From: a virus
IMG/VR virus record: IMGVR_UViG_3300006104_000014
Location: 13,360 to 77,359 of that record
Length of the DNA stretch: 64,000 nucleotides
Reading direction: 5' to 3' (one strand)
Position numbers and translations under genes: made by a program. The first letter of the stretch is position 1. Each line of letters starts with the position of its first letter. The notes below the pieces were generated by a model that was not told where the DNA came from, did not search any database, and was given only the letters and a program-made list of their open reading frames with translations. Positions 1-64,000 of this stretch are shown here, in pieces.

Positions 1-219
1 GATTGTTGTTAGTTGATCCGGGCCTAATCCTGTCCACTGACTCTTACTAGGTCTAAATTGAACAAAGACAGCAGGCCAGGCAACTTCTTCGAGAGGATAT
101 TCAATCGTAACACTATTAGGGGTTAGTTCCAAGGTCGTATTGGAAGTACGTTCTCCAAGAGCATCAAACCCAGCATTTAGTGCTTCTACTATAGACGTTT
201 TTACACCTGTAATAAACAT
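1..219 (-). CDS. Probable tail terminator/completion protein, N-terminal part (runs off window)
   Basis: Open frame MFITGVKTSIVEAL...VTIEYPLEEVAWPAVFVQF; start overlaps upstream stop; follows neck genes. Confidence 0.5.
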   Translation of the reverse strand, partial: MFITGVKTSIVEALNAGFDALGERTSNTTLELTPNSVTIEYPLEEVAWPAVFVQFRPSKSQWTGLGPDQLTTI

Positions 220-716
220 TAACCCCTCCCCTCTAAGATCATCATGATATCTCTGACAGCAGACTCTTCAAGCATTCTCAAAACTTCTTGGCCTGTTAAT
301 GTTTGAACCCATTCTGATGTAGCTTGTCTCAAAGCTTTTTCAGCAAAGTGTTTACCTTCAATACCTGGATGCTCCCAGGTAGTCTTAGTACTAATAAGAT
401 CACCATGCTCATCTCTAGATACTAATCTTACCCTACCAATATTGCTGCTAGTTGCTCTTCTAAAGATTACACTACCACTAGAAAGTCTAATAGGAATAGT
501 TCTTCCAGCTAATTCTGTCTGTAATCTAGATTCTACACCATCGTTTTGGTAACGCATGTATTGAACTTCAGGTGGAATCTCAATACCCACTTGTCCTTCG
601 GCACTTGCAGGGCGTAAAGCATTTGCACCTTTACCAGTTTTCCTTGGAGCCAATACCTTAGCTATTTCAGAAGCTCTTTGGGAAATTCTAGCTGTTATAT
701 CTGCAGGAATTTTCAT
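219..716 (-). CDS. Virion morphogenesis/neck protein (likely start ATG 716)
   Basis: ATGA overlap with upstream gene; C-terminal HPG.EGKHFAEKAL motif typical of neck/tail-completion proteins; position. Confidence 0.45.
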   Translation of the reverse strand: MKIPADITARISQRASEIAKVLAPRKTGKGANALRPASAEGQVGIEIPPEVQYMRYQNDGVESRLQTELAGRTIPIRLSSGSVIFRRATSSNIGRVRLVSRDEHGDLISTKTTWEHPGIEGKHFAEKALRQATSEWVQTLTGQEVLRMLEESAVRDIMMILEGRG

Positions 717-1441
717 ACGTAGGGTACCTGGTAGTATGGATGTTCTGGCCAAAGGTTCTCTAAGGTGCAAGTTTGATTTACTATCTTAGAGTTCGTAGGA
801 AATGGTTGATTTCCAGTTCTATAGGGTTTTATAGCTGAGTTGCTTGGACCAGTTCTTACAGTAACGGGACTAACATTTGATACTTGGAATCTAGTTGAAG
901 AAAGTACTGGAGTATCTCCATCCCATTGTTCAATTCTTACAACTAAATCACCCTGTCTCAATTGGGGAAACCAAGAAAATTGTACTTGGGGATTCTGTTG
1001 CCAAAACTGTCCAGTTTCTAAATTCTTTCTCGTATCTGCAGTATCAGAAGCCAACATATAGAGGTGGTAAGCTACAGGTTGAAAACCACCTGTAAATGTA
1101 GTACCATAGCAAGTTTGACAATAAGAGTTACCAGTCTGCTTATATACTGCAGAAACTCTAGACCTTATATTAGCATTAGGATTAGAAGGGTCTGGGGAGT
1201 CTTGACATTCCTGGCAATAAGTAACTAGACCAGCTTTTGCATCTTCAGCTCTCCAAAGTAACCTTACAATACACTGCTCACCAAACCATTGTAAGGCTTC
1301 ATCATGGAATCTTTGCTGATCAATCTCAGCCCAATTTTCTGTTTGCTTACGGACATAGAGAGAGGACTCAACCTGAAATGGAATAGTCTGTAGAGGTGGA
1401 GTAGGTTCCTCTATTGGTCCATAAGATGGCTGAATTGACAC
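713..1441 (-). CDS. Head-tail connector/neck protein with CxxC pairs
   Basis: 242 aa, CQEC and CQTCYGT.F.GG motifs, GDLVVR; synteny. Confidence 0.55.
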   Translation of the reverse strand: MSIQPSYGPIEEPTPPLQTIPFQVESSLYVRKQTENWAEIDQQRFHDEALQWFGEQCIVRLLWRAEDAKAGLVTYCQECQDSPDPSNPNANIRSRVSAVYKQTGNSYCQTCYGTTFTGGFQPVAYHLYMLASDTADTRKNLETGQFWQQNPQVQFSWFPQLRQGDLVVRIEQWDGDTPVLSSTRFQVSNVSPVTVRTGPSNSAIKPYRTGNQPFPTNSKIVNQTCTLENLWPEHPYYQVPYV

Positions 1442-1878
1442 TAGTTATCCTCGTGTCTAAACTGTTCTGAGACAGAGTTGGCAAGTGAAGAAAGGTGTTC
1501 AGCATGCTCTCTAAGAGCTTCACATTGATCTTCATGTAATGATTGATGTTCATCATCAGCAAGTATACCCATATGTCCCTGTAGATTTGACCAAGCATCA
1601 AAAGCTGCTGAATGTAAGTGAGCAGCAAGAGCATGAGAAGGGGAAGTAATTGGGTCAATGCCCCGTTTTTCAGCACCCACTTGTTGCTGTCTAGTTATTG
1701 GATGGCCCCCAGTAGTATCATAGGCTAACTTTCCGTGGAAATCCATCATATCATCGTGGAGTCCCATCATTTCATTGGCTCTAGTCAAATAATGATTAGC
1801 TGTCCAAAACTTAAACTTATTTGTAAAATCTTTAAAATCTTCATCAGATTCGTTAGCGTAACGTTGATTCCAATCCAC
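1441..1878 (-). CDS. His-rich hypothetical protein with DWNQRYA leader
   Basis: 145 aa ORF, translationally coupled on both sides. Confidence 0.7.
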   Translation of the reverse strand: MDWNQRYANESDEDFKDFTNKFKFWTANHYLTRANEMMGLHDDMMDFHGKLAYDTTGGHPITRQQQVGAEKRGIDPITSPSHALAAHLHSAAFDAWSNLQGHMGILADDEHQSLHEDQCEALREHAEHLSSLANSVSEQFRHEDN

Positions 1879-2744
1879 TACATACCACCCATATTTACAG
1901 CAGCATACATAAAGTGAGGACGTGCTGGGTTGATAAACATTCTTGGAATAAGACCACCAGCAACCAAAAGACTTCTCTTAGAACCAACCATGTATGCACG
2001 CTTCATCTGACGGAGCTGTTTGTCAGCAATTTCTTTCTCTATGTTATAGAGATCCATCCAGCGATTATAGTAATCTCTTCTATTCATCCAGGCAGCATTC
2101 ATACCTTCTGGAGTAGGTTGCTCAATATAGTTTCTAGCAATATGCTTAATGAAGTGAGCATAGGTTTGAGTAGCTAATACACCCCACCAGGTAGAAGGAA
2201 ACGGAACCATTGCATTAGAACCCATATCATAAGCTGGACGGAATACGGGCTGAAACTCATAGTTAATATAGTCTAAAGCTTCTGTTGACATAAGGAATGC
2301 AACATCTTCGTACATATTAAAACCAGATTGACTAAGCTCCTGCAAGTATGGACCACCAGAAGAGGAGTCAAAACTTTTATCTAATCTATGTACAATTCCA
2401 GCAACTAATTGCTTTTCATCTGCTGTTAACATTTGCCAATAAGGCATTGCTTCTGTAATAGTAAAGGAGTCTGAGTAAAACCTTGCATTCCCACTAGTAG
2501 TATAGGACCAATTGGCTTTATAGTTACCTAATATAGTTGTCTCTGTAGAGCTGAGACTATAGGTATAAGTTCCTGTACTTTCACGAGTAGCTGCTGTCCC
2601 ACTTGGAACCAGTACGACGTTATTATCAGTATTAATAACTTCTAGGGTCACCGAATTGTCATCAGCATCTGTAAGTGCACCTTGAACATAGATCATAAGC
2701 CCAATGGGCTCCACGGAATATTGTGGAATGGGTCTTACCCTCAT
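1878..2744 (-). CDS. Head-to-tail adaptor-like protein with N-terminal Ig-like domain
   Basis: 288 aa; beta-rich N-terminus (GTYTY..GNYKANW), RRDYYNRW; position downstream of capsid genes. Confidence 0.55.
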   Translation of the reverse strand: MRVRPIPQYSVEPIGLMIYVQGALTDADDNSVTLEVINTDNNVVLVPSGTAATRESTGTYTYSLSSTETTILGNYKANWSYTTSGNARFYSDSFTITEAMPYWQMLTADEKQLVAGIVHRLDKSFDSSSGGPYLQELSQSGFNMYEDVAFLMSTEALDYINYEFQPVFRPAYDMGSNAMVPFPSTWWGVLATQTYAHFIKHIARNYIEQPTPEGMNAAWMNRRDYYNRWMDLYNIEKEIADKQLRQMKRAYMVGSKRSLLVAGGLIPRMFINPARPHFMYAAVNMGGM

Positions 2745-4609
2745 TAGCTTAATCCAATAACAGAAATAGTACTTCCATATACTTGTAAGTTTGTACCAGA
2801 GTTGTTTGCAGCTAATACAAGTAACGTATTACTATTTGTATTAGCAAAAGATGCTATAAAGTTAACAGTTGGCGATAAGTAACTACCGAGTTGTATAGTA
2901 AATACTTCTTTACGGTCAATAAAGGCAGATCCAGAAGTCCCATAACCAAGCCAAGGATTGATGGCTGCAGCTCCACTATTATTACCCATATAAGCACTTA
3001 TAGAAATGAGATACTTAGTAAAACCACTAACTGTAGTAGATGCACAAACAGTTGGACTATAACTTGGAGTTGGAACAGTAGTAGTAAAGTTTACTCCAGA
3101 GGCACTTCCTGTAGCATTATTTGACCAGCCATTAACTTGGGGACTAGCCCATACTACACTTGTACCACTAGTTGTAAGTACCTGTCCATCTGAACCAGCT
3201 GTTACAGCTGCTGATGGACTAATTGGGGAAGCTAACGTAGTAGCACTTGGGACCGTTCCACCAACTTTACTACCTGAAATTGTAGCATTAGCAAGATAAC
3301 CCGTAACTGTTACAGCTGGTACTATGACATTACTAGGCAAGGTCCCAGGATTAATTTGGGTTGGGACAATTTGTCCAGTTAGAGCTAAGGAGGTATTAGC
3401 ACTTGCAACTATACTCAATACCTGGGAACCAGAAATAGTTACTGGAGAATAACCAGTAACTTGGCTACCAGAAATAGTTCCAGTTAATGCCAAAGAAGTA
3501 TTAGCACTTACAGATGTAGTAGCATTTGCAACTGTACCCGTTACCTGAGCACCAGGAATATATACACCACTTTGGAAGGTTCCAGGTTGTACACTGCTAG
3601 CTACTACGTTAGTTGTTACTATTCCAGTAACTTGGGATCCACTAATAGTTGCATTTGCAAGGTAACCATAAACGTTAGTACCACTGATAGTAGCATTAGC
3701 TATATTTCCTGTTACAGTTACAGCATTTACTAATACATTACTTGGAAGTGTACCAGGATTAATCTGAGTAGTGTTAATATTACCAGATAATGCTGATGCT
3801 GTATTAGCACTTGCAACTGCTGTACTAACTTGACTACCCAAAATAGTAGCGGTAGAAGTCAATCCACTAGCTAAGGCTACTGGGCTTTTAACTTGGCTTC
3901 CACTAATAGTACTTGACGATAAGTATCCAGAAACTTGGGCAGCAGCTAATGTTCCAGTTAAATTAGTGGCATTAGTGGCATTGGTAGCGTTAGTAGCATT
4001 AGTAGCATTAGCTACAACACCAGATACTCTACTACCAGAAATAGTAGCATTAGATAAGGGTCCATAAACAGCTGACCCAGAAATAGTAGCATTGGCTGTA
4101 AGGTCACCATAAACAGCTGCACCACTAATGGTTATCCCGGATGGTAACGGACCAGCATTAATCTCTGATGTATCTACAGTAAGATTAGACCATTGGCCAC
4201 TTGTAGTCGAAGTAGAAGTAAAAAACTGGCCAGAAACTGTTGGAGCTGGAAAGTCACCATTGTTAATTTGATTAACAAAGCCAAAATCTGAAGCTAATGC
4301 ACCATGGGACCAAGTAGTTCCACTAGCCCAACCTGAAGCAGTAAACCCAGATGTACCTTCTTGGCCTCTAATTACTGTTGCTGTTGTAGCATTAGCTGTA
4401 TAGCTAGTAACATAAACAATTTCTGAAACATTACCACTAGCTGTTGTACTTTGGTTTGGGTTAATAACAAGTGGCAAATAATTAGTACCAGTAGTAACTG
4501 TAATATTACCTAAACCTGACCCAGTAAAATGGATAGTAGTACTATTTGCCAATAGCCCACCTGTACCCAAAGTACCAGTTAAAAAGTTAGCTCGTAAACG
4601 CTGAACCAA
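2744..4609 (-). CDS. Ser/Thr/Gly-rich repetitive fibre/structural protein
   Basis: 621 aa with many ATISGSQV-type repeats, (NAT)n run, ...VIRGQEGT fibre-base motif. Confidence 0.65.
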   Translation of the reverse strand: MVQRLRANFLTGTLGTGGLLANSTTIHFTGSGLGNITVTTGTNYLPLVINPNQSTTASGNVSEIVYVTSYTANATTATVIRGQEGTSGFTASGWASGTTWSHGALASDFGFVNQINNGDFPAPTVSGQFFTSTSTTSGQWSNLTVDTSEINAGPLPSGITISGAAVYGDLTANATISGSAVYGPLSNATISGSRVSGVVANATNATNATNATNATNLTGTLAAAQVSGYLSSSTISGSQVKSPVALASGLTSTATILGSQVSTAVASANTASALSGNINTTQINPGTLPSNVLVNAVTVTGNIANATISGTNVYGYLANATISGSQVTGIVTTNVVASSVQPGTFQSGVYIPGAQVTGTVANATTSVSANTSLALTGTISGSQVTGYSPVTISGSQVLSIVASANTSLALTGQIVPTQINPGTLPSNVIVPAVTVTGYLANATISGSKVGGTVPSATTLASPISPSAAVTAGSDGQVLTTSGTSVVWASPQVNGWSNNATGSASGVNFTTTVPTPSYSPTVCASTTVSGFTKYLISISAYMGNNSGAAAINPWLGYGTSGSAFIDRKEVFTIQLGSYLSPTVNFIASFANTNSNTLLVLAANNSGTNLQVYGSTISVIGLS

Positions 4610-4617
4610 TTTAGGTC

Positions 4618-5154
4618 CTACTTAATCTCGGTGGGGTGATGTTGAGTTCTTACAACTGTTGGGTCAAAAGTAAGGAACGTTTGTGGTTGTCTACCATCAT
4701 AGCCATAACCACGAGTAGGCACAGCAATTGGATGATTAACCCATACAAAGCTAGGGTCACCTTGTTGACCATGACTTACCGTAAGGATATCTTTACCGTG
4801 TACCTCTACAATAATAGCAGCATGATCGCCAGTACCAGCACCATAGATAACAACATCTCCAGGCTTAACCTGAGCAATGTCAATGTGCTTACCAGTTGCA
4901 AGTAAGGTTCCAGTATACCCTGTGTGGTTATAACGTTGACCATTGGGGTCATGCATACCAGCAAGAGCATAGCAATCAGTTACAAAAGCAGAGCAATCTG
5001 CCTCAAATGGCCAGGTTAAAGGCCAAATGTTTTCTTCTTGCATTCGCTGAGCACCCTCAGTATAATTATACTTGTGGTGGCTAGTTTTGTTATCAGTAAC
5101 AAACCACTTAGCCCACTCTACCGCTGCTGGACGTCCATCTATAGCTGTTGCCAT
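4618..5154 (-). CDS. NlpC/P60-CHAP type cell-wall peptidase (candidate endolysin)
   Basis: DCSAFV catalytic Cys, KPGDVVIY, DHAAI His, second His in VSHG. Confidence 0.75.
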   Translation of the reverse strand: MATAIDGRPAAVEWAKWFVTDNKTSHHKYNYTEGAQRMQEENIWPLTWPFEADCSAFVTDCYALAGMHDPNGQRYNHTGYTGTLLATGKHIDIAQVKPGDVVIYGAGTGDHAAIIVEVHGKDILTVSHGQQGDPSFVWVNHPIAVPTRGYGYDGRQPQTFLTFDPTVVRTQHHPTEIK

Positions 5155-5240
5155 TATAATCTCCTTAATAACCCTTCAACTTATAATATGTCTTACAGCT
5201 TCTAGTACATTAACGAATTGTATCTCCTAAGTTACTAACT

Positions 5241-5304
5241 TATGGGGATAAATTATACCCAATACTATAGATACTTTAAAGAGAACTAATTGTACTGGGG
5301 TCTC
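5241..5304 (-). promoter_or_regulatory. Sigma70-like promoter with upstream inverted repeat
   Basis: TTTAAA-17nt-TATAAT on minus strand, preceded by GAGAC..TACAATTAG.TCTC; similar element near 49891-49954. Confidence 0.45.
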
Positions 5305-5314
5305 GTTTAAGGGA

Positions 5315-5500
5315 TTAGGTGGGTTCTACCCATTCTGTGGGGTCACTTACAACTTCTTGACCGTGGGTAGTATAGGTGGGTTGTGCAATTTCTGAAACTT
5401 GAGCTGTAGCGGTAACATTAAACTGCATACCAGAAAGAGTAACTGGTGTTGGTGGATAAAAAGCTCCACCATTAAAGAATAGTGAACTAATTTGTTTCAT
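5315..5500 (-). CDS. Small structural hypothetical protein
   Basis: 61 aa, ATGA overlap with upstream gene. Confidence 0.55.
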   Translation of the reverse strand: MKQISSLFFNGGAFYPPTPVTLSGMQFNVTATAQVSEIAQPTYTTHGQEVVSDPTEWVEPT

Positions 5501-7551
5501 GCTATTCTCACAATATCCATCTCTACACCATCAAGAGATTCGTTTGAAGTGTTCCCCCATGTACCAAGTGCGATAGTAAACGACCCACCTGCAGCAATTC
5601 GCCAAATGTAATCACCAATGTAGTCACCGTTGATATCTTGAGCAACTGCAATAGTAAGTGGGTCTGGGTCTCCAGACAACCAACCTGGGAAGTTTCCACC
5701 TACAGCTGATGCACCAGTAGCAAATCTTACCTGGCTAGACCCATGGTATGAAGTGTATTGGAACGCTAAACGCACCATATAGGTTCCAGTTGTGTTGATA
5801 TTAATAGTTTTACCATCTGCATTGAGTGAAATATCACTTCCAGCTGATGAATTATCATTTTGTAAGGTCCAATGTGCTGTATCTTGCCCGACTATAATCC
5901 AAGTCCCTTGGGGTAAGGGAGTATTTGGAGTCAACATCGCAAGATTTAATCTTGAATCCCCTACAACTCCTGGTCCAGTTGACCCTTGTGCTCCCTGTGG
6001 ACCTTGAAAACCTTGTGCACCTTGTACTCCACCACCACCAAAAGAAAAGCTCCATGAGCTGTAGGGATCAGATGAATCTCCATCGTAATAGTAATTTGGA
6101 GCTATTGTAATAGTACCAGAAGATACGTCTGTAATATATCCACCAAAGTAAACATTATAAGGGTCACCTGTCCAACTTACGTAAACATAGTCACTTGGTT
6201 GGTAAGCAATATTAGTTTCGTTAATGACAAACGTTTGTGGGTCATACGACATCGTAATAGATGTATTAGATGTAGCTGTGTAACCATTACCTGGGACACC
6301 TTGTGGACCCTGTGCTCCACCTGGGACAAACTGCTGGGTTCCTTTAAAGAGGACAGCAGCTTCAGCAGCACCAGCATTTTCTGGATTATAAGGTGGAGTA
6401 TCTGTTACTTCTACGTGTACAGAAACTGTACCAGTTGCTGTTATGTAGTAAGAACCACTACCATTGAGCCCGTGAACAACGGTGTCTAATCCAATTGGTG
6501 TTGGGTCAGCCCCAGAGCCAACTACTATTGTTCCCCCGTTACCGAGAAAAGAACCCGTACCAATAAGCAACTCATTTACTAGTGTAGGTGTTAATGGGGC
6601 TGTAGTAAAACCAGACGTGGGGTATCCAGTATTATTAGTCTCAAAAGTATACGTATCTACTGGGTCGTTAGTATCGACGTTAGTAATCTCGTATACAATT
6701 AAGTTAGAACCATTTTGCTGCCCAGATGATACTGCGACATTAACTGTACCTGGGTCAAACGATGCTGTGCCACTAGTAACAGGGGTGTATGAATAACCGA
6801 TATAGTTAGGATTATTATTAGCATTGGGACCAGATACTTGAGAAATTAAAGTACTTCCACTAGCTGGAGCCCAATTAATTGTTGGAACACCACCACCACC
6901 TTGACCAGCAATTGATAAGATAGATACTAAGAGGTTACCAGAAGCTGGTACCGTAGATAGGGTAATGGGTACTCCACCATTTTCTCCCCACCCAGATACT
7001 ATAGTAGTTGATACTACCTCTGGAGTACTTACTACAATACTACCAGCTGATACTATTGGGTTTGCTGGATCTGTACTATTTACGACAATACCTGAACCAG
7101 CTACAACTGATACAACTATTCCCTCACTTGGGTTGGCCCAAAGTAAGTTAGTCCCATCCGTTGATAATACCGTTCCACTAGTTGTAACACTGCCAATAGT
7201 TTGATTGACTACCGTATTTGCTTCAGCTAAATCTGTGGCTGTAAGTACAGGGACAACTATAGCATTTGCTGTATGGCTTCTAGCTGTCGTTCCATCAGCA
7301 CCTCTCGTAACCCCAGTAACATATACAGCACCACTTGCCCAATCATAATCACCCTGAGGAATATAAATCTTTTCTTCTTCTGGATTACCGTAATCTAAAG
7401 CTGCCCAAAAACCAGCTGTAGAACCTAAACCATTCCAAGTATGATTACCTAAAATGTAGAAATTTTCTGATAGGCTAGATATAATAGTTGTCAGGAAACC
7501 ATTATTAGCTCCACCAACATAAGAATTAAGTGAATAAGGGGTTCTTGACAT
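5497..7551 (-). CDS. Fibre protein with short collagen-like G-X-Q repeats
   Basis: 684 aa; GAQGPQG and GVQGAQGFQGPQGAQG; VTRGADGTTARSH base motif. Confidence 0.7.
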   Translation of the reverse strand: MSRTPYSLNSYVGGANNGFLTTIISSLSENFYILGNHTWNGLGSTAGFWAALDYGNPEEEKIYIPQGDYDWASGAVYVTGVTRGADGTTARSHTANAIVVPVLTATDLAEANTVVNQTIGSVTTSGTVLSTDGTNLLWANPSEGIVVSVVAGSGIVVNSTDPANPIVSAGSIVVSTPEVVSTTIVSGWGENGGVPITLSTVPASGNLLVSILSIAGQGGGGVPTINWAPASGSTLISQVSGPNANNNPNYIGYSYTPVTSGTASFDPGTVNVAVSSGQQNGSNLIVYEITNVDTNDPVDTYTFETNNTGYPTSGFTTAPLTPTLVNELLIGTGSFLGNGGTIVVGSGADPTPIGLDTVVHGLNGSGSYYITATGTVSVHVEVTDTPPYNPENAGAAEAAVLFKGTQQFVPGGAQGPQGVPGNGYTATSNTSITMSYDPQTFVINETNIAYQPSDYVYVSWTGDPYNVYFGGYITDVSSGTITIAPNYYYDGDSSDPYSSWSFSFGGGGVQGAQGFQGPQGAQGSTGPGVVGDSRLNLAMLTPNTPLPQGTWIIVGQDTAHWTLQNDNSSAGSDISLNADGKTININTTGTYMVRLAFQYTSYHGSSQVRFATGASAVGGNFPGWLSGDPDPLTIAVAQDINGDYIGDYIWRIAAGGSFTIALGTWGNTSNESLDGVEMDIVRIA

Positions 7552-8132
7552 TATTGGTACTCTACCTCTATAGTAAACTCGATCATATCATTAAGAGCAA
7601 TTGGAACTTCGGGGAAATCAACTTTAGCAAATAATCCTGGTTCTGCTTGAGTTACAGCTGTGTTAGCTGCACATTGAGCTAATGGTAACGATCCATTTTG
7701 CCCTCTTAGTACATAAAGACCATATTGATCTCCACTAGCTATAGTCATTACTTCTGTTACTACCTGTATGTTGTCTCCAGTTGTAAAGTATGGAGAACCA
7801 GAAACTTCTATATAACTTTGACTAGTACTAGAAATTTCACTAGTTAAATACCCTTGGGTTTGTGTATTTGCATCAAAATAGATTAACCCAATATTAGTCA
7901 TATCATAACTACCAGGTGAAGTAAATGTAGCTGTAAAATAGGCAGTTGACCCAGAGGCGTTTACATTAAATTGTGGTCTAGAGTAACCATTAGCTTCTAC
8001 TTCATTAAAGAGGGCTACATCAGTTACAGAAGTTGTTCCACTCCCACATCCTACTCCAAGGTAAGTGGGCACAGCATAAGCCGATAACTCTGCATTGATG
8101 AAATTTCCATTAGTCGTTATTAGGCCTGTCAT
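7551..8132 (-). CDS. Structural (collar/fibre-associated) protein
   Basis: 193 aa; YLGVGCGS..TDVALFNE and EVMTI..VLRGQNG motifs. Confidence 0.55.
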   Translation of the reverse strand: MTGLITTNGNFINAELSAYAVPTYLGVGCGSGTTSVTDVALFNEVEANGYSRPQFNVNASGSTAYFTATFTSPGSYDMTNIGLIYFDANTQTQGYLTSEISSTSQSYIEVSGSPYFTTGDNIQVVTEVMTIASGDQYGLYVLRGQNGSLPLAQCAANTAVTQAEPGLFAKVDFPEVPIALNDMIEFTIEVEYQ

Positions 8133-8250
8133 ACTCTTCCTTAGATGGAGAAGGGTCCAAGAGATTACCTAAGTACTCTCTTGAACCGTCTTCTCTAACA
8201 ATTACAGCATGGACGGTTATTTTCCTACTGGAAGCAACCTCGTCCATTTA

Positions 8251-9168
8251 CTAGCACTGCTGATTCTTAGTGTTTCTTTGCTTAGTTTGGTCCAAGTTAC
8301 TTTGGTATTGAGCAAAGTAACCATCTTGGATCTGAGTCTCCTGTACGTTAGTACCAATCTGACGGACTTGATATTGGTTTACAAGTGGGGTCTCAATCGA
8401 ACCACCAGGACCACCAATTACTTGGTAGGCGTGAACTGTAGCATCATCAACCCAAGTTGGTTTTGCATAAGGACTACCAACGTAGTTAGGGTAAGGAGTT
8501 GATTCACTGATTTCAGCCAAGTTAACGTTAACAAGAGCAGCACCACTAAAGAACGTTCCAGAACCTACAGCAAAATTACCACCAAAACCACTGGTGATGG
8601 TAACAACTAAGTTGGTACCACTAGTAACCGAAACTACTTTGGGAAGGTTAGGCTCAAAGAACGTCTGGTTAAAGGTAGCAGACGAAATAAAGTCACCAAC
8701 CTTAGGAGCACCATTAACATAACCATAACCTGAGAACGTAAGGGTGTCACCATTAACTACATCTGGAGCACCATTAACACATGACGATACGTACCAAGGG
8801 TAGGTATCAATGTTGGGGGCGTCAGTTGTAAAGATAATGTCCGTTGAAGTGTGCTCAAGGTAAGAAGAAGGGCTTCCAACTACTTCAGCATAAACACCCG
8901 TTGGTAAAGCTGCAAGCATAGCATTTTGCAATGTCTTTACAGTAGCACCAGTTTGGATAGCATCAGAATCTACAACTATACTATTCCAGTCAGACTCAAT
9001 GTTAATGTGGTTAACATCGATGGAGTTGACAACCAGTCTGTAAAGGCTCCAGCTTGTATAACCAGCGTTTACAACTTTGTCAACGTTGGTCCAATAAGAG
9101 TTAGCACCTGGTCTGGTATTTCCTCTTACAACCTGCTTGGCTGTCTGTTCGTAATTAACACTAACCAT
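8251..9168 (-). CDS. Beta-rich virion structural protein
   Basis: 305 aa ORF in capsid operon. Confidence 0.5.
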   Translation of the reverse strand: MVSVNYEQTAKQVVRGNTRPGANSYWTNVDKVVNAGYTSWSLYRLVVNSIDVNHINIESDWNSIVVDSDAIQTGATVKTLQNAMLAALPTGVYAEVVGSPSSYLEHTSTDIIFTTDAPNIDTYPWYVSSCVNGAPDVVNGDTLTFSGYGYVNGAPKVGDFISSATFNQTFFEPNLPKVVSVTSGTNLVVTITSGFGGNFAVGSGTFFSGAALVNVNLAEISESTPYPNYVGSPYAKPTWVDDATVHAYQVIGGPGGSIETPLVNQYQVRQIGTNVQETQIQDGYFAQYQSNLDQTKQRNTKNQQC

Positions 9169-9170
9169 TA

Positions 9171-9527
9171 TTAGAAACCTCTCTGTGTGGTGTTGTACTG
9201 ACCATTTTGGAAAACAAGCCCACCGTTATTGACGGCTGCCCAAGGACCACCCGGGGGATTGGGGTTAAAGCCAATTGGGTTATAAACTTGTCTTAAGAAT
9301 GGGTAAAAGAAGTTCGTATTAGCATACGTAAGGTTCTCAATGGCGGTATTAGGTGTAACAATACCAACAGGCTCTGCAGCAACAGCAACTTCTTCTACTG
9401 GAGCTGGGGCTGGGGCTTCGGCCTTGGCAGCCTTAGTCTTCTTAGAAGGGAGCTCAGAAACAGCCTCTACTGGGGCCTCTGGCTCTACTACATTTTCGGT
9501 TTCAGCGTTAGCTGTTTCCTCGCTCAA
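9171..9527 (-). CDS. Hypothetical protein, acidic Ala/Pro-rich N-terminus
   Basis: 118 aa, RBS AAGGAG upstream. Confidence 0.65.
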   Translation of the reverse strand: MSEETANAETENVVEPEAPVEAVSELPSKKTKAAKAEAPAPAPVEEVAVAAEPVGIVTPNTAIENLTYANTNFFYPFLRQVYNPIGFNPNPPGGPWAAVNNGGLVFQNGQYNTTQRGF

Positions 9528-9544
9528 CTTCTTTCTCCTTTAGT

Positions 9545-10150
9545 TTAGAGGATGAATTCTGTTTCTCCCTGACCCACGTGGGCTCGGAAATTCTTGGGGC
9601 TCTCTGGCTTATTTTGTGATTGAGCCCAAATTTGTTGGGGGGTTTGACTTGGACCATTTGGTTCTCCCTCTTCAGGGACACCTGGCTTGTACATACCATT
9701 GTTACTAGAAGCGTCTACACCTAATGATTCCATCAGGTGGTCAAGGTGACTTCCCGTCTCGTTCTTTTCGTCTTCAAGTTCATTAATTCTTTCATAAGCC
9801 TCTTCTTCGGAAAGGAACTTGATCTTTCCTCTTTGAACAGCTCTAAGAACAAATGGATCTCTTCTTAAGCTCTCGTCAAGCTGTTGAATCGAACCATGAA
9901 TACCATTTGGCTTAAGCTTAAATGATAAACCCTTTGGGCTACTAAAGTTTGTTGGGGAACTCATTAAGTTCTCAATCCATGCATCTGGAGTGATGTCTTG
10001 TAACCCTTTGGTACTTGGTGGAACAAAGACCTTAGCAGCGGAAAGGTCTACTGGGTCTGCCTTATGTTCTACAATCTCTCCGTCAAATGATGGTACATTT
10101 AACGGAGTTGATTCACCGTTTTCGCCTGCTCTTGATACTGTTCTAGCCAT
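9545..10150 (-). CDS. Hypothetical protein downstream of major capsid gene
   Basis: 201 aa, RBS AGGAG. Confidence 0.7.
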   Translation of the reverse strand: MARTVSRAGENGESTPLNVPSFDGEIVEHKADPVDLSAAKVFVPPSTKGLQDITPDAWIENLMSSPTNFSSPKGLSFKLKPNGIHGSIQQLDESLRRDPFVLRAVQRGKIKFLSEEEAYERINELEDEKNETGSHLDHLMESLGVDASSNNGMYKPGVPEEGEPNGPSQTPQQIWAQSQNKPESPKNFRAHVGQGETEFIL

Positions 10151-10250
10151 GATGGTCTCCTAGTTTCTAGGGAACAAATTTTGTTCCTCACGTTAAGGGA
10201 GTACTTCTTGATACTTATATTGCTATGATGCATTAATTACATGTTACAAT

Positions 10251-10290
10251 AGCAGAGAACCCCTGGCTTTTTACACCAGGGGCCTCCACC
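10251..10290 (-). terminator. GC-rich hairpin after major capsid gene
   Basis: GGTGGAGGCCCCTGG-loop-CCAGGGGTTCTCTGCT; weak U tract. Confidence 0.5.
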
Positions 10291-10306
10291 AAAACGATTG
10301 TTAAGA

Positions 10307-11320
10307 TCAGCTCTTAACGATCTTACCAAGGCCTCTTGGGTTAAGAACAATCTCGGAAACGAGCTCGTCCATGACCCAACCCTTGTGGAACTTCTCAGGA
10401 GTGTGGTTCTCCTCGACGTCTAGGGAGTACATGACTGGGAATACACCTAAGAACTCAGGCGATGGGGTCATGTAAACGGTACCCTGAGGAACCTCGATCG
10501 AACGCTGGACTTGGAAGCCACCGAACTGAACGATTCTCTCACCGGCTACAACGCGGTCCTTGAAGGCCCAACCGGTCTGGTTGATGTCCCACTTGTAAAG
10601 GTCACGGTAGTCAATTGGGTTGAACAGCAAGCGGCTGGCCTCCAACTGGTGGACCTCAATAAGAGCAACCAGGTCGTACATTGAGTCTGGGGTAATGTAA
10701 CCCGAAAGCTCGTTGATGACGTGGTTAGGACTAACCGTGTGGTTAGGGTCAACAGCGTAGTTGTTAATAGCAGCCTCGAGCACCGTGATAAGACGGGCGT
10801 CTTCCTGCATCATGATAGCCTGCTTGGACATGTCCTGAGCATACTCTACGATGTTGACTCTGAGGTACCAGAGGTCTTCCTTTTTGATTTGAGGGAACGT
10901 GGCAATACGGAACAGTCGGACCGGAACCTTTTTACCTTCGAATGGGGTTACACGAACCTCACCCTCGTTACCCGACAGGATGTAGGCCTGGCCGTACTCG
11001 TCCAGGACATCGTACATAACAGGAACACCAGGGGTCAGTGGGTCCTCAAGCAGTACGTTACGGGTCATACCCTGATAACGGAGCTTAAGCTGGATAGGAC
11101 CAATCATACCCTGGCCCAGACGGACCATATAGTTGTCCTTGTCAGCAAGGATCGAAGCTAAACGACGTTGCTTCTCCTCACGGGTGGCCGAAACACGACC
11201 AGTAGCGGTTTTGAGACGGTCACGAGCCTCAATAATGTCGGATACATAACTGTCCGACTTTTTGGCGGTACGTGGTTGCAAGTGGTCTGCAACTCCGCCC
11301 ATTGGGGTAATTGTACTCAT
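10307..11320 (-). CDS. Major capsid protein (Bxz1/cluster C actinophage-like)
   Basis: MIGPIQLKLRYQG..RNVLLED.LTPGVP, FRIATFPQIKKEDL, LGVFPVMYSLDVEE, KGWVMDELV..LNPRG recalled from Bxz1-type capsids; higher-GC codon bias. Confidence 0.9.
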   Translation of the reverse strand: MSTITPMGGVADHLQPRTAKKSDSYVSDIIEARDRLKTATGRVSATREEKQRRLASILADKDNYMVRLGQGMIGPIQLKLRYQGMTRNVLLEDPLTPGVPVMYDVLDEYGQAYILSGNEGEVRVTPFEGKKVPVRLFRIATFPQIKKEDLWYLRVNIVEYAQDMSKQAIMMQEDARLITVLEAAINNYAVDPNHTVSPNHVINELSGYITPDSMYDLVALIEVHQLEASRLLFNPIDYRDLYKWDINQTGWAFKDRVVAGERIVQFGGFQVQRSIEVPQGTVYMTPSPEFLGVFPVMYSLDVEENHTPEKFHKGWVMDELVSEIVLNPRGLGKIVKS

Positions 11321-11349
11321 TATAGTATGTTCCTTTCCTGAGAACTAAA

Positions 11350-11880
11350 TTAGAAGCTGCCGTTGGAAACGTTGTCGACGAACCGGATAACAATTTGTGT
11401 TGGCCCAAGTACGTCAATGAGCTCAGCAACTGGAACTTCTGCCCAACCACCGGTTTGGATAGCTGAAGTCAACTGACCAGGTACGGTGTTACTGGCGAAC
11501 AAGTAAGCACGGCTACCGTCCGTAGGAACAACATAAGCCTGAGTTGTGTCAAAAGCAGGAGCTGTAAGGGTAAAGAAGGCATTGTGCCCACCAAGCCATA
11601 CGGCCCAAGCATTTACGCCGACCTGGGTAACATCGTCAATGTTGGCATTACGGTCAAGAGCCGAAAGACCAAATGGACGAGCACCAGACGAGGTAACAAC
11701 AGGCCCACCGAGCAGAGCAACGGTGTCAGGACCACTTCTGGCCATTATAAAACCACTGTAAATGTTAGAGGTCTCGGCTGGGTCCAGGAAGGTGTTGTAT
11801 GGGGTGGCCTCATACTTCTCATACAATGGGGAGCACGTACGGTGTACCCCAACGTTAGCTACGCTATTAAGCTGTAACAT
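11350..11880 (-). CDS. Capsid decoration/head protein
   Basis: 176 aa directly upstream of capsid gene; FLDP..IYSG..PFGL motifs. Confidence 0.65.
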   Translation of the reverse strand: MLQLNSVANVGVHRTCSPLYEKYEATPYNTFLDPAETSNIYSGFIMARSGPDTVALLGGPVVTSSGARPFGLSALDRNANIDDVTQVGVNAWAVWLGGHNAFFTLTAPAFDTTQAYVVPTDGSRAYLFASNTVPGQLTSAIQTGGWAEVPVAELIDVLGPTQIVIRFVDNVSNGSF

Positions 11881-11907
11881 GTTTGTTTCTCCTTATATAT
11901 TGGGTTA

Positions 11908-14643
11908 CTAGAGGGTCATCAGGAAGTCATCAGCGATGATGTCCTGACGTGTTACTGAACTGGCTGTTGTCATACGGCCCATCTCTGGCATCCGATTGTT
12001 ACCGGAGGCCACCTTTGCTACCCGGGGTTGACGGGCCCCAGATTTTTCGAGCATGTCTACGTTCTCCTTGTAACCAGCGAGCTTTTCAGCAGACATTTGC
12101 TCAAACTTTGCAATGTGCATGGCCTTGTCTTCCGAGTTGACCATACCCAAACGCTCAAGTCGATCTACTAACTCAATCGACTCTAATACTCTTTCTTTAG
12201 CAGCCTGTACAGCAGCTGCAACATTTACGGAACCAGTAGTACCTTGGGTTTGGTACTCAAGACCCATGTAACCTTGCAAAGCAGGGTTGGTGGGGTCATT
12301 TGGCCATGGCTCACGGTGGTAATTATAAGCAAGACCATAACCGGTCTCTCCGCCATCGTTGTAGTAGTCTGGAACGTCAGCTAACTGAAGCTGGTTAGGC
12401 TGTAAGTTAGGAACTGTAACCTGAGTCATTGCATCAGGTTGCATTACGTACTGACGGTCAAAAATACCGGCCTGGTCGTCAAGGTCTCTTACGTCCGTTG
12501 TACGACTGGTCTCTTGGTTACCATTAGTACCAATCTTGGAAATACTCGAAAGGCTTTCCTCAAGTTGGATTAAGCTATTGCTAGCTGTACGGGTGTCCAG
12601 GGAGTTGTCAAAGTACTCTTCGAGATCAGCAGCAAACTTAACTAAGGCCTTTGCTGTCTCAATTTCGTGCCTAGAAGACGTACGGAGGTTAGTGCTGTAA
12701 TTGATAATTACAGAAGCAAGACGGTCTCTTAAGGTACTAAAGTCACCATCGCCATTAGCTTCAAGCTCTGTACGGAGGTTTCTTGAGGCTTCGTAGGCTT
12801 TGTAAAGAGATTCTTCAACACCATCGTATACTACAGCAGATCCTCTAATATTTGGACGTGTACGAGCACCACCTGCACCATCTGCTGGGGTAGGCTTACC
12901 AAATGAAATGCCCTTTGCACGTCCACGACTAGATGCCTCTGGAGGAGTAGGCCCATGTAATGCTTCCATAGACTCTACAAAGTTTTGAGCGTATTCGTGG
13001 TTACCTGGACCGTGAGTCTCAGGAGTAACAACTTCACCACCGTCGTGGTGGTATTGAATACCGTGCCACTTACGCTTTGTTCTGTCACTGTATTGAGTTG
13101 TGACTACAGATGGGGAAGAAGGAAGATTCTCTCCTGTGTCTGAGTCAACAAATGGGATGGAATCTGGGTGAGCCGAACCTTCAGCAATTTGGTGAGGATA
13201 AGCATAACCTGCTGGAAGGTTGGATGGGTCATAGTCGTGACCGGTGATTCTTCCAAAGTACTGACCCTGGTCATCACCCTTTCTTTCACTTGGATATGGG
13301 GCAAAGATACCACCAGCTGGGTGAGCCTCTTTGAAGGCTTTAGCATGCTCAATTGGGTCTACTTCTACTTCACGACCATGCTCATCGTAGTCAGTACCAA
13401 ATCGGTCAACTGGGAACGTTCCAGGGGCCCAACCTTGGTTCATGTTGAATGGCTTACCACCGGAAAGTGGGGAACCGTTAATGTTTTCTGGAACAGCTGT
13501 CTTTACAGAACCAAGCTTTTTCTTTCTGCAATCTGTACACATGGGTGCACCGTCAACTCTACGGGTTGGAGTGTTGGTGCAGCCTTCTGTAGTACAATTT
13601 GAACTACGAAGTGGTGTACCCTTACCCTTAGCAAACTTAATTTGCTCATCGCCACAAGGAGCACAAAGGTTGATTACTTCACCGTAACCAGCAACTTTGT
13701 AGGTGTCAGCATAGTCACCACAGGCGTCACAGGAAACAGCAGAAGCTCTTTTAGCTGTATTGTAAGGTAACCAACCAGGTTGCTCAAAGCTAGCAGGAGT
13801 ACCAGCTACTTGAGGACCGGCGATGGGTTGTTGTTGCCAAGGAGACATTTCTGCATGTACCTCATTGCTTCCAGGACCACCCTGAATGTCGGGTGCATCA
13901 AGATTTGTAACATCTAACCAACGCTCTGGATAAACATCTTTCCACATGTCCATCTCTGGGGTTGGGGCTTGGGAGGACAGACCAAAGGGTCCATCCAAGT
14001 TCATGTTAGAAGTTTGGTCATACTGTACTCCGGGTACAGCTGCCTCTCTTCTAAGCTCATCGTCAAATCGACTCATTCTAGCTCCTGTCGGTTGTCTTTT
14101 GTCTTCTACTACTTCTGGATTGTGAATAATGTTATTCTCAACCCCGGTAAGCTGATCGTCTTCTACTTCGGCTAAGTTGTCTTTGCCTAAACTATCAACG
14201 GAAGATTTCTTTGGATTCTTACCTGTATCCCTATTAGGATTCTTTTTGTTCTTTTCCCAGGGGATTACCTTTAGCTTTGGGTTACGCCCTATAACGTTGT
14301 CTTTATTCTGATCATTTGGATGCATTAGCTCCGGGGCTGTTGTAGTCCTACCACAAGACTCACACCAACCAACGGTGCAATTGGGGCACTTATCCTCTTG
14401 TTGTTTCTTTGCAGAATTTTTCTCTTGTAAAGCCTTCTTTTGATCTTCTTGTTGCATGTAAATATCTTCGGCCATCTGAGTCTTTTCACTCACATAACCA
14501 CAACTCTCACAAGCTTGTCCATCATAAGTTGTACCACATTGGGGACATGGGCCCATATCCTGTGTGGTATCAACATCTGCCGGAATTCTTATTTTCTCTT
14601 CTGCAAACTTTAGAAGCTCTGCAGAGACTTTAAGAATTGGCAT
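11908..14643 (-). CDS. Large scaffold/head-internal protein with CxxC zinc ribbons
   Basis: 911 aa between protease and decoration gene; low complexity; helical C-terminus; many K/R-x-A sites. Confidence 0.6.
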   Translation of the reverse strand: MPILKVSAELLKFAEEKIRIPADVDTTQDMGPCPQCGTTYDGQACESCGYVSEKTQMAEDIYMQQEDQKKALQEKNSAKKQQEDKCPNCTVGWCESCGRTTTAPELMHPNDQNKDNVIGRNPKLKVIPWEKNKKNPNRDTGKNPKKSSVDSLGKDNLAEVEDDQLTGVENNIIHNPEVVEDKRQPTGARMSRFDDELRREAAVPGVQYDQTSNMNLDGPFGLSSQAPTPEMDMWKDVYPERWLDVTNLDAPDIQGGPGSNEVHAEMSPWQQQPIAGPQVAGTPASFEQPGWLPYNTAKRASAVSCDACGDYADTYKVAGYGEVINLCAPCGDEQIKFAKGKGTPLRSSNCTTEGCTNTPTRRVDGAPMCTDCRKKKLGSVKTAVPENINGSPLSGGKPFNMNQGWAPGTFPVDRFGTDYDEHGREVEVDPIEHAKAFKEAHPAGGIFAPYPSERKGDDQGQYFGRITGHDYDPSNLPAGYAYPHQIAEGSAHPDSIPFVDSDTGENLPSSPSVVTTQYSDRTKRKWHGIQYHHDGGEVVTPETHGPGNHEYAQNFVESMEALHGPTPPEASSRGRAKGISFGKPTPADGAGGARTRPNIRGSAVVYDGVEESLYKAYEASRNLRTELEANGDGDFSTLRDRLASVIINYSTNLRTSSRHEIETAKALVKFAADLEEYFDNSLDTRTASNSLIQLEESLSSISKIGTNGNQETSRTTDVRDLDDQAGIFDRQYVMQPDAMTQVTVPNLQPNQLQLADVPDYYNDGGETGYGLAYNYHREPWPNDPTNPALQGYMGLEYQTQGTTGSVNVAAAVQAAKERVLESIELVDRLERLGMVNSEDKAMHIAKFEQMSAEKLAGYKENVDMLEKSGARQPRVAKVASGNNRMPEMGRMTTASSVTRQDIIADDFLMTL

Positions 14644-14644
14644 T

Positions 14645-15298
14645 TCAAGTCCTCATTTTAGCAAGAATACCAGCTGATTCGTCGGCGGGATCAAAAACGT
14701 AGCTAAGTTCAAAAAAGTTAGGTTTTACACAACTTTCGTAAATTAAAACTTCTTTTCTTGAACTATCTTTATAAATAGAGACCCTTTGTCCCTTTAACTT
14801 AGGAATATGTTCACAAAATTCTGAAGGCTTAGAGGCTACTTTGTGGCAACCAGAGCAAATAGTTGCATCTACGTCAGCACCCATACTAACAGCATTCAAT
14901 TTACCTTCCATAATAGCATTAGCTAATTTTGGAAAGCTTTCTGCATCAACCTCGGATAAAGCATAAACGGAACCATCAACAAGACCGGAAGCTAACTTTG
15001 TCTCCTTGTAAATAACATCAAGGATAACACCTTTAGCTTTAGTATGGTCACTGTTGTTGTGCTCTACGAACATTGGACGGCCAATAAATGTCTTATAGGC
15101 TGTTCTTAATTCGTGTACTGGCCAACCGTCGTAATTAGCATTTACTCTGGAGGAGATTGCTCTAGATACGGTATAAACCATACCTTTTTCAGGAGTAAAT
15201 CTAAAGTCCTGAAAGCCCACCTTATGCATTTGGATGGTCTCACTTGGGGCTCCGTACCCCAGGGACCTTAATGATGGGCTTCCGAATTTTTTAAACAT
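14645..15298 (-). CDS. Prohead (capsid maturation) serine protease with zinc-finger insertion
   Basis: F.GRPMFVEHN (His), AVSMG (Ser), CSGC..FCEH, FFELSYVFDPAD. Confidence 0.8.
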   Translation of the reverse strand: MFKKFGSPSLRSLGYGAPSETIQMHKVGFQDFRFTPEKGMVYTVSRAISSRVNANYDGWPVHELRTAYKTFIGRPMFVEHNNSDHTKAKGVILDVIYKETKLASGLVDGSVYALSEVDAESFPKLANAIMEGKLNAVSMGADVDATICSGCHKVASKPSEFCEHIPKLKGQRVSIYKDSSRKEVLIYESCVKPNFFELSYVFDPADESAGILAKMRT

Positions 15299-15317
15299 AT
15301 TTATCTGACACTTACTA

Positions 15318-15743
15318 TTAGTGTTCTTCGGGCTTTACATTATCGTGTTCACTAATAATATGCAGTTCTTTTTGGATTAAGTCAAGTTCAAACTTAGCAT
15401 GTACAAGCTGATCTAATACTTCTCTGGTGTATTCACTTACCTCTAAGTGGTAAGAAGCTAATTCAGCTGCAATACGGTCACTACGTTTAGCTGCAATAAG
15501 TAATACACTACCCTGAAGACCAGCTAACATACTTAAAATAAGGTTAAGACGAAAGAATGGAGATGGGTCTACTCCAAAACCACCTGTAATGAGCCAAATA
15601 GCCATACATGAAGTAAACCCTAAAAGGAATGTCCAAGTACCTAAGCCATGACGCATACCGTCAGCAGCTTTTTCTCCGATGGTTCTATCTGAACCGGTTT
15701 TGCTAACGGCTGGGTGGAACTCCCAATGACTTATTTTAGCCAT
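15318..15743 (-). CDS. DUF1003-like membrane protein
   Basis: IGEKAAD..GTWTF, DPSPFFRLNLILS.LA.LQ..VLLIA. Confidence 0.7.
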   Translation of the reverse strand: MAKISHWEFHPAVSKTGSDRTIGEKAADGMRHGLGTWTFLLGFTSCMAIWLITGGFGVDPSPFFRLNLILSMLAGLQGSVLLIAAKRSDRIAAELASYHLEVSEYTREVLDQLVHAKFELDLIQKELHIISEHDNVKPEEH

Positions 15744-15744
15744 G

Positions 15745-16110
15745 TTATTCCTCCCTAGCGTTAAGACCCCGGTGATATCCTTCGTGCTCTACTATACGTT
15801 CTCTTACTTTATCAATTTGATGGTGGAGGGAATCTTGTCCATCTTTAAGCTCTTCTACCATCTTTTGAATTGTATTCCACTGATCTTTACTACTACTTCC
15901 ACCATTGGGTTGGTGGTCTTTTACTAGAGTCTCTGAGTTCTCTTGTAAACACTTTAATTCTTCTTTAATGTCTTCAATTTGCTTATCTTGGTGCTTAGTA
16001 AGAATCTTATAGATGATTCTAATAGCTGTAGCTAAAGCAGCAAGAGCAAAACCTACGTTGGCAATATAGCCAGCCAAATTATTACTCGAATTAAAAAAGC
16101 TGGCTACCAT
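15745..16110 (-). CDS. Single-TM coiled-coil protein (actinophage PNGGSS type)
   Basis: N-terminal hydrophobic helix, PNGGSSSKD, coiled coil. Confidence 0.6.
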   Translation of the reverse strand: MVASFFNSSNNLAGYIANVGFALAALATAIRIIYKILTKHQDKQIEDIKEELKCLQENSETLVKDHQPNGGSSSKDQWNTIQKMVEELKDGQDSLHHQIDKVRERIVEHEGYHRGLNAREE

Positions 16111-16112
16111 AA

Positions 16113-16310
16113 TTACTCTTTAATATAGATAGAATTTTTGATATTTAATTTGTGGAAGTTACGGATTTGACCATCAATCTTTTCTTCGATGATGGCAATT
16201 CTCTCAAGACCAGATGCTAAACCAATAAAGGAGCTAGTGGTCAAGGAGGTATTAGTAAATGCTGTCTTTGGGAGCATTTTAACTTCTGTATTATCAAGTA
16301 AGTAACTCAT
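16113..16310 (-). CDS. Hypothetical protein
   Basis: 65 aa ORF in operon orientation. Confidence 0.5.
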   Translation of the reverse strand: MSYLLDNTEVKMLPKTAFTNTSLTTSSFIGLASGLERIAIIEEKIDGQIRNFHKLNIKNSIYIKE

Positions 16311-16341
16311 ATCAATTTCTTTCTATAATTAGGAAGATTAA

Positions 16342-18678
16342 TTACATGTCCCCAAATTGACTAATATCAGGGCTGTCCATTCCACCATCACCACTATGGT
16401 GTGAACCAGCACCCATGGGATCTGTAGCTTCTTCACTTCCATGTTGATCTGGTACTACTTGAGCACCAAGATCAGAAGCTAAGTGTTCTCTAAACTCATC
16501 TTCATTAAACTTCTCATAACTATCATCTACGATGATCTTCATACCAGAAGCAAGCTTCATTCTAACACGCTTCTTTTGCTCAATTGGTACGGCAAACTTC
16601 ATACGGTTACCATACTCAACTTTACCCTGGAACTCATCATTGTCATCTTCATCCCAAAGACTGCCATTAACCGAAGAGGTTTTCTTCTTCTTTTTAGGCC
16701 CTGTCTTACCCCTAGCTTGATTTTGCTTAGGTTGAGAACCCTTTTGCTCATCTGATTGCTCTGGTCTTTGTCTTGGGTTTGGTACAGGACCAGAAGGATA
16801 AACTTCAGCAGCTCCACTAACATCGGATTGAGCAGCAGGTCCCGTAAGATTAGGGGCAGCAGGAATAGAGGAAAGGTCGGCCATTGCTTGAGGAGACATT
16901 GCAGCACCAATAGATGGGTCCTGAAGCATAGAAACATAAGCTTCGTATTCCTGTACATACTCTGGGGGAATAGGAAGCTGAAGAATCATTAATCTATCAA
17001 AGAGTTCCTTCTTATACTCCTGCTCAGCAACAACTGATTTAATCTTCTCATCCTTACGGGCCTTGAGTTCATCATCAAAGTCAATTGGGATATTAATAGC
17101 AAGGGTACCAAGGGATACTGGGAATCCACTAGCAGCTAATTGCTGTAAGAATCCTCTTTCTACCGTTTCATCTCTGAGGTTCATAGACCGGAATCTAACC
17201 TCAGGAATAGCTAACTTAGGCCGTTCTTCTACGTATTCTTCTCCGGTTTCATCATCTACCATGAGAACCGTTTCCATAATAGGAACCATTTGGCCACCTA
17301 CCTTACGGTACTCAAAGTGACCCTGTCTTTCAGCAACAGGTTCCATACGTGATCTAATGAATCTATCAATCTTATGCTGGTAGGTACTTAACATCTGGGT
17401 AATCAATTCTCTGTTAAGAGCACCAGAAGCATAAGTAGCTGAACTAGAACCACCCTGGAGTAACTCAGCACCAATACCAAAGACCTGCATAACTTTAGAT
17501 TCTACACGCATAAAGTCAGCATCTAGTCTTGGCATACTTTCTCTACCGAAAGCATTCTTAATATCTAATCCATGGTGATAGGTCATTAAACGGAAGTCCG
17601 AGTTAATGGCCATACTTAGGTCATCTCTTAGTGACTGAAGTTCAGTAGCATCCGGAATCCAAGGACCATCTTCGTCAACATTAGGAAGACCAAGAGTAGC
17701 AAGGATAAGGGGAGAATACAGGCGGTCAGCAATAGCATCCTGAGCAGCATTAAGAGATTCTTCCAGCATAAGCATACGAAAAGCACGAAGAAGAATAGGA
17801 GTACCATGCTCACTCCAGGGGTTAGTCTTAAACTTTAACTGCTTCATAATAACATCAGAAACAGGAATTTCTTTATCCTGCTTAGCCCAGGCAACAATAT
17901 CTGGGTAGAGTTGCATAAGCATTGCATACTCTTGGGCAGGTTCTCTGGTATCGATGAGTTTCTTAATCTCATCTGGAACTTTAATATGGTACTGGTAGGT
18001 TCTAAGAGCTCTATTCTTAGCTACAATAACATCGTTAGGGTTAATGATTTCATCATCTTCCCAGGCACCAATACCATCATGCCATGACCCCATAGCAAAT
18101 GCTTCACCAACTGTCCAATGCTCTCTACCAAGGTCAAACAAAAACTCTTGGTAGTCCAGACCATCAAAGAATAATTCTGTGTAGAATTGTGCAATTCTTT
18201 TATCTGGGTGAGCAAACTCAATATCGAGAAGAGGATACCGAGTATAAATATCGATAAGTGAGGGGACTAAGTAGTGAGTAGTATAAAGAAGACGTGCCCA
18301 GTCTCTAATCTTCTTCATTTGCTCATCGGGGTCCTCCATGTTGAACCACCAGGTTCTCTCCCTCCAATATTCGAAAGGGTCATGAAGTTTTGGCCAGGCC
18401 CACTGAGCATCTGAGCCTGTTGCTGCAGCAGTACGACGGTTTTGAGTATTTGCAACCCCAAAGTCCGGAATACTGCTAAATTTTTCTAACTTTTCTCTAC
18501 CACGTGATTCTTGCTGCATGGCCATAGGGCCAACATCATTAAGCATAGATCCTTGTCTTACGTTAGTAAGGATCTCTTTCGTGGCTAATCTACCACGTAC
18601 AGGGTTACTAGGGAGTGTTAAGCCTTCACGTCTCATTCTCTGAAACTCGGCTGATGCACTCTTATCTTCTCTAGTCAT
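16342..18678 (-). CDS. Portal protein
   Basis: 778 aa; SLIDIYTRYPL, GREHWTVGEAF, PWSEHGTPILLRAFR, AQDAIADR; upstream of protease. Confidence 0.85.
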   Translation of the reverse strand: MTREDKSASAEFQRMRREGLTLPSNPVRGRLATKEILTNVRQGSMLNDVGPMAMQQESRGREKLEKFSSIPDFGVANTQNRRTAAATGSDAQWAWPKLHDPFEYWRERTWWFNMEDPDEQMKKIRDWARLLYTTHYLVPSLIDIYTRYPLLDIEFAHPDKRIAQFYTELFFDGLDYQEFLFDLGREHWTVGEAFAMGSWHDGIGAWEDDEIINPNDVIVAKNRALRTYQYHIKVPDEIKKLIDTREPAQEYAMLMQLYPDIVAWAKQDKEIPVSDVIMKQLKFKTNPWSEHGTPILLRAFRMLMLEESLNAAQDAIADRLYSPLILATLGLPNVDEDGPWIPDATELQSLRDDLSMAINSDFRLMTYHHGLDIKNAFGRESMPRLDADFMRVESKVMQVFGIGAELLQGGSSSATYASGALNRELITQMLSTYQHKIDRFIRSRMEPVAERQGHFEYRKVGGQMVPIMETVLMVDDETGEEYVEERPKLAIPEVRFRSMNLRDETVERGFLQQLAASGFPVSLGTLAINIPIDFDDELKARKDEKIKSVVAEQEYKKELFDRLMILQLPIPPEYVQEYEAYVSMLQDPSIGAAMSPQAMADLSSIPAAPNLTGPAAQSDVSGAAEVYPSGPVPNPRQRPEQSDEQKGSQPKQNQARGKTGPKKKKKTSSVNGSLWDEDDNDEFQGKVEYGNRMKFAVPIEQKKRVRMKLASGMKIIVDDSYEKFNEDEFREHLASDLGAQVVPDQHGSEEATDPMGAGSHHSGDGGMDSPDISQFGDM

Positions 18679-18740
18679 TAACCCTTTACTTTCTCTTTGA
18701 TCCTACTTATTGTAGAATCGATTGACACAAAATCTCTTAT

Positions 18741-18764
18741 AAAAAAGGGGGAACTATACCCCTT
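18741..18764 (-). terminator. Rho-independent terminator
   Basis: AAGGGG-loop-CCCCTT followed by T run. Confidence 0.55.
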
Positions 18765-18768
18765 AAAA

Positions 18769-18951
18769 TTAGTTGGCCTCTGAGCAAGTAATACAGGATT
18801 GAGGTGAAAGGCCACCACAATTCTCACAAACGTTCTCCATACCGTTTTTAATGATATCAAAACCGTTTCTAATCTCACTCATACCCATGGTAAAGTTAGC
18901 TGCTAACTTTTGCTTCATGCTGTAACGAATATTTTGCTGTCTTTCGATCAT
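18769..18951 (-). CDS. Small CxxC protein
   Basis: 60 aa; CENC and CITC; purine-rich RBS. Confidence 0.6.
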   Translation of the reverse strand: MIERQQNIRYSMKQKLAANFTMGMSEIRNGFDIIKNGMENVCENCGGLSPQSCITCSEAN

Positions 18952-18966
18952 TATATAGCCTTTCCC

Positions 18967-19671
18967 TTAGCCAATCCAAGTGTGATTGGACTTAATATTC
19001 TCGTAAGGAGTATTGCTACCGGATACTGTAGTAGTATTACCGGAGATTGAAACCCTTCTTGGGTTTTGGATACTCATTTGACCAATTTGACCATTAGCAT
19101 CTGTAGCATTAGCACCAACTTGCATAGCACTAAGATCGGTAAACATACCAGCGATAGCCCAGTCAATAATTCCATGTCCGCCAGAAGCAACTAAACGGTA
19201 GGCGTTGTAAAGGGTACCAGAAGCAACATTTACAGCAAGTCGTACTGGGACATTTCCACTAGTAACTGTACCTGAGACAATATTAACCCAGTTTGTTGAG
19301 CTATAGTCTATAGTACCAATATAACGCTTTTGAGTACCTTGCAGGGTAACATGAGCTGTTCCAGACCAATCAGATTCAGCTGTAAGGGTAACTACAGTAG
19401 AAAGGATATCAGTAACAGCTTCCATAGAACCAGGAGAACATACAAAACCTACATCTGTGTTATTATTAACACCAGATGCTAAGATTAAACCAGGAACAAC
19501 AGAACCTGGGACTCCACCGTTAAATGTCCCATTAGACTTTAAAGAAGGATATGGAGGTGTTGCTGGGTGTACGTTAGATGGGTGGCCATCAACTCCATAA
19601 AGAGTAACAAACTGGCCTAATGGCCAGGTCCTTTTAACTTGTCTAGGTCCACTACCTTCAGCGAAGTTCAT
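18967..19671 (-). CDS. Beta-rich structural protein
   Basis: 234 aa, Gly/Ser/Thr-rich. Confidence 0.55.
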   Translation of the reverse strand: MNFAEGSGPRQVKRTWPLGQFVTLYGVDGHPSNVHPATPPYPSLKSNGTFNGGVPGSVVPGLILASGVNNNTDVGFVCSPGSMEAVTDILSTVVTLTAESDWSGTAHVTLQGTQKRYIGTIDYSSTNWVNIVSGTVTSGNVPVRLAVNVASGTLYNAYRLVASGGHGIIDWAIAGMFTDLSAMQVGANATDANGQIGQMSIQNPRRVSISGNTTTVSGSNTPYENIKSNHTWIG

Positions 19672-20192
19672 TGCATCTCCATCTGTTCTTGACTAATACC
19701 TGTCTCTAAGAACCTTTGAGCATTTGCAAAGATATCATCGTCTGATAAATCTAAGTCTTCTAATGGAGGTTCTTCTAGCTCTGGTTCTGGTTGTTTAATT
19801 TCTTCTACTGTCTTTTGGATAATAGGTTCCTCAACCTTTGGAGCAGGTAGAGGAGGAGTTATAAGCTTAGGGGGTTCTAATGGAATAAATAGACTAGAAA
19901 GGAATTCAGAAGTAAGTTTCCAGGTTGTATCTGAAACTTTTTCTCCTGTTAACTTAGCTAATCTATTGCCTTTTATGTCCCATAAGAACATATATTCTTT
20001 TCCGTCGTAGTCTGTAACCTTACCTAGGGAAAAGATACCTTGTCTAGATAATACTGCAGCTGAATTAATACCTACAACTTCTTCAGGAATTACTACTTCT
20101 GGTTCTTCAATTGTAGGAAGCTCAAGTACTGGGGCCTTTACTGCTTCTGCCTCAGGTTGAAAAATAATTCTAGTCTTTCTAGCTTTGAACAT
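19668..20192 (-). CDS. Pro/Glu-rich hypothetical protein
   Basis: 174 aa coupled ORF. Confidence 0.65.
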   Translation of the reverse strand: MFKARKTRIIFQPEAEAVKAPVLELPTIEEPEVVIPEEVVGINSAAVLSRQGIFSLGKVTDYDGKEYMFLWDIKGNRLAKLTGEKVSDTTWKLTSEFLSSLFIPLEPPKLITPPLPAPKVEEPIIQKTVEEIKQPEPELEEPPLEDLDLSDDDIFANAQRFLETGISQEQMEMQ

Positions 20193-20731
20193 TAGCCCTT
20201 AATCATTAATTCGTAGTCACTCTTACGCTCTACGGATGCCGTTTTGTCGTCCCAAATAACAGCAAATTCTGCATCACCAACAGCAATTACTGTCCCAGAA
20301 GCTAATCTGGTTGGGCTCTTGTACGTAACTCTTCCACCCTCTAAGGTGTCATTCTCCAAAGAAGCAACTACACCAAGGGTAAAGTTTTTACGAGCTTGCT
20401 TGTTGAGAAAACCTTTAGACTGACTGGCAGCCCGCTCTAAGTAAGCATAAGGACCAACTTGTTGAGCTGGGTTCATATTAGGGTCAAGGTTTGGGTTTCC
20501 AGGGTGAGTAACGTTGTCGTTATCACGGTCATATTGACTAGCTTGGTCGGCTCTTTGTTGCTGCTGAATACCAGCAAACTCTTGAGTAAAGATACCATTT
20601 GTATCCATGTAGTCTTTAGGCATAGGACTACCAGGCTCAACAAAGTCAACACCAACATCTGCACCAGCTGGAAGGTCGTCCATGGCCGTACGTACAAATA
20701 GGTTCTTGGGGTTTATATTCAATCTAAACAT
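20192..20731 (-). CDS. Hypothetical protein, possible C-terminal SH3-like domain
   Basis: 179 aa; GTVIAVG..FAVIWDD. Confidence 0.65.
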   Translation of the reverse strand: MFRLNINPKNLFVRTAMDDLPAGADVGVDFVEPGSPMPKDYMDTNGIFTQEFAGIQQQQRADQASQYDRDNDNVTHPGNPNLDPNMNPAQQVGPYAYLERAASQSKGFLNKQARKNFTLGVVASLENDTLEGGRVTYKSPTRLASGTVIAVGDAEFAVIWDDKTASVERKSDYELMIKG

Positions 20732-20792
20732 TTTCTTTCCTTATCAATCGGAATCTATTACTTGGTATAGGATATCACTAGACTTACATTTA

Positions 20793-21188
20793 CTATTTCG
20801 TTTTGGGCTTCAACGAGGGAAATTCAGAATCAATATTACCTGGTTCACTTGTACCTTCTACAGTTGCAGATGGAACTCTCGTTCTATTGAATGACCTTGG
20901 TAAATTATTGATTTGTTCAGATTGTTGAGCTGGGTCTACGGGCTCTCCAGGCTTAACGAGATAAGGATTCTTTGTAGTAGCTGTCAATACGTGGCTACGT
21001 ACAAGTTGCCCACCACATTCACATCTAAAGGAGGAATTACCAGAATCTTTTGAATCTACGATTAGATCTCCACCCTCAATATCACCTGGGTCTGTTACGT
21101 TTCCACAGGAAGTGCAAATGTAATCTGGATAACCTGTAGCAACTTTCCAAGATGTAGCTTGGATATATTCCTCTACAGGATTACTCAC
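20793..21188 (-). CDS. Zinc-ribbon hypothetical protein (likely GTG start 21188)
   Basis: CTSCG and CECGG; start overlaps upstream stop region. Confidence 0.55.
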   Translation of the reverse strand: MSNPVEEYIQATSWKVATGYPDYICTSCGNVTDPGDIEGGDLIVDSKDSGNSSFRCECGGQLVRSHVLTATTKNPYLVKPGEPVDPAQQSEQINNLPRSFNRTRVPSATVEGTSEPGNIDSEFPSLKPKTK

Positions 21189-22587
21189 TGGGATACTCTT
21201 CTTCTTCGTTAAAGATGCTTGGTGGTTGTTCACCAGAAGCTGGGCTCTCGTCTGGGGTTTTTGCATTACCCTTGGGGATAAGACCTCTACCAAACGATGA
21301 AGGTCTACCTCTACCGGTATTTCCACCACTAGAGCCTGGCTGAGTAAAGTTACGTACACTTGGTTTTCTACTCTTTGGGGGCCCGCCTAAGGTAAACTTA
21401 TGCTTCTTTTGGACCTGACTGTAATCAATTTGGTCCAAAACAACATTAGTCCAACCCTCTTCCGACTTAGGAAGTGGCTCAATATTCTTGTATGGGTCCC
21501 AACGACCCTCAAAACTACTTAGGTCTTCTTCTGGGTGCTCTGAGTTATACTTTTCAACTTTTGACTGCTCTTCATTATATGGACCCCAGTCAAAAGCCTC
21601 AAGCTTATAGGCTTTTTCGCCAGGCTTGGTCCCCTTAAGACGTACAACGGTATGTGGCTTATCAGAGAGAGGAGCAAACTTCTCTTTCCTACCGGTCATC
21701 CAGTTGAAAGCACGCCAATTAGATGGTCTTTTACCTTTAGCCTGCAATCTATCTGTAGCTAGCTGAGCATCAAGGTCAGGCCATTCTTCGACCGTCTTTT
21801 GTCTTGGCATTCCTCTTTCATTTCTAATGATTCTGCCCTTTTGATCTCTTTCAAAGACGTTACGCTTACTGGGTCTAGTAGCACCCTTAGCACTTTCCCA
21901 GTTCCAGAACATTTGACTTGGGTCAGGAAGTTCTTTGTAGCCATCTAAGCAAGGTTGACATTCTAACCCAAATTTACCATCAATCTTTGCAGCTGGTCTT
22001 GGGCAAGCACCTGATCTTGGGTGTACACTTGTACAACGTGGAGCAAATTCTCCAATATCACTAAGAGCAATTTTATGGTGCTCTGGAAGCTCATCTTCAT
22101 CAACTTTATAGAAGTTAGGACGTGTTGGATCAGCAAAGTGGAACTGAGTCATAGAAGCTGACTTGGATAAGATACCCTTATTGGGTCCAAGGTCTCTATT
22201 ACTTTCTCTAGTATCTGAAGGGTGTCCAGACACCCAGTTAATAAGGAACTGGTTAAACTCTGGGTTCTTAGCTGCTACTCTACCGTGGGTAATATAGTGC
22301 CCACCTTCGGTTCCAGCTAAACGTACATAGTCTCCAACGTTAATTTCTTCTCTTCCGGGGACATCATAGGAAGATGCTGGAAATTGGCCTGAGTTAAACT
22401 CACGTACATCTGTACTGATTCTATAGTTTCTATTTCTACGTCGAGCTGGTTCAGCTGATCTTTGTCCAGTTTCAGCTTCTGTTTCGTAGTTAGAACCACC
22501 CTCTTCGGGTCCGTCTGGATCACTTTCGCCTTTGCCCTGCCCAAATTGCCAATTAACTGCAAGCTTTAGGGAGGGCTCTAGACTAAA
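21181..22587 (-). CDS. -1 frame portion of probable frameshift fusion protein
   Basis: Frame is open from 22593 to 21181 with no ATG/GTG/TTG until 22233; reached by -1 slip at 22584-22590. Confidence 0.65.
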   Translation of the reverse strand, partial: FSLEPSLKLAVNWQFGQGKGESDPDGPEEGGSNYETEAETGQRSAEPARRRNRNYRISTDVREFNSGQFPASSYDVPGREEINVGDYVRLAGTEGGHYITHGRVAAKNPEFNQFLINWVSGHPSDTRESNRDLGPNKGILSKSASMTQFHFADPTRPNFYKVDEDELPEHHKIALSDIGEFAPRCTSVHPRSGACPRPAAKIDGKFGLECQPCLDGYKELPDPSQMFWNWESAKGATRPSKRNVFERDQKGRIIRNERGMPRQKTVEEWPDLDAQLATDRLQAKGKRPSNWRAFNWMTGRKEKFAPLSDKPHTVVRLKGTKPGEKAYKLEAFDWGPYNEEQSKVEKYNSEHPEEDLSSFEGRWDPYKNIEPLPKSEEGWTNVVLDQIDYSQVQKKHKFTLGGPPKSRKPSVRNFTQPGSSGGNTGRGRPSSFGRGLIPKGNAKTPDESPASGEQPPSIFNEEEEYPSE

Positions 22588-22590
22588 AAA
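22534..22590 (-). promoter_or_regulatory. Programmed -1 ribosomal frameshift signal
   Basis: T_TTT_TTA heptamer in zero frame, 7-nt spacer, stem-loop GCCCTCCC...GGGCAGGGC. Confidence 0.65.
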
Positions 22591-22928
22591 TAGTCACTCA
22601 ACTTTGGAGCAGAAGTTACTCTATCTGTACTAGTTGCTGGTTTGCAAATTTGGCAAGAAGCATGACGTAACTGCCATTCATCATAAATAGCTCTAACTAA
22701 CTTACCCTTATTGTCGGATACGGAAGCTAACTTCCTACGGGCAGCACTATTGATGGTGTCATCAACCATCTGGCAACGGAGAGCAAACTCTTTATCCGTG
22801 TGAGCAAGGAAAATGAAGTCTCCTGCTTTAGAAAGTACTTCATGTTTGGCTGAAATTACAGCTTTACCGGCCGTCTTAGCATTAAAGACAAGGTCCTGGG
22901 TTGAGTCAAAATCAAATAACGATGACAT
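22578..22928 (-). CDS. Hypothetical protein (116 aa, start MSSLFDF); N-terminal partner of frameshift
   Basis: GGAG RBS before ATG 22928; the longer track ORF overlaps a tRNA fragment. Confidence 0.7.
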   Translation of the reverse strand: MSSLFDFDSTQDLVFNAKTAGKAVISAKHEVLSKAGDFIFLAHTDKEFALRCQMVDDTINSAARRKLASVSDNKGKLVRAIYDEWQLRHASCQICKPATSTDRVTSAPKLSDYFLV

Positions 22929-23008
22929 AATAGGCTCCGTATTCTGTTGCAATAGCAACGCTGGACAAGTACTTCGCCACTTACTTTGAATACTATACCT
23001 CTTTACAT

Positions 23009-23040
23009 TGGTCCGGAGAACAGGAATTGAACCTGTGACC
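23009..23040 (-). pseudogene. tRNA 3' half fragment (T-arm, acceptor strand, CCA)
   Basis: GGTCACAGGTTCAATTCCTGTTCTCCGGACCA with no matching 5' half. Confidence 0.6.
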
Positions 23041-23049
23041 ATGGAAATG

Positions 23050-23120
23050 TCCGGGTGGTAGGGGTCGAACCTACGGGGCCAGAGATATAAGCTCTAGTTG
23101 GATAACCGATCCACACCCGG
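23050..23120 (-). tRNA. Atypical tRNA with UAU anticodon (Ile), compact D-arm
   Basis: CCGGGTG/CACCCGG acceptor, GGAT/ATCC D-stem, CTAGAG-CTTATAT-CTCTGG, GTAGG-TTCGACC-CCTAC. Confidence 0.75.
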
Positions 23121-23129
23121 TAAGCTGAG

Positions 23130-23201
23130 CTGAGGGGGAAGGATTCGAACCCTCGACATTCGGGACCAAAACCCGACGTTCTACCACTGAACTACCCCTC
23201 A
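23130..23201 (-). tRNA. tRNA-Gln(UUG)
   Basis: Full cloverleaf, TCGGG-TTTTGGT-CCCGA. Confidence 0.92.
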
Positions 23202-23204
23202 AGG

Positions 23205-23293
23205 TGAGAAGGAGTCAGCACCCTGTTTGTAGAGGTCTCCTGCGCATTAATCAAACAGACTCCCTATCCTTACGGTATAGGGCATCCTTCTCA
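23205..23293 (-). ncRNA. Putative three-stem structured RNA in tRNA cluster
   Basis: TGAGAAGGA/TCCTTCTCA closing stem; CCCTAT/ATAGGG and CTGTTTG/CAAACAG arms. Confidence 0.45.
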
Positions 23294-23327
23294 ACTCCTA
23301 GACTGAGCTAGGAAACTTATTACTTAG

Positions 23328-23567
23328 TTACTTAGTTACTGGTGGTGTTGTAGCTGGAACTGGAAGTGCACCAAGTAACCAGGAAAGCTTTGGATACTTC
23401 TCTTCAAGCTTACGGATAGCAGCGTAGTAACCAGTTGAGAGTACAGGAGCTAAAACAGCAAACTGTCCACTCTTAAGATTAAAACCTTTACTGGCTAACC
23501 AAGCAACTACGGTACCAACAACGACCGGAACACCGGTTCTAACGACATTACGCAAGTAGTTTTGCAT
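23328..23567 (-). CDS. Holin-like two-TM membrane protein
   Basis: RT.VP.VVG..VAWL, YYAAIRKLE.KYP..SWLLG typical of actinophage holins. Confidence 0.65.
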   Translation of the reverse strand: MQNYLRNVVRTGVPVVVGTVVAWLASKGFNLKSGQFAVLAPVLSTGYYAAIRKLEEKYPKLSWLLGALPVPATTPPVTK

Positions 23568-23589
23568 AACTTTTCCTTTCTTTTAGGAG

Positions 23590-23661
23590 AGCCCCCGACA
23601 GGAATTGAACCTGTATCCGCTGATTACAAAACAGCCGTAATATCCATTATACTACAGAGGC
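23590..23661 (-). tRNA. tRNA-Thr(UGU)
   Basis: GCCTCTG/CGGGGGC acceptor, loop TTTGTAA, T-arm ACAGG-TTCAATT-CCTGT. Confidence 0.85.
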
Positions 23662-23666
23662 AATTA

Positions 23667-23828
23667 TTACTCTACTTCAGAAAACTTAATAGTACCTTGT
23701 ACGTTGTTAACTTGGTTCCTCAATGAAGTAACAAGTTGGGTAAAGGTTTCATGGACCTCTTGCTCAGCTAACTCAGATGTTTGAAGATTAGCTGGATTAA
23801 ATGTGAACTCAATAGTGACTTTTCTCAT
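23667..23828 (-). CDS. Small hypothetical protein (53 aa, MRKVTIEFTF...)
   Basis: Manual translation; below ORF-track cutoff. Confidence 0.5.
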   Translation of the reverse strand: MRKVTIEFTFNPANLQTSELAEQEVHETFTQLVTSLRNQVNNVQGTIKFSEVE

Positions 23829-23868
23829 ATTATTAGTTTATACCTACTATTTTAACTAATCAAGTAGA

Positions 23869-24375
23869 TTAGTAACTTGTTTGCATAAAGTCATCTGCAT
23901 TGGTTCTATCAGCATACGGTTGTCGATGATGTATCATTACTGGGATGGGGGTATCAGGAGCTAAATGGTATAAGCTTATAAGTCTATGATGACCTTCAAA
24001 AATTTCTCTATTGCTGCTTTTTTGGTGATATGGACTGAGTGACTTATAATCATCTTTTAGGTGCAGTAAGGAAACAGGTTCTTTTAGCCCATTCTTTTTA
24101 AGATCATCGTATAACCCAGACTCTTTGGCTTTTTGTAATTTATCGTTCCAAAAAAGTTTTTGATTATTGGGGCTACGGTAATCAGTATCCTCTGATGCAT
24201 TCCACTCTTCTGGATCAACTTTTGAAGGTGTACCTGGACCATTACCAAATAATGAGTCATGGAATTCTCCTTCATTAACTGCATAATTGGATATTATGTC
24301 ACGGGGAGTTTTATACTCTATGTGATGGTAAGCAGAACGAGGTGCTATAGCGTATCTTTATTTCCAATTAATCAT
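23869..24375 (-). pseudogene. ParB/Srx-like paralogue with premature TAA at codon 6
   Basis: MINWK*RYAIAP..EYKTPRDIISNY..KESGLYDDLKKNGL..EIFEGHHRLIS matches 24777..25175. Confidence 0.8.
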
Positions 24376-24381
24376 TTTGGA

Positions 24382-24777
24382 TTATCTATCTAAAAAGGGT
24401 CCATGGGGGATACCAGGGCTTGCAGCGGTGGGGTCGTAAGCAATGTATTTAACTGTCAATTCTTCGTCTTTTCCAACTGGTTTAATTGCACGTAAACTAC
24501 TAAACATATCATTTTCACCATGTCTATAAAACTCACAATTAGGAGTTTCGGCGTTATGATTGATATAGGCGCCAGTAGGTGTACGAATAACTCCTTCAGC
24601 AAATCTCCCATCACCTCTAATATGGGTAACACCAAAATCTCTACCAGCTGGAATGTCTTCTTTTGCAAAAAGACCGTTTCCGTGAATAGAAGAAGGTCTT
24701 ACATCTAATTCGTTGGGTAAGGGTTTCCAAAAACCTTGCTCACTCCAACCGGCGTATCTTTGTTTCCAATTAATCAT
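24382..24777 (-). CDS. SET-domain protein (lysine methyltransferase-like) with NWKQRYA leader
   Basis: SSIHGNGLFAKEDIPAG, YINHN..PNC, LRAIKP..KDEELTVKY. Confidence 0.85.
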   Translation of the reverse strand: MINWKQRYAGWSEQGFWKPLPNELDVRPSSIHGNGLFAKEDIPAGRDFGVTHIRGDGRFAEGVIRTPTGAYINHNAETPNCEFYRHGENDMFSSLRAIKPVGKDEELTVKYIAYDPTAASPGIPHGPFLDR

Positions 24778-25175
24778 TAGAGGTCTCCGTTATTATAAGT
24801 AGAACGTGGATAGAAATATGGATTATCTGTTAAGATCTTTACTGGGATCGGCTTATCTGAAGCTATTTCCAATGAACTAATAAGTCTGTGGTGTCCTTCA
24901 AAAATTTCTTTATCAGCAACATTTCCATCTCCGCCACCCTTATATTCGATGACGGCAATAGGTTTACTTAGACCATTCTTTTTAATGTCATCATGTAATC
25001 CAGACTCTTTAGATTCTTTTAGCTTTTGTTGCCAAAAATTCTCTGGGTCAGGAGAGTCAGATAGTTCACCCATATTAACTTCATAGTTAGATATTATTTC
25101 TCTAGGAGTTTTATACTCCATACGATCATAGTCAGCATGTGGTGCTATAGCGTATCTTTGTTTCCAATTAATCAT
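24777..25175 (-). CDS. ParB/Srx-like domain protein with NWKQRYA leader
   Basis: DIKKNGLSKPIAV, IFEGHHRL, PIPV; likely start at MINWKQ. Confidence 0.75.
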   Translation of the reverse strand: MINWKQRYAIAPHADYDRMEYKTPREIISNYEVNMGELSDSPDPENFWQQKLKESKESGLHDDIKKNGLSKPIAVIEYKGGGDGNVADKEIFEGHHRLISSLEIASDKPIPVKILTDNPYFYPRSTYNNGDL

Positions 25176-25731
25176 TTGGAATCTCCACATTGAAAGCTGA
25201 AGCTAAGTCAGCAGGCATCATTTCATTAGGGTCTCTGTCAAAGATGACACCACCAGCCCATAGGGCCATAGCTGCAGCAGTTGAACAAACCTTGGAATTA
25301 CTAGAAGAGAATTGAATCTTAATACCTGTAAGGAGCTGTAAAGTAATAGAGGTAATAGTTAACCAACCGTACTTATCCTTAAGGAAAGAGGTCATAGCAG
25401 CTACAGATTGCTCTCTGCTTTGCTTGTTGAGCTTAGTACTTACAATTACATACTCAACATCTTTATAGTCATCAATATGTCCATAAGAAACACCACGTCC
25501 TACGGCTTCAATAATAGTACCGGTATTATCTACTACCATAGCAACATGGTTCCAATGAGCAAATTTTTTCATTTCCCCATGATATCTGATGAATTGGCCA
25601 ACTCTAATCAGCTCAGCAGGAATACCAGTTTGGTGAGTAAAAATTATATCCCCAGGTTGGAATCTAGTAGGGGCTTGTCCTACTCCATAGTAGGTAAACT
25701 TAGTAGTCGTCAAAATCATCTCCGTAATCAC
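25168..25731 (-). CDS. Permuted papain-like NlpC/P60 enzyme (YaeF/YiiX type)
   Basis: QPGDIIF, WNHVAM, IIEA, later VCS..A and PADL (His before Cys). Confidence 0.75.
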   Translation of the reverse strand: MITEMILTTTKFTYYGVGQAPTRFQPGDIIFTHQTGIPAELIRVGQFIRYHGEMKKFAHWNHVAMVVDNTGTIIEAVGRGVSYGHIDDYKDVEYVIVSTKLNKQSREQSVAAMTSFLKDKYGWLTITSITLQLLTGIKIQFSSSNSKVCSTAAAMALWAGGVIFDRDPNEMMPADLASAFNVEIPND

Positions 25732-26815
25732 TGTCGTATATATTATCTGCTAAACCAAACATTTTAGAACCAAATGCTGTACTCCAAGAGCTGCCACCAG
25801 TAGGTACTCCAGCTGGTTGTCCAGCTCCGGTAGTTTGTACTTCTAATGCGGTAGGGTCCCGAACTATTTTACTGGGATCATCCTCATCTTGCTCTGTAGT
25901 AAACCCCATACCATTAGAACCACCATGGAAAAAGGTACCCGAATCCCTATTAAGGGGTTCCGTCCCTTCAGCATTAGAGCTTGTTTCTGTACTTGTAGGG
26001 TTTACGGTATCTAATCCACTTGTTTGCCCAGACCCACCGTTTTCAACTCCAAAAACAGCACCTGTTTCTTCAGCGTTAAAATTATTAGATTCAGCTTGGA
26101 AAATCCAAGAAGAAACTCTTTTACTAGCAGTTCCTGTAAGACTATTAGCATCACTGGTAAGGTCTTTCCCAGTAGAACCTAAGTCATTTTCCTCTGTATC
26201 TCCGGCAAAAGCTGGAGAAATATTACCAGGTCCAGAGGGACTAGACGAAGTAGCTGGGGTATCAGTGTCAGCTTCAACAACCCAAGAAGTCTTTGTAGCT
26301 ACAGTGCCAGAGAAAGCAGCCCCATCTCCAAGTAATTGTACTATACTCCTAGATTTGTCTTCTAGGGGGTCTTTAACAACTACTCCACCCTTAATACTAT
26401 CCGTAAGACCAGTAATGGGGTCCTTTTCCTTCTTACCCATATGGTCTCCAATAGTATAGGACATTTGTCCTTCTCCAGATTCTCCAGTTGGATCTAGCAC
26501 TCTATAGCCTTCTAATTTTACGTCTACTGGAAGATCTTGGGGGTTTTTACTGGTAAACTTAGGGATTCTTCTAACTTCTCTTTTAGACTCACCCGTACTT
26601 ACGGCCTGTACAAAACTAGTAAAAAGAAGCTTATCTCTTACTTGAGTTGGGGTCAGTTGGTCAGTATCTACAGTGATACTAAATCTACCATCTTTAGCAT
26701 CTGTTATCTCTGGGTTCATAGACTTGAAACCTAAGATAATATTTTGGAGTACGTAATCTCTGTTGTATTCTGTAACAAGATTGTTTAATCTACACCTAAA
26801 CGTTTTTCTAACCAT
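25700..26815 (-). CDS. Hypothetical protein with low-complexity acidic C-terminus
   Basis: 371 aa ORF. Confidence 0.7.
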   Translation of the reverse strand: MVRKTFRCRLNNLVTEYNRDYVLQNIILGFKSMNPEITDAKDGRFSITVDTDQLTPTQVRDKLLFTSFVQAVSTGESKREVRRIPKFTSKNPQDLPVDVKLEGYRVLDPTGESGEGQMSYTIGDHMGKKEKDPITGLTDSIKGGVVVKDPLEDKSRSIVQLLGDGAAFSGTVATKTSWVVEADTDTPATSSSPSGPGNISPAFAGDTEENDLGSTGKDLTSDANSLTGTASKRVSSWIFQAESNNFNAEETGAVFGVENGGSGQTSGLDTVNPTSTETSSNAEGTEPLNRDSGTFFHGGSNGMGFTTEQDEDDPSKIVRDPTALEVQTTGAGQPAGVPTGGSSWSTAFGSKMFGLADNIYDSDYGDDFDDY

Positions 26816-26841
26816 ATTACTTACTTGACATAGTTAGAACT

Positions 26842-27675
26842 TTACAGGTTAGGGTACTTCTTACTCATAAATCTCTCTAAAGACATACCCTCATATCTTC
26901 TGCAAAGGTAGTTAAGGGAAACAAACATGGGATCGTAAGCACCATCTTTTACTTCATGCTTGATGATGATTCCTCTCCAGTGAGCATTCCCTTGAGGCCC
27001 CTTATAGTCTTCATTATGCAAGTAACAAGCACCAGCAACTAATCCATGCTGTGCTTTACCACCTACGAATCTAATAGCATGCATAAGAGTCTGTTGGTGA
27101 CCCATTGTAAATGAGTGTCCAATGTTCTTAAGTCTATTTTCAGCTGTTCCAGTGTATGGAGTACCAGTCATAGGGTTATAGAAAAAGTGACTGTAAGCTA
27201 CACCATCTAGCCATAATACCTCTTTAAATGGGAGAGTAGTCCAACCAGATTCTCTATAGTTTAAATCATCAATAGAAATGACACCCTCTAATTGGGCGTC
27301 AGACTCAATGGCTCTATTAATTCTATCCTCGTGGTTACCTAAGGTAATATACTTTTCAGGTTCCCAAATCTTCTTGTGATTCCTTTGTTGGAACTTTTTA
27401 TAATCGTCTAAAGGACTATTTAATATCCTCCAGGCCTTTTTAGCTGCTTCTATGTCAGCTTTATACCTTCTACCTTCCATGGCCTTTTTACCCTTGTCAT
27501 AAGAAGACAAAGAGGGCATATCTCCATGATCACCAGCATGGATGATTTTTAAGGGTTTATCATGAAATTGTTCAACAAGGTAGTTACCAATCCAGTCCAA
27601 ATGGTCTGTTGGAACTCCTTCTTTAGCTTGGGTATCAGGAATAAATGCGTGTGTTACTGGCTCTAAGTCCTTCAC
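26842..27675 (-). CDS. Calcineurin-like metallophosphoesterase
   Basis: IPDTQ, GDHGD, GNHEDR, YSHF, GHQQ motifs. Confidence 0.85.
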   Translation of the reverse strand: MKDLEPVTHAFIPDTQAKEGVPTDHLDWIGNYLVEQFHDKPLKIIHAGDHGDMPSLSSYDKGKKAMEGRRYKADIEAAKKAWRILNSPLDDYKKFQQRNHKKIWEPEKYITLGNHEDRINRAIESDAQLEGVISIDDLNYRESGWTTLPFKEVLWLDGVAYSHFFYNPMTGTPYTGTAENRLKNIGHSFTMGHQQTLMHAIRFVGGKAQHGLVAGACYLHNEDYKGPQGNAHWRGIIIKHEVKDGAYDPMFVSLNYLCRRYEGMSLERFMSKKYPNL

Positions 27676-27814
27676 ACCATCTCCTAGTTGTTGTTAGACC
27701 CATCGTTGTCGTCTATGCCACCATCATCATCTCTTGGAACAGCAGTAGCAGAAAGTGGTTGCTTATCAATAAGGGTATCTGACCCTTTGGTCCCAGGTTG
27801 ACTATATTTAATCA

Positions 27815-28099
27815 TTAGTGGGTCCTCCTATGTCTATCTATTCTATTCTCAAAGTTTTCTAAGAGAATTTTCTTTGCTTTTTCTTCTACTTTAGGTAATC
27901 TATCTTGCCAGACTACTCTGTTGACATCTAGCAAGGTAACAAATCCCTGCCACCTACCCTCCTCACCAGTAAGTTGAGCCTCTAAAGTTATTTGACACTT
28001 AGTGCACATCCACTGTTGAATAGTTTCACAGGGGAGAACAACTTCAAATTCATCTCTTGGAGAGTTAAGGGTTACACCTTCGGGTAATTCAGAAATCAT
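27815..28099 (-). CDS. Hypothetical protein
   Basis: 94 aa ORF. Confidence 0.6.
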   Translation of the reverse strand: MISELPEGVTLNSPRDEFEVVLPCETIQQWMCTKCQITLEAQLTGEEGRWQGFVTLLDVNRVVWQDRLPKVEEKAKKILLENFENRIDRHRRTH

Positions 28100-28101
28100 A
28101 A

Positions 28102-28335
28102 TTAAAGTGATCGAGCAGCTGCAAGGCCTAAGCTTTGTAAGTAGCTCGTAATATCCTTATCTTGTAGGGCAGCTAAAGCACCCATAGAGGAAAGCAATAA
28201 ACCAGCTAGAGCACTAAATAGCTCCATTGGATCACTCTCTTCTACAGCAGAATGAGCTTCTTCTTCCTGCCCAGATAAAATAGCCGTTAGTAAGGCTACA
28301 ACCTTAATAATATTTTCAGCAGCGTTATCTTCCAT
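28102..28335 (-). CDS. Small helical hypothetical protein
   Basis: 77 aa, AAGGA RBS. Confidence 0.6.
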   Translation of the reverse strand: MEDNAAENIIKVVALLTAILSGQEEEAHSAVEESDPMELFSALAGLLLSSMGALAALQDKDITSYLQSLGLAAARSL

Positions 28336-28391
28336 ACCGTTCCTTTTTACTGGTTATGGGATACTTAAAGAATAACATTACTAATTTAGCT

Positions 28392-31307
28392 TTATTTTGG
28401 TTTTCTTCTGCGGATCTTAACTAATCCAGCAAGGTAATGCTCTCTGTGGTCATCATAATCTCCTTGGCAACCACACTCACAATCGGAGAAGTTTTCCTTC
28501 CACCACCAATCCGTAAAATTACGTAAGTGAGTTTTTTGATCGCCACCACAACCACAACCACAATTTTCACGGTTACGTTGTCTTAGGAAAGAACGGTTTT
28601 CAGCATTCTTATCATTAGTATAGTCAACATATCCAGGAACTTTTTCTCTGTTAATACTTTGCTGGTAAGCTTGGTCCCTTGGAATATCCTCTTGGATATC
28701 AAATTCTTCAGGAGCTAATCTTTGCTGATTAATTCTGTGTCGGAAACTTTCAACAGGGTCAAAGCCTTCTCCAAACTTAGACTTAACACTCTTGTATTCC
28801 AGATTTAATCTGTTGAAAATACCACGGTAGTTATCATCTATCTTAAGTTGCTTTTCGTGGTTTTCGTTATTTGGAACTATACCATGACTTGAGAGATAGT
28901 CTCTACTTCTTTGAACATAAACTTTCTTATACTCAGCATCATAATCTATAGCTGGAGTAATCTTTAATTGTTCAATCCTACTTTTAATTGGGCAATCATC
29001 TACACAATTATCGCCAGAATTATCTGCACAATTGCTGATGTGATAATTAACATCTCTGTTTTCTTGTCTTTCCATCGACTTAAGTTCTTGTGGAGAAGAC
29101 TGCTCAGGTTGTACACGATCACCTGGAAAAACGATTCTTCTTCTGTTAAAATTTACTTTTAGACGTTCTTGCTCTCTACGTCTACGCTCTTGGTATTCTC
29201 CAGCAGCTGAATAAACTCTAAAGCCTTCTAAATGGGTCTTAACTACCTTAAAGTCCTCCAAAGGAGACCTAGCTACTTTGAAGTCTCCTAAAGTCTTCTT
29301 ATTTTTATTAAATAATTTACCCCAGATATTAGATATTTTGTACACTCTAAATGACACTATTCTTCTCCCACCTGGGTTGGGCTTAAAACGGTTTCCACCG
29401 CCTGTCCCAAAAGTAAAGTCACTAGCTTCTATATCAGCTCTTGTCTCTCCTGGTCGAGGTTGAGCAGCTGGACAAAAAGACATATGGTTATTGTGACAAC
29501 CCATACACATTGCATCAGATAGAAAACTTTCTGTAAAAGGTCTTTCGTTTCCAAGTGGATGCCTTACTTCTGGGTATTCTCCCTCGGGTGCTTTTCGATT
29601 AGACTGTGAACCCCAACCACTAAAGGGATTTCTATTGTTGAAGAGTTCTTTTACTCTATCTTGGTAACGATTATATCGTTCTTGGAATTTACCCTCATCT
29701 TTAAATCTATAGGAAGGGTGTATGCCCAATACTGGCTGATTAAATTTATTACGTTTAACATCGTCGCCTCTTAAATCGTATGACTCACTTGTCAACATAT
29801 AAAAGGGTCTATATCCATTTTTACCAATTACTGGTACATTTGCTTGTCTTGGCCTAGAAAATCTTACAGAGGGTTCATCATCAGCAATTATATGTGGGCA
29901 AGTAAGACATTTACCGAACTCTAACTCTTCATCGCTGGGTCTATTAAAAGTCACCGGATTACTTGGAGAAAGTGTAGGCAAATCTGGGTGATAAGAGATA
30001 TCATGATGTAAAGAGTAAAGTAATCTATCTTTACTAAGATCTTTGGCTACAGGGCCTAGCTCACCAAAATCTCCCTCATTAAATTCATATGTTAAAAGGG
30101 CAGAATGTTCAGGTTCTTCAGTAGATTTTGTATTAATTACTTTTTTTATTTGCTCTGGGCTGTACTTGCTAATATTATTTTCAGCAAGAGTAAACATTTT
30201 ATCTATTGGGCAATCTTTATGACATGAACTACCACAGTGCTCGTTGTGGAAATTAATATCTTCTTTCGTAAGATCATCAGCGAATGGCTTAAAGTCTAAA
30301 CCACCTCGCTCTGGTATTCTAACATCGTCTTTGGGACCCCAGTCTACTCTGGCAGCTACTCTACCTGTTCTTGGCCCCTTGCCACAAATAGAACATTTAA
30401 CTTTTGACATTTTATAGGATTTTGATGACACTATTCTTCTCCCACCTGGATTGGGTTTAAAATGCCCATGCCCACCAGTTCCAAATTCAAAGTCTGACTC
30501 AGGTCTATGTATGGCTGCTGGGCATTGACTAGTCAATACTGTATAGCAACCTGAGTGAAATGGTTCTAAAGATATTTCACGTCCTGTTATTGGACTTTTA
30601 ATTCCATTTACACCTGCCCCAGGACGTGTAAATCTTCCTCTATTCTGTACAGCATCCCAATCATCTGATTGCATCGATTCTTGGCTGGGTGGGCTTTTCC
30701 ATACTTCCTGGGCTTTATCTTGATAATTTTTATAACGTGCATTCCACTCATCGTAGTCTTTGAGCTTACTTAGGGGACCAGGCACAAAACCCCCATCTAG
30801 TTGTCTATACTTTGGTCTTCTTACATCTATGATGGGCTGTCCACTTTTTCTTTGGGTCTTCCAACGTACACTGGGTTCATCATCAGCTATTGGATGTTTG
30901 CAAATTATGCATTGTCTTTCACCAATATCAGTGTTTGCCATAGCTGGAGCTACTACTTGCTGATGCAAAGAAGGATGTGTTAATTCACCTGGTTCCCAGC
31001 CTAATGAAAACTCTAAGGGGTCATCATCTATTTTTCTTTGGAATTCTTTTCTTGAAAGATTTAAATTAGACTCTGAAGTAGTAAAGATCTTATTGAGCTC
31101 ACAATTTGGGTGACATAAATTACCACAATGCTTATTGTGAAAACTTACTAACTCTTCAGCATTTTTAAAATCTGGACTCGACATTCCAGATTCAAGTTTT
31201 TGCAAACCTGTTTGTGTTTCTGGGTTATACTTTAAACTTGGTCTATTTGAGGCAGTTTTGTCTTTTATGTGGGATTTTCCACCACATAAAAGACAATACT
31301 TAATCAT
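28392..31307 (-). CDS. Large Cys/His-rich protein with internally duplicated domains
   Basis: 971 aa; FHN.HCG..CH..C, C..C.H.IADDEPSVR and FGTGG..FKPNPGGRRIVS each occur twice. Confidence 0.75.
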   Translation of the reverse strand: MIKYCLLCGGKSHIKDKTASNRPSLKYNPETQTGLQKLESGMSSPDFKNAEELVSFHNKHCGNLCHPNCELNKIFTTSESNLNLSRKEFQRKIDDDPLEFSLGWEPGELTHPSLHQQVVAPAMANTDIGERQCIICKHPIADDEPSVRWKTQRKSGQPIIDVRRPKYRQLDGGFVPGPLSKLKDYDEWNARYKNYQDKAQEVWKSPPSQESMQSDDWDAVQNRGRFTRPGAGVNGIKSPITGREISLEPFHSGCYTVLTSQCPAAIHRPESDFEFGTGGHGHFKPNPGGRRIVSSKSYKMSKVKCSICGKGPRTGRVAARVDWGPKDDVRIPERGGLDFKPFADDLTKEDINFHNEHCGSSCHKDCPIDKMFTLAENNISKYSPEQIKKVINTKSTEEPEHSALLTYEFNEGDFGELGPVAKDLSKDRLLYSLHHDISYHPDLPTLSPSNPVTFNRPSDEELEFGKCLTCPHIIADDEPSVRFSRPRQANVPVIGKNGYRPFYMLTSESYDLRGDDVKRNKFNQPVLGIHPSYRFKDEGKFQERYNRYQDRVKELFNNRNPFSGWGSQSNRKAPEGEYPEVRHPLGNERPFTESFLSDAMCMGCHNNHMSFCPAAQPRPGETRADIEASDFTFGTGGGNRFKPNPGGRRIVSFRVYKISNIWGKLFNKNKKTLGDFKVARSPLEDFKVVKTHLEGFRVYSAAGEYQERRRREQERLKVNFNRRRIVFPGDRVQPEQSSPQELKSMERQENRDVNYHISNCADNSGDNCVDDCPIKSRIEQLKITPAIDYDAEYKKVYVQRSRDYLSSHGIVPNNENHEKQLKIDDNYRGIFNRLNLEYKSVKSKFGEGFDPVESFRHRINQQRLAPEEFDIQEDIPRDQAYQQSINREKVPGYVDYTNDKNAENRSFLRQRNRENCGCGCGGDQKTHLRNFTDWWWKENFSDCECGCQGDYDDHREHYLAGLVKIRRRKPK

Positions 31308-31864
31308 TACATACCTAATGATGCTTTAAGGAACCAATCCCATTTTTGGTGGGAGTCAATACGCTCAGCAATGAAATTAGCTATGCCTTGTTCCCTGTCT
31401 TTATCCGCCTTATCAAAGCAGTCTTTGAGAGACTTAATAATTTGAGCATTCTTAGATTGCAGGGTCTTGGCTAAACCCTTTGGCTCTGCTCTAAGGTCTC
31501 CAACTTCCTTAATATCTGAAAGGTCAATGAAAGTCTTCAAAGAGAATGGAGCAACAAATCCTAGCTTAACAATATTTTCGGCCATTGGGTCAATAGCATC
31601 ATAAATATCAGAATAGATAGTTTCAAAGAGTATGTGATACTCTTGGAAGTCCGGGCCCTTTACGTTCCAGTGGAAACCATGGGCCATGTGGTAGAGAACA
31701 GCTGTTTCACCAAGGCATTTCTTAAGGTGGTCTACTAATTCCATTTCTTTAGCAGACTTTTTAGTGACAGTTTCTTCTTCTACTTCTTCCTGTACACTAG
31801 ATACTCTATTAAAATTTGAGAGTAGGTCGTCAGGGAGTACCTGAAAACCTTTCCAGTCTTTCAT
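31307..31864 (-). CDS. dps: Dps family ferritin-like protein with N-terminal extension
   Basis: HGFHWNVKGPDFQEYHILFE..Y..D.MAE, HQKWDWFLKA. Confidence 0.9.
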   Translation of the reverse strand: MKDWKGFQVLPDDLLSNFNRVSSVQEEVEEETVTKKSAKEMELVDHLKKCLGETAVLYHMAHGFHWNVKGPDFQEYHILFETIYSDIYDAIDPMAENIVKLGFVAPFSLKTFIDLSDIKEVGDLRAEPKGLAKTLQSKNAQIIKSLKDCFDKADKDREQGIANFIAERIDSHQKWDWFLKASLGM

Positions 31865-31866
31865 AA

Positions 31867-32964
31867 TTAGAACCAGTTGGCGTCGGTACCAAGGATGTCA
31901 TCTACACTTGCTACTTTTGCAGAAGCTGTCTTGGGAGTATAGTACTCTCTGCTAGCAACTTTGTCTCTTCTAACAATTTCAACATTCTCAATAAAATTGT
32001 CGATAACAGCAGCTCTCTTAGTAACATCGAGGATAGGAAGTGTCTTTTGCTCAATGTAGTAAGAAGCAGCTTCTCTAGTTGAACTCTGACTATTAAGAAG
32101 TGAGTTGTTTTGGTCCTCTACCCATACTTCAGCACCTGCTGTAACTAGATTGACCCAGTCAGCACTAGCAAACTCATCTTCAATAGTCTTTGCTGTACGG
32201 TAAAGAAGTGAACCATCATCCTCACCAAGGTCCATAGTACCAAAGTTAGTTGGTCTATAAGTACTGGCAACAGTTCCACCTGGAAGACTGTTTAAGTACT
32301 CTTCGGTGTCAAAATCAATATATTCCGAAGCAACTCTTTGCAAAGATTCCTTTTCGGTATCTAGCTCTGTAACAATGCTAGAAATCTTTGAAAGGCTATT
32401 GTGGTCTAAATTGGGGTCAGACGAAGCTGTTCTAAGCTCATCAATAACCGACTGTAGTTGCTCTAAGCGGTTATAGATACTGTCTGATTTACCATTGAAC
32501 CAGGAAACGTCAGCTGTTACCTGTCTGGCAAGTCTGACTAAATCGTCTGCTTCGTACATGTTTTGCTCCTTGTGAGAAATTTTACTTGCTGCAGCCGATA
32601 GGCCACTTTGGTAATCTGTAAAAGTTGGTCCATCTGATGTTGTAGCTGCATCATCTGCTGCAGTTTGTGGTACTTCTGTATTTTCATCAACTGGGCTATT
32701 TGTAGGACTAAAGAATGGAACTGAAGTCTTTACGGCACCTAGTCTTTTAGCTCTTTGTTTATGGTAATCCTGCATATACGCTTTTCTATGGGCTTCCTTA
32801 ATAGAAGATTCATCCCCAGGAGTATACGTATAGCACTTACAATCTGCATAAGAAGCTTTCTTACCTGGTTCCCCATTTGGTCCCTTACAGTCAACAAGGG
32901 GACCAGGCGTATAGTCAAAAGCTATTTTAATAAACTCTTTCCTACTTACATCTTCAAGCTTCAT
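31867..32964 (-). CDS. Hypothetical (probable head-associated) protein
   Basis: 365 aa; many R/K-x-A sites. Confidence 0.7.
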   Translation of the reverse strand: MKLEDVSRKEFIKIAFDYTPGPLVDCKGPNGEPGKKASYADCKCYTYTPGDESSIKEAHRKAYMQDYHKQRAKRLGAVKTSVPFFSPTNSPVDENTEVPQTAADDAATTSDGPTFTDYQSGLSAAASKISHKEQNMYEADDLVRLARQVTADVSWFNGKSDSIYNRLEQLQSVIDELRTASSDPNLDHNSLSKISSIVTELDTEKESLQRVASEYIDFDTEEYLNSLPGGTVASTYRPTNFGTMDLGEDDGSLLYRTAKTIEDEFASADWVNLVTAGAEVWVEDQNNSLLNSQSSTREAASYYIEQKTLPILDVTKRAAVIDNFIENVEIVRRDKVASREYYTPKTASAKVASVDDILGTDANWF

Positions 32965-35027
32965 GACTTACCTCTGTTAAACTTAATTCTAGAAGTCCCA
33001 CGACCAAAACTAAAACTATCTACACCTCTTAATATAGGAGTTGTATCGTCCTCTACAGCCTTATGCTCTACACCTGGACGGGTTTGTAGTTTCTTTGAGC
33101 AACCATTTGCACAAACACCCTGGGTACCTTCTTCACCACAACTTGCACAACCTTGAATTGGGTCGAACTCTTTTGAGTCACAATTACCACACTTTAATGG
33201 TTGGTCAGCTGCACCACAAGCTAAACATCCAATATCACTTGGAGTAGACTTTCCATGTACACAATTTGGGTCTCCACATGCACAAACGTCTAAGCTTAAT
33301 GGATCAAACATTTCATCAGCACCCCTGACCTCTGGGGTGTCTAAATTAAAATTTACTATCGATGTCCTATCGGCTGGGTCATCGTTTGGGTCAGCATCAT
33401 ATTCATCACCAATACGTGCAGCGGTAAAACGGATCTCTCCACCACAATCGTAGCAAACATTTCCTGAGCCATTGCAGTTTAAGCAACGGGATCCAATCTT
33501 GGTATTACCCTCGTCGTCAATGCAACTTTCCTGTGCACAAGCAGCTACTTTAATTCCATTACACTCAACACAGCTAGCCATTTTGATTGGAACATGAACA
33601 TGAGTTCTGTTGGGAGGAGCTGATTGGGTTGGGGTCATACGATAGATCTTACCGTCATTGTATCCGTGGATATAGTCATCGGAGACAGCTGCAATTACTT
33701 CATCCAGCTTTTTGTTTTCTCTGGCATCCCAGTACCCTTGGAAGTACAAATCAGAGTCTGTAGCCTTCTTTGTTAGACTCTCATTATAACCTACAGAACC
33801 CCACCTCATAACGTCACCATCTCCTACACTTGCTGGATCAGCTCCGTCTGATGCTCCACCATTACCCATACCAACTAGAGCTATTCTATCTGAACCTTCT
33901 CCACCAAGCCAATGCCCGTCTTGCATAGCTGGTAATGAATCAGCATCAGCAAATCTATGGAAAGACAACATTTGTTGCTTTTGATTTGTTACACTTGCTG
34001 GTTCAGTCTCTGTAGATGGATCAACTGGATTAGCAGCCGGATTAACCTGACCCATAGGAGCAGTTGGGGTTACGGGTGCTGTTGGGTTCAACCCTGAGTT
34101 AGTCATCATTCCACTTGCAGCAACTACTTTGAAGTATTTTCCACCAAGGAAAGTAGAACCAGCTGACTCTCCACCAGGAGAACCACTTTCTGCTGTTCCA
34201 AATAATGGTCCCTCATACCCTACACCAGATGGGTCATCTGAATGTTCTGCATTAGCAGCACTATCTGCTCTTACAATCCAGGAACTTTGTTTATTGAAAG
34301 CTGGACCCCACTTATTTCCATGAGATTCTAAGCTATATTGTGGGTGTTGTGGAGTTTGTTCTGGCTCTGTATCAAGACCAATTTGTCTAAGCTGGTGTTC
34401 AAAATCAAACTCTCCTAAAGCTTTTCGAGTTTCAGCTATTTGGGGGTCTTCAGCATAAGTTCTGGGAGCTGTTTGTTGTCTATTTCTTACTTTATTGACA
34501 ACATATGCAGTCCCTGCAGCTAAACCAGTTGCACCAAGCCCTAAAGCTACTTCTTTAAGAGCATGCCCTCTATTAGCTGCTTGCTGTGCTGGTGTAAGAG
34601 CATGCTGAATAGCTTGGGCAGGCCAACCATGACCTGTAGGACCATTAGCTTCCTTACCCATACCAGCAGCATCCATAGCATCATACTTAGAACGCTTTTG
34701 AGCACAATCTTCCTCGGAAGTACAAGGTTCGTCTCCGTATTGGGCATGCCAATGGTCATGTCCTTGGTCATGTCGAAGAATGTCCTCTAAGGGTTCACCA
34801 TCACCAGCAATCATATCGAGCTTTTGATCTACTTCTTCAAGCTTTTGTAAAATTTGTGGTTCAAGATTTCCTGCAGTTACCCAAGTTGAGGGTCTTACAG
34901 AAGCTTGTCGCTCTTTACCAGCACAGGCACTGCAAAGTCCCTCACTATTTAATGGACCAGGTCCACCACACTCTGAACAGGTCTCTTCTGAATCCTGTAC
35001 CTCAGAAAATCTTAACGGAAGTGTCAT
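32961..35027 (-). CDS. Large low-complexity multi-CxxC protein
   Basis: 688 aa; numerous CxxC; YFQGY.D..YIHGYNDG. Confidence 0.7.
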   Translation of the reverse strand: MTLPLRFSEVQDSEETCSECGGPGPLNSEGLCSACAGKERQASVRPSTWVTAGNLEPQILQKLEEVDQKLDMIAGDGEPLEDILRHDQGHDHWHAQYGDEPCTSEEDCAQKRSKYDAMDAAGMGKEANGPTGHGWPAQAIQHALTPAQQAANRGHALKEVALGLGATGLAAGTAYVVNKVRNRQQTAPRTYAEDPQIAETRKALGEFDFEHQLRQIGLDTEPEQTPQHPQYSLESHGNKWGPAFNKQSSWIVRADSAANAEHSDDPSGVGYEGPLFGTAESGSPGGESAGSTFLGGKYFKVVAASGMMTNSGLNPTAPVTPTAPMGQVNPAANPVDPSTETEPASVTNQKQQMLSFHRFADADSLPAMQDGHWLGGEGSDRIALVGMGNGGASDGADPASVGDGDVMRWGSVGYNESLTKKATDSDLYFQGYWDARENKKLDEVIAAVSDDYIHGYNDGKIYRMTPTQSAPPNRTHVHVPIKMASCVECNGIKVAACAQESCIDDEGNTKIGSRCLNCNGSGNVCYDCGGEIRFTAARIGDEYDADPNDDPADRTSIVNFNLDTPEVRGADEMFDPLSLDVCACGDPNCVHGKSTPSDIGCLACGAADQPLKCGNCDSKEFDPIQGCASCGEEGTQGVCANGCSKKLQTRPGVEHKAVEDDTTPILRGVDSFSFGRGTSRIKFNRGKS

Positions 35028-35770
35028 TATAGTTTCTCAATATCTGCTAAGAGGTCATTAAGGCGTAGTTGCCCATATTTACCTGCTATTACGATCTCTG
35101 GTGTAATGATGGCCCAAGACTCATCCATGTAAGCTTGCAACCAGCTCCAAGCAATTGGTTGTACAGCTCCCCAGGTAATTCCGTATGCGTAATCCTTATC
35201 GTAGCCTACAAGGATAATACAATGTCCACCGAGGATATTTCTATCAGCTTGTGTATGGGTTAAAGTCCAAGGCTTATGGGCTGCAAATTGACTTTCAGCT
35301 GGAGTTGGAAGCTCAATACCAATGTAAGCTAAGCCATAACTAGCAATTACTGACTTTAACTCTTGGAAATCTGCTCTATCTGTAGGAGCATAAGCTGCAA
35401 TCTTGGACCCAAATAATGGATTAGACTGCCAGTACTTAAGTAGATCAGCCTCTACAGCACCAGAATCTTGTCCATTGGTATATTTTAAATAAGCTTGAAC
35501 TACTTGCTGTGTAGTTGGAAATGTTTCTTTAAGGGAAAGGGTAGAAGCTGTTGCCATTCTAGCGTGTACAATACCAGCGAAAGTACAATCACCGTACTGA
35601 TCATTCCCTAACATCTCCCAGCTAGCAACTTTGGGGACAGAAACAGAAACTGGGGCAGTTGGCAAAGGATTTTTCTGGTAAAATGCTAAAGCATGCAACC
35701 CTTCTGGCCTTTGTGGGGCAAGTTTACCAAGTTTTCCTATGTTTCTTTCCGACATTTCATCCCCAAACAT
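35027..35770 (-). CDS. Papain-like cysteine peptidase (C1/C39-like)
   Basis: GNDQYGDCTFA, GGHCIILVGYD, TWG; start may be 35755. Confidence 0.75.
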   Translation of the reverse strand: MFGDEMSERNIGKLGKLAPQRPEGLHALAFYQKNPLPTAPVSVSVPKVASWEMLGNDQYGDCTFAGIVHARMATASTLSLKETFPTTQQVVQAYLKYTNGQDSGAVEADLLKYWQSNPLFGSKIAAYAPTDRADFQELKSVIASYGLAYIGIELPTPAESQFAAHKPWTLTHTQADRNILGGHCIILVGYDKDYAYGITWGAVQPIAWSWLQAYMDESWAIITPEIVIAGKYGQLRLNDLLADIEKL

Positions 35771-35814
35771 AAATTTTCTACAACTAACAGTGAATTTTAC
35801 TGTTGTTTACAATA

Positions 35815-36093
35815 CTATTCTTCTTCATCATCAACAAATTCTTGAACTTCTCCGAGTTCTTCAGTTTCTGTAAGGAATTCTGACTGAATTCCAAAGATTT
35901 CCTCCAAAATAAACATCAACTGAAGGATATCTATGTTGGCTTTGTACTTTACACTCCAGTTTTCTTTCTGATCTGTAATAGTCAGCTTGTAAGTCTTGGG
36001 AAGAACAAGATCTTCTATACTTTCTCCGTCAACATCAAAGCATTCACATTTACATGCACACTTTTGACATAGATCACACTTAGTACATGCCAT
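35815..36093 (-). CDS. Hypothetical protein with Cys-rich N-terminus
   Basis: 92 aa; CTKCDLCQKCACKCEC. Confidence 0.55.
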   Translation of the reverse strand: MACTKCDLCQKCACKCECFDVDGESIEDLVLPKTYKLTITDQKENWSVKYKANIDILQLMFILEEIFGIQSEFLTETEELGEVQEFVDDEEE

Positions 36094-36269
36094 TTTATCC
36101 CCCTCGGGCTCGTCACATATATAAACGATATTAGTATAATTAATGATATTAACTGTTCTTTATAACTACTGTTAAGTATAAGGCCTAGAATTTGTTGGTC
36201 AACCCAAACCGCGAAATTTTTTTATTCAATTTCTCCCTTGGAAACACTAGGGTTTACAAGACTCATTAC

Positions 36270-36890
36270 CTAGTCCTTATAAAAGTTTCCAAATGATTTA
36301 ACTTCATCGGTATGGAGGTGTCTACTTACGTCTGGAACACTAAGGAGTACATTTTTTAACCGTTTCCAGTTTCCTTTTGATAGTCCAACCGTGTACTGAA
36401 GATAATCTTTAATTTGACTAGCAGTATGTTGAGTAGCTCTATCCCTCAGTTCTTCTATTGGACCTTGATCAAAGTGATCTGCTAAACACATTCTATCGTT
36501 AGAGCGCAGATCACCTTCTGTGCTTCCCGTTGAGTCTCTTTGAATACGCTTAAAGAAGTCACTAAATCTTACAGCTTTTTCATCTTCCCCAAAAGCTATT
36601 CCACACATTGGGCATTTATGCTCTTTGATAGCCATTTGTTCTCTATCATAATTGTTTAATGGAGCTCCACCATTACTTAAGAATTCAGCAACAAACGGAA
36701 TTGGAACTCTTTTATGTAGGACAATGTCTTTTCCAGGGTTTGCAGTTTCGGTAGATGTAGAAGGTCTTGGGAGTCCTAGAGTGTAAGCATTTTCAGGTGT
36801 CCATTCTACTGCATTTTTTACAAAGTGACTGGGTCCATGACAGAACGTACATCGAGGTCTACTAGCATATCTTTGACTCCAGTTAATCAT
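36270..36890 (-). CDS. Zn-binding hypothetical protein with NWSQRYA leader
   Basis: 206 aa; CTFC, CPMC..F..DEKAVRF, GPIEELR. Confidence 0.7.
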   Translation of the reverse strand: MINWSQRYASRPRCTFCHGPSHFVKNAVEWTPENAYTLGLPRPSTSTETANPGKDIVLHKRVPIPFVAEFLSNGGAPLNNYDREQMAIKEHKCPMCGIAFGEDEKAVRFSDFFKRIQRDSTGSTEGDLRSNDRMCLADHFDQGPIEELRDRATQHTASQIKDYLQYTVGLSKGNWKRLKNVLLSVPDVSRHLHTDEVKSFGNFYKD

Positions 36891-37156
36891 TTTTTTGCTG
36901 CTTCTCCATCATGGAATTGTCTAAGCTCTAATGCTTTTTTCTTTAAATTGATGTCACCTTTGGGCTTGCTAGTTAGGCCTCTTTGCCAGGCTCTCTTAGA
37001 TGTATCAATCTTTACCAATACATCCCTGAGTAGATCTGCAGCCTGGGTATGGTAGCTTTGAGTCTCACTAGGTGTACTGGTATGTTGGGTATATTTCCCC
37101 CAAGCCTCTTGTACACTAGGAGAGAACGAAGAGGCGTACCTCTCAGCCCAGTTCAT
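36887..37156 (-). CDS. Hypothetical protein with NWAERYA leader
   Basis: 89 aa coupled ORF. Confidence 0.7.
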   Translation of the reverse strand: MNWAERYASSFSPSVQEAWGKYTQHTSTPSETQSYHTQAADLLRDVLVKIDTSKRAWQRGLTSKPKGDINLKKKALELRQFHDGEAAKK

Positions 37157-37496
37157 CTATAATCCTCTGCATTTGTTGACGAGCTGTTGAATTTTTACAT
37201 TCTGGGCATAGACGTTGACTATGCTCACGTGGGTCTGCAAGAAGTCCACGATTTACGTTATTCCTATATTTTTCAAGACCCATATCTCCACGTAAAAGAA
37301 CAGCTTCGTTGTGTTCTTCTCTATTACAGTGCAAACAAGTACCACCAAATTCTTGGTGGTCTCTATAGTGTTGAAATAAGCGTTCTACTTTTTCGTGGGG
37401 ATCGGGTATTTTTTCTAAATCTTTGTGTTCAGCTGAGATCAATTCTGGATCTTTTCTCCAGTCTTGAAAAGCTGCATATCTTTGTAACCAATTCAT
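37143..37496 (-). CDS. CxxC hypothetical protein with NWLQRYA leader
   Basis: 117 aa. Confidence 0.7.
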   Translation of the reverse strand: MNWLQRYAAFQDWRKDPELISAEHKDLEKIPDPHEKVERLFQHYRDHQEFGGTCLHCNREEHNEAVLLRGDMGLEKYRNNVNRGLLADPREHSQRLCPECKNSTARQQMQRIIDELG

Positions 37497-37505
37497 GATA
37501 TTTAC

Positions 37506-37697
37506 CTAACAGTTTAGACAGTTATTACCATCATTAGTAAGTTCATTAGCTGCTACAAGAGTGCCACAGCTTTTGCATCTTCTGGCAACAGGATTATTTT
37601 TAACTGCTCGTTCAGAGTTGGGATTATTTGACATAAAGCCACGAATCTTTTCTTGTAAATCTTCTGCTGCTGTAGAGTAGCGTTCGGCCCAATTCAT
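37506..37697 (-). CDS. Small zinc-ribbon protein with NWAERYS leader
   Basis: 63 aa; CKSC..CLNC. Confidence 0.7.
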   Translation of the reverse strand: MNWAERYSTAAEDLQEKIRGFMSNNPNSERAVKNNPVARRCKSCGTLVAANELTNDGNNCLNC

Positions 37698-38113
37698 GAG
37701 ATGAACTTCCTGATGTATTTTTCGGCTTCGTAATCTGAAGCACTAGCAACGTGGGCTCCACCATGGCCTCTGTGGTGGAAAAAGCATAACCAAACTAAAT
37801 TGTCAGCACTCTCTACCCACTTGCCAACGCTGTCGGGGTCGCTCACGCCGGGATAATCGGCTTCCAACCACTTGAGATCCACTCCATTCTGGAGTGCAAA
37901 CTCTATATGAGCGTGATGAAGCTCGAGTGGCCGGTCAAGAGAGCACTCAGAAAAGTCATTATGATGAAGGCCAACGGCACACTGAGCGGTTGCATGAGTT
38001 TTTCTACGGTAAGCATTAAAATCGACATAATTAGGGTCTCCCTCTCTTGGTTCATGCTCTGGAAAGTGAGCTGTATATCTATGTGTTTCGTTTCTACTAT
38101 GTGCTTCTGTCAT
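37694..38113 (-). CDS. HNH-like His/Cys-rich protein
   Basis: LELHH..IEF, NLVWLCFFHHRG. Confidence 0.55.
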   Translation of the reverse strand: MTEAHSRNETHRYTAHFPEHEPREGDPNYVDFNAYRRKTHATAQCAVGLHHNDFSECSLDRPLELHHAHIEFALQNGVDLKWLEADYPGVSDPDSVGKWVESADNLVWLCFFHHRGHGGAHVASASDYEAEKYIRKFIS

Positions 38114-38625
38114 TTGCCTTCAGCCTTATGTCTATCGTCACACGTGGGGCACCAAACCCAACCAATAGCTGCCCAGTAGTCTTTCATATGGTCGTTTACC
38201 CCAACATTTCTAACATCTTTTTCATCGATGGGTTTTCCACAACTAACACAAGGAACTCTGGGATGGAGTGTCCCTTCTTTGTGGAATTTTTTCATCCAAG
38301 CTAACCAGTCAGGAGTTCCCAATGACTCAATGTCTCCAGTGGCTCCCCAAGCAAATTGAGAATGCTCATCTGCTTCACTATCATTAAGAGTCAACAATCG
38401 GTGGGAGTTGTAATGTAATTGAGCAGCTGCACTGTGGAGTCTAATTAAACGTCCGAGGCCACTATGAGTCTCACCTGTATCTTGAATAGCTTTCCTTTGT
38501 AGGTTCATTAACCTACGGGACTCATCTTTGTGGGTAGCCATTTGATGAATATGGGACCCAGGTTGAAAGCCAGCTAATTCAGCTTCAACTAAACTCATAC
38601 GTGGATGGACATCGTCATCAATCAT
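38110..38625 (-). CDS. Hypothetical protein with His-Ala helix and zinc ribbon
   Basis: 171 aa; CVSC..CPTC. Confidence 0.65.
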   Translation of the reverse strand: MIDDDVHPRMSLVEAELAGFQPGSHIHQMATHKDESRRLMNLQRKAIQDTGETHSGLGRLIRLHSAAAQLHYNSHRLLTLNDSEADEHSQFAWGATGDIESLGTPDWLAWMKKFHKEGTLHPRVPCVSCGKPIDEKDVRNVGVNDHMKDYWAAIGWVWCPTCDDRHKAEGK

Positions 38626-38957
38626 TATTTTGCTTTATTCTTTTGTTGACGTTTCTTTTGCTTTTCTTCATCTGCAGCTTGGGCTCTACCTGTATAGACT
38701 CCAATAGCATCGTAGTCATCACATTTACTGCACATATGACTATTAGCTAGATTTTGTATAAAAGAGTCACTATGTATACCCTTACCTTGTCTTCCAATGA
38801 TAGCTACAACGTGGTCATGTTGAGCTTCTCTAGAAACTAAAGCATAGCGTACTGCTCCGAATGTTTTTAATTTATCTCTAGAACTAAGCTGACCCCATAT
38901 GGCTTCAATATCATCAGTTACCTGTTTGCTCGCTGCATACCTTATAGACCAGTTCAT
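38625..38957 (-). CDS. Hypothetical protein with NWSIRYA leader
   Basis: 110 aa. Confidence 0.7.
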   Translation of the reverse strand: MNWSIRYAASKQVTDDIEAIWGQLSSRDKLKTFGAVRYALVSREAQHDHVVAIIGRQGKGIHSDSFIQNLANSHMCSKCDDYDAIGVYTGRAQAADEEKQKKRQQKNKAK

Positions 38958-40375
38958 AGTATATCTTCAAACCCTTCATAGCCAGGAGCAAGCTGTCGCC
39001 ATGGGTAAGCCCGTTGAAACTTGTTAGCTATATTAATCAGCCTATTGTCCTGATAGTGCAGCGCTGTTACCTGCAAACCGAACGGCAATCCATTAGAACA
39101 CGCACCGAACGGTATGGATATTGCAGGCACACCTGTGACATTTTGCATTGACTCGTTATAGTCTTTTGCTGGTGGATTATAGCTACCATCAGCAGCGAAG
39201 CCAGGGTTTGGATTGGTTGGCGTGAGAAGCAGTCCATCGCTGCCAAGGAGATCATCAAGATTTTTAATATACATAAACCTCTTGCGTCGAAGATCCATGT
39301 ATTCTTGTAGGTCTACACCCTTACCTATAGTTAAAAAGTCTTTACCAGATTTAGTTAGTTTGTCCCAGTGCTTGTCTACCCACTGCTTGCCAAATTTAGT
39401 ATACTGATCTGCTGACACAGCATTGTACCACTCAAGATCCGGATTGCCCTCTGGGAAAACATCCCGTGGCTCTATCCATATCACTTCGCGCTTCATTAGC
39501 TTACCAAATGCTTCTGCTGCCTCTTTAAACTTTTCAGCAGTCTCTGCTGGCAGCTTTCCAAATGGTGACGTTCTTTCAGCTGCGTATATCTTACCGACAC
39601 CATATTCTTTATTGTCCAGGAAGTTAACAGCGTCCAGTGGCAAGCTTGCTGGGTCGCCAGGAGTAGGTGTTTTAAGGATATTATACATTAGTTGTAAATC
39701 GTCAGCAGAGTTAGCTAGAATACCATCAGTGGAGTAATCTATCCAATCTTGTGCAGGCCACCGGCCTATCATGCCATTGGTTGGCTTCAGCCCAAGCAGC
39801 CCACAGTAACCTGCTGGTGTGCGAATAGATCCGCCACCGTCTGTACCTGTAGCTGCAAAGACCAGGCCAGCAGATAGTGCAGCAGCACTACCACCACTAC
39901 TACCACCAGGAGCTAGCTTAATATTCCAGGGGTTAGTTGTTACTCCTGTTAGATCATTGGCTGTGTAGCCATTGCAACCAAACTCGGGTAGTGTGCTTTT
40001 GCCAACAAAAATAAACCCACTAGCTCTCATCTTTGCTGGAGTAGCATCGTCTTGCTCCTCTGGCTTTGCATTCTTAAATGCAACGCTGCCCTTTTTAGTT
40101 GGCATGCCTTTAACATTCTGCAGATCTTTTATCAGTGCTGGTACACCATGGATTGCTCTAGTAGCTTGACCACTATCAAACATTTTAGCTTGTTGGAGCG
40201 CGTCATCATATGCTTCGTGTGCAATGACATTAAGATCTTTGTTATACTTTTCTATATTACTTATACTTTTTTCTACCAGCTGGGTAGATGTGACTTTGCC
40301 AGACTGTAGAGCAGCAACAGCGCGTGTCAATGGACCAGAATTTTTACTAGATGAATAGCGTTGTGACCAGTTCAT
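38954..40375 (-). CDS. Amidase signature family enzyme (GatA-like fold) with NWSQRYS leader
   Basis: GVPALIKD (Lys), PGGSSGGSAAA, GTDGGGSIRTPA, GLPFGLQ. Confidence 0.92.
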   Translation of the reverse strand: MNWSQRYSSSKNSGPLTRAVAALQSGKVTSTQLVEKSISNIEKYNKDLNVIAHEAYDDALQQAKMFDSGQATRAIHGVPALIKDLQNVKGMPTKKGSVAFKNAKPEEQDDATPAKMRASGFIFVGKSTLPEFGCNGYTANDLTGVTTNPWNIKLAPGGSSGGSAAALSAGLVFAATGTDGGGSIRTPAGYCGLLGLKPTNGMIGRWPAQDWIDYSTDGILANSADDLQLMYNILKTPTPGDPASLPLDAVNFLDNKEYGVGKIYAAERTSPFGKLPAETAEKFKEAAEAFGKLMKREVIWIEPRDVFPEGNPDLEWYNAVSADQYTKFGKQWVDKHWDKLTKSGKDFLTIGKGVDLQEYMDLRRKRFMYIKNLDDLLGSDGLLLTPTNPNPGFAADGSYNPPAKDYNESMQNVTGVPAISIPFGACSNGLPFGLQVTALHYQDNRLINIANKFQRAYPWRQLAPGYEGFEDIL

Positions 40376-41676
40376 TGGTATTGCTCTTGTCTTTGTTCAA
40401 CATTTTTACGACGTTCTTCTGCCCTACAGTCAAGGCAAGGTTGTCTAGACATATTGGGTTGTAACAACTGGCCTAATGGAACTGTATTATAGCAACTTAA
40501 GCAAGTACCAACAGATTGTGGTTTTTCAGAAGCAGCTGGTGTTGCAGCTTGTTCTGTTTGCTGTGTTTGGTTTCTTTTACGGTACTGTCTTCTTGGAGTC
40601 TTAGGGGCAGCTTTACTATCACGGTCTTCTGTTTCGTTAGCTGAATACTCTTTGGGTGAATAGTTTTTTACAAACTCACTGTAGTCATCAGAGCCTTTTG
40701 ATAATCCAGCATTTACAGCAGCTTGGTGAGCAGCAGCATAAGTTCTACAACCCTCACAGGGCTTTTCTTTTAAGTTGTAGTGTTTTGATAAGTTAGAGTG
40801 GCTAGGTTGACCTTTTGGGTCTTCAGAATCCCAATCATGTTCTACACTTGCTTCTGGCCTATTAAGGTAGGCCATTCCACTATGTACACTACCATGCTTG
40901 TTAGACATCATAGCTCTAAAGGCAGCTTCTGCTTTTGCCTTTGAAGTGTGGTGAGATAAGATCTTACCTGTACCCTTTTGCCAAATTACCCAGCTTTTAG
41001 ACTTCTTATCGTAACGTACATAATGGTATCCATTTTCAGATGCATACCTTTCATTCCAATTAGCACTACCCATATGCCCTTCCATAAAAGGCTTCATCGA
41101 TTCTTGTAGGTACTCATCATGGAAGGAATGTGCATTCATCTTAGAGTAATTTTCTCTAAGTTGTTCAATTGGGCCTTCTTCAATATTTGTACCCGACGAC
41201 CTAGGAAATAATTCAGAATGGGGCTGTGTCTCTTGTTCAGATCTACTTGGAAGTCCATGACAAAATACCATCAAATCTGATAAGCAATTTGAGTGTGCAG
41301 GTCCAGCAAAATGTGCACCAAAATCTGATGGAAGTATTTCTCCATCTTCACTAGGACCTGGGACTAAACGTTTTGCCATTTCTCCAGGTTTAAACTTATC
41401 CCCACACCAAATACAACGGTTTTCTCTGATGCACTTTTCATGCATCATTGGGTTGATGCCACCGTCTGGATGCATAGTATAACCTACAGCATGTGGCTCG
41501 TCACTAAAGGAGCCTCCACCAGTAGGTCCATAGAATTTTCTAGTTGGAACGTAGTGTGGTCTTGACCTTCCAATAGGTGGATCCCATATCATACTTCTGT
41601 TCCAAAGTTTCTTTGGCTTAGCGTATCTCTTGTCCCAAGCTAAGGAACCTAAATAGTTAGTCATACTTTTACTCAC
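40372..41676 (-). CDS. Multi-domain hypothetical protein with two WxxRYA motifs
   Basis: 434 aa; WDKRYA, NWNERYA, CIWC, GKILSHHTSKAKA. Confidence 0.7.
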   Translation of the reverse strand: MSKSMTNYLGSLAWDKRYAKPKKLWNRSMIWDPPIGRSRPHYVPTRKFYGPTGGGSFSDEPHAVGYTMHPDGGINPMMHEKCIRENRCIWCGDKFKPGEMAKRLVPGPSEDGEILPSDFGAHFAGPAHSNCLSDLMVFCHGLPSRSEQETQPHSELFPRSSGTNIEEGPIEQLRENYSKMNAHSFHDEYLQESMKPFMEGHMGSANWNERYASENGYHYVRYDKKSKSWVIWQKGTGKILSHHTSKAKAEAAFRAMMSNKHGSVHSGMAYLNRPEASVEHDWDSEDPKGQPSHSNLSKHYNLKEKPCEGCRTYAAAHQAAVNAGLSKGSDDYSEFVKNYSPKEYSANETEDRDSKAAPKTPRRQYRKRNQTQQTEQAATPAASEKPQSVGTCLSCYNTVPLGQLLQPNMSRQPCLDCRAEERRKNVEQRQEQYQ

Positions 41677-41921
41677 CTATACTTTTCCAATACGTCTAAG
41701 GCATCGCTTATACCAGCAGCTCTATCTGGGCTATAAATACCATTACCAGCTGCAAGGTGGGCATTAGCAGCTACAAGGTGGGCCCTTGATAAAGGTCCCT
41801 CTGTATTTTTTGACCGGTCTAAATGGTATAAGTGTCTAGTACCATGGTCGTAGGGATCTAATTCAGTCTGAATAAAAGGCCCAAGTGATACTTTCTTAAA
41901 ACGCTCATTCCAACTATACAT
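41673..41921 (-). CDS. Hypothetical protein (MYSWNERF...), His-Ala helix
   Basis: GGAG RBS before ATG 41921. Confidence 0.6.
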   Translation of the reverse strand: MYSWNERFKKVSLGPFIQTELDPYDHGTRHLYHLDRSKNTEGPLSRAHLVAANAHLAAGNGIYSPDRAAGISDALDVLEKYR

Positions 41922-42207
41922 AAAAACTCCCAAAATCTAGTCGTGGCTTTTTTTTTGCGCAACCCCAATATTACAAGGGTATTTACACCTTCCCTTAGTC
42001 TTTTAAAGAATTACATTTGACAGAGTTACTATTGTCAAGCCGTACTTTTCGCGGGTCCTCCAAACAGTGTACTTAGTTCTCTCCTTTTAGGGGGAATTTA
42101 TATACAGTTAAGGATACACTTTAAGAGACAAAAGGACAACCGGGTATCCTCCTATTAGGACAGCCATTAGGGAAATATAGGATGTTCTAAAAAACTGCAT
42201 TTCTAGT

Positions 42208-42328
42208 CTCGGCTTTGGCTAACTGACGCCGTGGTTCCAGGAGATCAGCTGTTGGGGGGATGCAAATCTTTACGGCGGATAAGCCGGGGACCTATACAAG
42301 CATCCCCAGGCCTACCTGGACTGCCGAG
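42208..42328 (-). ncRNA. Putative multi-stem structured RNA with pseudoknot
   Basis: CTCGGC/GCCGAG, CCAGG/CCTGG, GGATGC/GCATCC, AGCTGA/TCAGTT, loop pairing CGCCGT/ACGGCG. Confidence 0.5.
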
Positions 42329-42333
42329 GTTAA

Positions 42334-42660
42334 CTAACCCTCGTACTCGGCCTCGGCCTCGTCATCCATCTCGGGGAGAGGACCGAACTCGCAGCTGTCG
42401 AACAGCAACGTCGCGTTCGTCTTGGTGGCCCCCACGGTCTCGGCCTTCCAGCGGCCGGACTTCTCACCCTGGGTAACGATCACCACGATAACCTCTCCCT
42501 CCACCTCGTAGGCACCGAGGACCACACCGTGCCAGCTCTGAGCCTTCGGGTTGTCGGGGTTCCACGTCACCTCCTGGTACTGACCGAAGTCCTCCAGGGT
42601 GTAGGTGGCCTTGTTGGCCTTGCGGTTACTGAAACTGAAACTGCCGGCGTTGCTAGTCAT
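42334..42660 (-). CDS. GC-rich early hypothetical protein (start MTSNAG), SH3-like
   Basis: AGGAGG RBS before ATG 42660; strong C/G third-position bias. Confidence 0.75.
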   Translation of the reverse strand: MTSNAGSFSFSNRKANKATYTLEDFGQYQEVTWNPDNPKAQSWHGVVLGAYEVEGEVIVVIVTQGEKSGRWKAETVGATKTNATLLFDSCEFGPLPEMDDEAEAEYEG

Positions 42661-42744
42661 GTTTCCTCCTAAGGAACATGGTCTCAACCCGGGATAACGG
42701 CTACCCCGGGGTACTACTTGGTACTTCCTATCCTTAGGTCTATT

Positions 42745-42805
42745 TCCCCCAAAGGATATATTATAATAAATCCCCGTAAGTAGGGTAATATTTTTAAATA
42801 TTACC
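42745..42805 (-). promoter_or_regulatory. Repeated early promoter (variant)
   Basis: TTACCC-17nt-TATAAT-ATATCCTTTGGGGG with AT-rich upstream. Confidence 0.65.
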
Positions 42806-42879
42806 ATCTCCTACCAGGACTCCCCGGGATTTCCGGGAATGCAATGGGACCAATTGGCCTTTAATTACTTAGGCCTATT

Positions 42880-42938
42880 TGCCCCATTTGGTATATTATT
42901 ATAAATTACCGTAAGTAGGGTAAAATTTATAAATATTA
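42880..42938 (-). promoter_or_regulatory. Repeated early promoter (tandem variant copy)
   Basis: Shares TTACCCTACTTACGG with the adjacent copy. Confidence 0.55.
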
Positions 42939-43450
42939 GCTACTTCTACCATCCTGCAAGTGTTATAGCTTTCTGGAGAAGTGTTGGTGCTATATAGCTC
43001 CTAAAGCGTGTTAGACACGTCTGTCACTATAAGGTAGTCACCATACTATATGTCCCGTCAGCACCTATAGTAGTAGGAGTGTACTATAATTAACGTCTCC
43101 GTCTACATATGGCAGGCACACGTGTACACATGCAGTTCTACTAGATAAACACTGCTGTCCTATAGCTGTTGAGCTGCAGACACATCCATCCTACCTAGCC
43201 TACTAGTAGTCGTATACTCTTTAACTACTTTTTCTGTAGACACCTTAGATTAACATCCCAAACACACCTTACTTTAACACGTATAGTATGGGATGTTGGA
43301 GATAGAAATAGTAGTAAGTATGATAGTATAACGTGGATACGACGTAATACTATAGGTTATCTACACACCTATGCCCTATCCACTACTACCATACCTACTA
43401 CTATTCTATTTTAACGACTCCGTAGGATCACTCTTTCTTTCGCTACGCTC

Positions 43451-43741
43451 CTACGAAATGCATCCTACCAACACTCCGAGCCCAAAGACTAGACCAGCAA
43501 AGATAGCCAACACCGCCGTTCCTATTGGCGATACGAAGATGTCCAAATCATCAACGAGTTCGTCGTAGTCTTGGTTGTTTAGTTCAGGCATTTTCTCCAC
43601 AATCTTCTCGAATTCCGTGTCGTAATAGCTTTGCATGACGAGATCGTACTCATCAGCATCTTGCTTCCATTCTTCATCTTGCTCTTCTTTACCGAGGTCT
43701 TCATGGTGAACCCCTTCAAAGATATCATCCCAATCCATCAC
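43451..43741 (-). CDS. Acidic protein with C-terminal TM helix
   Basis: 96 aa. Confidence 0.65.
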   Translation of the reverse strand: MMDWDDIFEGVHHEDLGKEEQDEEWKQDADEYDLVMQSYYDTEFEKIVEKMPELNNQDYDELVDDLDIFVSPIGTAVLAIFAGLVFGLGVLVGCIS

Positions 43742-44013
43742 TCCTCCTCTTCTTCTTCTTCAGCAGGGAACATCTTCTCCCAGCATGCAGGGCAGGTACC
43801 GGAGATCAACATCTCACGGTCATCAGCACTCAACTCCGGAAAAGCCTCCTGGATTGCCATCTCCTTGTTTTGCCAACGGAGGAATTTAACTCCATCAACA
43901 CGGATACCAGGGTTGTCCTTCTGGCACATCAAGCACCTGGTTTCGATGTACATCTGCCCTTCTTCCAGCTGAATCTCTTCACCACTTCTGGCGAAAAAGG
44001 TCGTTGCCATCAT
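43738..44013 (-). CDS. Zinc-binding phage hypothetical protein
   Basis: CLMC, IQEAFPELSADDREMLISGTCPACW; GGAGG RBS. Confidence 0.7.
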   Translation of the reverse strand: MMATTFFARSGEEIQLEEGQMYIETRCLMCQKDNPGIRVDGVKFLRWQNKEMAIQEAFPELSADDREMLISGTCPACWEKMFPAEEEEEEE

Positions 44014-44023
44014 TTCCTCCACT

Positions 44024-44082
44024 TAGCCTGTCTCATCAGTACCAGTAGGCTAATTCCGGTAGAGGCCTCACGGCCTTTCGAC
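44024..44082 (-). ncRNA. Hammerhead ribozyme type II (HH1)
   Basis: GTC GAAA GGCC-GTGA-GGCC TC^TACCGG..CTGGTA CTGATGA GAC; pseudoknot AGCCT/AGGCT. Confidence 0.92.
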
Positions 44083-44486
44083 TACCGCAGATCGTTAGCG
44101 GCATCTTCTGGGAACTTCTGCTCGTATGCCCTGGCAATGACTCCGTCACTGCTCAGCTTCATCATGTCGAACACCTCAATCCAGAGTCCTGAGATACTCT
44201 TGGAGATCCGACGGTAAGAAGCAGACTGTGTCATGTACTTCTCCTTCTTCTCCTTCCTGTCTTCGGACTGTTCCTCCTTCTCTTCAGACTCGGCGTACTC
44301 AATGAACCGGTTGCTGTGGGCAAGCAATGCTGACAAGATCCGGTCCCACTGTTCGTAGGACAACTCGATGGAAACCGTCAACGGTTCTTGCATCCTTTCT
44401 TTCTGTGCCCTGTAAGTCTCGATACGAGTATCGAAGTCACCGTCGATCTTGTCCACCAACTCCTGGGTTGTCTCTTCCGCTTCCAT
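44082..44486 (-). CDS. Hypothetical protein
   Basis: 134 aa between HH2 and HH1. Confidence 0.75.
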   Translation of the reverse strand: MEAEETTQELVDKIDGDFDTRIETYRAQKERMQEPLTVSIELSYEQWDRILSALLAHSNRFIEYAESEEKEEQSEDRKEKKEKYMTQSASYRRISKSISGLWIEVFDMMKLSSDGVIARAYEQKFPEDAANDLR

Positions 44487-44498
44487 ATTTCCCCCTAG

Positions 44499-44557
44499 TA
44501 GTCTGTCTCATCAGGTGTGGTAGACTAATTCCACACTACGCCTCACGGCGTTTCGAC
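44499..44557 (-). ncRNA. Hammerhead ribozyme type II (HH2)
   Basis: GTC GAAA CGCC-GTGA-GGCG TA^GTGTGG..CCACAC CTGATGA GAC; TAGTCT/AGACTA. Confidence 0.92.
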
Positions 44558-44566
44558 CGTACCTTT

Positions 44567-44905
44567 TTAAGCGTACTCGCGGTTTTCACCGATGTACCGT
44601 ACGTACTTCTTGTATGTACCATTAGGTTGACGTCGGATTGTAGTCTCATAAGGCAACTTGTCTACCTCGTAACCGTTTTGCTTGTTGAACTTGGTCATGG
44701 GCACATGCATAAGCGTTGCCAAAATAGTAGTCGTTGAACGATAAGTGTTGTGCTCACTCCAAAGGAACCACACACCTGGGTTGTCCTTTAGCTGCTTCTC
44801 CCGGATTATGGTCCTTATCGAAAGGTTCCTGCTTCCGGGTAGAGGGTCAACGATGGCTACTGGCTCTTCTTGTTGCATCTCAAACTTACTATACACCCTG
44901 TACAT
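44567..44905 (-). CDS. Hypothetical protein
   Basis: 112 aa between HH3 and HH2. Confidence 0.7.
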   Translation of the reverse strand: MYRVYSKFEMQQEEPVAIVDPLPGSRNLSIRTIIREKQLKDNPGVWFLWSEHNTYRSTTTILATLMHVPMTKFNKQNGYEVDKLPYETTIRRQPNGTYKKYVRYIGENREYA

Positions 44906-44923
44906 GTTGAGCTCCTTACTATG

Positions 44924-44981
44924 GGCCTGTCTCCTCAGTGCAGTTAGGCCAAATCCTGCAGACGCCTTACGGCGTTTCGAC
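44924..44981 (-). ncRNA. Hammerhead ribozyme type II (HH3)
   Basis: GTC GAAA CGCC-GTAA-GGCG TC^TGCAG..CTGCA CTGAGGA GAC; GGCCT/AGGCC. Confidence 0.92.
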
Positions 44982-45334
44982 TAGTGGATACCGTAGTAAT
45001 CGAAGAGTTCTTCGATGGGATCCATCTCACGTCGGAGTATGTCATTTGCAACTCTGGAAGCCAATTCGAAGGTGTCGTAGTAGGCGTTGTGGTAAATACC
45101 ACCCATCTTACTCTTAATCTCCATCTCCAGCTTGTATGGGCCTGAGTCACCACCAAGTGTGGAGATCATCACATCAAACGAATTGGGCCAGCGGGATGAG
45201 TCAAAATTCTCATCAGAGTGCAACACCAAACCTGCATCGTTGACAATGCGGTAATTGTGGATACCGTATCCGTCAAGATCGATTACACTCGTCAACTTCC
45301 ACTTCACACCATCTACTTCGTAATCCGTCTTCAT
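44981..45334 (-). CDS. Hypothetical protein (start MKTDYEV)
   Basis: ATGA overlap with upstream small ORF. Confidence 0.7.
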   Translation of the reverse strand: MKTDYEVDGVKWKLTSVIDLDGYGIHNYRIVNDAGLVLHSDENFDSSRWPNSFDVMISTLGGDSGPYKLEMEIKSKMGGIYHNAYYDTFELASRVANDILRREMDPIEELFDYYGIH

Positions 45335-45507
45335 CGCATTGCATCCTTCCAAACAATGTTTTGGGCGTAGGTAACACTCTGTCTACCATCGATGTGGCCA
45401 ACAACTACTTTGCAACGGCCACCTTGAGTAGCAAAACTCTCAACAATGGCAATCTGTCCTTTGACCGTACAAACACGGCCAATATCGGACACCTTCAGCT
45501 GATTCAT
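45331..45507 (-). CDS. Small hypothetical protein (58 aa, MNQLKVSDIG...)
   Basis: Manual translation; GGAGG RBS directly after HH4. Confidence 0.7.
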   Translation of the reverse strand: MNQLKVSDIGRVCTVKGQIAIVESFATQGGRCKVVVGHIDGRQSVTYAQNIVWKDAMR

Positions 45508-45519
45508 TGTTCCTCCATT

Positions 45520-45578
45520 TGGTCTGCCTCATCAGCACCGGTGGACCAGTTCCGGTGGACGCCTCACGGCGTTTCGGC
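45520..45578 (-). ncRNA. Hammerhead ribozyme type II (HH4)
   Basis: GCC GAAA CGCC-GTGA-GGCG TC^CACCGG..CCGGTG CTGATGA GGC; TGGTC/GACCA. Confidence 0.92.
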
Positions 45579-45589
45579 ATTACTACCGA

Positions 45590-46195
45590 TTACTTCTTGG
45601 CCTTGGCCAGCTTCGTGTTCCAGTCCAGCATGTCAGGACGGATTGGCTCCAAACGTGCCTGAACTCTCATCTGTCCAACCTCGCAGAGCCGAGTTCCAAC
45701 GGACACATACAATCCGTTCTTGACGGCCTGCTTACGGAGGTAACACGCAAAGGCGTCACGCTTGTGGTAAGGAACATCCACGATGTGGACTTCACCGTTC
45801 AACAGCTTATCGATGTCAAACAAACGTGACCACAAGACGTATCGGCTGCCCTTGTTGAGGCTACCGGATCGCTTCTTGTCCTTATTGGACTTCCTGGTCT
45901 TGACACTCTTCGTGTCAGGTCCTGGGTCTTCCTGCTTCATGGGGACAAGGGGCTTAGACTCTGACACCTTTTTAACACTGGTGTCATAAAAGACCTTGTT
46001 ACCGGCCTTCATCGTCTGGTCCATTAAAGCACTGCAAAGAACCTCGTTGGACGAGTGTTCCAGGATACGACTCAGGAAGATATCGATTGCCTGATCGACA
46101 ATCTCTTCCTTGGTCGTAGGGGTAGGGTTTATGTAAACCAACAGGCACTCAATAAGCTGCAGCTTCTGTTGGGACACGGGGGACAGCTCTTGCAT
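45590..46195 (-). CDS. Basic hypothetical protein, possibly DNA-binding
   Basis: 201 aa between HH5 and HH4. Confidence 0.65.
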   Translation of the reverse strand: MQELSPVSQQKLQLIECLLVYINPTPTTKEEIVDQAIDIFLSRILEHSSNEVLCSALMDQTMKAGNKVFYDTSVKKVSESKPLVPMKQEDPGPDTKSVKTRKSNKDKKRSGSLNKGSRYVLWSRLFDIDKLLNGEVHIVDVPYHKRDAFACYLRKQAVKNGLYVSVGTRLCEVGQMRVQARLEPIRPDMLDWNTKLAKAKK

Positions 46196-46225
46196 GTCTT
46201 TCTCCCATTTCTCACTGATAACAAC

Positions 46226-46286
46226 GATCTGCCATCATCAGGCCTAAGGTGATCAATCCTTAGACGACGCCTCACGGCGTTTCGGC
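46226..46286 (-). ncRNA. Hammerhead ribozyme type II (HH5)
   Basis: GCC GAAA CGCC-GTGA-GGCG TC^GTCTAAGG..CCTTAGGC CTGATGA T GGC; GATC/GATC. Confidence 0.9.
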
Positions 46287-46300
46287 ATTACTACCGATTA

Positions 46301-46744
46301 CTACAGGTACACCATCCAATCAAAGGAGGACCGGTCCGAAACTCGGATGGTCTTGTCCGTTGAAGCCTGCAACAACCGGATCTGGTTGTCAATCTCTGAA
46401 AAGTTCGGCTCCTGAGGCTCTTGAGGCTTCGTGTACCAGTCATTAGTCAAAAACGCTGGGTCCAAGCCGGACAAGTCAACCCTTGGGGCCACCGGCTCCC
46501 AACTGTAGCCTTGGATGTGGAATCCAATCTTTCCATCCTTACTGGTGTAAAACCCACCACGGTTTGCAAATTCCACTTCATTGGCCTTGATCCAGGCCTT
46601 TACGGCAACTTCCACTGCCTTGTTCCAGGTCTTCAGACGTGTAGGGTAAGCCTTGACTTCCTCCACGTAACGAGCCATACGGTCCACTTTCCACTGCTCG
46701 AGAGCATCGATCAGGTATTGCTTCTCATACTTGTAGCTTGCCAT
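46301..46744 (-). CDS. Hypothetical protein (start MASYKY)
   Basis: GGAGG RBS; between HH6 and HH5. Confidence 0.75.
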   Translation of the reverse strand: MASYKYEKQYLIDALEQWKVDRMARYVEEVKAYPTRLKTWNKAVEVAVKAWIKANEVEFANRGGFYTSKDGKIGFHIQGYSWEPVAPRVDLSGLDPAFLTNDWYTKPQEPQEPNFSEIDNQIRLLQASTDKTIRVSDRSSFDWMVYL

Positions 46745-46775
46745 CAGGCATTCCTCCAAAGGAACACTGAATCAA

Positions 46776-46835
46776 CGGTTGTCTCATCAGGCCTGGGGTA
46801 CCGCACCCCAGACGACATCCATAGGATGTTTCGAC
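46776..46835 (-). ncRNA. Hammerhead ribozyme type II (HH6)
   Basis: GTC GAAA CATCC-TAT-GGATG TC^GTCTGGGG..CCCCAGGC CTGATGA GAC; CGGT/ACCG. Confidence 0.9.
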
Positions 46836-46870
46836 CTTACTAACACTACCTACTATATCCTTAGGTACAT

Positions 46871-46928
46871 TTCCCCCAAAGGATATATTATAATAAATTC
46901 CCGAATATTGCAAATTTATAATAAATAG
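46871..46928 (-). promoter_or_regulatory. Repeated strong early promoter
   Basis: AT-rich UP tract, TTGCAA-TATTCGGGAATTTATTA-TAATAT; near-identical to 49811-49867. Confidence 0.75.
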
Positions 46929-46942
46929 TAGGTGCAGGGGAG

Positions 46943-46970
46943 TGGGCAGTTTACGGTCGTACCCAGGACC
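46943..46970 (-). ncRNA. Compact H-type pseudoknot motif, copy A
   Basis: GGTC-CTGGGTAC-GACC-GTAAAC-TGCCCA. Confidence 0.55.
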
Positions 46971-46981
46971 TAACAGTTGGC

Positions 46982-47320
46982 CTACAGATCTTGCAACTCT
47001 TCGTCTTCTGCAAAGATGTTACCATCAAACACATCGGTCTCATCGACGTCATCGATTCCAAAGACCTCATCGGCCATCTCTTCAACCTCTTCAAGGAGGT
47101 CGGATGAGAAGGTGGTCACCACAGGAAGCACCTTAGCAACATTGTCACCAGTGTGGACCTCCTCGGAAACTCGACCACTCTTGTCCTCCCAAAGTACTCG
47201 GACGAAGTAGTCGCCCTCGTGATCTTCGGTTGGCACCTCAATGACCACACCGTTCCATTCCTTGGAACGTGGGGTCTTCTTCCGCCAAGTGACCTTTTGG
47301 CCCTCTGAGAAGTTCATCAT
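46982..47320 (-). CDS. SH3-like protein with acidic tail
   Basis: FSEGQKVTW..GVVIE..VRVLWED. Confidence 0.7.
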   Translation of the reverse strand: MMNFSEGQKVTWRKKTPRSKEWNGVVIEVPTEDHEGDYFVRVLWEDKSGRVSEEVHTGDNVAKVLPVVTTFSSDLLEEVEEMADEVFGIDDVDETDVFDGNIFAEDEELQDL

Positions 47321-47335
47321 TTCTATCTCCTTACT

Positions 47336-47394
47336 ATTAGCCTGTCATCTTCAGCACCGGGTGGCTAATCCCGATGGACCTATTAGGTTTCGAC
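47336..47394 (-). ncRNA. Hammerhead ribozyme type II (HH7)
   Basis: GTC GAAA CCT-AAT-AGG TC^CATCGGG..CCCGGTG CTGAAGA T GAC; TAGCC/GGCTA. Confidence 0.88.
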
Positions 47395-47499
47395 TAACTA
47401 CACTAATTAATTGACGGTAGCAACATTAAGTAGACTACATCTCAATGTTCCGTACCTACTACCTTACTTACTATACCCTTTATTTTAACGGGCTAAGAA

Positions 47500-47527
47500 T
47501 GGGCCTTTTATTGTCATACCCAGGACA
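47500..47527 (-). ncRNA. Compact H-type pseudoknot motif, copy B
   Basis: TGTC-CTGGGTAT-GACA-ATAAAA-GGCCCA. Confidence 0.55.
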
Positions 47528-47539
47528 TTAGGAGTGTTA

Positions 47540-47857
47540 CTACCTTATTGCATCCACTCCGTAATATTGCCCATCCTTATCAATGAACTCTCTCTTCAAC
47601 GTAGTCAATGCCCAATTTGAAGCATCCAAGAAGTTATCGAAAGATTGTTCAAACTTAGCTTCACCCATTCGTCCAGCAAGGCCAACTCCAGCTTTGAAGG
47701 ATTCATCGGCCATATGAACAATATCAGCAAAACTGATATCATCTTGCTTGGTTGGGTTCCAAGGACGTTCTTCAAGGGTCCAATAATAACCCTCATCACC
47801 CCCTACGCCACATTCCAACCAAAAAGCTCCGTCGATACTATAGTTCTTACTATCCAT
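47540..47857 (-). CDS. Hypothetical protein, paralogue of 52605..52934
   Basis: VGLAGR.G and C-terminal YG.DAIR shared. Confidence 0.7.
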   Translation of the reverse strand: MDSKNYSIDGAFWLECGVGGDEGYYWTLEERPWNPTKQDDISFADIVHMADESFKAGVGLAGRMGEAKFEQSFDNFLDASNWALTTLKREFIDKDGQYYGVDAIR

Positions 47858-48011
47858 TATGGCCTTTCATCTTCTTTCATCAAATCGTGATTAGCTGGTG
47901 GATAATCCCAATCTTCGGTGTGCATACAATCATACCCTGCAATCCAGTTGGAGCACATCCTCAGATGGTTTTCACGGGCCAACACCATCTCTTCATACGA
48001 GTTGAATAGCA

Positions 48012-48251
48012 TTAATCCTCCTCTCTTTCTCTTACTTCACTGTTGGTGACTCTACCGTTGATACCCAACGAATGATCAGGAGGGTTCAACAAAAGACCAC
48101 GACTAGCCATGAAGTTGTCCATAATCACCTCACTAGCTTTGAGTCGGTCCTCGTTGAGTTGCAGGAGATCTTCATCGGTGATCTTCTCCTTACCATCAGC
48201 TACCATCACAAACATGTAGTAGTTGGCTAGATACTCTCTGGTAACTTCCAT
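48012..48251 (-). CDS. Hypothetical protein
   Basis: 79 aa coupled ORF. Confidence 0.65.
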   Translation of the reverse strand: MEVTREYLANYYMFVMVADGKEKITDEDLLQLNEDRLKASEVIMDNFMASRGLLLNPPDHSLGINGRVTNSEVREREED

Positions 48252-48481
48252 TATATCTCCTCTACTGGTGGGTTACAACACTTACACTCGCCACCGCCCC
48301 CTGGGCCGGTAACTGAGAAACTACCATCTCTGTTTTGGGTCAATCCAGTCCATACTGCAACCTGACCATAATCTTCGATGGACCATACTGAGCCTGGAAA
48401 GGCCGTATGCATAGCAGCAACGAAATCATCTTCGTCCTTAAAAGCTACCTTACTCATCGTTCTCCTTCTTAGCCAGCTCAT
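48251..48481 (-). CDS. Hypothetical protein
   Basis: 76 aa ORF; true start probably MSKVAF. Confidence 0.6.
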   Translation of the reverse strand: MSWLRRRTMSKVAFKDEDDFVAAMHTAFPGSVWSIEDYGQVAVWTGLTQNRDGSFSVTGPGGGGECKCCNPPVEEI

Positions 48482-48833
48482 TACGTTGGAAGATGTCCAA
48501 GGTCTCTTCGTAGGTCATACCGGCAACCTCGTACCATGGTGCATCGAACAGGTGGTGTCCTTCGAGTATGGCTACTGCACCATGCTCTTCACCAATCTGA
48601 CCGCCAACCTGCCATCCTCCGGTGTTACAATTGTTTTCACTATCATACGGACCGAACTCAAAGTACGTACTGATACTAAAGAACTCATCGTAGGCATTCT
48701 GGGAGATCAGCTCCTGAGACAACTGACCCAAGACGTACCTCTCCTGGGTTTCGTTGGACTCCTTTACTTCATCGGTCATGACATCATAACCACCATGACG
48801 TACTGCCATGTACTTGATTTCACGGTACTTCAT
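48450..48833 (-). CDS. Hypothetical protein
   Basis: 127 aa, TAAGGAG RBS. Confidence 0.7.
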   Translation of the reverse strand: MKYREIKYMAVRHGGYDVMTDEVKESNETQERYVLGQLSQELISQNAYDEFFSISTYFEFGPYDSENNCNTGGWQVGGQIGEEHGAVAILEGHHLFDAPWYEVAGMTYEETLDIFQRNELAKKENDE

Positions 48834-48845
48834 TATTGCTCCTTA

Positions 48846-49043
48846 CTAGTAGTTTGTCTTTTGACAATCTGGACAGGCCAACCACAACTCATCGGCTTGG
48901 GTATCTAGGTGGGCCCTCCATTGGTCATCATAACCATCTGGGTCAGCTACCTCCTCCTTCCACTTTTCGTCTCTAACCTTATAGCAAAAATCACACTGTT
49001 GCATTTGTTTACTTTCTGTTGTATGGGTTGTCACTGACATCAA
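48846..49043 (-). CDS. Small CxxC protein
   Basis: 65 aa. Confidence 0.55.
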   Translation of the reverse strand: MMSVTTHTTESKQMQQCDFCYKVRDEKWKEEVADPDGYDDQWRAHLDTQADELWLACPDCQKTNY

Positions 49044-49356
49044 TCATCCAAGGGCTGACCCAACCGGTATCTTGCTTCTCTCGGATGTCCTTAGCGGTCA
49101 TACCACAAGGGCAACCTTGATCACCCCACCAAATCAATGTACCACAGCAAAGGGAAGGCTCCATACCGGGAACACGTCCAATCTTTTGCTTACACATCAC
49201 ACAAGGCTCATCCTTGTTGGTATCATCAACGAAGTGCATCACCAAAACTTCTGGGTCAACGGTAACTCCAAGGTCATAAGCAGCACACATCCAACACCAG
49301 ATGTGACCTTCATTCTTATCAATGAAGTACTCTAGCATCTCTTGGTCCACTGTCAT
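49009..49356 (-). CDS. Cys-rich hypothetical protein
   Basis: 115 aa. Confidence 0.65.
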   Translation of the reverse strand: MTVDQEMLEYFIDKNEGHIWCWMCAAYDLGVTVDPEVLVMHFVDDTNKDEPCVMCKQKIGRVPGMEPSLCCGTLIWWGDQGCPCGMTAKDIREKQDTGWVSPWMIDVSDNPYNRK

Positions 49357-49535
49357 CGCTTATCCTCTCTGTTAGACTTGAGCACATGCTCTTTCCCCCA
49401 CATGGTTGCTTCGAACTCCGAAGCCGTAACCCTATTGGAGACCCAATCACAAGTACATGTAACGATGTACCGTGGCTTATCCTTTTCAACTGGGATCTTA
49501 CTCTCAGTCCAGATACTTACCGTTGCTTCATGCAT
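49353..49535 (-). CDS. Small C2H-type zinc protein
   Basis: CTCDWVS..W...H; related to 49963..50163. Confidence 0.6.
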   Translation of the reverse strand: MHEATVSIWTESKIPVEKDKPRYIVTCTCDWVSNRVTASEFEATMWGKEHVLKSNREDKR

Positions 49536-49537
49536 AC

Positions 49538-49780
49538 TTACTCACTTTCTAGCATTTCGTCGTAACAACTACCACAAACAAACGTCCCAATCAACGCCCT
49601 TTCATCTAAGCGTAATTCAGGAAATGCTTTCTCTAAGGACAACTCACGGTTAAGCCATTTCATTATCCTTTTCTCTTTTACGATCAAGAGGTAAATAATC
49701 TCACATTCTACACACTCAACCTCAACTCCAATCTTACCATGGCCAATACCATCTAGGTAGACCAAATCATAACTGTCCAA
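49538..49780 (-). CDS. Zinc-binding protein, paralogue of 43738..44013
   Basis: CVEC, AFPEL..DER, CGSCYDEM. Confidence 0.65.
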   Translation of the reverse strand: MDSYDLVYLDGIGHGKIGVEVECVECEIIYLLIVKEKRIMKWLNRELSLEKAFPELRLDERALIGTFVCGSCYDEMLESE

Positions 49781-49810
49781 ACAGGTCTACCTCCTTATCC
49801 TTAGTACATA

Positions 49811-49867
49811 TTACCCCAAAGGATATATTATAATAAATTCCCGAATATTGCAAATTTATAATAAATA
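49811..49867 (-). promoter_or_regulatory. Repeated strong early promoter
   Basis: About 50 nt identical to the 46871-46928 copy. Confidence 0.75.
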
Positions 49868-49962
49868 AGAGTTACTACTGTTTCTCTGTCTATGGGTCCC
49901 TATTATACCCCATCCAGTGTATGAGCATAAGAGACCTAATTGTAATAAGGTCTCACACAATA

Positions 49963-50163
49963 CTAACCCCACCTACTAAATATGGGTTTATCCACGTAAG
50001 TGCTTGTACTCACATGGTTTGAAGCCCAAACCTTTGCAATAAATTTGGTTGTATAAAGCTTGGGGTCAGACCATCCACATTCACATATTGCTTTGTAAAG
50101 GTGGACATTCTTACCACTTACTCTATATGGACCAACCTTAACTGCTTTGGCGTAATGCTTCAT
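49963..50163 (-). CDS. Small C2H-type zinc protein
   Basis: CECGWS..W...H. Confidence 0.6.
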   Translation of the reverse strand: MKHYAKAVKVGPYRVSGKNVHLYKAICECGWSDPKLYTTKFIAKVWASNHVSTSTYVDKPIFSRWG

Positions 50164-50325
50164 TCTGACTCAGCAGGTGGAAAAGGCTCCTGGGACCATT
50201 CTTGCTTTTGAACGGTCTTACCAGACTTTTCTACTGACCAGGTAGTGCGTACCCAAGCACGTGCCTTTGAAACAAACTTAACTGTCTGACGCATATTATC
50301 TCTTTCTCTTACCCTTAATTGGGAG

Positions 50326-50407
50326 TGCCCGGAGCGGGACTCGAACCCGCACGACTTTCGTCACTGGCACCTAAAGCCAGCGTGTCTGCCTATTCCACCA
50401 TCCGGGC
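50326..50407 (-). tRNA. tRNA-Leu(UAG)
   Basis: GCCCGGA/TCCGGGC acceptor, CTGGC-TTTAGGT-GCCAG, long variable arm. Confidence 0.93.
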
Positions 50408-50412
50408 GGATA

Positions 50413-50799
50413 CTACAGAGTATAAACTTCCTTACCCTTTTGCTGGGAATACCTTACAGTAGCCCAACTTGAATCTAAAAGTGATCCATACTTATCTTCA
50501 GTAGCAACAATCATATTATCGGATACGTCAACAATTTTCCTATTACGGTGAATAAAGGGCAACGACTCCAATACCGTTGTTTCACCCTTACTATAATCAC
50601 CTTGCAGCTCCTTAAAGGTCGGAGGATAAACGTTAATTTTATACCCCAACTTGCAAGATAGATCATGAAATTGTTGTTCGGAGCCAATACAGCCACCATG
50701 ATAAACTTCAGACGGGCTTAACCCTTCCAACTTATCTTTGAGTTTAACGACTTCATCTTCGGTCATCTTACCTTTATGCCCTACAAAACCAACTTTCAT
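50413..50799 (-). CDS. SLOG (DprA/YspA-like) family protein
   Basis: VGFVG, YHGGC.G, RNRKIVD.SD, W.TVRY. Confidence 0.65.
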   Translation of the reverse strand: MKVGFVGHKGKMTEDEVVKLKDKLEGLSPSEVYHGGCIGSEQQFHDLSCKLGYKINVYPPTFKELQGDYSKGETTVLESLPFIHRNRKIVDVSDNMIVATEDKYGSLLDSSWATVRYSQQKGKEVYTL

Positions 50800-51122
50800 T
50801 CCTTATTCACCTTTTCTAGCTTCCACACTGGGAAGAAGCTCCTAATTTTAATCACCTCATCTGGAGGAATAGGAGTTACTAAATCCACCATATAAGTACC
50901 AGATTCCGTCTTAAATGGAATACCATTCTCGTAACGGAATTCTACTTCAATCTCCAAACCCTTTTCGGGGATACTAACAATACTAGACGGAACCAGCTCC
51001 AAGCCTGTTTGACGTTGGCCATAGACCTTAGTTGCTCTAACCTCATCTCCGACTTCAAATCCAGATTCGGCTAAGGACATAATCCATTCTGAACGTGGCC
51101 TTTGCTCAATTTTCTTTACCAT
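50796..51122 (-). CDS. Hypothetical protein
   Basis: 108 aa. Confidence 0.65.
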   Translation of the reverse strand: MVKKIEQRPRSEWIMSLAESGFEVGDEVRATKVYGQRQTGLELVPSSIVSIPEKGLEIEVEFRYENGIPFKTESGTYMVDLVTPIPPDEVIKIRSFFPVWKLEKVNKE

Positions 51123-51124
51123 TT

Positions 51125-51523
51125 TTATTCCTCCGAATTTGATTCACAACTAGAACAGTGGGTATCGTAGATATTATCTAAAATGTCACAGCAGTTTTCA
51201 CAATAGTTATCTTCCTCCTCTTCACTTTCTTGGTCTTCTGGGTCTCCGATAAATATGATCGTCATACTTGCAATACGGCCATCCTCATAGGTCACATATA
51301 CTGGGTAATTTCCATCTCCGTACCCAGTAGAGCAAACGGCAGCTATACCATCGAATAGTGTTCCAGACTTAGCACTAAGGGTCGTCTTACAAGCACCATC
51401 GTAGGAAAAATCACCTGCCTCATCCTCACCTGGGTAATCGTTAGCGTACCAATCACTCAGGTAACATGGATCAACAAGCATCATTTGTCCACTGTCTACG
51501 CCAATACGTCCGATCAATTCCAT
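51125..51523 (-). CDS. DUF4241-like protein (start MELIGRIG)
   Basis: GVDSGQMMLVDPCY, STGYGDG.YPVY. Confidence 0.65.
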   Translation of the reverse strand: MELIGRIGVDSGQMMLVDPCYLSDWYANDYPGEDEAGDFSYDGACKTTLSAKSGTLFDGIAAVCSTGYGDGNYPVYVTYEDGRIASMTIIFIGDPEDQESEEEEDNYCENCCDILDNIYDTHCSSCESNSEE

Positions 51524-51524
51524 C

Positions 51525-51962
51525 TTATTCCTCCTCTTCCCTCTTCTGGAACTTTCCATTCTTCCACTCCATGAAGTCTTCATCGTAGTAGTCCCAGTTA
51601 GCGTCTTGGTATGCTAACAACAACTTTCTAGCGTCGTAACCTTCGTACCAGACATTCAGGTCAACTGGAGTAGTAAACTTAGCAGACGTTTCAGGAATGA
51701 TCTGAATGCAATCTTCTTCCATATACATCATATCGATGCAACCTTCATCAACTTCGGCATAACAAAGGAACTCAGTAGTTCCAGCAATCTCATTGTCAAC
51801 AGACCAATGCCACTTGGTGTCTGGAAGAATGTACTTACTGTACCAAAGCAACCCAAGGGTGTCGGCTAGTTGGTGGATATCACCGTCGAACTCGATGACC
51901 TCATCACTGTCGAAACGGTAAGTTCCACGACTTGCACAATAATCAATAACTCGATACTTCAC
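51525..51962 (-). CDS. Acidic hypothetical protein
   Basis: 145 aa, AAGGAG RBS. Confidence 0.65.
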   Translation of the reverse strand: MKYRVIDYCASRGTYRFDSDEVIEFDGDIHQLADTLGLLWYSKYILPDTKWHWSVDNEIAGTTEFLCYAEVDEGCIDMMYMEEDCIQIIPETSAKFTTPVDLNVWYEGYDARKLLLAYQDANWDYYDEDFMEWKNGKFQKREEEE

Positions 51963-51979
51963 TTGTTTTCTCCTTTTCT

Positions 51980-52264
51980 TTAGATACTATTAAGCAGCTT
52001 AACATAGGCTTCTTCAGCAGCAAGTTGGGCAGCTGTAAGATCAAAGCTGTCGCCCCCTTCAATGTTTTCTGGGATGGTGTAAACAACCCCAACCTCCCAG
52101 TGGAACGGAGTTTCTCGTCCACCCAGCTGGACTGTAGCATAAACACTCTCAATTACTACTTCTGACTTACCCTCATCTGCAGGGTGACTAATCAACTCAA
52201 AGCTAGCAGGATAACCACCTGGGCCACCTCCACTATTATATTCCCAAACACCTTGTAATTTCAT
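51980..52264 (-). CDS. Hypothetical protein
   Basis: 94 aa; GGAGG RBS right after HH8. Confidence 0.7.
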   Translation of the reverse strand: MKLQGVWEYNSGGGPGGYPASFELISHPADEGKSEVVIESVYATVQLGGRETPFHWEVGVVYTIPENIEGGDSFDLTAAQLAAEEAYVKLLNSI

Positions 52265-52276
52265 ACTTCCTCCAAT

Positions 52277-52350
52277 TTAGTCTGTCTCATCAGGTATGGT
52301 AAACTAATTCCATACGATGGTCCATGCTGGATGCATGGGACCATTTCGAC
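52277..52350 (-). ncRNA. Hammerhead ribozyme type II (HH8, long stem III)
   Basis: GTC GAAA TGGTC..GACCA TC^GTATGG..CCATAC CTGATGA GAC; TTAGTT/GACTAA. Confidence 0.9.
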
Positions 52351-52601
52351 TACACGTTTTCCCGGTAATCAACGTCACCGTCGGGGCCACCTTCGGGCCA
52401 GATTGGCTCAAGGGCTGGTGGCTCATCAAAGAATCCTCGACAAAAGTCTAACAACACTTCGGCCAATTCTTCGATGGGTCCGGGTTGGGACTCTAACAGA
52501 TCAGTAGGCTGAGGCAATTCCTTCCAGAGTGCCAAGGCCTCCCTATCTGTAAACGTAAGAATTAACTTACGTTCATTGGAAGCTGTGTAATCCACTTTCA
52601 T
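52350..52601 (-). CDS. Hypothetical protein
   Basis: 83 aa. Confidence 0.7.
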   Translation of the reverse strand: MKVDYTASNERKLILTFTDREALALWKELPQPTDLLESQPGPIEELAEVLLDFCRGFFDEPPALEPIWPEGGPDGDVDYRENV

Positions 52602-52604
52602 CTC

Positions 52605-52934
52605 CTATCTAATTGCGTCGATGCCGTAAAGCTTACCTTCTGGTGAAAGACCTTCACGGTAATACACTTCATAGGCAGCTTGGGCCGCCTTCTCAAAGGT
52701 GTCTTCAATACCTTCGAACTCAACACCACCGGAACGTCCAGCCAAACCAACCTGCCACTGGAACTCGACGGTGTCGGCCAAGATCTGGATAAACAGCTTC
52801 TCAGCAGCAACTTCGTCGTAGGGGACGTTGTCGTCAAAGATGTCGAAGATGTTGTAGATGGCTACACCATCTTCGATCTCTGCAATACCCCATTCGATAC
52901 CGTCCCAACGGTAAGTTTGTTGGTACTCTGACAT
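52605..52934 (-). CDS. Hypothetical protein, paralogue of 47540..47857
   Basis: 109 aa; TAAGGAG RBS after HH9. Confidence 0.7.
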   Translation of the reverse strand: MSEYQQTYRWDGIEWGIAEIEDGVAIYNIFDIFDDNVPYDEVAAEKLFIQILADTVEFQWQVGLAGRSGGVEFEGIEDTFEKAAQAAYEVYYREGLSPEGKLYGIDAIR

Positions 52935-52952
52935 TATTGTCTCCTTACTCTA

Positions 52953-53010
52953 AGCCTGTCTCTTCAGTGCCAGGTGGCTAATCCTGACAGACGCCTTACG
53001 GCGTTTCGAC
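52953..53010 (-). ncRNA. Hammerhead ribozyme type II (HH9)
   Basis: GTC GAAA CGCC-GTAA-GGCG TC^TGTCAGG..CCTGGCA CTGAAGA GAC; AGCC/GGCT. Confidence 0.92.
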
Positions 53011-53468
53011 TAGATTTCCTCCTTATTGTTGGTGCTGACATCTGACATCTCGGGTTGAATTAATCTATTTTGCCAAAGATAGAAGTTACTCTCCAACCTA
53101 TCTCCAAACGTACGAATATGGTCGGCCAAATCAACTGTTTCTTCGTCTAAGAACTGCTCAACTAGGAAGTGAGAAGCAATCTCCAACGTGAAAGTAAAGA
53201 ATCCGTCACCATAGCAAACATCAACTGGGACGAAGCCAAATTCATTTGGCACATAACCAACACCTTCATTGTTAATTACAGCTATGTTAAGGTGTCTGTC
53301 AACCTTCCAAGACTCCGACTCAGGAGTAAATCCAACAGCCGTCCGAAAAGCCAATCTAATATTGCCTGAACCACCAGTTTGTGACTCAGCAATAAGTCCA
53401 AGTTGCTTTTCTAACTCTTGCTTCTTAACACGTCGGAGGATAATACCCCGTTCACGTTCATATGACAT
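53010..53468 (-). CDS. Hypothetical protein
   Basis: 152 aa. Confidence 0.7.
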   Translation of the reverse strand: MSYERERGIILRRVKKQELEKQLGLIAESQTGGSGNIRLAFRTAVGFTPESESWKVDRHLNIAVINNEGVGYVPNEFGFVPVDVCYGDGFFTFTLEIASHFLVEQFLDEETVDLADHIRTFGDRLESNFYLWQNRLIQPEMSDVSTNNKEEI

Positions 53469-53872
53469 TACTTACTCTCCTTTTTCGGAAACAACTCATC
53501 TTCACCATCCAGCTTTGCAAGCTTGAAGGCATCTTTCATCAACAACACACCCTTACCATCAACTGTCAACCAATCGTCAACAAAGTTACTGGCAGCAGAC
53601 TTAGCAGCCTCTTCAAAGGAGCTGAACACCTCACAATAAGTCGGCTCACTAGTTGGCCCAGATGAAGACCAAAAGGACGGGCTCACCTTAACTTCGAACT
53701 TATCTCCATCTACATGGATCTCAGCGTTCACGGATTCAAAGAACAAGCCAAGGGGCTCGTACAATCCATCCTCACCAATACCACACTGCATTAAGGTGTA
53801 TTGGCCACTATCAAACTCCTCCCATTCGGTTTGACCCAACTTGGTGTCCTGAATAATAATGAAGCTTTCCAT
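53468..53872 (-). CDS. Hypothetical protein (start MESFII)
   Basis: AGGAG RBS before ATG 53872; the track extension runs through HH10. Confidence 0.7.
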   Translation of the reverse strand: MESFIIIQDTKLGQTEWEEFDSGQYTLMQCGIGEDGLYEPLGLFFESVNAEIHVDGDKFEVKVSPSFWSSSGPTSEPTYCEVFSSFEEAAKSAASNFVDDWLTVDGKGVLLMKDAFKLAKLDGEDELFPKKESK

Positions 53873-53889
53873 TGTTTCTCCTACTTTCA

Positions 53890-53950
53890 GGCCTGTCATC
53901 ATCAGGTACGGTAGGCCATTTCCGTACAAGCCCCTTTCGGGGCTTTCGAC
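53890..53950 (-). ncRNA. Hammerhead ribozyme type II (HH10)
   Basis: GTC GAAA GCCCC-GAAA-GGGGC TT^GTACGG..CCGTAC CTGATGA T GAC; GGCCT/AGGCC. Confidence 0.9.
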
Positions 53951-54405
53951 TACTTTTTGGAGTAACCAAAGTAATGACGCCAATCGGACCAAACACGTCC
54001 ATCATTAGCAGTCCAGTTACTGGTGTCAGCAACATACTCACGACTACCGGTGACATACTCGTTAATCAGTTGGTGGTGGCACATTTCTGGAGTAGCCAAT
54101 GTACCACAGTTACCACACATAAACACACCAACTTCCTTCCAGTTAGCTGGGACTTCATTGGTGTGTTCACTGTAACCACCAGGACCTTGATGAGGAACCA
54201 ACAAAGCATCGTAGTTACCATTACCGTAGATTTCGTAGTCCTCCTTGGTAGTCCATTGCAACTCTACTGGACTAAATTCATCAGCAGCGTTACAGTGGGG
54301 GCAAACCAAGGCCATACCGTTGTCATCAATCCACATACCAAATGGACTAGCATTGACCATCTCATCATCAAAGAACCACTTACGGTCCTTAAGGTCACTT
54401 GACAT
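53950..54405 (-). CDS. Zinc-ribbon hypothetical protein
   Basis: CPHC and CGNC; between HH11 and HH10. Confidence 0.7.
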   Translation of the reverse strand: MSSDLKDRKWFFDDEMVNASPFGMWIDDNGMALVCPHCNAADEFSPVELQWTTKEDYEIYGNGNYDALLVPHQGPGGYSEHTNEVPANWKEVGVFMCGNCGTLATPEMCHHQLINEYVTGSREYVADTSNWTANDGRVWSDWRHYFGYSKK

Positions 54406-54420
54406 TTTTATCTCCTTACT

Positions 54421-54483
54421 ATTGATCTGTCATCATCAGGTGCAGGTGATCAATCCTACACGACTGCCTAAGGCAGTTTCGAC
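54421..54483 (-). ncRNA. Hammerhead ribozyme type II (HH11)
   Basis: GTC GAAA CTGCC-TTA-GGCAG TC^GTGTAGG..CCTGCAC CTGATGA T GAC; TTGATC/GATCAA. Confidence 0.9.
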
Positions 54484-54767
54484 TACATTACAGCTTTGAA
54501 GGTAGCATCCCACCATTCTTCGTAAATTTCTTCTGAAACTTCGGTGTTATAAAACTTACTTCCTTCAACTACCAAGACCCTACTACCTACATCGTTGAGG
54601 GGGTCTAGGATGAAAACTCCTTCAACTACCTCCAGTGGGTTTGCCAAACGCCAATCACTACGGATAAGGTTAAAGGCTTCATCAAAACTAGTGGTCTCAA
54701 GACGTCCAAGGTATTCTCCTACTGGACCGCCATGATCTCTAACTACGTGGATATCATACTTAAGCAT
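54483..54767 (-). CDS. Hypothetical protein
   Basis: 94 aa. Confidence 0.7.
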   Translation of the reverse strand: MLKYDIHVVRDHGGPVGEYLGRLETTSFDEAFNLIRSDWRLANPLEVVEGVFILDPLNDVGSRVLVVEGSKFYNTEVSEEIYEEWWDATFKAVM

Positions 54768-54799
54768 ATCACTTTCCTTACTGTTAATTGTTGACTAGA

Positions 54800-54828
54800 T
54801 AGGCAGTTTAAGCACATGCCCAGGTGCT
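54800..54828 (-). ncRNA. Compact H-type pseudoknot motif, copy C
   Basis: AGCAC-CTGGGCAT-GTGCT-TAAAC-TGCCTA. Confidence 0.55.
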
Positions 54829-54843
54829 CCTTAGGAGGGACCT

Positions 54844-55044
54844 TTAGATTACATCGAAGTACTTCATTGTAGTAACCAATAGATTATTGTAATCACCGGA
54901 AGTAGCCTCACTTTCGTAATCCTTCCAGTACTCATCGTACAGGTCATTACGCTTAAGTGCCTTTGAGGCCTTACCGAGGATAGAGAATGCATTACCATCC
55001 TCACCAACTAACTGCAACTCAATACCTGTGATTGACTCTGACAT
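54844..55044 (-). CDS. Conserved small phage hypothetical protein
   Basis: LVGEDGNAFSILG..SGDY..LL motif. Confidence 0.7.
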   Translation of the reverse strand: MSESITGIELQLVGEDGNAFSILGKASKALKRNDLYDEYWKDYESEATSGDYNNLLVTTMKYFDVI

Positions 55045-55472
55045 TATTGCTCCTCACTTTCAATTTTAAGCTCTGTAATAGTTGGATCATGGCTAAATAG
55101 ATTTTCAACTGCTCTCTTGAACCACGTGTAATCCTTGAACCCATCCTTCAAGGTATAAGACACCTTAGCCTTAATTCGTGGAGGCTTAACGATATCCTCA
55201 TAACGGATACCACGGATAAGGTTAGCAATATCAATACTATGTGGTTGCTCAACATCAAAGTAGGATAGTTCCTCAACCAAATTTTGTACTTCTGCTAGGA
55301 ATTCTTCACCTTGACTCGTAAGGTACTCAAGTTCAATTCCAGCAATGATACTATCAAGTCGACCGTAGTAGCCGTCAATTTCTTCGACGTAATTACTACG
55401 TGCGTTCTCAATATCATCAGCAGCTGACTTAAGGGTGTCAATTAGACACTCAATATCTAGTTGCTCAATCAC
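55044..55472 (-). CDS. Hypothetical protein
   Basis: 142 aa. Confidence 0.65.
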   Translation of the reverse strand: MIEQLDIECLIDTLKSAADDIENARSNYVEEIDGYYGRLDSIIAGIELEYLTSQGEEFLAEVQNLVEELSYFDVEQPHSIDIANLIRGIRYEDIVKPPRIKAKVSYTLKDGFKDYTWFKRAVENLFSHDPTITELKIESEEQ

Positions 55473-55953
55473 TTACTTCTCCTTTTTCTATTTGTTTTGC
55501 CCATCTACGTCGATCTACAACATCCATACCGCCCCACCAGCCTTCACTATCATCTAGAAGGGCTTCGGCTCTGCAGATCAACATTACTTTACAACCATTA
55601 CAAGCTTGCTCCAACTTTAATCTCAAACTGTAATTGGGCCTAGGTGTACTATAACCCAAAAACAGTTCGGATTGGTTAGCATGGCATTTACCATCCTTAT
55701 ACCACTCATGGTAACCACGTTCTAAACAGGAGATAAACTCATCTTTGCTCTTACGTTCAGAAGATTCGTAAATTGGTAACTCATCAACTTTTTGTAACCG
55801 ACTAATAGGATTCCACTCCTCTTTAGTCTTAGAATGACTAACAATCCAAAGGACTCTGGCCTTATTGCCGTTTACCTCCTGGACTGTTCCAAACCATTCT
55901 CTTTGGTTCGTCTTCTCAGTTAACCATTTAACGTAATCATCTTTAACTACCAT
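55465..55953 (-). CDS. WhiB-like transcription factor with N-terminal extra domain
   Basis: Four-Cys pattern C..ELF..ACNGCKVMLICRAEAL..GWWGGM..DRR. Confidence 0.7.
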   Translation of the reverse strand: MVVKDDYVKWLTEKTNQREWFGTVQEVNGNKARVLWIVSHSKTKEEWNPISRLQKVDELPIYESSERKSKDEFISCLERGYHEWYKDGKCHANQSELFLGYSTPRPNYSLRLKLEQACNGCKVMLICRAEALLDDSEGWWGGMDVVDRRRWAKQIEKGEVSD

Positions 55954-55974
55954 TAATTCCTCCTCCCCATTTCC

Positions 55975-56036
55975 TATTATACTTATTATATTTTCCCGAA
56001 TAATGCAAATTTATTTTAAATAGGAGTTCTTACTGC
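55975..56036 (-). promoter_or_regulatory. Repeated early promoter
   Basis: GCAGTAAGAACTCCTATTTAAA..TTGCAT-TATTCGGGAAAA..TATAAT. Confidence 0.65.
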
Positions 56037-56157
56037 TTATCTTCGTTGCTGACTAGTGTAGTGCCAGTCTTACTTACTTTTGCTGGAAACTTGACTACTT
56101 TGTTTCCATTCTTACCGGACTTAATTGAAAGCTTTTTATCACTCATGTTACTCTCCT

Positions 56158-56421
56158 TTAGTATAGAATTACTTCAAAAGTTCCAAATGAATGGCCACCG
56201 ACCATCAAATCAAGGTCGGTGTATCCATCGCTCTCCCAATAGTTAAGACAGTTGTTAATCTGCTCTCTGATTTTAGCAATGATATCTTCATCAATTACGT
56301 CACCAGGGTCAGCTGGGTTATCCAACAACTCAACCAACTTGTTGAGGTCAACATTGATGGCAACCTTCATCTCGGGTTGAAATACATTCGTATTTCCACC
56401 ATCCTTATACTGAGTCCTCAT
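56158..56421 (-). CDS. Hypothetical protein
   Basis: 87 aa. Confidence 0.65.
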   Translation of the reverse strand: MRTQYKDGGNTNVFQPEMKVAINVDLNKLVELLDNPADPGDVIDEDIIAKIREQINNCLNYWESDGYTDLDLMVGGHSFGTFEVILY

Positions 56422-56768
56422 ACTGGCAACCTCCCATTCTTAGCAGCAAACTCACGTCGCTGATCTACTGTCATCTTGCCAAGTTCATTGAGTTCATCAA
56501 ACGTAAGCTCAACAATGGCAAACTTACTGATATGGCCATACTTACCTGAATCCACATCAATATAGTACTTACGGGTATCTTCCACTTCCTTCTCCTTTTC
56601 TAGGTTACTTACTTCAGCAACATCCCACTCGATAATATTAGCAGCACAAAGGTGGTTGGACCACTCATGCCAGGGTTGAGGTTCATTGTCACTGGTATCT
56701 TCGTCAAATTCAACATCTGACTCATACCTTAGCGTAAGTGTAATATACACTTCTGACTTCTTACTCAT
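56418..56768 (-). CDS. Hypothetical protein
   Basis: 116 aa, AGGAG RBS. Confidence 0.7.
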   Translation of the reverse strand: MSKKSEVYITLTLRYESDVEFDEDTSDNEPQPWHEWSNHLCAANIIEWDVAEVSNLEKEKEVEDTRKYYIDVDSGKYGHISKFAIVELTFDELNELGKMTVDQRREFAAKNGRLPV

Positions 56769-56857
56769 CTTACTCTCCTTTTTATTTTTTATTACCCTAC
56801 TATTTTATACTAGTTCCCTTGTAATCCTAATACAAAATATGTTGAATAAAATATGGG

Positions 56858-57067
56858 CTAAGCTACTTCCCAGTTTTTATCAAGCCCACACTCTTGGTGT
56901 ACAATCTCACCATCACTACTAGGGTCCTTTGGGTCGTACATCTCAGCAGCATCTCCATCATCCATATAGATTGCACAACCACAAATTGCACAATCATAAT
57001 CTGGTTCTGGGTCTTCTGGTGGTGTAAACCAATTTGCTGAAGGACCTTCATAACCACTCATACCCAT
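56858..57067 (-). CDS. Small acidic zinc-binding protein
   Basis: GP..W..PP.D, CAIC, HQEC. Confidence 0.65.
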   Translation of the reverse strand: MGMSGYEGPSANWFTPPEDPEPDYDCAICGCAIYMDDGDAAEMYDPKDPSSDGEIVHQECGLDKNWEVA

Positions 57068-57258
57068 GGACCTCCTGTTGGACCAAATGAATCATGGTAG
57101 CTTCTAACTTTGTCTTCTTCATACTGCTCTTGACGCTCTGCAGCTTCGGAACCATCATCCTCGAAGCAAGAACACTCACTGGTCTCATGTTCCTCACAAT
57201 AGTCTTCATCGTCTGGTGGGTCATACCAACTCATCGGTGGACCATCAATGAACCTCAT
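57058..57258 (-). CDS. Small acidic Cys protein
   Basis: GPPMSWYDPPDD, similar to neighbour's N-terminus. Confidence 0.6.
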   Translation of the reverse strand: MRFIDGPPMSWYDPPDDEDYCEEHETSECSCFEDDGSEAAERQEQYEEDKVRSYHDSFGPTGGPWV

Positions 57259-57395
57259 ATTTCCTCCTTAACGGTAACAAGATTTACAAGCAAAGTTATA
57301 AGAATTTTCGTCACAACCCTCAACAAAGAGTTGTTCAAAATCACTAACTGGTTTAACTATATGACAGCATTCACATTCTTGGGTTTGTTCTTTGA

Positions 57396-57587
57396 TCATT
57401 CTTCTTCTTTATCTTCAAAGTAACGGTCATCATACCAGCAAGGCTCTCCAACAGAGTGCCATACGCCTCCGTCTTGGTGCTCATATCGGTTACAATACCA
57501 CAAGTTAGGGTCTTCATTTGGACTAGTCCAATTACAACCTAACCCATCTGTGTGGCCACAGCATGGATAGTCTTCACATCTTGCCAT
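57396..57587 (-). CDS. Small Cys-rich protein (RCEDYPCCGH)
   Basis: 63 aa; AAGGAGG RBS after HH12. Confidence 0.7.
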   Translation of the reverse strand: MARCEDYPCCGHTDGLGCNWTSPNEDPNLWYCNRYEHQDGGVWHSVGEPCWYDDRYFEDKEEE

Positions 57588-57602
57588 TCTGCCTCCTTAC
57601 TA

Positions 57603-57661
57603 TAACCTATCTCATCAGGTGTAGACGGTTAACCCTACACGACCCCTCACGGGGTTTCGAC
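57603..57661 (-). ncRNA. Hammerhead ribozyme type II (HH12)
   Basis: GTC GAAA CCCC-GTGA-GGGG TC^GTGTAG..CTACAC CTGATGA GAT; TAACC/GGTTA. Confidence 0.9.
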
Positions 57662-57870
57662 TAGTTGTGGCAGCAATCTTCACACCAACCCAGGCCCCAA
57701 GGTTCAGTGGCTTCACACTCTTCGGGCCAAGTGTCGAACTTGCCTTCAATGTAGGGTACGTTACAACCGGGACATTTGCCGGTGTAGTCGTATTGTCCAG
57801 CATCCCTTGCCTCCAACCATTCTGCTTCGGTCATGAAGTTAGGGTTCTTACTAACAGGTGCAAGTAACAT
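57661..57870 (-). CDS. Small zinc-ribbon protein
   Basis: 69 aa between HH13 and HH12. Confidence 0.7.
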   Translation of the reverse strand: MLLAPVSKNPNFMTEAEWLEARDAGQYDYTGKCPGCNVPYIEGKFDTWPEECEATEPWGLGWCEDCCHN

Positions 57871-57882
57871 TTCGTCTCCTAG

Positions 57883-57943
57883 TAGTCTGTCTCATCAGGT
57901 ATGGTAGACTAATTCCATACAACTGCCCTTAGGCAGTTTCGAC
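57883..57943 (-). ncRNA. Hammerhead ribozyme type II (HH13)
   Basis: GTC GAAA CTGCC-TAAG-GGCAG TT^GTATGG..CCATAC CTGATGA GAC; TAGTCT/AGACTA. Confidence 0.9.
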
Positions 57944-58170
57944 TACTCCTCCCCCTCTTTATCGTCAAAGGATTCAACTGGGAAGCGGTCCTTGTTGGCC
58001 TCCACCCACTCAAAGATCACATCACGAATCTCACTAGAGGCTTCGTCATTGATACCAACTAACTCAACTGTCAAACAAGGGTACTCACCATAGCCATCCA
58101 TCGTAATAACAATCTCGTCATTACGACAAATAACACTATCGTAGGTTTGACTGATTTCGTACTCTGCCAT
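57943..58170 (-). CDS. Acidic hypothetical protein
   Basis: 75 aa, TAAGGAG RBS. Confidence 0.7.
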   Translation of the reverse strand: MAEYEISQTYDSVICRNDEIVITMDGYGEYPCLTVELVGINDEASSEIRDVIFEWVEANKDRFPVESFDDKEGEE

Positions 58171-58360
58171 TTTACTCTCCTTACTCTTCGTAACTAACTA
58201 AAAAGTCATCAATATCATCACAAATGCAGAGGCTGCAAAAGCAATCCTTGCACTTATCTAGCTTTACAACTTCTGGGTAAGACTTATCTCTGGGTTCAAA
58301 ATAACCAGGACCTAACACCCAGGCCATACTACCTCCTTACTATAATTACTTGGGGACTTT

Positions 58361-58430
58361 TTCCCCAAAGGATAAATAATAATATTTTCCCGAATATTGC
58401 AAATTAAATTTAAATAGGAGTTCTTACTGC
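58361..58430 (-). promoter_or_regulatory. Repeated early promoter
   Basis: GCAGTAAGAACTCCTATTTAAATTTAATTTGCAATATTCGGG. Confidence 0.7.
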
Positions 58431-58592
58431 ATCGTAGTACCTGAGTAAGGCGTCATGGTGATTTTTAGTTATAGCACTAACCAAGTCGGGGTATTTAAAC
58501 CTGATCAACTTTACTTGCACCAACGCCATACGGAGCTCTTCAGCTCTCTGTTTAGCAGTCTTCATTTGCTCTTCATTCATTACTATTGCTCC

Positions 58593-59309
58593 TTACTGGT
58601 TGAGTGCTGGTCTCTTACTTAAACGGGCTTGTCCAAGGTCAGCATTATTAGCTGCAGCTGTACCTGAAGTAAACCCACCATTGTAAGCAATAGTTCTAGT
58701 AGTAGATGTTGTATTACCCGTCATCTTCTGGAAGAACTCATCAACTTGTCTACTCTTGGAAAGTAGTACAAGAGCAAATTCATCATTACCAAAAGCTTCA
58801 GCTGCTCTGTTAATTTCTGTACTCTTAGCAGCTTCCAATCTACTCTTAATAGTTAAAGTATAACCTCCAAAGAAAGACTTCTTCCAGGAGACTGTACTAA
58901 CATCTCCACCATTTTCTCTATAGGCTTCAAGGGACTTCCACATTTCGTTTAACATGTGGAGATTGAGAATCTTATACATTGAAACTACCATCTTAACATC
59001 GGAAGGGTAACCATATAGCTTGCAATACCCTCTTCCTCGAGTTACCCTACAGTAGTTATTCTTAGCAATAACGTTTAGTAGGCCTGCCTTATCAATTCCA
59101 TAGGAACCACTAATATCAAACTTTACAACGGTAAGCTCTTCATTTTCTGGCTTACTACGTCCAAGCATAGCTTCTTCAATTTGATATTTGGTCATCAACT
59201 CTTGAGCTTTACGCTGGAAGGACTCTGACTCATTTTCGAACTCTGAGGAAGCAGACTTGTTAAATAACGCTTCTACTCTCCTAATTATATCATCAAGCTT
59301 GTCAGACAT
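58593..59309 (-). CDS. DUF2786-like domain protein
   Basis: IIRRVEALFNKS..E.E..RKAQELMTKYQI, KKSFFGGY, G..AAN.ADLGQ. Confidence 0.75.
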   Translation of the reverse strand: MSDKLDDIIRRVEALFNKSASSEFENESESFQRKAQELMTKYQIEEAMLGRSKPENEELTVVKFDISGSYGIDKAGLLNVIAKNNYCRVTRGRGYCKLYGYPSDVKMVVSMYKILNLHMLNEMWKSLEAYRENGGDVSTVSWKKSFFGGYTLTIKSRLEAAKSTEINRAAEAFGNDEFALVLLSKSRQVDEFFQKMTGNTTSTTRTIAYNGGFTSGTAAANNADLGQARLSKRPALNQ

Positions 59310-59312
59310 TAC

Positions 59313-59576
59313 TTACTTATCTCCTTTTACTGTATTAATAGCACTGAATTTCTTCATAATATCGTCAAGATTATAATTTTGTACGTTGCTTGAAATAGTT
59401 GCTCGAATACTTTCCTTGGTCCTATCTCCCTTGTAAGCACGGTAAAGCCATTCTACAGCAACCTCAAGGGCTTCCTTCATATAATTAAACAACTGCCCTA
59501 CTGCCAACAACCCTTCCTGATCAGCAATTTCATTTTCGTTGAAAATATTTTCGTTGAACAGATCTTCCATTACCAT
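59313..59576 (-). CDS. Hypothetical protein
   Basis: 87 aa. Confidence 0.6.
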   Translation of the reverse strand: MVMEDLFNENIFNENEIADQEGLLAVGQLFNYMKEALEVAVEWLYRAYKGDRTKESIRATISSNVQNYNLDDIMKKFSAINTVKGDK

Positions 59577-59689
59577 TCTCCCATTTTCTTTTCCATATTA
59601 TTTATTATAATAAAAACTATTAGTTGAAACAATTGTCAAATTAGTCAAACAACCCATTCCCCTCCCTATTATTTTTCCTATTGGAACCC

Positions 59690-59753
59690 CAATAAAAACC
59701 AATTATAAAATTACGAATATTGCAAATTAAATTTAAATAGGAGTTCTTACTGC
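59690..59753 (-). promoter_or_regulatory. Repeated early promoter
   Basis: About 40 nt identical to the 58361-58430 copy. Confidence 0.65.
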
Positions 59754-59760
59754 TTACTAA

Positions 59761-61755
59761 CTAACGGCTCTTTAGTCTATGCTTCATTCCACCATACTCA
59801 TTAGCTTTTCTGGCGGAGCCGTTCATCTGCAATTTTTGACGAGCTGACATATCTTTAGTGCTCATCTTATTAGTGTGGTAACCACCTTGGGAACCAGGAT
59901 AAAGATCCGTTTTTCCAAGTTTATCTCTCATTTCTAATCTATAGAAATTATCTTCTAATAATTGGTCAACACAAACCATTAAAGTGTCAGCAAGGTCCTT
60001 TGTCTGTACTGGACCAAAATTTTGCTTCTTAATTTTGCCGTTTACTTCTTGGAGGAACTTTAACTCATCTGATAATAAGGAAGAATTATCGTTACCAAAA
60101 TTATCTTTATAAGCATGAACCCAATTCATACCTAAAGCACTCTTAAATCTTTCGGCTCTTCTCATGTTAGATTGGCCGGTAAAGGTTTCTTCCTTAACAA
60201 CTGCTTTGTGGGGAGGACGGAGTTCCTTTAATCTTTTCTTCATTCTAGGGAGAGTTACGAACCCACCATATTGGTCATAAGAGAATACTTTTGTAGTTGG
60301 AAATCTCTCTAGAGTATCTACTAATTCTTCTTCGATTTCTTCATAATCTACCTGGTGATCAGGATAATCTTCGGGATTCCATACCTTCATCCAGTCAACA
60401 ATAACATGGAACCAAATCTCACCATCCTCTGGGTCTGGGATGGGCTCTGTGTGACAAATCATAGCTGCTGTATTAGCATTACTCTTAGAGGGGTCACAGT
60501 GTCCACGGTAGAAGTACATCATCTTACCGTGGGTTTGCTCTTCTAGATAGATTGTAGCATCTTCAGCATTTTTATAGGGCTCAAACATTCTATCAACCAT
60601 TTTGGGATTAAGGTAAGAGTCTGTAACTTCAGCCCATTGGCTCATTCTCTCTACCTTGAATACATCAGGTTCTCTCTTCTCAAGCCTTTGCATTTCATCA
60701 TTATAGGTTTGAGGAGCATTCTTAAAATTAAATCCTTGGGTGGCTCTAGGATCGTCCCAGTCTTGATAAGGTCCCCAGGATGGTAATTGACAGACTAACA
60801 TGTTAGGGAATGCTGGTGACCCATCTTCCTCTTGCATTAAACCAGCCTCATAAAGCTGGTAACACTTACCTACTTTAGTGAACGGGGAAGTAGGAATATA
60901 AATAAATCCGTCCTTACCGAACTGGTCAAGGGCAGGTGTAATAGCATTATATACTTCATCAGAAGTTCTAGGGCCATCTGTACCTACAAGCATGTGGGCG
61001 AACTCGTCAAACATAACTCCAAAAGCAGCAGCTCCACGGGAGGACTTAGAGTTACTTGTTACGGCCATGTTTCTAATAGAAGCAATTAATCTTTGGGGCC
61101 TAATGCCTCTTGCTTCAAATTGAGCGATTCTTCTAACGTCAGCTGGAGTTCTTAAGGCTAAGAAGTACTCTTTAGCGACTTCGATATAAGGTTGGAAACA
61201 AGGAGCATCTACAATAGTGTTAACTAGGTCAGCAAACTGATACTGTTTAGCCTGCTGAATATTAGTAGCAGCACAGAAGAGGTAAACATCCTTAGAGCGG
61301 TCAATACCATAATGGTACTGTGGATCATCTAACTGGATTAATCTCCAGTTCATATAAGCACCAATAATACCACCGATGTGACCCTTACCACCACGACGTC
61401 CTGTAATATTAACTACTTCACGAAAATGGTGATATCCATTGGCCTTTAAGTATTCTACCCTTTGCCAAACATCAGGGGAAATACCAATAGAAACCCCAGT
61501 CTTACTAAAACCTGTGGTCCATTCATCAATAACCTCAAGGTCATAATCTGTCATATTCTCTGTTTCCAGAAAAATTAACTTTAACAGAGTTTGCTGTCTT
61601 GGATATAGTTTTTTTCCAAGAAAATGGGGATGTTCTGAGAATTCTACAATAGGGGGTAAATCTAACTGGGTCTTAAGGGCCTGTTTAGCAATATCAAAGA
61701 AATTATCCTGAGATAAAAGTGCTTGCTGATTACCCCTTTTTGTTATTCTAGACAT
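59761..61755 (-). CDS. terL: Terminase large subunit
   Basis: LYPRQ, Walker A GRRGGKG, Walker B VMFDEFAH, TSP, nuclease CDPS..KDLAD. Confidence 0.9.
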   Translation of the reverse strand: MSRITKRGNQQALLSQDNFFDIAKQALKTQLDLPPIVEFSEHPHFLGKKLYPRQQTLLKLIFLETENMTDYDLEVIDEWTTGFSKTGVSIGISPDVWQRVEYLKANGYHHFREVVNITGRRGGKGHIGGIIGAYMNWRLIQLDDPQYHYGIDRSKDVYLFCAATNIQQAKQYQFADLVNTIVDAPCFQPYIEVAKEYFLALRTPADVRRIAQFEARGIRPQRLIASIRNMAVTSNSKSSRGAAAFGVMFDEFAHMLVGTDGPRTSDEVYNAITPALDQFGKDGFIYIPTSPFTKVGKCYQLYEAGLMQEEDGSPAFPNMLVCQLPSWGPYQDWDDPRATQGFNFKNAPQTYNDEMQRLEKREPDVFKVERMSQWAEVTDSYLNPKMVDRMFEPYKNAEDATIYLEEQTHGKMMYFYRGHCDPSKSNANTAAMICHTEPIPDPEDGEIWFHVIVDWMKVWNPEDYPDHQVDYEEIEEELVDTLERFPTTKVFSYDQYGGFVTLPRMKKRLKELRPPHKAVVKEETFTGQSNMRRAERFKSALGMNWVHAYKDNFGNDNSSLLSDELKFLQEVNGKIKKQNFGPVQTKDLADTLMVCVDQLLEDNFYRLEMRDKLGKTDLYPGSQGGYHTNKMSTKDMSARQKLQMNGSARKANEYGGMKHRLKSR

Positions 61756-62583
61756 TTAACGCCTCAATCTTGCAACAACTTTTCTAGTTAAGCTGTAAGC
61801 CCTTTGGGCAAACCACTCTCTATCATCGGGAATAGTTTCAGCCCAAGATGTATCTGGGTGTTCATCTCTCTTTTCAGCTACCAAAAAATCATTAGGTTCT
61901 TTGAAGGCTTCATAAGCTTCTTTGTGAGCATTTCTAGCAGCAATAATAGTATTAATATCTTCGTCTACTAAACTAGCATCTCTGTCTCTAAGGAGCCCTT
62001 GCATAGCATTTGCTGTAAAAGCATGCTTATTGGCTCTTTCTTCATTACTTAAACCAACATCATTTAAATAATCAGCACTCAAAGTTAATTGTCGGTTATT
62101 AGCCGCCGACGTAGCATTCCAAGCTTCGTTGTGTAATTTTAACGAGTCTGCACTCTTAGCTTTACAAGCTTTATTAGCTGCAAGGTGAGCATTTTCAGCT
62201 TCTTGGTGTAACTTAATTTTATCTAATACTGATTGGTAATCTGATGCTGGAGGTTTAGAAGCTAACTTTTGAGCAGCTCTTGTATGTCTTCCAGCTTGTC
62301 TTAAGTGTCCACAAGAACTAGAATTACCACTAGCTCCACCGCCACTAGGAGTAAAATCTAATCTACGGGGACCTCTATTAAAACTAAATCCACCAGATGG
62401 GTTTTCAGCTGCTGTTACTAAGATTCCTTCTTCAGCAATCTCATGTAAAGCACATTTCTCACAGACACCTAAAGCATTTAATCTTTCACCACAGGAACAT
62501 GGTGCAAAAGGCTTTCCAATAGGCGTAGTTAAGGGGTGTTTACTAGATTCCTTAGTCCCAAATAAATTGTTGATCCACCCCAT
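61756..62583 (-). CDS. Hypothetical protein with zinc ribbon and His-Ala helices
   Basis: 275 aa. Confidence 0.7.
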   Translation of the reverse strand: MGWINNLFGTKESSKHPLTTPIGKPFAPCSCGERLNALGVCEKCALHEIAEEGILVTAAENPSGGFSFNRGPRRLDFTPSGGGASGNSSSCGHLRQAGRHTRAAQKLASKPPASDYQSVLDKIKLHQEAENAHLAANKACKAKSADSLKLHNEAWNATSAANNRQLTLSADYLNDVGLSNEERANKHAFTANAMQGLLRDRDASLVDEDINTIIAARNAHKEAYEAFKEPNDFLVAEKRDEHPDTSWAETIPDDREWFAQRAYSLTRKVVARLRR

Positions 62584-62588
62584 ATTAT

Positions 62589-63092
62589 TTACCTTCCAGG
62601 AATTATTAACCCGCCACCCTTAGGCTTTTTGCCACCGGTTTTAGCTAGTTGTTGAGCTTTCTTAAGATTATAGTAGTCGTCAGCAACACCCTTACCGATT
62701 TCATAACGATTTTGCTCTGGGTTGTACTCATGTCCACTTAAACGTCCAACTACGGTAATAGTTGGGGGTTGTTGCTGTTGGTGTAAACCTGGTAATACCC
62801 AGTCAACTACGACTTGGAGGCCAATCTTACCAAATAGTTCGTCGGCTTCGCCTTTAAGACTTACCAAGTTTTCATGGCTAGCCTTACGGTAACCATACTT
62901 ATTTTGCAGCTCCTGTAAGACCTTCCAAGCACCCATGATTTCTGACTCCATCAGTTCAAGGGGCTCTTCTTTACCAAGAGCTTCTTCTTCAGCTTTTTGT
63001 TCAGCCAAGAAAGCATCAATCTGGGCTTGCTGAAATGCTGTATGCTTAACGTCCTCTGGTGCAATACCGGGGATGCCTACGTCTTTTGCCAT
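62589..63092 (-). CDS. Hypothetical protein
   Basis: 167 aa. Confidence 0.7.
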   Translation of the reverse strand: MAKDVGIPGIAPEDVKHTAFQQAQIDAFLAEQKAEEEALGKEEPLELMESEIMGAWKVLQELQNKYGYRKASHENLVSLKGEADELFGKIGLQVVVDWVLPGLHQQQQPPTITVVGRLSGHEYNPEQNRYEIGKGVADDYYNLKKAQQLAKTGGKKPKGGGLIIPGR

Positions 63093-63326
63093 TAATTTTA
63101 CCTTATTCCCTATTGTTTACTTAGAATATCACTATTGTCTCTTTGAGTCTAACAAAAGAGAACTTAAAAGGGATATATTATCCCCTAATTGTCATGTATC
63201 TTATTCTTTTCATGATAAAGGAGCCCACTGAGGAGCTCAATTTCACTGGCAGCTTCAAGCATTAATTTGCAATATAGATCATCTTTCATAGACTTACCAT
63301 GTTGTCTTAATTGTTTTACAAGGTCT

Positions 63327-63659
63327 TTACGGTGCATTATTTTCTTTCTCTCTACACTCTTTGCAGTAAGTCTTAATCCAACTAAACCCGTCACCCTTAT
63401 CACTAGTTGCTACTTCTAAATCACTACCACACTCTTCACAAGTACTGTAGCTCAGTCGCTCGTACTTGCTCTCGATCTCAAACAGATCCTGGTGTCCTTC
63501 TACATAGTAGCGCAGCCCACCGAGCTTCTCCTTGATCTGCAGGATAGTATAGTCAGGGTCTACTGCTGACATCTCTCTGTCACAGTCCAGGATAAGTTGC
63601 TTCCAGCCTGGGCCTGTCCAGCGCCGACTGATGTATTCATCTCTCTCTTGCTGATTCAT
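63327..63659 (-). CDS. Conserved phage hypothetical protein with zinc ribbon
   Basis: GPGW, QIKEKLGGLRYY, CEECG..W.KTYC..C. Confidence 0.75.
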   Translation of the reverse strand: MNQQERDEYISRRWTGPGWKQLILDCDREMSAVDPDYTILQIKEKLGGLRYYVEGHQDLFEIESKYERLSYSTCEECGSDLEVATSDKGDGFSWIKTYCKECREKENNAP

Positions 63660-63889
63660 TCTGATACCTTCCAGTATCTAGCTTGGTACTCAGTGAGTAA
63701 CCAGTCTTGTTTTGGTTCATTGTATAATGGCTGCTCAGCCCAGTCAAGCACCTTGATTACGTCGCAGGGCCAAACAGCAGTCTTGCACCAGACGCAAACC
63801 CATTGTTCCGTCTTGGGATGGTCTCCACAACCGCAGAAATCTTGACGGTGCTTCTCTCGCAGGGCATCTCGTTCTTGCTGGTTCATCAC
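63656..63889 (-). CDS. Small zinc-binding protein
   Basis: LREKH, CVWC..WPCD; shares MNQQERD start with neighbour. Confidence 0.7.
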   Translation of the reverse strand: MMNQQERDALREKHRQDFCGCGDHPKTEQWVCVWCKTAVWPCDVIKVLDWAEQPLYNEPKQDWLLTEYQARYWKVSE

Positions 63890-64000
63890 TCTGCCTCCCT
63901 TACGACATAGCCATCTACAACCTTGTAGCCCTTGGGCAGGACGGTGTATTCGTTGCCACGTGCGTTCCTGAGGTTTGCGCCCGTGAGGTATGCATTACCG
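63886..64000 (-). CDS. Pentapeptide-repeat protein, C-terminal fragment
   Basis: ..NAYLTGANLRNARGNEYTVLPKGYKVVDG..*. Confidence 0.5.
   Translation of the reverse strand, partial: GNAYLTGANLRNARGNEYTVLPKGYKVVDGYVVREAE

What the first reader, a model, noticed from the sequence alone, without database searches (positions are those of the whole stretch)
1441..41921. Shared N-terminal tag M(I)NWxxRY(A/S) on about ten unrelated proteins: candidate capsid-loading signal
Seen: MDWNQRYA (1878), MINWKQRYA (24777, 25175, and the pseudogene at 24375), MINWSQRYA (36890), MNWAERYA (37156), MNWLQRYA (37496), MNWAERYS (37697), MNWSIRYA (38957), MNWSQRYS (40375), variant MYSWNERF (41921), and WDKRYA plus internal NWNERYA in 40372..41676. 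What follows the tag is unrelated: amidase, SET, ParB-like, zinc ribbons. Arg codons vary (AGA/AGG/CGC/CGT), so the conservation is at protein level. The tag is absent from the early region. Established: T4 internal proteins use a ~10-aa N-terminal capsid targeting sequence removed by the prohead protease. Inference: a modular tag that loads diverse enzymes into the head for co-injection, cleaved after R-Y-A.
Basis: partly seen in the sequence, partly recalled or inferred. Interest (0 to 1): 0.85.

Follow-up and report, generated by a model that had tools for sequence, protein, structure and literature searches.

The report
Shared cargo tag on phage proteins
An uncultured freshwater phage and its relatives put the same eight-residue peptide (M-N-W-x-x-R-Y-A) on dozens of unrelated small enzymes; it is most likely an address label, ending in a protease cutting site, that loads them into the virus head, but neither loading nor cutting has been shown.

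Summary
W-x-x-R-Y-[A/S] occurs 11 times in 106 proteins against 0.09 expected. Arg uses all six codons, so selection acts on the peptide.

The tag is a hallmark of one clade of about 140-150 kb freshwater myoviruses, distant kin of Mycobacterium cluster C phages. I found 141-145 unique copies on at least 41 unrelated bodies. About 88% are N-terminal and 12% sit at joints of multi-domain proteins.

- **Cargo types:** bodies include an amidase taken from Acidimicrobiales-like bacteria, SET, ParB-like, HNH and zinc-ribbon proteins, and in relatives an Alt-like ADP-ribosyltransferase.
- **Cassette hot spot:** cassettes pile up between a conserved HNH nuclease and a papain-family protease.
- **Link to head assembly:** [K/R]-x-A-S is six-fold enriched (25 vs 4.2, z=11) in scaffold, portal, protease and neighbouring proteins, and R-Y-A|S fits that pattern.

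So the tag looks two-part: an N-W part specific to the tagged proteins, plus a shared head-processing site, as in the T4 capsid targeting sequence. Packaging, cleavage and injection remain untested.

This scan has noted analogous but different tags on other phage DNA, so this is one well-documented case of a recurring theme.

The parts
1441..1878 (-). Tagged ORF, 145 aa, MDWNQRYA (GTG start). It shares its start and stop boundaries with the neighbouring conserved neck/tail-module genes.
   Evidence: A tagged gene lies at the same syntenic spot in relative G015.
23869..24375 (-). ParB-like paralogue with the tag MINWK*RYA. A single TAA at codon 6 lies inside the tag; the other 167 codons are open.
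24382..24777 (-). Tagged SET-domain protein, 131 aa, MINWKQRYA.
   Evidence: Pfam SET 4.2e-08. Its first 26 nt are identical to those of the next gene.
24777..25175 (-). Tagged ParB-like protein, 132 aa, MINWKQRYA (EGHHR motif).
   Evidence: No significant Pfam or PHROG hit.
36270..36890 (-). Tagged zinc-ribbon protein, 206 aa, MINWSQRYA.
36887..37156 (-). Tagged protein, 89 aa, MNWAERYA.
37143..37496 (-). Tagged Cys/His-rich protein, 117 aa, MNWLQRYA.
37506..37697 (-). Tagged zinc-ribbon protein, 63 aa, MNWAERYS. Orthologues in relatives carry MNWSERYA or MNWNQRYA.
37694..38113 (-). Untagged HNH nuclease, 139 aa. It is the conserved upstream anchor of the cassette hot spot.
   Evidence: HNH motifs by eye. 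69-93% identical in 16 of 25 related contigs and directly followed by tagged genes.
38625..38957 (-). Tagged protein, 110 aa, MNWSIRYA.
38954..40375 (-). Tagged amidase-signature enzyme, 473 aa, MNWSQRYS.
   Evidence: Pfam Amidase 2.3e-71. Cellular homologues of 47-50% identity, where named, are Acidimicrobiales MAGs and lack the tag.
40372..41676 (-). 434-aa protein with two tags, WDKRYA (41620-41637) and internal NWNERYA (41041-41061). It looks like a fusion of two cassettes.
   Evidence: Similar multi-tag ORFs occur in relatives.
41673..41921 (-). Variant tag MYSWNERF, 82 aa.
35027..35770 (-). C1 (papain-family) cysteine protease, 247 aa. It is the conserved downstream anchor of the hot spot and a candidate second processing enzyme.
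   Evidence: AF2 pLDDT 73 and Foldseek matches to xylellain, Lpg2622 and cathepsins. Cys62 and His183 are invariant. It occurs in the same 16 of 25 contigs as the HNH gene.
14645..15298 (-). Prohead (head maturation) protease, 217 aa. It is the candidate enzyme for the [K/R]-x-A|S sites.
   Evidence: phrog_18299 4.2e-26. It carries two such sites itself, conserved in relatives.
11908..14643 (-). Scaffold-like 911-aa protein with 6 [K/R]-x-A-[S/A] sites.
   Evidence: 6 observed against 1.1 expected, p<0.002.
31867..32964 (-). 365-aa protein with 8 [K/R]-x-A-[S/A] sites; probably a head-core protein.
   Evidence: 8 observed against 0.68 expected. The orthologue in G002 has 4 against 0.22.
10307..11320 (-). 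Major capsid protein. It has R-T-A|K at residues 17-19 and R-L-A|S at 53-55.
   Evidence: phrog_2522 8.7e-108, aligned from residue 17..
16342..18678 (-). Portal protein. Sites at residues 6-9, 82-85 and 708-711.
   Evidence: phrog_2833 1.6e-166..

Best explanation
The peptide [N/D]-W-x-x-R-Y-[A/S] is a portable sorting and processing tag. It marks accessory proteins of this phage clade for incorporation into the prohead, in the way the capsid targeting sequence marks T4 internal proteins and Alt.

The tag has two parts. The N-W part is found only on these accessory proteins and is inferred to dock on a prohead-core component. R-Y-A followed by S/A/T is one instance of the [K/R]-x-A|S motif that recurs in the scaffold-like protein, portal, capsid protein, prohead protease and neighbouring large proteins. 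That motif is inferred to be the cutting site of the 217-aa prohead protease. Cutting would release the cargo inside the head for ejection with the DNA. Internal copies would split fused cassettes.

Shown here: the tag, its peptide-level selection, its restriction to one clade, its grafting onto unrelated complete enzymes, and the motif enrichment in head proteins.

Inferred only: docking, cleavage, packaging and injection.
For: (1) The tag is far beyond chance and selected as a peptide.

(2) It is clade-wide. There are 141-145 unique copies in 77 loci. 15 of 23 tag-bearing contigs carry an MCP match that is 91-100% identical; 12 of them cover most of the protein at 93-95%, and seven of the other eight contigs are fragments of 14-69% completeness. 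Each contig carries up to 11 copies, nearly all on the coding strand.

(3) At least 41 unrelated bodies carry it, and they sit in hypervariable cassettes at syntenic spots, like the variable internal-protein genes of T-even phages (PMC3012670).

(4) [K/R]-x-A-S occurs 25 times against 4.2 expected (z=11) in untagged head and mid-region proteins. Each position is specific. There is no enrichment in tail or early-like genes. Sites are conserved in orthologues, including K-Y-A-S in the relatives' protease. The tag's R-Y-A|S fits this motif.

(5) Tagged bodies themselves show no excess of such sites (2 against 3.0 expected), as expected for cargo trimmed only at the tag.

(6) A recurrent tagged body in relatives has the fold of R-S-E ADP-ribosyltransferases such as Vis, C3 and ExoS. 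T4 Alt, which is packaged and injected, belongs to this class (PMC5512222).

(7) Another tagged family carries a ~75-aa domain that in other phages lies inside proteins annotated 'minor head protein', 'capsid maturation protease' or portal/MCP-region proteins.

(8) One tagged gene is embedded, with shared start and stop boundaries, in the structural operon.
Against: - There are no proteomic or expression data, and no RNA run was listed.
- Only about 35% of tags have S or A at P1', and about 44% have S, A or T.
- Y at P2 is absent from the 25 head sites in this window. It appears only in the protease of relatives.
- 12% of tags are internal, whereas T4-type tags are known only at N-termini.
- The main cassette cluster follows a 400-nt spacer holding a near-consensus sigma-70-like promoter seen by eye. 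The promoter scan itself was uninformative, so late expression is unproven.
- Cargo is not basic (median pI 6.5).
- A C1 cysteine protease co-operonic with the cassettes offers a different processing enzyme.
- The related Bixzunavirus Mangeria lacks the tag, and its protease-scaffold fusion lacks the motif enrichment.
Confidence: 0.5

Rival explanations
1. The tag is the recognition and cutting site of the phage's own C1 (papain-family) cysteine protease, encoded at the end of the cassette operon. That enzyme would trim leaders and split fused cassettes in the cytoplasm, with no connection to the capsid.
For: - The order HNH, then 0-4 tagged cassettes, then C1 protease holds in at least 13 contigs, with overlapping stops and starts. 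The protease and the HNH gene occur in the same 16 of 25 contigs.
- The fold and the catalytic Cys and His are those of a genuine C1 endopeptidase.
- An aromatic residue at P2 with Ala at P1 suits C1 enzymes. One fold match is cruzain bound to a benzoyl-Tyr-Ala inhibitor.
- Internal tags lie at domain joints.
Against: - The homologue in an unrelated myovirus follows a muramoyl-alanine amidase at the end of the late operon, which is a lysis-like setting, and that phage has no tag.
- Two contigs have the HNH gene and the protease adjacent with no cassette between them, yet carry tags elsewhere.
- This idea gives no reason for an 8-residue leader that is merely removed.
- It does not explain why R-x-A-S is enriched in scaffold, portal and MCP.
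Confidence: 0.15
2. The tag is an uncut short linear docking motif that brings diverse phage enzymes to one hub. The hub could be a host machine such as RNA polymerase, the nucleoid or the ribosome, or a phage partner outside the virion.
For: - The motif works at N-termini and in predicted flexible linkers. AF2 gives a short helix of low confidence for both copies in P0001.
- W, R and Y are invariant beyond what a protease site needs.
- The cargo consists of enzymes that modify macromolecules.
Against: - The tag is confined to one phage clade with a near-identical capsid protein.
- The scan of 185,579 bacterial and archaeal genomes gave only chance-level single hits.
- The match of R-Y-A|S to the head-protein motif would then be a coincidence; the chance of matching [K/R]-x-A is roughly 1%.
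Confidence: 0.15
3. The shared start is mainly a DNA-level recombination joint. Cassettes would swap at a short conserved sequence, helped by the neighbouring HNH nuclease, and the peptide itself would have little function.
For: - The first 26 nt of the unrelated SET and ParB-like genes are identical.
- Cassettes cluster next to an HNH nuclease and vary from 0 to 4 per genome.
Against: - All six Arg codons and free synonymous variation in 41 families.
- W to F and N to D substitutions keep the chemistry.
- Internal copies are conserved, and the upstream DNA is not.
Confidence: 0.05
4. The tag is a degradation signal or a translation-start optimiser.
For: Asn at codon 2 is A-rich. Favourable A-rich second codons are my own knowledge and were not tested here.
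Against: Internal copies keep the N/D-W..RYA sequence. Invariant W, R and Y are not explained by either idea.
Confidence: 0.05

Closest known systems
Capsid targeting sequence (CTS) of phage T4 internal proteins IPI-III and Alt (PMC9026906, PMC3012670)
   Same: - A peptide of about 8-10 residues at the extreme N-terminus of otherwise unrelated proteins.
- A two-part layout: targeting residues, then a site matching the motif found in scaffold, capsid and portal proteins.
- Cargo genes are not conserved between close relatives.
- The cargo includes an R-S-E ADP-ribosyltransferase.
   Different: - No sequence similarity to MKTYQEFIAE.
- The putative site is [K/R]-x-A|S, not L/I-x-E.
- The phage lineage is different: actinophage-like, kin of Bixzunavirus.
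- About 12% of copies are internal.
- There are up to 11 tag copies per contig, 12 in this window plus one inactivated.
- Packaging and cleavage are unproven here.
Propeptide processing of head and inner-body proteins in phiKZ and SPN3US giant phages (PMC9026906, PMC5694885)
   Same: Many head-internal proteins share a short protease motif at their N-termini and at internal joints.
   Different: Those motifs end in Glu, the propeptides are long and variable, and there is no invariant 8-residue tag.
Polyvalent proteins of phages and conjugative elements (Iyer et al. 2017, PMC5512222)
   Same: - Effector domains such as ART, ParB, zinc ribbons and peptidases that are predicted to be delivered with the DNA.
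- Relatives here have multi-domain ORFs of the form tag-domain-tag-domain.
   Different: - Here most domains are separate small genes, each with its own tag, rather than one giant protein.
- The ART is of the R-S-E type, not the HYD type.
Prp-cleaved N-terminal extensions of ribosomal protein L27 and of the capsid and scaffold proteins of Staphylococcus phage 80alpha (from my own knowledge)
   Same: A short N-terminal leader is removed by a dedicated cysteine protease.
   Different: The motif and the protease fold are different, and those leaders sit on structural proteins only.

Membership tests
T4-type capsid targeting sequence system | A short peptide at the extreme N-terminus shared by otherwise unrelated proteins | tested here: met
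   128 of 145 unique copies are N-terminal, and the bodies fall into at least 41 unrelated families.
T4-type capsid targeting sequence system | The tag ends in the prohead-protease cleavage motif that also occurs in capsid, scaffold and portal proteins | tested here: inconclusive
   [K/R]-x-A-S occurs 25 times against 4.2 expected in head and mid-region proteins, and R-Y-A fits P3 to P1. However, P1' is S or A in only 35% of tags, and no cleavage has been measured.
T4-type capsid targeting sequence system | A prohead protease is encoded next to the portal, scaffold and capsid genes | tested here: met
   phrog_18299, head maturation protease, 4.2e-26, at 14645-15298. Neither its fold nor its catalytic residues were examined.
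T4-type capsid targeting sequence system | Sequence homology of the tag to MKTYQEFIAE | tested here: not met
   No resemblance between MNWNxRYA and the T4 peptide. This is an analogue, not a homologue.
T4-type capsid targeting sequence system | Tagged proteins are present in virions and are ejected, and the tag alone is sufficient to load a foreign protein | not testable with these tools
   There is no cultured host, no proteome and no RNA run.
Polyvalent proteins (Iyer et al. 2017) | Two or more effector domains in one polypeptide of a phage with a portal-terminase system | tested here: inconclusive
   Multi-tag, multi-domain ORFs exist in relatives and once in the window, but most cargo is single-domain.
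Leader peptide plus C39-type peptidase and ABC exporter (bacteriocin-like) | A double-glycine leader and a peptidase-containing transporter | tested here: not met
   The tag has no GG site. The cysteine protease has a C1 fold and stands alone at 247 aa. A search for longer fused forms found none, which is weak evidence.
Tag recognised by a dedicated modifying enzyme (radical-SAM type, as noted elsewhere in this scan) | One enzyme family encoded beside nearly all tagged genes | tested here: inconclusive
   The only conserved neighbours are the HNH nuclease and the C1 protease. No radical-SAM or other modifying enzyme turned up among the window and neighbouring proteins scanned against Pfam and PHROGs.

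The most novel reading that the evidence does not exclude
The tag is a sequence-readable code for the 'injectome' of a whole clade of abundant, uncultured freshwater actinophages. Under this reading, any protein carrying [N/D]-W-x-x-R-Y-A is docked to the prohead core, cut by the prohead protease at R-Y-A|S and delivered with the DNA. New cargo, including freshly captured host enzymes, would be recruited simply by grafting eight codons, and fused cassettes would be processed as polyproteins inside the head.
Probability: 0.35. Interest if true: 0.8.

Novelty: new variant of a known kind. Interest (0 to 1): 0.62.

Why it matters
If the reading holds, injected effectors of uncultured phages could be listed from sequence alone. 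They include an ADP-ribosyltransferase, a SET methyltransferase, nucleases and a bacterial-type amidase.

It would also show that T4-style capsid targeting arose independently in an actinophage-like lineage, with a different peptide and a different protease code.

The cassette hot spot is a natural library of candidate host-takeover and anti-defence proteins. An eight-residue tag would also be a compact handle for loading foreign proteins into such capsids.

Analogous tags noted elsewhere in this scan suggest the principle is widespread. This case adds a testable link between the tag and the protease motif.

Tried and rejected
- **Promoter scan:** the sigma-70 and terminator scan of 23001-43000 found 42 sites against 45 expected and is uninformative. 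Timing remains unresolved.
- **Bacterial and archaeal genomes:** the scan gave 88 single hits, roughly the number I estimated by chance (~70). They were mostly short or out-of-context ORFs. A few lie at the N-terminus of longer cellular ORFs, which I took for methyltransferase-like N-termini (untested).
- **Profile search:** a profile of the tag against 1.84 billion proteins gave only 7 significant hits, mostly multi-tag proteins. One was a eukaryote-like repeat protein and is a false positive.
- **PDB sequence searches:** searches for the prohead protease and the C1 protease found nothing.
- **Exact RY[AS] in head proteins:** none was found. I first read this as evidence against a shared cleavage motif, and revised that after testing the broader [K/R]-x-A-S pattern.
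- **Depletion of sites in cargo bodies:** not significant.
- **Mangeria (Bixzunavirus):** no tag, and no motif enrichment in its protease-scaffold fusion.
- **Fused forms of the C1 protease:** a search for longer forms found none, which is weak evidence.
- **Cargo charge:** a basic pI, as in T4 internal proteins, was not observed.


Full report
**What the window is.** The window is bases 13360-77359 of a 77,359-base IMG/VR contig that CheckV rates 52% complete. Nearly all genes are on the minus strand. The contig encodes:
- a large terminase (59761-61755) and a portal (16342-18678);
- a head maturation protease (14645-15298);
- a 911-aa scaffold-like protein (11908-14643) and a cement protein (11350-11880);
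- a major capsid protein (10307-11320), followed by tail genes.

The capsid protein is 64-65% identical to those of Mycobacterium cluster C phages (Bixzunavirus) and Rhodococcus phage E3, and the portal is 34-39% identical. No cultured phage is closer. DNA runs that hold the stretch are freshwater metagenomes.

**The observation.**
- Shuffling each protein gives 0.088 expected W..RY[AS] against 11 observed, and 0.0025 N-terminal copies against 8 observed.
- The copy at 24375 has one TAA inside the tag but is otherwise an open 168-codon ParB-like paralogue.
- The 434-aa ORF 40372-41676 has two copies. One is near its start and one lies 207 residues in.
- Across one representative of each of 41 unrelated families, Arg uses all six codons, Asn, Tyr and Ala vary freely, and the upstream DNA is unrelated. 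Selection therefore acts on the peptide.
- The SET and ParB-like genes share an identical 26-nt start. That points to recent exchange at the tag.

**Distribution.** Degenerate DNA patterns recover the tag in at least 40 IMG/VR contigs and in dozens of metagenome contigs, often with several copies per locus.
- Of 23 tag-bearing viral contigs, 15 hold a capsid-protein match that is 91-100% identical to the window's. Twelve of those matches cover most of the protein, at 93-95% identity.
- Of the other eight, seven are fragments of 14-69% completeness. One near-complete 40-kb contig holds only a chance hit.
- Tags number up to 11 per contig, nearly all on the coding strand, while reversed-pattern controls give 0-3.
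- The scan of 185,579 bacterial and archaeal genomes gave single hits at about the number I estimated by chance.
- Bixzunavirus Mangeria has no tag.
- In 77 credible loci I count 145 unique copies, 128 with a start codon within three residues and 17 internal. The consensus is M-[N/D]-W-[N/S]-x-R-Y-[A/S]-x-[E/D]. Variants with F in place of W occur in orthologues.

**What carries the tag.** Seventy-one unique tagged proteins fall into 41 families with no detectable similarity outside the tag.
- They are small (median 115 aa) and about twice as rich in Cys and His as the other proteins.
- Recognisable domains are Amidase, SET, Cupin, DnaJ-type and other zinc fingers, ParB-like, HNH and NUDIX.
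- The amidase shows how the tag is added. Its cellular homologues (47-50% identical; the named ones are Acidimicrobiales MAGs) start M-x-x-x-P-G-P-L. The phage protein starts MNWSQRYSSSKNS-GPL. A 62%-identical homologue lacks the tag.
- In relatives a recurrent ~250-aa body sits between two tags. Its AF2 core (pLDDT about 70-88) matches only ADP-ribosyltransferases of the Vis, C3 and ExoS type. T4 Alt, which is packaged and injected, belongs to this R-S-E class (PMC5512222).
- Another tagged family lies next to the terminase gene in relative G001. It contains a ~75-aa domain that in other phages sits inside proteins annotated 'minor head protein', 'capsid maturation protease' or portal/MCP-region proteins.

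**Genomic setting.** Structural genes are conserved among relatives, but tagged genes mostly have no orthologue.
- The main cluster is a hot spot bounded by two conserved genes. One is an HNH nuclease (37694-38113). The other is a 247-aa protein (35027-35770) whose model matches C1 papain-family proteases and has an invariant Cys and His.
- Both genes occur in the same 16 of 25 contigs. Between them lie 0 to 4 tagged cassettes with overlapping stops and starts.
- A homologue of this protease in an unrelated myovirus follows a cell-wall amidase, and that phage has no tag. The link between protease and tag is therefore uncertain.
- One tagged gene (1441-1878) is wedged into the structural operon. 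It has a counterpart at the same place in G015.

**The link to head maturation.** Notes from this scan on related DNA proposed a [K/R]-x-A|S protease code. I treated that as a lead and tested it here.
- In the untagged proteins encoded between 9500 and 35800, [K/R]-x-A-S occurs 25 times against 4.2 expected (z=11).
- Each position is specific. P3 is K (16) or R (9) against about 2 expected each. P1 is A. P1' is S, with A and T weaker. P2 is mostly L, V or T.
- Elsewhere in the contig the count is 8 against 4.9 expected.
- Counts per protein: scaffold-like protein 6, the 365-aa protein 8, a 179-aa protein 3, portal 3, protease 2, MCP 1 plus R-T-A|K at residues 17-19. Several sites lie near N-termini.
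- Orthologues of 40-64% identity keep sites at the same places. One example is K-Y-A-S in the relatives' protease.
- The tag's R-Y-A followed by S/A is one instance of this motif, while the N-W part is absent from the generic sites.
- Tagged bodies show no excess of such sites.
- This mirrors the T4 capsid targeting sequence, in which residues 4 and 7 target and residues 8 and 10 are the gp21 site (PMC9026906).

**Limits.**
- Cleavage, packaging and injection are all inferred.
- P1' is S or A in 35% of tags, and S, A or T in 44%.
- Y at P2 is rare in generic sites.
- Internal copies go beyond what is known for T4.
- Timing is unresolved.
- The C1 protease is an alternative enzyme.

I put the capsid-cargo reading at 0.5. 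The rivals are processing by the C1 protease (0.15), a docking motif for another partner (0.15), a DNA-level recombination joint (0.05) and a degron or translation effect (0.05).

**Novelty.** I found no description of this peptide in the searched literature. It is an analogue, not a homologue, of the T4 capsid targeting sequence, and it sits in a different phage lineage with a different putative protease code. This scan has noted comparable but different tags on other phages, so the principle may be common. This case is one of the better documented.

Noticed in passing
window 44000-58000, minus strand: Type II hammerhead ribozymes lie in the spacers between small early-like genes. Three pass the Rfam gathering score (45518-45579, 46773-46836, 52950-53011), and more are visible by eye just 5' of ribosome-binding sites. 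Other reports of this scan have already followed these up.
   Followed up: partly
window 9500-35800, minus strand: [K/R]-x-A-S is about six-fold enriched (25 vs 4.2, z=11) in head-module and neighbouring large proteins, with sites conserved in orthologues. It is a candidate cleavage code of the prohead protease. It also suggests that the 971-, 688-, 365-, 350- and 179-aa proteins are head-internal proteins.
   Followed up: yes
window 35027-35770, minus strand: A phage-encoded C1 (papain or cathepsin-like) cysteine protease. It is abundant in freshwater metagenomes (591 relatives; the 120 best listed carry no informative name or Pfam family). A distant homologue lies next to a cell-wall amidase in another myovirus.
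   Followed up: partly
window 38954-40375, minus strand: An amidase-signature enzyme (GatA family) whose nearest cellular relatives (47-50% identity), where named, come from Acidimicrobiales MAGs. This hints at the host lineage or the gene donor.
   Followed up: partly
window 31307-31864, minus strand: A ferritin/Dps-like protein (Pfam Ferritin 3.5e-14) is encoded among the putative head-internal proteins.
   Followed up: no
window 15318-15743, minus strand: A DUF1003 protein lies between the portal and the prohead protease and is conserved in relatives; its sequence looks hydrophobic in the middle by eye.
   Followed up: no
window 55953-56157, 58328-58409 and 59577-59760: A repeated promoter-like element, AATTTGCA(A/T)TATTCG..AAAATAT, lies upstream of three genes of the early-like region. 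A different T(T/A)TAAGTA(T/C) motif lies upstream of several structural operons. Both were seen by eye only.
   Followed up: no
L295, L296 and other hot-spot loci; window 35815-36093: Small, very Cys-rich N-termini (for example MACTKCDLCQKCACKCEC) recur on genes next to the HNH nuclease in this clade.
   Followed up: no
L291, L295, L296, L298 (relatives): A 400-560-aa protein upstream of the HNH gene starts with a degenerate, tag-like F-N-S-K/R motif. That suggests a gradient from the full tag to generic sites.
   Followed up: no
window 23049-23661 and 50325-50407: Four tRNA genes: Ile-TAT, Gln-TTG, Thr-TGT and Leu-TAG.
   Followed up: no

Follow-up and report, generated by a model that had tools for sequence, protein, structure and literature searches.

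Thirteen predicted type II hammerhead ribozymes arrayed in an early-type region of an actinophage-like freshwater phage genome

Perreault et al. 2011 proposed that clustered hammerhead ribozymes divide the long transcripts of phages into mRNAs the length of a single gene or an operon (PMC3088659), and clustered type II hammerheads similar to those here have been found in other organisms to cleave both in vivo and in vitro (PMC3088659; PMC8782182). In Desulfovibrio vulgaris, three active type II hammerheads (cyPhyRNA-seq) lie close to phage-like genes, two of them side by side, and cleavage was demonstrated in vivo as well as in vitro (PMC8782182). Reviews still term the role of bacterial and phage hammerheads "largely elusive" (PMC6765202). 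We analyzed a window of 64,000 nucleotides (positions 13,360 to 77,359 of the IMG/VR virus record IMGVR_UViG_3300006104_000014), and found 13 intergenic type II hammerhead elements (HH1-HH13) on the coding (minus) strand, all inside 13.9 kb. TerL, a portal protein and a major head protein are encoded in the same genome, which sets the array in a phage context.

The array resembles the prophage clusters of Perreault et al. in its type II topology, in the pseudoknot between loop I and the 3' tail, and in the presence of several sense-strand copies flanking single small phage genes or short blocks whose gene identity varies. The arrays tested in that study had three copies, whereas the array here has 13. 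Four features described below go unmentioned there: a stop codon fused to the ribozyme, a fixed leader running into the SD, a framework of promoter-like repeats, and ribozyme halves of mosaic character (PMC3088659). The D. vulgaris copies are isolated or paired in a bacterial chromosome, unlike the 13-copy array in a phage genome. The earlier note, made from this DNA alone, knew of no described phage with this many copies so arranged; that view did not hold, as unrelated viral contigs carry arrays of 8 and 10 copies by our own counts. Phage arrays with this layout have been described since 2011 and are now seen to be common; the one here is a well-formed example, not a new kind of system. The new details are the fused stop recurring in other arrays, the independent histories of the ribozyme halves, and a set of relatives with fewer and partly degenerate copies.

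As shown in Table 1, the order of parts was the same in 13/13 elements: stem II 5' strand, GAAA, stem III hairpin, U-H, stem I hairpin, CUGANGA, stem II 3' strand, and a tail complementary to loop I. The earlier note had reported thirteen elements with a complete type II core on the coding strand, and all 13 were present where it had placed them; re-parsing also returned its forecast cut for HH1. Every copy was parsed in the type II permutation, with stems I and III closed by loops and stem II open with the 5' and 3' ends, and the core C3 U4 G5 A6 N7 G8 A9 / G12 A13 A14 / A15.1-U16.1, with H17 other than G, was found in 13/13. GAAA was invariant, N7 of CUGANGA was U in 10 copies, A in 2 and G in 1, and H17 was C in 10, U in 2 and A in 1. 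The core-adjacent Watson-Crick pairs 10.1-11.1, 1.1-2.1 and 15.1-16.1, without which a candidate is rejected under the rule of Perreault et al., were all present in every copy. An extra U between A9 and G10.1 occurred in four copies (HH5, HH7, HH10 and HH11), which is a tolerated variant that gave faster cleavage in another hammerhead (PMC3705267). The descriptor script returned no match on the plus strand, and about none in shuffled sequence.

Table 1. Hammerhead elements and promoter-like repeats in the window. Cuts are predicted, and units are those that the promoter-like repeats would head.
Feature	Coordinates	Strand	Cut between	Remarks
HH13	57879..57944	-	57921 and 57920	H17 = U at 57921; fused UAG stop
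HH12	57599..57662	-	57641 and 57640	stem II GUC/GAU; pseudoknot UAACC/GGUUA; fused UAG stop
HH11	54420..54484	-	54462 and 54461	extra U between A9 and G10.1; fused UAG stop
HH10	53886..53951	-	53928 and 53927	extra U10; H17 = U; fused UAG stop
HH9	52948..53011	-	52990 and 52989	Rfam 37.7 bits, above gathering score; fused UAG stop
HH8	52274..52351	-	52316 and 52315	long stem III (26-nt hairpin); fused UAG stop
HH7	47335..47395	-	47377 and 47376	short stem III (3 bp + A-U); extra U10; Rfam 35.1 bits
HH6	46771..46836	-	46814 and 46813	Rfam 44.9 bits
HH5	46222..46287	-	46266 and 46265	stem II GCC/GGC; extra U10
HH4	45516..45579	-	45558 and 45557	stem II GCC/GGC; top Rfam match, 46.7 bits
HH3	44919..44982	-	44961 and 44960	N7 = G; fused UAG stop
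HH2	44495..44558	-	44537 and 44536	H17 = A
HH1	44020..44083	-	44062 and 44061	Rfam 31.2 bits; fused UAG stop
P59.7	59687..59753	-		3 mismatches to core; directly downstream of terminase gene
P58.4	58349..58432	-		A/T-rich tract, TTTGCA, 16 nt, TATTAT; unit with HH13 and HH12
P56.0	55970..56036	-		unit beginning with WhiB-like gene; includes HH11-HH8 and tRNA-Leu
P49.8	49800..49883	-		TTTGCA, 16 nt, TATAAT; unit with HH7
P46.9	46860..46943	-		promoter-like; unit with HH6-HH1
P42.9 and P42.8	42733..42951	-		two variant repeat copies; downstream limit of ribozyme-bearing region

The Rfam search that the earlier note had proposed as a check gave a divided result. With RF02276 (Hammerhead_II), six copies were matched at E<=0.014, three of them at or above the gathering cut-off (37 bits) and three at 30.5-35.1 bits, and the remaining seven had no match even at E<=10. 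The copies agree with this model in core, topology and pseudoknot tail, but their stem II has 3 bp, four have the extra U after A9, and their stem I is shorter than the model's; these differences would account for the 10 copies below the cut-off and the seven that go unreported. A covariance model trained on the 13 copies was then run over the whole 77,359-bp genome with filters off, and it gave exactly 13 matches (54.6-81.9 bits), which are training copies recovered by construction and no independent validation of the 13. The runner-up scored 15 bits, and the gap between 54.6 and 15 bits shows that the genome is without additional copies.

Stem II is 3 bp long, with the strands GUC/GAC in 10/13 copies, and the MFE folds reproduced stems I and III in 13/13 and stem II in 9/13, the three-way junction being the MFE structure of most copies. 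The stems had been described as variable in sequence yet paired, and alignment A3 agreed: 92.6% of cells were paired versus 25.6-43.3% with slid partners, and compensatory double changes were found at 13 of 20 pairs. Covariation of the pseudoknot between loop I and the 3' tail was likewise confirmed, with seven sequence classes and double changes at three pairs. Twelve copies have 4-7 contiguous Watson-Crick pairs in this pseudoknot; for HH6 the script, which over-extended stem I, gave 3 bp, and inspection by eye gave 4 bp, CGGU/ACCG, with the register moved by one. Pairing averaged 5.3 bp for cognate partners versus 3.0 bp for non-cognate ones. Identification of the elements as pseudoknotted type II hammerheads is supported, and so is their placement on the sense strand directly ahead of an RBS and start codon. 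In the downstream cleavage product the stem I hairpin (5-8 bp) is predicted to begin at the very first base, leaving no single-stranded overhang, and predicted SD accessibility showed no consistent change upon cleavage.

The UAG stop of the upstream gene is fused to ribozyme nt 1-2 in 8/13 copies, and a stop fused to nt 1-2 was found in 24 of 40 copies over five arrays; HH7 starts 144 nt past the preceding gene. An SD and then a start codon follow the tail in all 13 copies, with the spacing that the earlier note had given: 26 nt separate the element end from the start codon in HH5 and HH6, and 6-14 nt in the other 11. Punctuation "gene by gene" describes only part of the region, with six ribozyme-bounded units of one gene and three of two genes, and it fails for two ribozyme-free runs of 3.2 and 4.9 kb, with 6-7 genes each, inside ribozyme-bearing units. 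The genes of the array are small ORFans and a WhiB-like factor.

A repeated sigma-70-like promoter element, TTTGCA-16 nt-TATAAT, is confined to the ribozyme region, and terminator-like sites showed no excess over shuffle expectation, a combination that is compatible with long transcripts. The restricted repeat, together with the small ORFans and the WhiB-like factor, lends indirect support to the label "early region". The ribozymes would sit in four multi-gene early-type units, and a fifth promoter-headed unit would have none. Of the 13 copies, only HH6 closely follows a promoter-like element: it sits in the 5' leader, some 50 nt beyond the predicted -10 box of P46.9 (the box ends at 46887 and HH6 starts at 46836), and the other 12 are internal.

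Close relatives carry 0-5 copies each, some degenerate, counts in which broken-core copies may have scored below detection. In one complete relative (124.7 kb) no hammerheads were found, and in relatives whose gene block is inverted relative to TerL the copies are still on the coding strand. The core substitutions CGAUAAC, UUGAUAAGA and CCGAUGA occur in the relatives' copies, whereas all 13 copies here are canonical, which is compatible with selection for catalysis in this genome.

We consider it probable (about 0.7) that the 13 elements are functional pseudoknot-stabilised type II hammerheads which process multi-gene early-type transcripts of an uncultured actinophage-like freshwater phage, with self-cleavage of polycistronic early mRNAs as the most likely function. 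The DNA itself shows the sequence, structure, covariation, strand and position of the elements and their conserved layout; operon transcription, actual cleavage, and the effect on stability or translation, including its direction, are what we infer from it. After passage of the polymerase, each ribozyme would fold and cut after H17. The upstream RNA would retain its stop codon and finish about 20 nt further on in the stem III hairpin, its last nucleotide bearing a 2',3'-cyclic phosphate. The downstream RNA would start with the opening base of stem I, which would bear the 5'-OH, and have a leader of 50-56 nt (about 70 nt for HH5 and HH6) running from the ribozyme 3' half and pseudoknot tail through the SD to the start codon. 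Operon RNAs would be diced into one-, two- or several-gene messages with defined hairpin ends, and the stability and translation of each message would be uncoupled from those of its neighbors. RiboJ was engineered from the type III hammerhead of sTRSV by adding a hairpin. In the style of such insulators, HH6 would strip the triphosphate leader derived from the predicted promoter of its own unit, leaving a hairpin-headed 5' end before the RBS, but it is the one copy of 13 at a predicted transcript start. The function is dispensable, given the ribozyme-free runs within units and the complete relative with none.

The fate of the cleaved RNAs may also differ from what was first proposed. RNA ends with a 5'-OH evade the 5' sensor of RNase E, and for this enzyme the claim that the cleaved ends are poor substrates stands. 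For RNase J it does not, as 5'-OH ends are substrates of the exonuclease activity of RNase J1 in the summary of Collins 2007 given in PMC3328962. Whatever protection there is must then be provided by stem I, whose hairpin begins at nucleotide +1, and in RNase J hosts the 5'-OH could destabilise the downstream RNA rather than protect it. The glmS ribozyme is likewise a self-cleaving RNA in bacterial mRNA whose 5'-OH product sets the fate of the message, but it folds differently, requires a metabolite and, via RNase J1, makes its message less stable, so that the direction of the effect here cannot be assumed. Actinobacteria possess RNase J, and the probable host is an actinobacterium, as suggested by the WhiB-like gene and the actinophage-like portal. 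Cleavage might then shorten message life, the 5'-OH feeding early mRNAs to host RNase J as a protein-independent shut-off of early genes; the restriction of the ribozymes to the promoter-repeat early-type region fits this, as does the degradation of the glmS 5'-OH product by RNase J1, as far as summarised in PMC3328962. We think such a shut-off improbable, since the 5'-OH would be flush with a 5-8 bp hairpin, and 5'-terminal stem-loops hinder 5' exonucleases; in addition, the tightly conserved leader into a strong SD suggests a downstream product meant for translation. It is very improbable that the elements no longer cut and are only structured spacers or decaying relics: the relatives have core-substituted copies or none and seven copies escape Rfam detection, but 13/13 pass the rules on core and core-adjacent pairs by which Perreault et al. 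accepted candidates, compensatory changes keep all stems and the pseudoknot, and 13 intact cores are unlikely under neutral decay. Hammerhead cleavage ends (2',3'-cyclic phosphate and 5'-OH) are ligatable, and with GUC/GAC in 10/13 copies neighboring stem II strands are mostly compatible, so units cut at both ends might be ligated to circular or spliced RNAs by ribozyme reversal or an RtcB-type ligase. This is extremely unlikely, as Perreault et al. sought such products from these clusters and found none (PMC3088659).

The ribozymes may also be junction modules for gene-cassette shuffling, in addition to or instead of RNA processing, a possibility that we entertain only tentatively. The exchange unit would comprise a 3' half, leader, gene or genes, stop and 5' half, and DNA recombination inside the conserved core would swap it, either among co-infecting phages or from place to place within the genome. 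Similarity of the 5' halves and of the 3' halves was uncorrelated (Mantel r = -0.002, p = 0.49), and 3'-half similarity correlated with that of the downstream leader (r = 0.32, p = 0.03). HH8 and HH13 are 97% identical in the 3' half but only 35% in stem III, and HH2 and HH13 are 94% identical in the 3' half; HH2, HH4 and HH5 have the identical stem III hairpin with just 58-61% identity in the 3' half, and HH4 and HH5 share an identical 37 nt made up of the 5' half running into the upstream flank. The halves are structurally self-contained, sharing only the 3-bp stem II. The ribozyme-flanked genes are ORFans not found in relatives, one orthologous junction has a ribozyme in the relatives and none here, and same-sample contigs match a single ribozyme and diverge at its borders. 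However, a common core of about 7-10 nt is very short for homologous recombination, with stem III hairpins so short, apparent mosaicism could come from 3' halves that evolve fast beside a retained ancestral hairpin, the copies in two other arrays were too diverged for the half-similarity test to inform, and no cassette with its flanking halves was found in a second genome. That the hammerheads are boundaries of exchangeable cassettes as well as processing sites is unlikely in our judgment. In each cassette the gene would then be preceded by stem I, core strand, pseudoknot and SD, which make up the 3' half of one ribozyme, and followed by stop codon, stem II strand, GAAA and stem III, which make up the 5' half of the next. 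Any two halves would be active when stem II matches, so genes could be swapped at the core with their expression signals kept. If this is true, the array would serve fast-evolving accessory genes as a modular, "plug-and-play" scaffold for their expression.

The fused stop and the fixed leader into the SD are seen again in unrelated arrays, which suggests, as a specific hypothesis, a ribozyme built into both the termination and the initiation of translation. The 13 natural, sequence-diverse and mutually compatible insulators would make a parts set for operon engineering. With 13 canonical copies, a one-strand layout and promoter repeats delimiting the transcripts, the genome is a clean specimen for the question of what phage hammerheads do, and the close relatives with 0-5 copies, some degenerate, are its natural controls.

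As expected from the earlier note, which placed them between 44024 and 57943, 13 elements (HH1-HH13) were found on the minus strand, and the order of their parts was identical at 13/13 sites: a 3-nt stem II 5' strand, GAAA, the stem III hairpin, U-H, the stem I hairpin, CUGANGA, the stem II 3' strand, and a tail able to pair with loop I. The Rfam Hammerhead_II model (RF02276), which the note had proposed as a check, recovered only part of the array: six of the 13 copies matched, three above the gathering score (45518-45579, 46773-46836, and 52950-53011) and three below it (30.5-35.1 bits, E ≤ 0.014), while the remaining seven were not reported in the Rfam E-value scan. A covariance model built from the 13 copies was run unfiltered against all 77,359 bp of the genome, comprising the window and the part outside it (L001). 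It gave 13 matches of 54.6-81.9 bits, scores that are not an independent validation because the model fits its own training copies by construction; all were on the minus strand, and nothing else scored above 15 bits. The gap between 54.6 and 15 bits indicated that the genome has no further copies. The 15-bit match, at L001 8032-8073, was rejected as a 42-nt look-alike within a gene, too short for both hairpins. No other ribozyme class was found in the ribozyme-free gaps by the Rfam E-value scan of 40000-64000.

In the alignment fitted to this model, standard pairs occupied 92.6% of cells, compared with 25.6-43.3% when the partners were slid by 1-3 columns, and 13 of the 20 pairs, including three pseudoknot pairs, had changed on both sides. 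The pseudoknot and the cut site were also parsed by anchoring on the core motifs only. This parse gave seven distinct pseudoknot sequence pairs, with a mean of 5.3 bp within copies versus 3.0 bp between copies, and reproduced the HH1 cut that the note predicted between 44062 and 44061. By the rules that Perreault et al. used to accept hammerheads, which require the consensus core and the pairs 10.1-11.1, 1.1-2.1, and 15.1-16.1, all 13 copies qualified. Four copies (HH5, HH7, HH10, and HH11) had an extra U between A9 and G10.1; an extra residue is tolerated there, and a U at this position raised trans-cleavage by the CChMVd hammerhead 3-4-fold (PMC3705267). Minimum free energy folding recovered stems I and III in 13/13 copies and stem II in 9/13. 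Judged by all the sequence and structure criteria tested, the 13 elements belong to the type II hammerhead class, and the original observation was confirmed as real and significant.

Almost all genes of this phage contig lie on the minus strand, and the ribozymes are therefore sense-strand elements. The portal was 35-45% identical to those of actinobacteriophage myoviruses such as Myrna, E3, Finch, and Phrappuccino, and the WhiB-like protein points to an actinobacterial host. Together with the freshwater metagenomes from which the DNA came and its G+C content of 42%, these features make such a host likely. The large terminase (TerL) was 62-77% identical in 22 viral contigs, many of them 90-133 kb long, so the 77-kb contig is probably a partial genome. 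Within positions 1-42000, seven minus-strand proteins of 621-722 aa had no Pfam match, three of them having PHROG matches only (terminase, portal, and one virion protein); few structural or internal proteins in this clade of phages have been characterised.

A repeat search revealed a second family of about 70-84 nt, composed of an A/T-rich tract, TTTGCA, 16 nt, TATAAT, and then CCTTTGGGG. All copies were on the coding strand and confined to the small-gene region, and the 17-nt core matched five times, where chance predicts 0.08; terminator-like sites were only as frequent as in shuffled sequence. These repeats probably serve the phage as early promoters or regulatory sites, and as promoters they would head about five early-type units. 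The WhiB-like gene is the first gene downstream of P56.0, the repeat copy at 56.0 kb. The earlier note had described an array punctuating the region gene by gene. This was true of six single-gene units, whereas two runs of 3.2 and 4.9 kb carry no ribozyme. With its start about 50 nt past the -10 box of P46.9, HH6 would clip the triphosphate leader off the P46.9 unit. A 30-nt repeat also occurred three times in otherwise empty intergenic gaps of 76-145 nt; on the minus strand it could fold into a hairpin of 6 bp (TGGGTA/TGCCCA for the copy at 46.9 kb), which is not followed by a U-run.

Features of the phage contig and proposed composition of the early-type units (positions in the window)
Feature	Position	Strand	Remarks
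Major head protein	10307-11320		
Portal	16342-18318		
tRNA-Ile(UAU)	23049-23120	-	structural half
tRNA-Gln(UUG)	23129-23201	-	structural half
tRNA-Thr(UGU)	23589-23661	-	structural half
Amidase-signature enzyme, full-length	38954-40375	-	PF01425, E = 2e-71; between small-gene region and structural genes
Promoter-like repeat, two variants (P42.9, P42.8)	42733-42951	-	
Promoter-like repeat, close copies (n = 5)	59687-59753, 58349-58432, 55970-56036, 49800-49883, 46860-46943	-	P59.7, P58.4, P56.0, P49.8, P46.9
30-nt repeat (three copies)	46940-46969, 47497-47526, 54797-54826		
tRNA-Leu(UAG)	50325-50407	-	within early-type unit bearing HH11-HH8
WhiB-like factor, 162 aa	55465-55953	-	C-terminal WhiB domain, PF02467, E = 2e-7
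DUF2786 + DUF7168 protein	58593-59309	-	
TerL	59761-61755		
Proposed P58.4 unit			2 genes, HH13, 1 gene, HH12, 6 genes
Proposed P56.0 unit			WhiB-like gene + 3 genes, HH11, 1 gene, HH10, 2 genes, HH9, 2 genes, HH8, 5 genes + tRNA-Leu
Proposed P49.8 unit			7 genes, HH7, 1 gene
Proposed P46.9 unit			HH6, 1 gene, HH5, 1 gene, HH4, 2 genes, HH3, 1 gene, HH2, 1 gene, HH1, 2 genes

The junctions between genes and ribozymes followed one design. In 8/13 copies the UAG stop of the upstream gene was formed by the preceding U and ribozyme nucleotides 1-2; HH7 was a ninth copy with UAG at its 5' border, but no long frame ends there. After each of the 13 copies the pseudoknot tail led into a strong Shine-Dalgarno (SD) sequence, and, in agreement with the earlier claim, a start codon followed 6-26 nt past the element end. 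The leader left after predicted cleavage would be 50-56 nt in 11 copies. The same design was present in three unrelated arrays (L143, L144, and L146) and in a relative (L145). Across the five arrays, UAG or UAA straddled the ribozyme 5' border in 27 of 40 copies, and 24 of these 27 stops ended an open frame of 35 codons or more. Perreault et al. make no mention of stop codons or SD sites (PMC3088659). On uncut RNA, stem II, GAAA, and half of stem III would lie under a terminating ribosome, so that ribozyme folding and translation may influence each other; predicted accessibility of the SD and AUG before versus after cleavage showed no consistent direction of change.

The best-supported reading of this arrangement is that polycistronic early transcripts would cleave themselves into defined messages. 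This matches the 2011 proposal for hammerhead clusters, in which triple arrays cleaved both in vitro and in E. coli (PMC3088659), and it fits D. vulgaris, where three type II hammerheads are active in vivo (PMC8782182). The upstream piece would carry a cyclic phosphate at its end in the stem III hairpin and retain the stop codon and about 20 nt beyond it, so that termination should be normal, and the downstream piece would start with a 5'-OH at the nucleotide that opens the stem I hairpin. Such a 5'-OH end evades the 5'-monophosphate sensor of RNase E, and actinobacteria possess RNase J. The suggestion that the products are poor substrates for RNase E/J thus survives for the RNase E sensor but not for RNase J, as RNase J1 accepts the 5'-OH glmS ribozyme product as a substrate (PMC3328962). 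Any protection must therefore derive from the 5'-terminal hairpin, and cleavage could alter message stability in either direction.

With the covariance model, whole contigs of 15 relatives contained no hammerhead in eight cases and 5, 4, 4, 3, 3, 2, and 1 in the others; both copies of the relative with two were at the very end of its contig, and a complete 124.7-kb relative with terminal repeats had none. In the relatives the small-gene block lies beside TerL on the strand opposite to it, with the hammerheads on the coding strand of the block. TerL shares its strand with the ribozyme block in the present phage, whereas in L006, L014, and L015 the block is opposite and converges on TerL, indicating that an inversion or rearrangement separates them. 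Several relatives' copies had core changes (CGAUAAC, UUGAUAAGA, and CCGAUGA). CGAUAAC in place of CGAAAC, with an extra U inside G12-A13-A14, was seen in four of them (L015 17275-17342 and 17942-18006; L016 16653-16717 and 17490-17555), and may be either a recurrent inactive form or a core variant. A hammerhead directly precedes the conserved DUF2786 gene in L002, L006-L008, L014, and L016 but is absent there in this phage. The varying copy number, the core changes, and this junction difference show that copies are gained, lost, and decaying within the clade. No strain-level insertion or deletion of ribozymes was seen in DNA contigs from four freshwater runs. Short contigs from the same freshwater samples matched only a single ribozyme each at 80-90% identity (45521-45576, 52953-53013, 57663, and 46290) and diverged exactly at the ribozyme borders, indicating that other genomes of the community bear similar hammerheads in different gene contexts.

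The 20 ribozyme-adjacent proteins had essentially no PHROG or Pfam match, and none had homologues in the relatives' flanks apart from two: the DUF2786/DUF7168 protein, whose homologues there are full-length, as for no other gene of the small-gene region or its borders, and one other sharing only its WhiB domain. The 201-aa protein encoded between HH5 and HH4 matched itself alone among 5.8 billion proteins and is also encoded on a 128.6-kb contig; when it and a second protein from a single-gene unit (151 aa) were searched against viral contigs, no relatives turned up. The array had no megablast match in 50,697 phage records.

Similarity among the ribozyme halves upstream of the cut (stem III) was uncorrelated with that among the downstream halves (stem I and pseudoknot; Mantel r = -0.002, p = 0.49). 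HH8 and HH13 were 97% alike in the 3' half and 35% in stem III, whereas HH2, HH4, and HH5 had an identical stem III hairpin and 3' halves only 58-61% alike; HH4 and HH5 shared an identical 37 nt running into the upstream flank. The 3'-half similarity correlated with that of the downstream leader (r = 0.32, p = 0.03). Since the 3-bp stem II alone spans both halves, they would be freely exchangeable, and these uncorrelated patterns are compatible with gene cassettes having been exchanged at the ribozyme core. A slow-evolving ancestral hairpin joined to 3' halves that evolve fast would give a similar picture, and the same Mantel test was uninformative in two other arrays, whose copies were too diverged; we consider such exchange rather unlikely.

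Our literature search for type II hammerheads in phage context found only the 2011 (PMC3088659) and 2021 (PMC8782182) papers, and reviews still call the function of bacterial and phage hammerheads unresolved (PMC6765202). A pattern scan of viral contigs found this hammerhead type in at least 119 stretches, and two unrelated viral contigs carried 8 copies within 3.2 kb and 10 within 3.4 kb, respectively. The impression that no described phage has this many was not borne out, and the 13-copy array is large but not exceptional. The arrangement is of the kind described in 2011 and is now seen in many uncultivated phages. To this are added the recurrent combination of a fused stop codon with a fixed leader, a framework of promoter-like repeats that places one ribozyme in a 5' leader, two ribozyme halves with independent histories, and a natural contrast with relatives having few, degenerate, or no copies.
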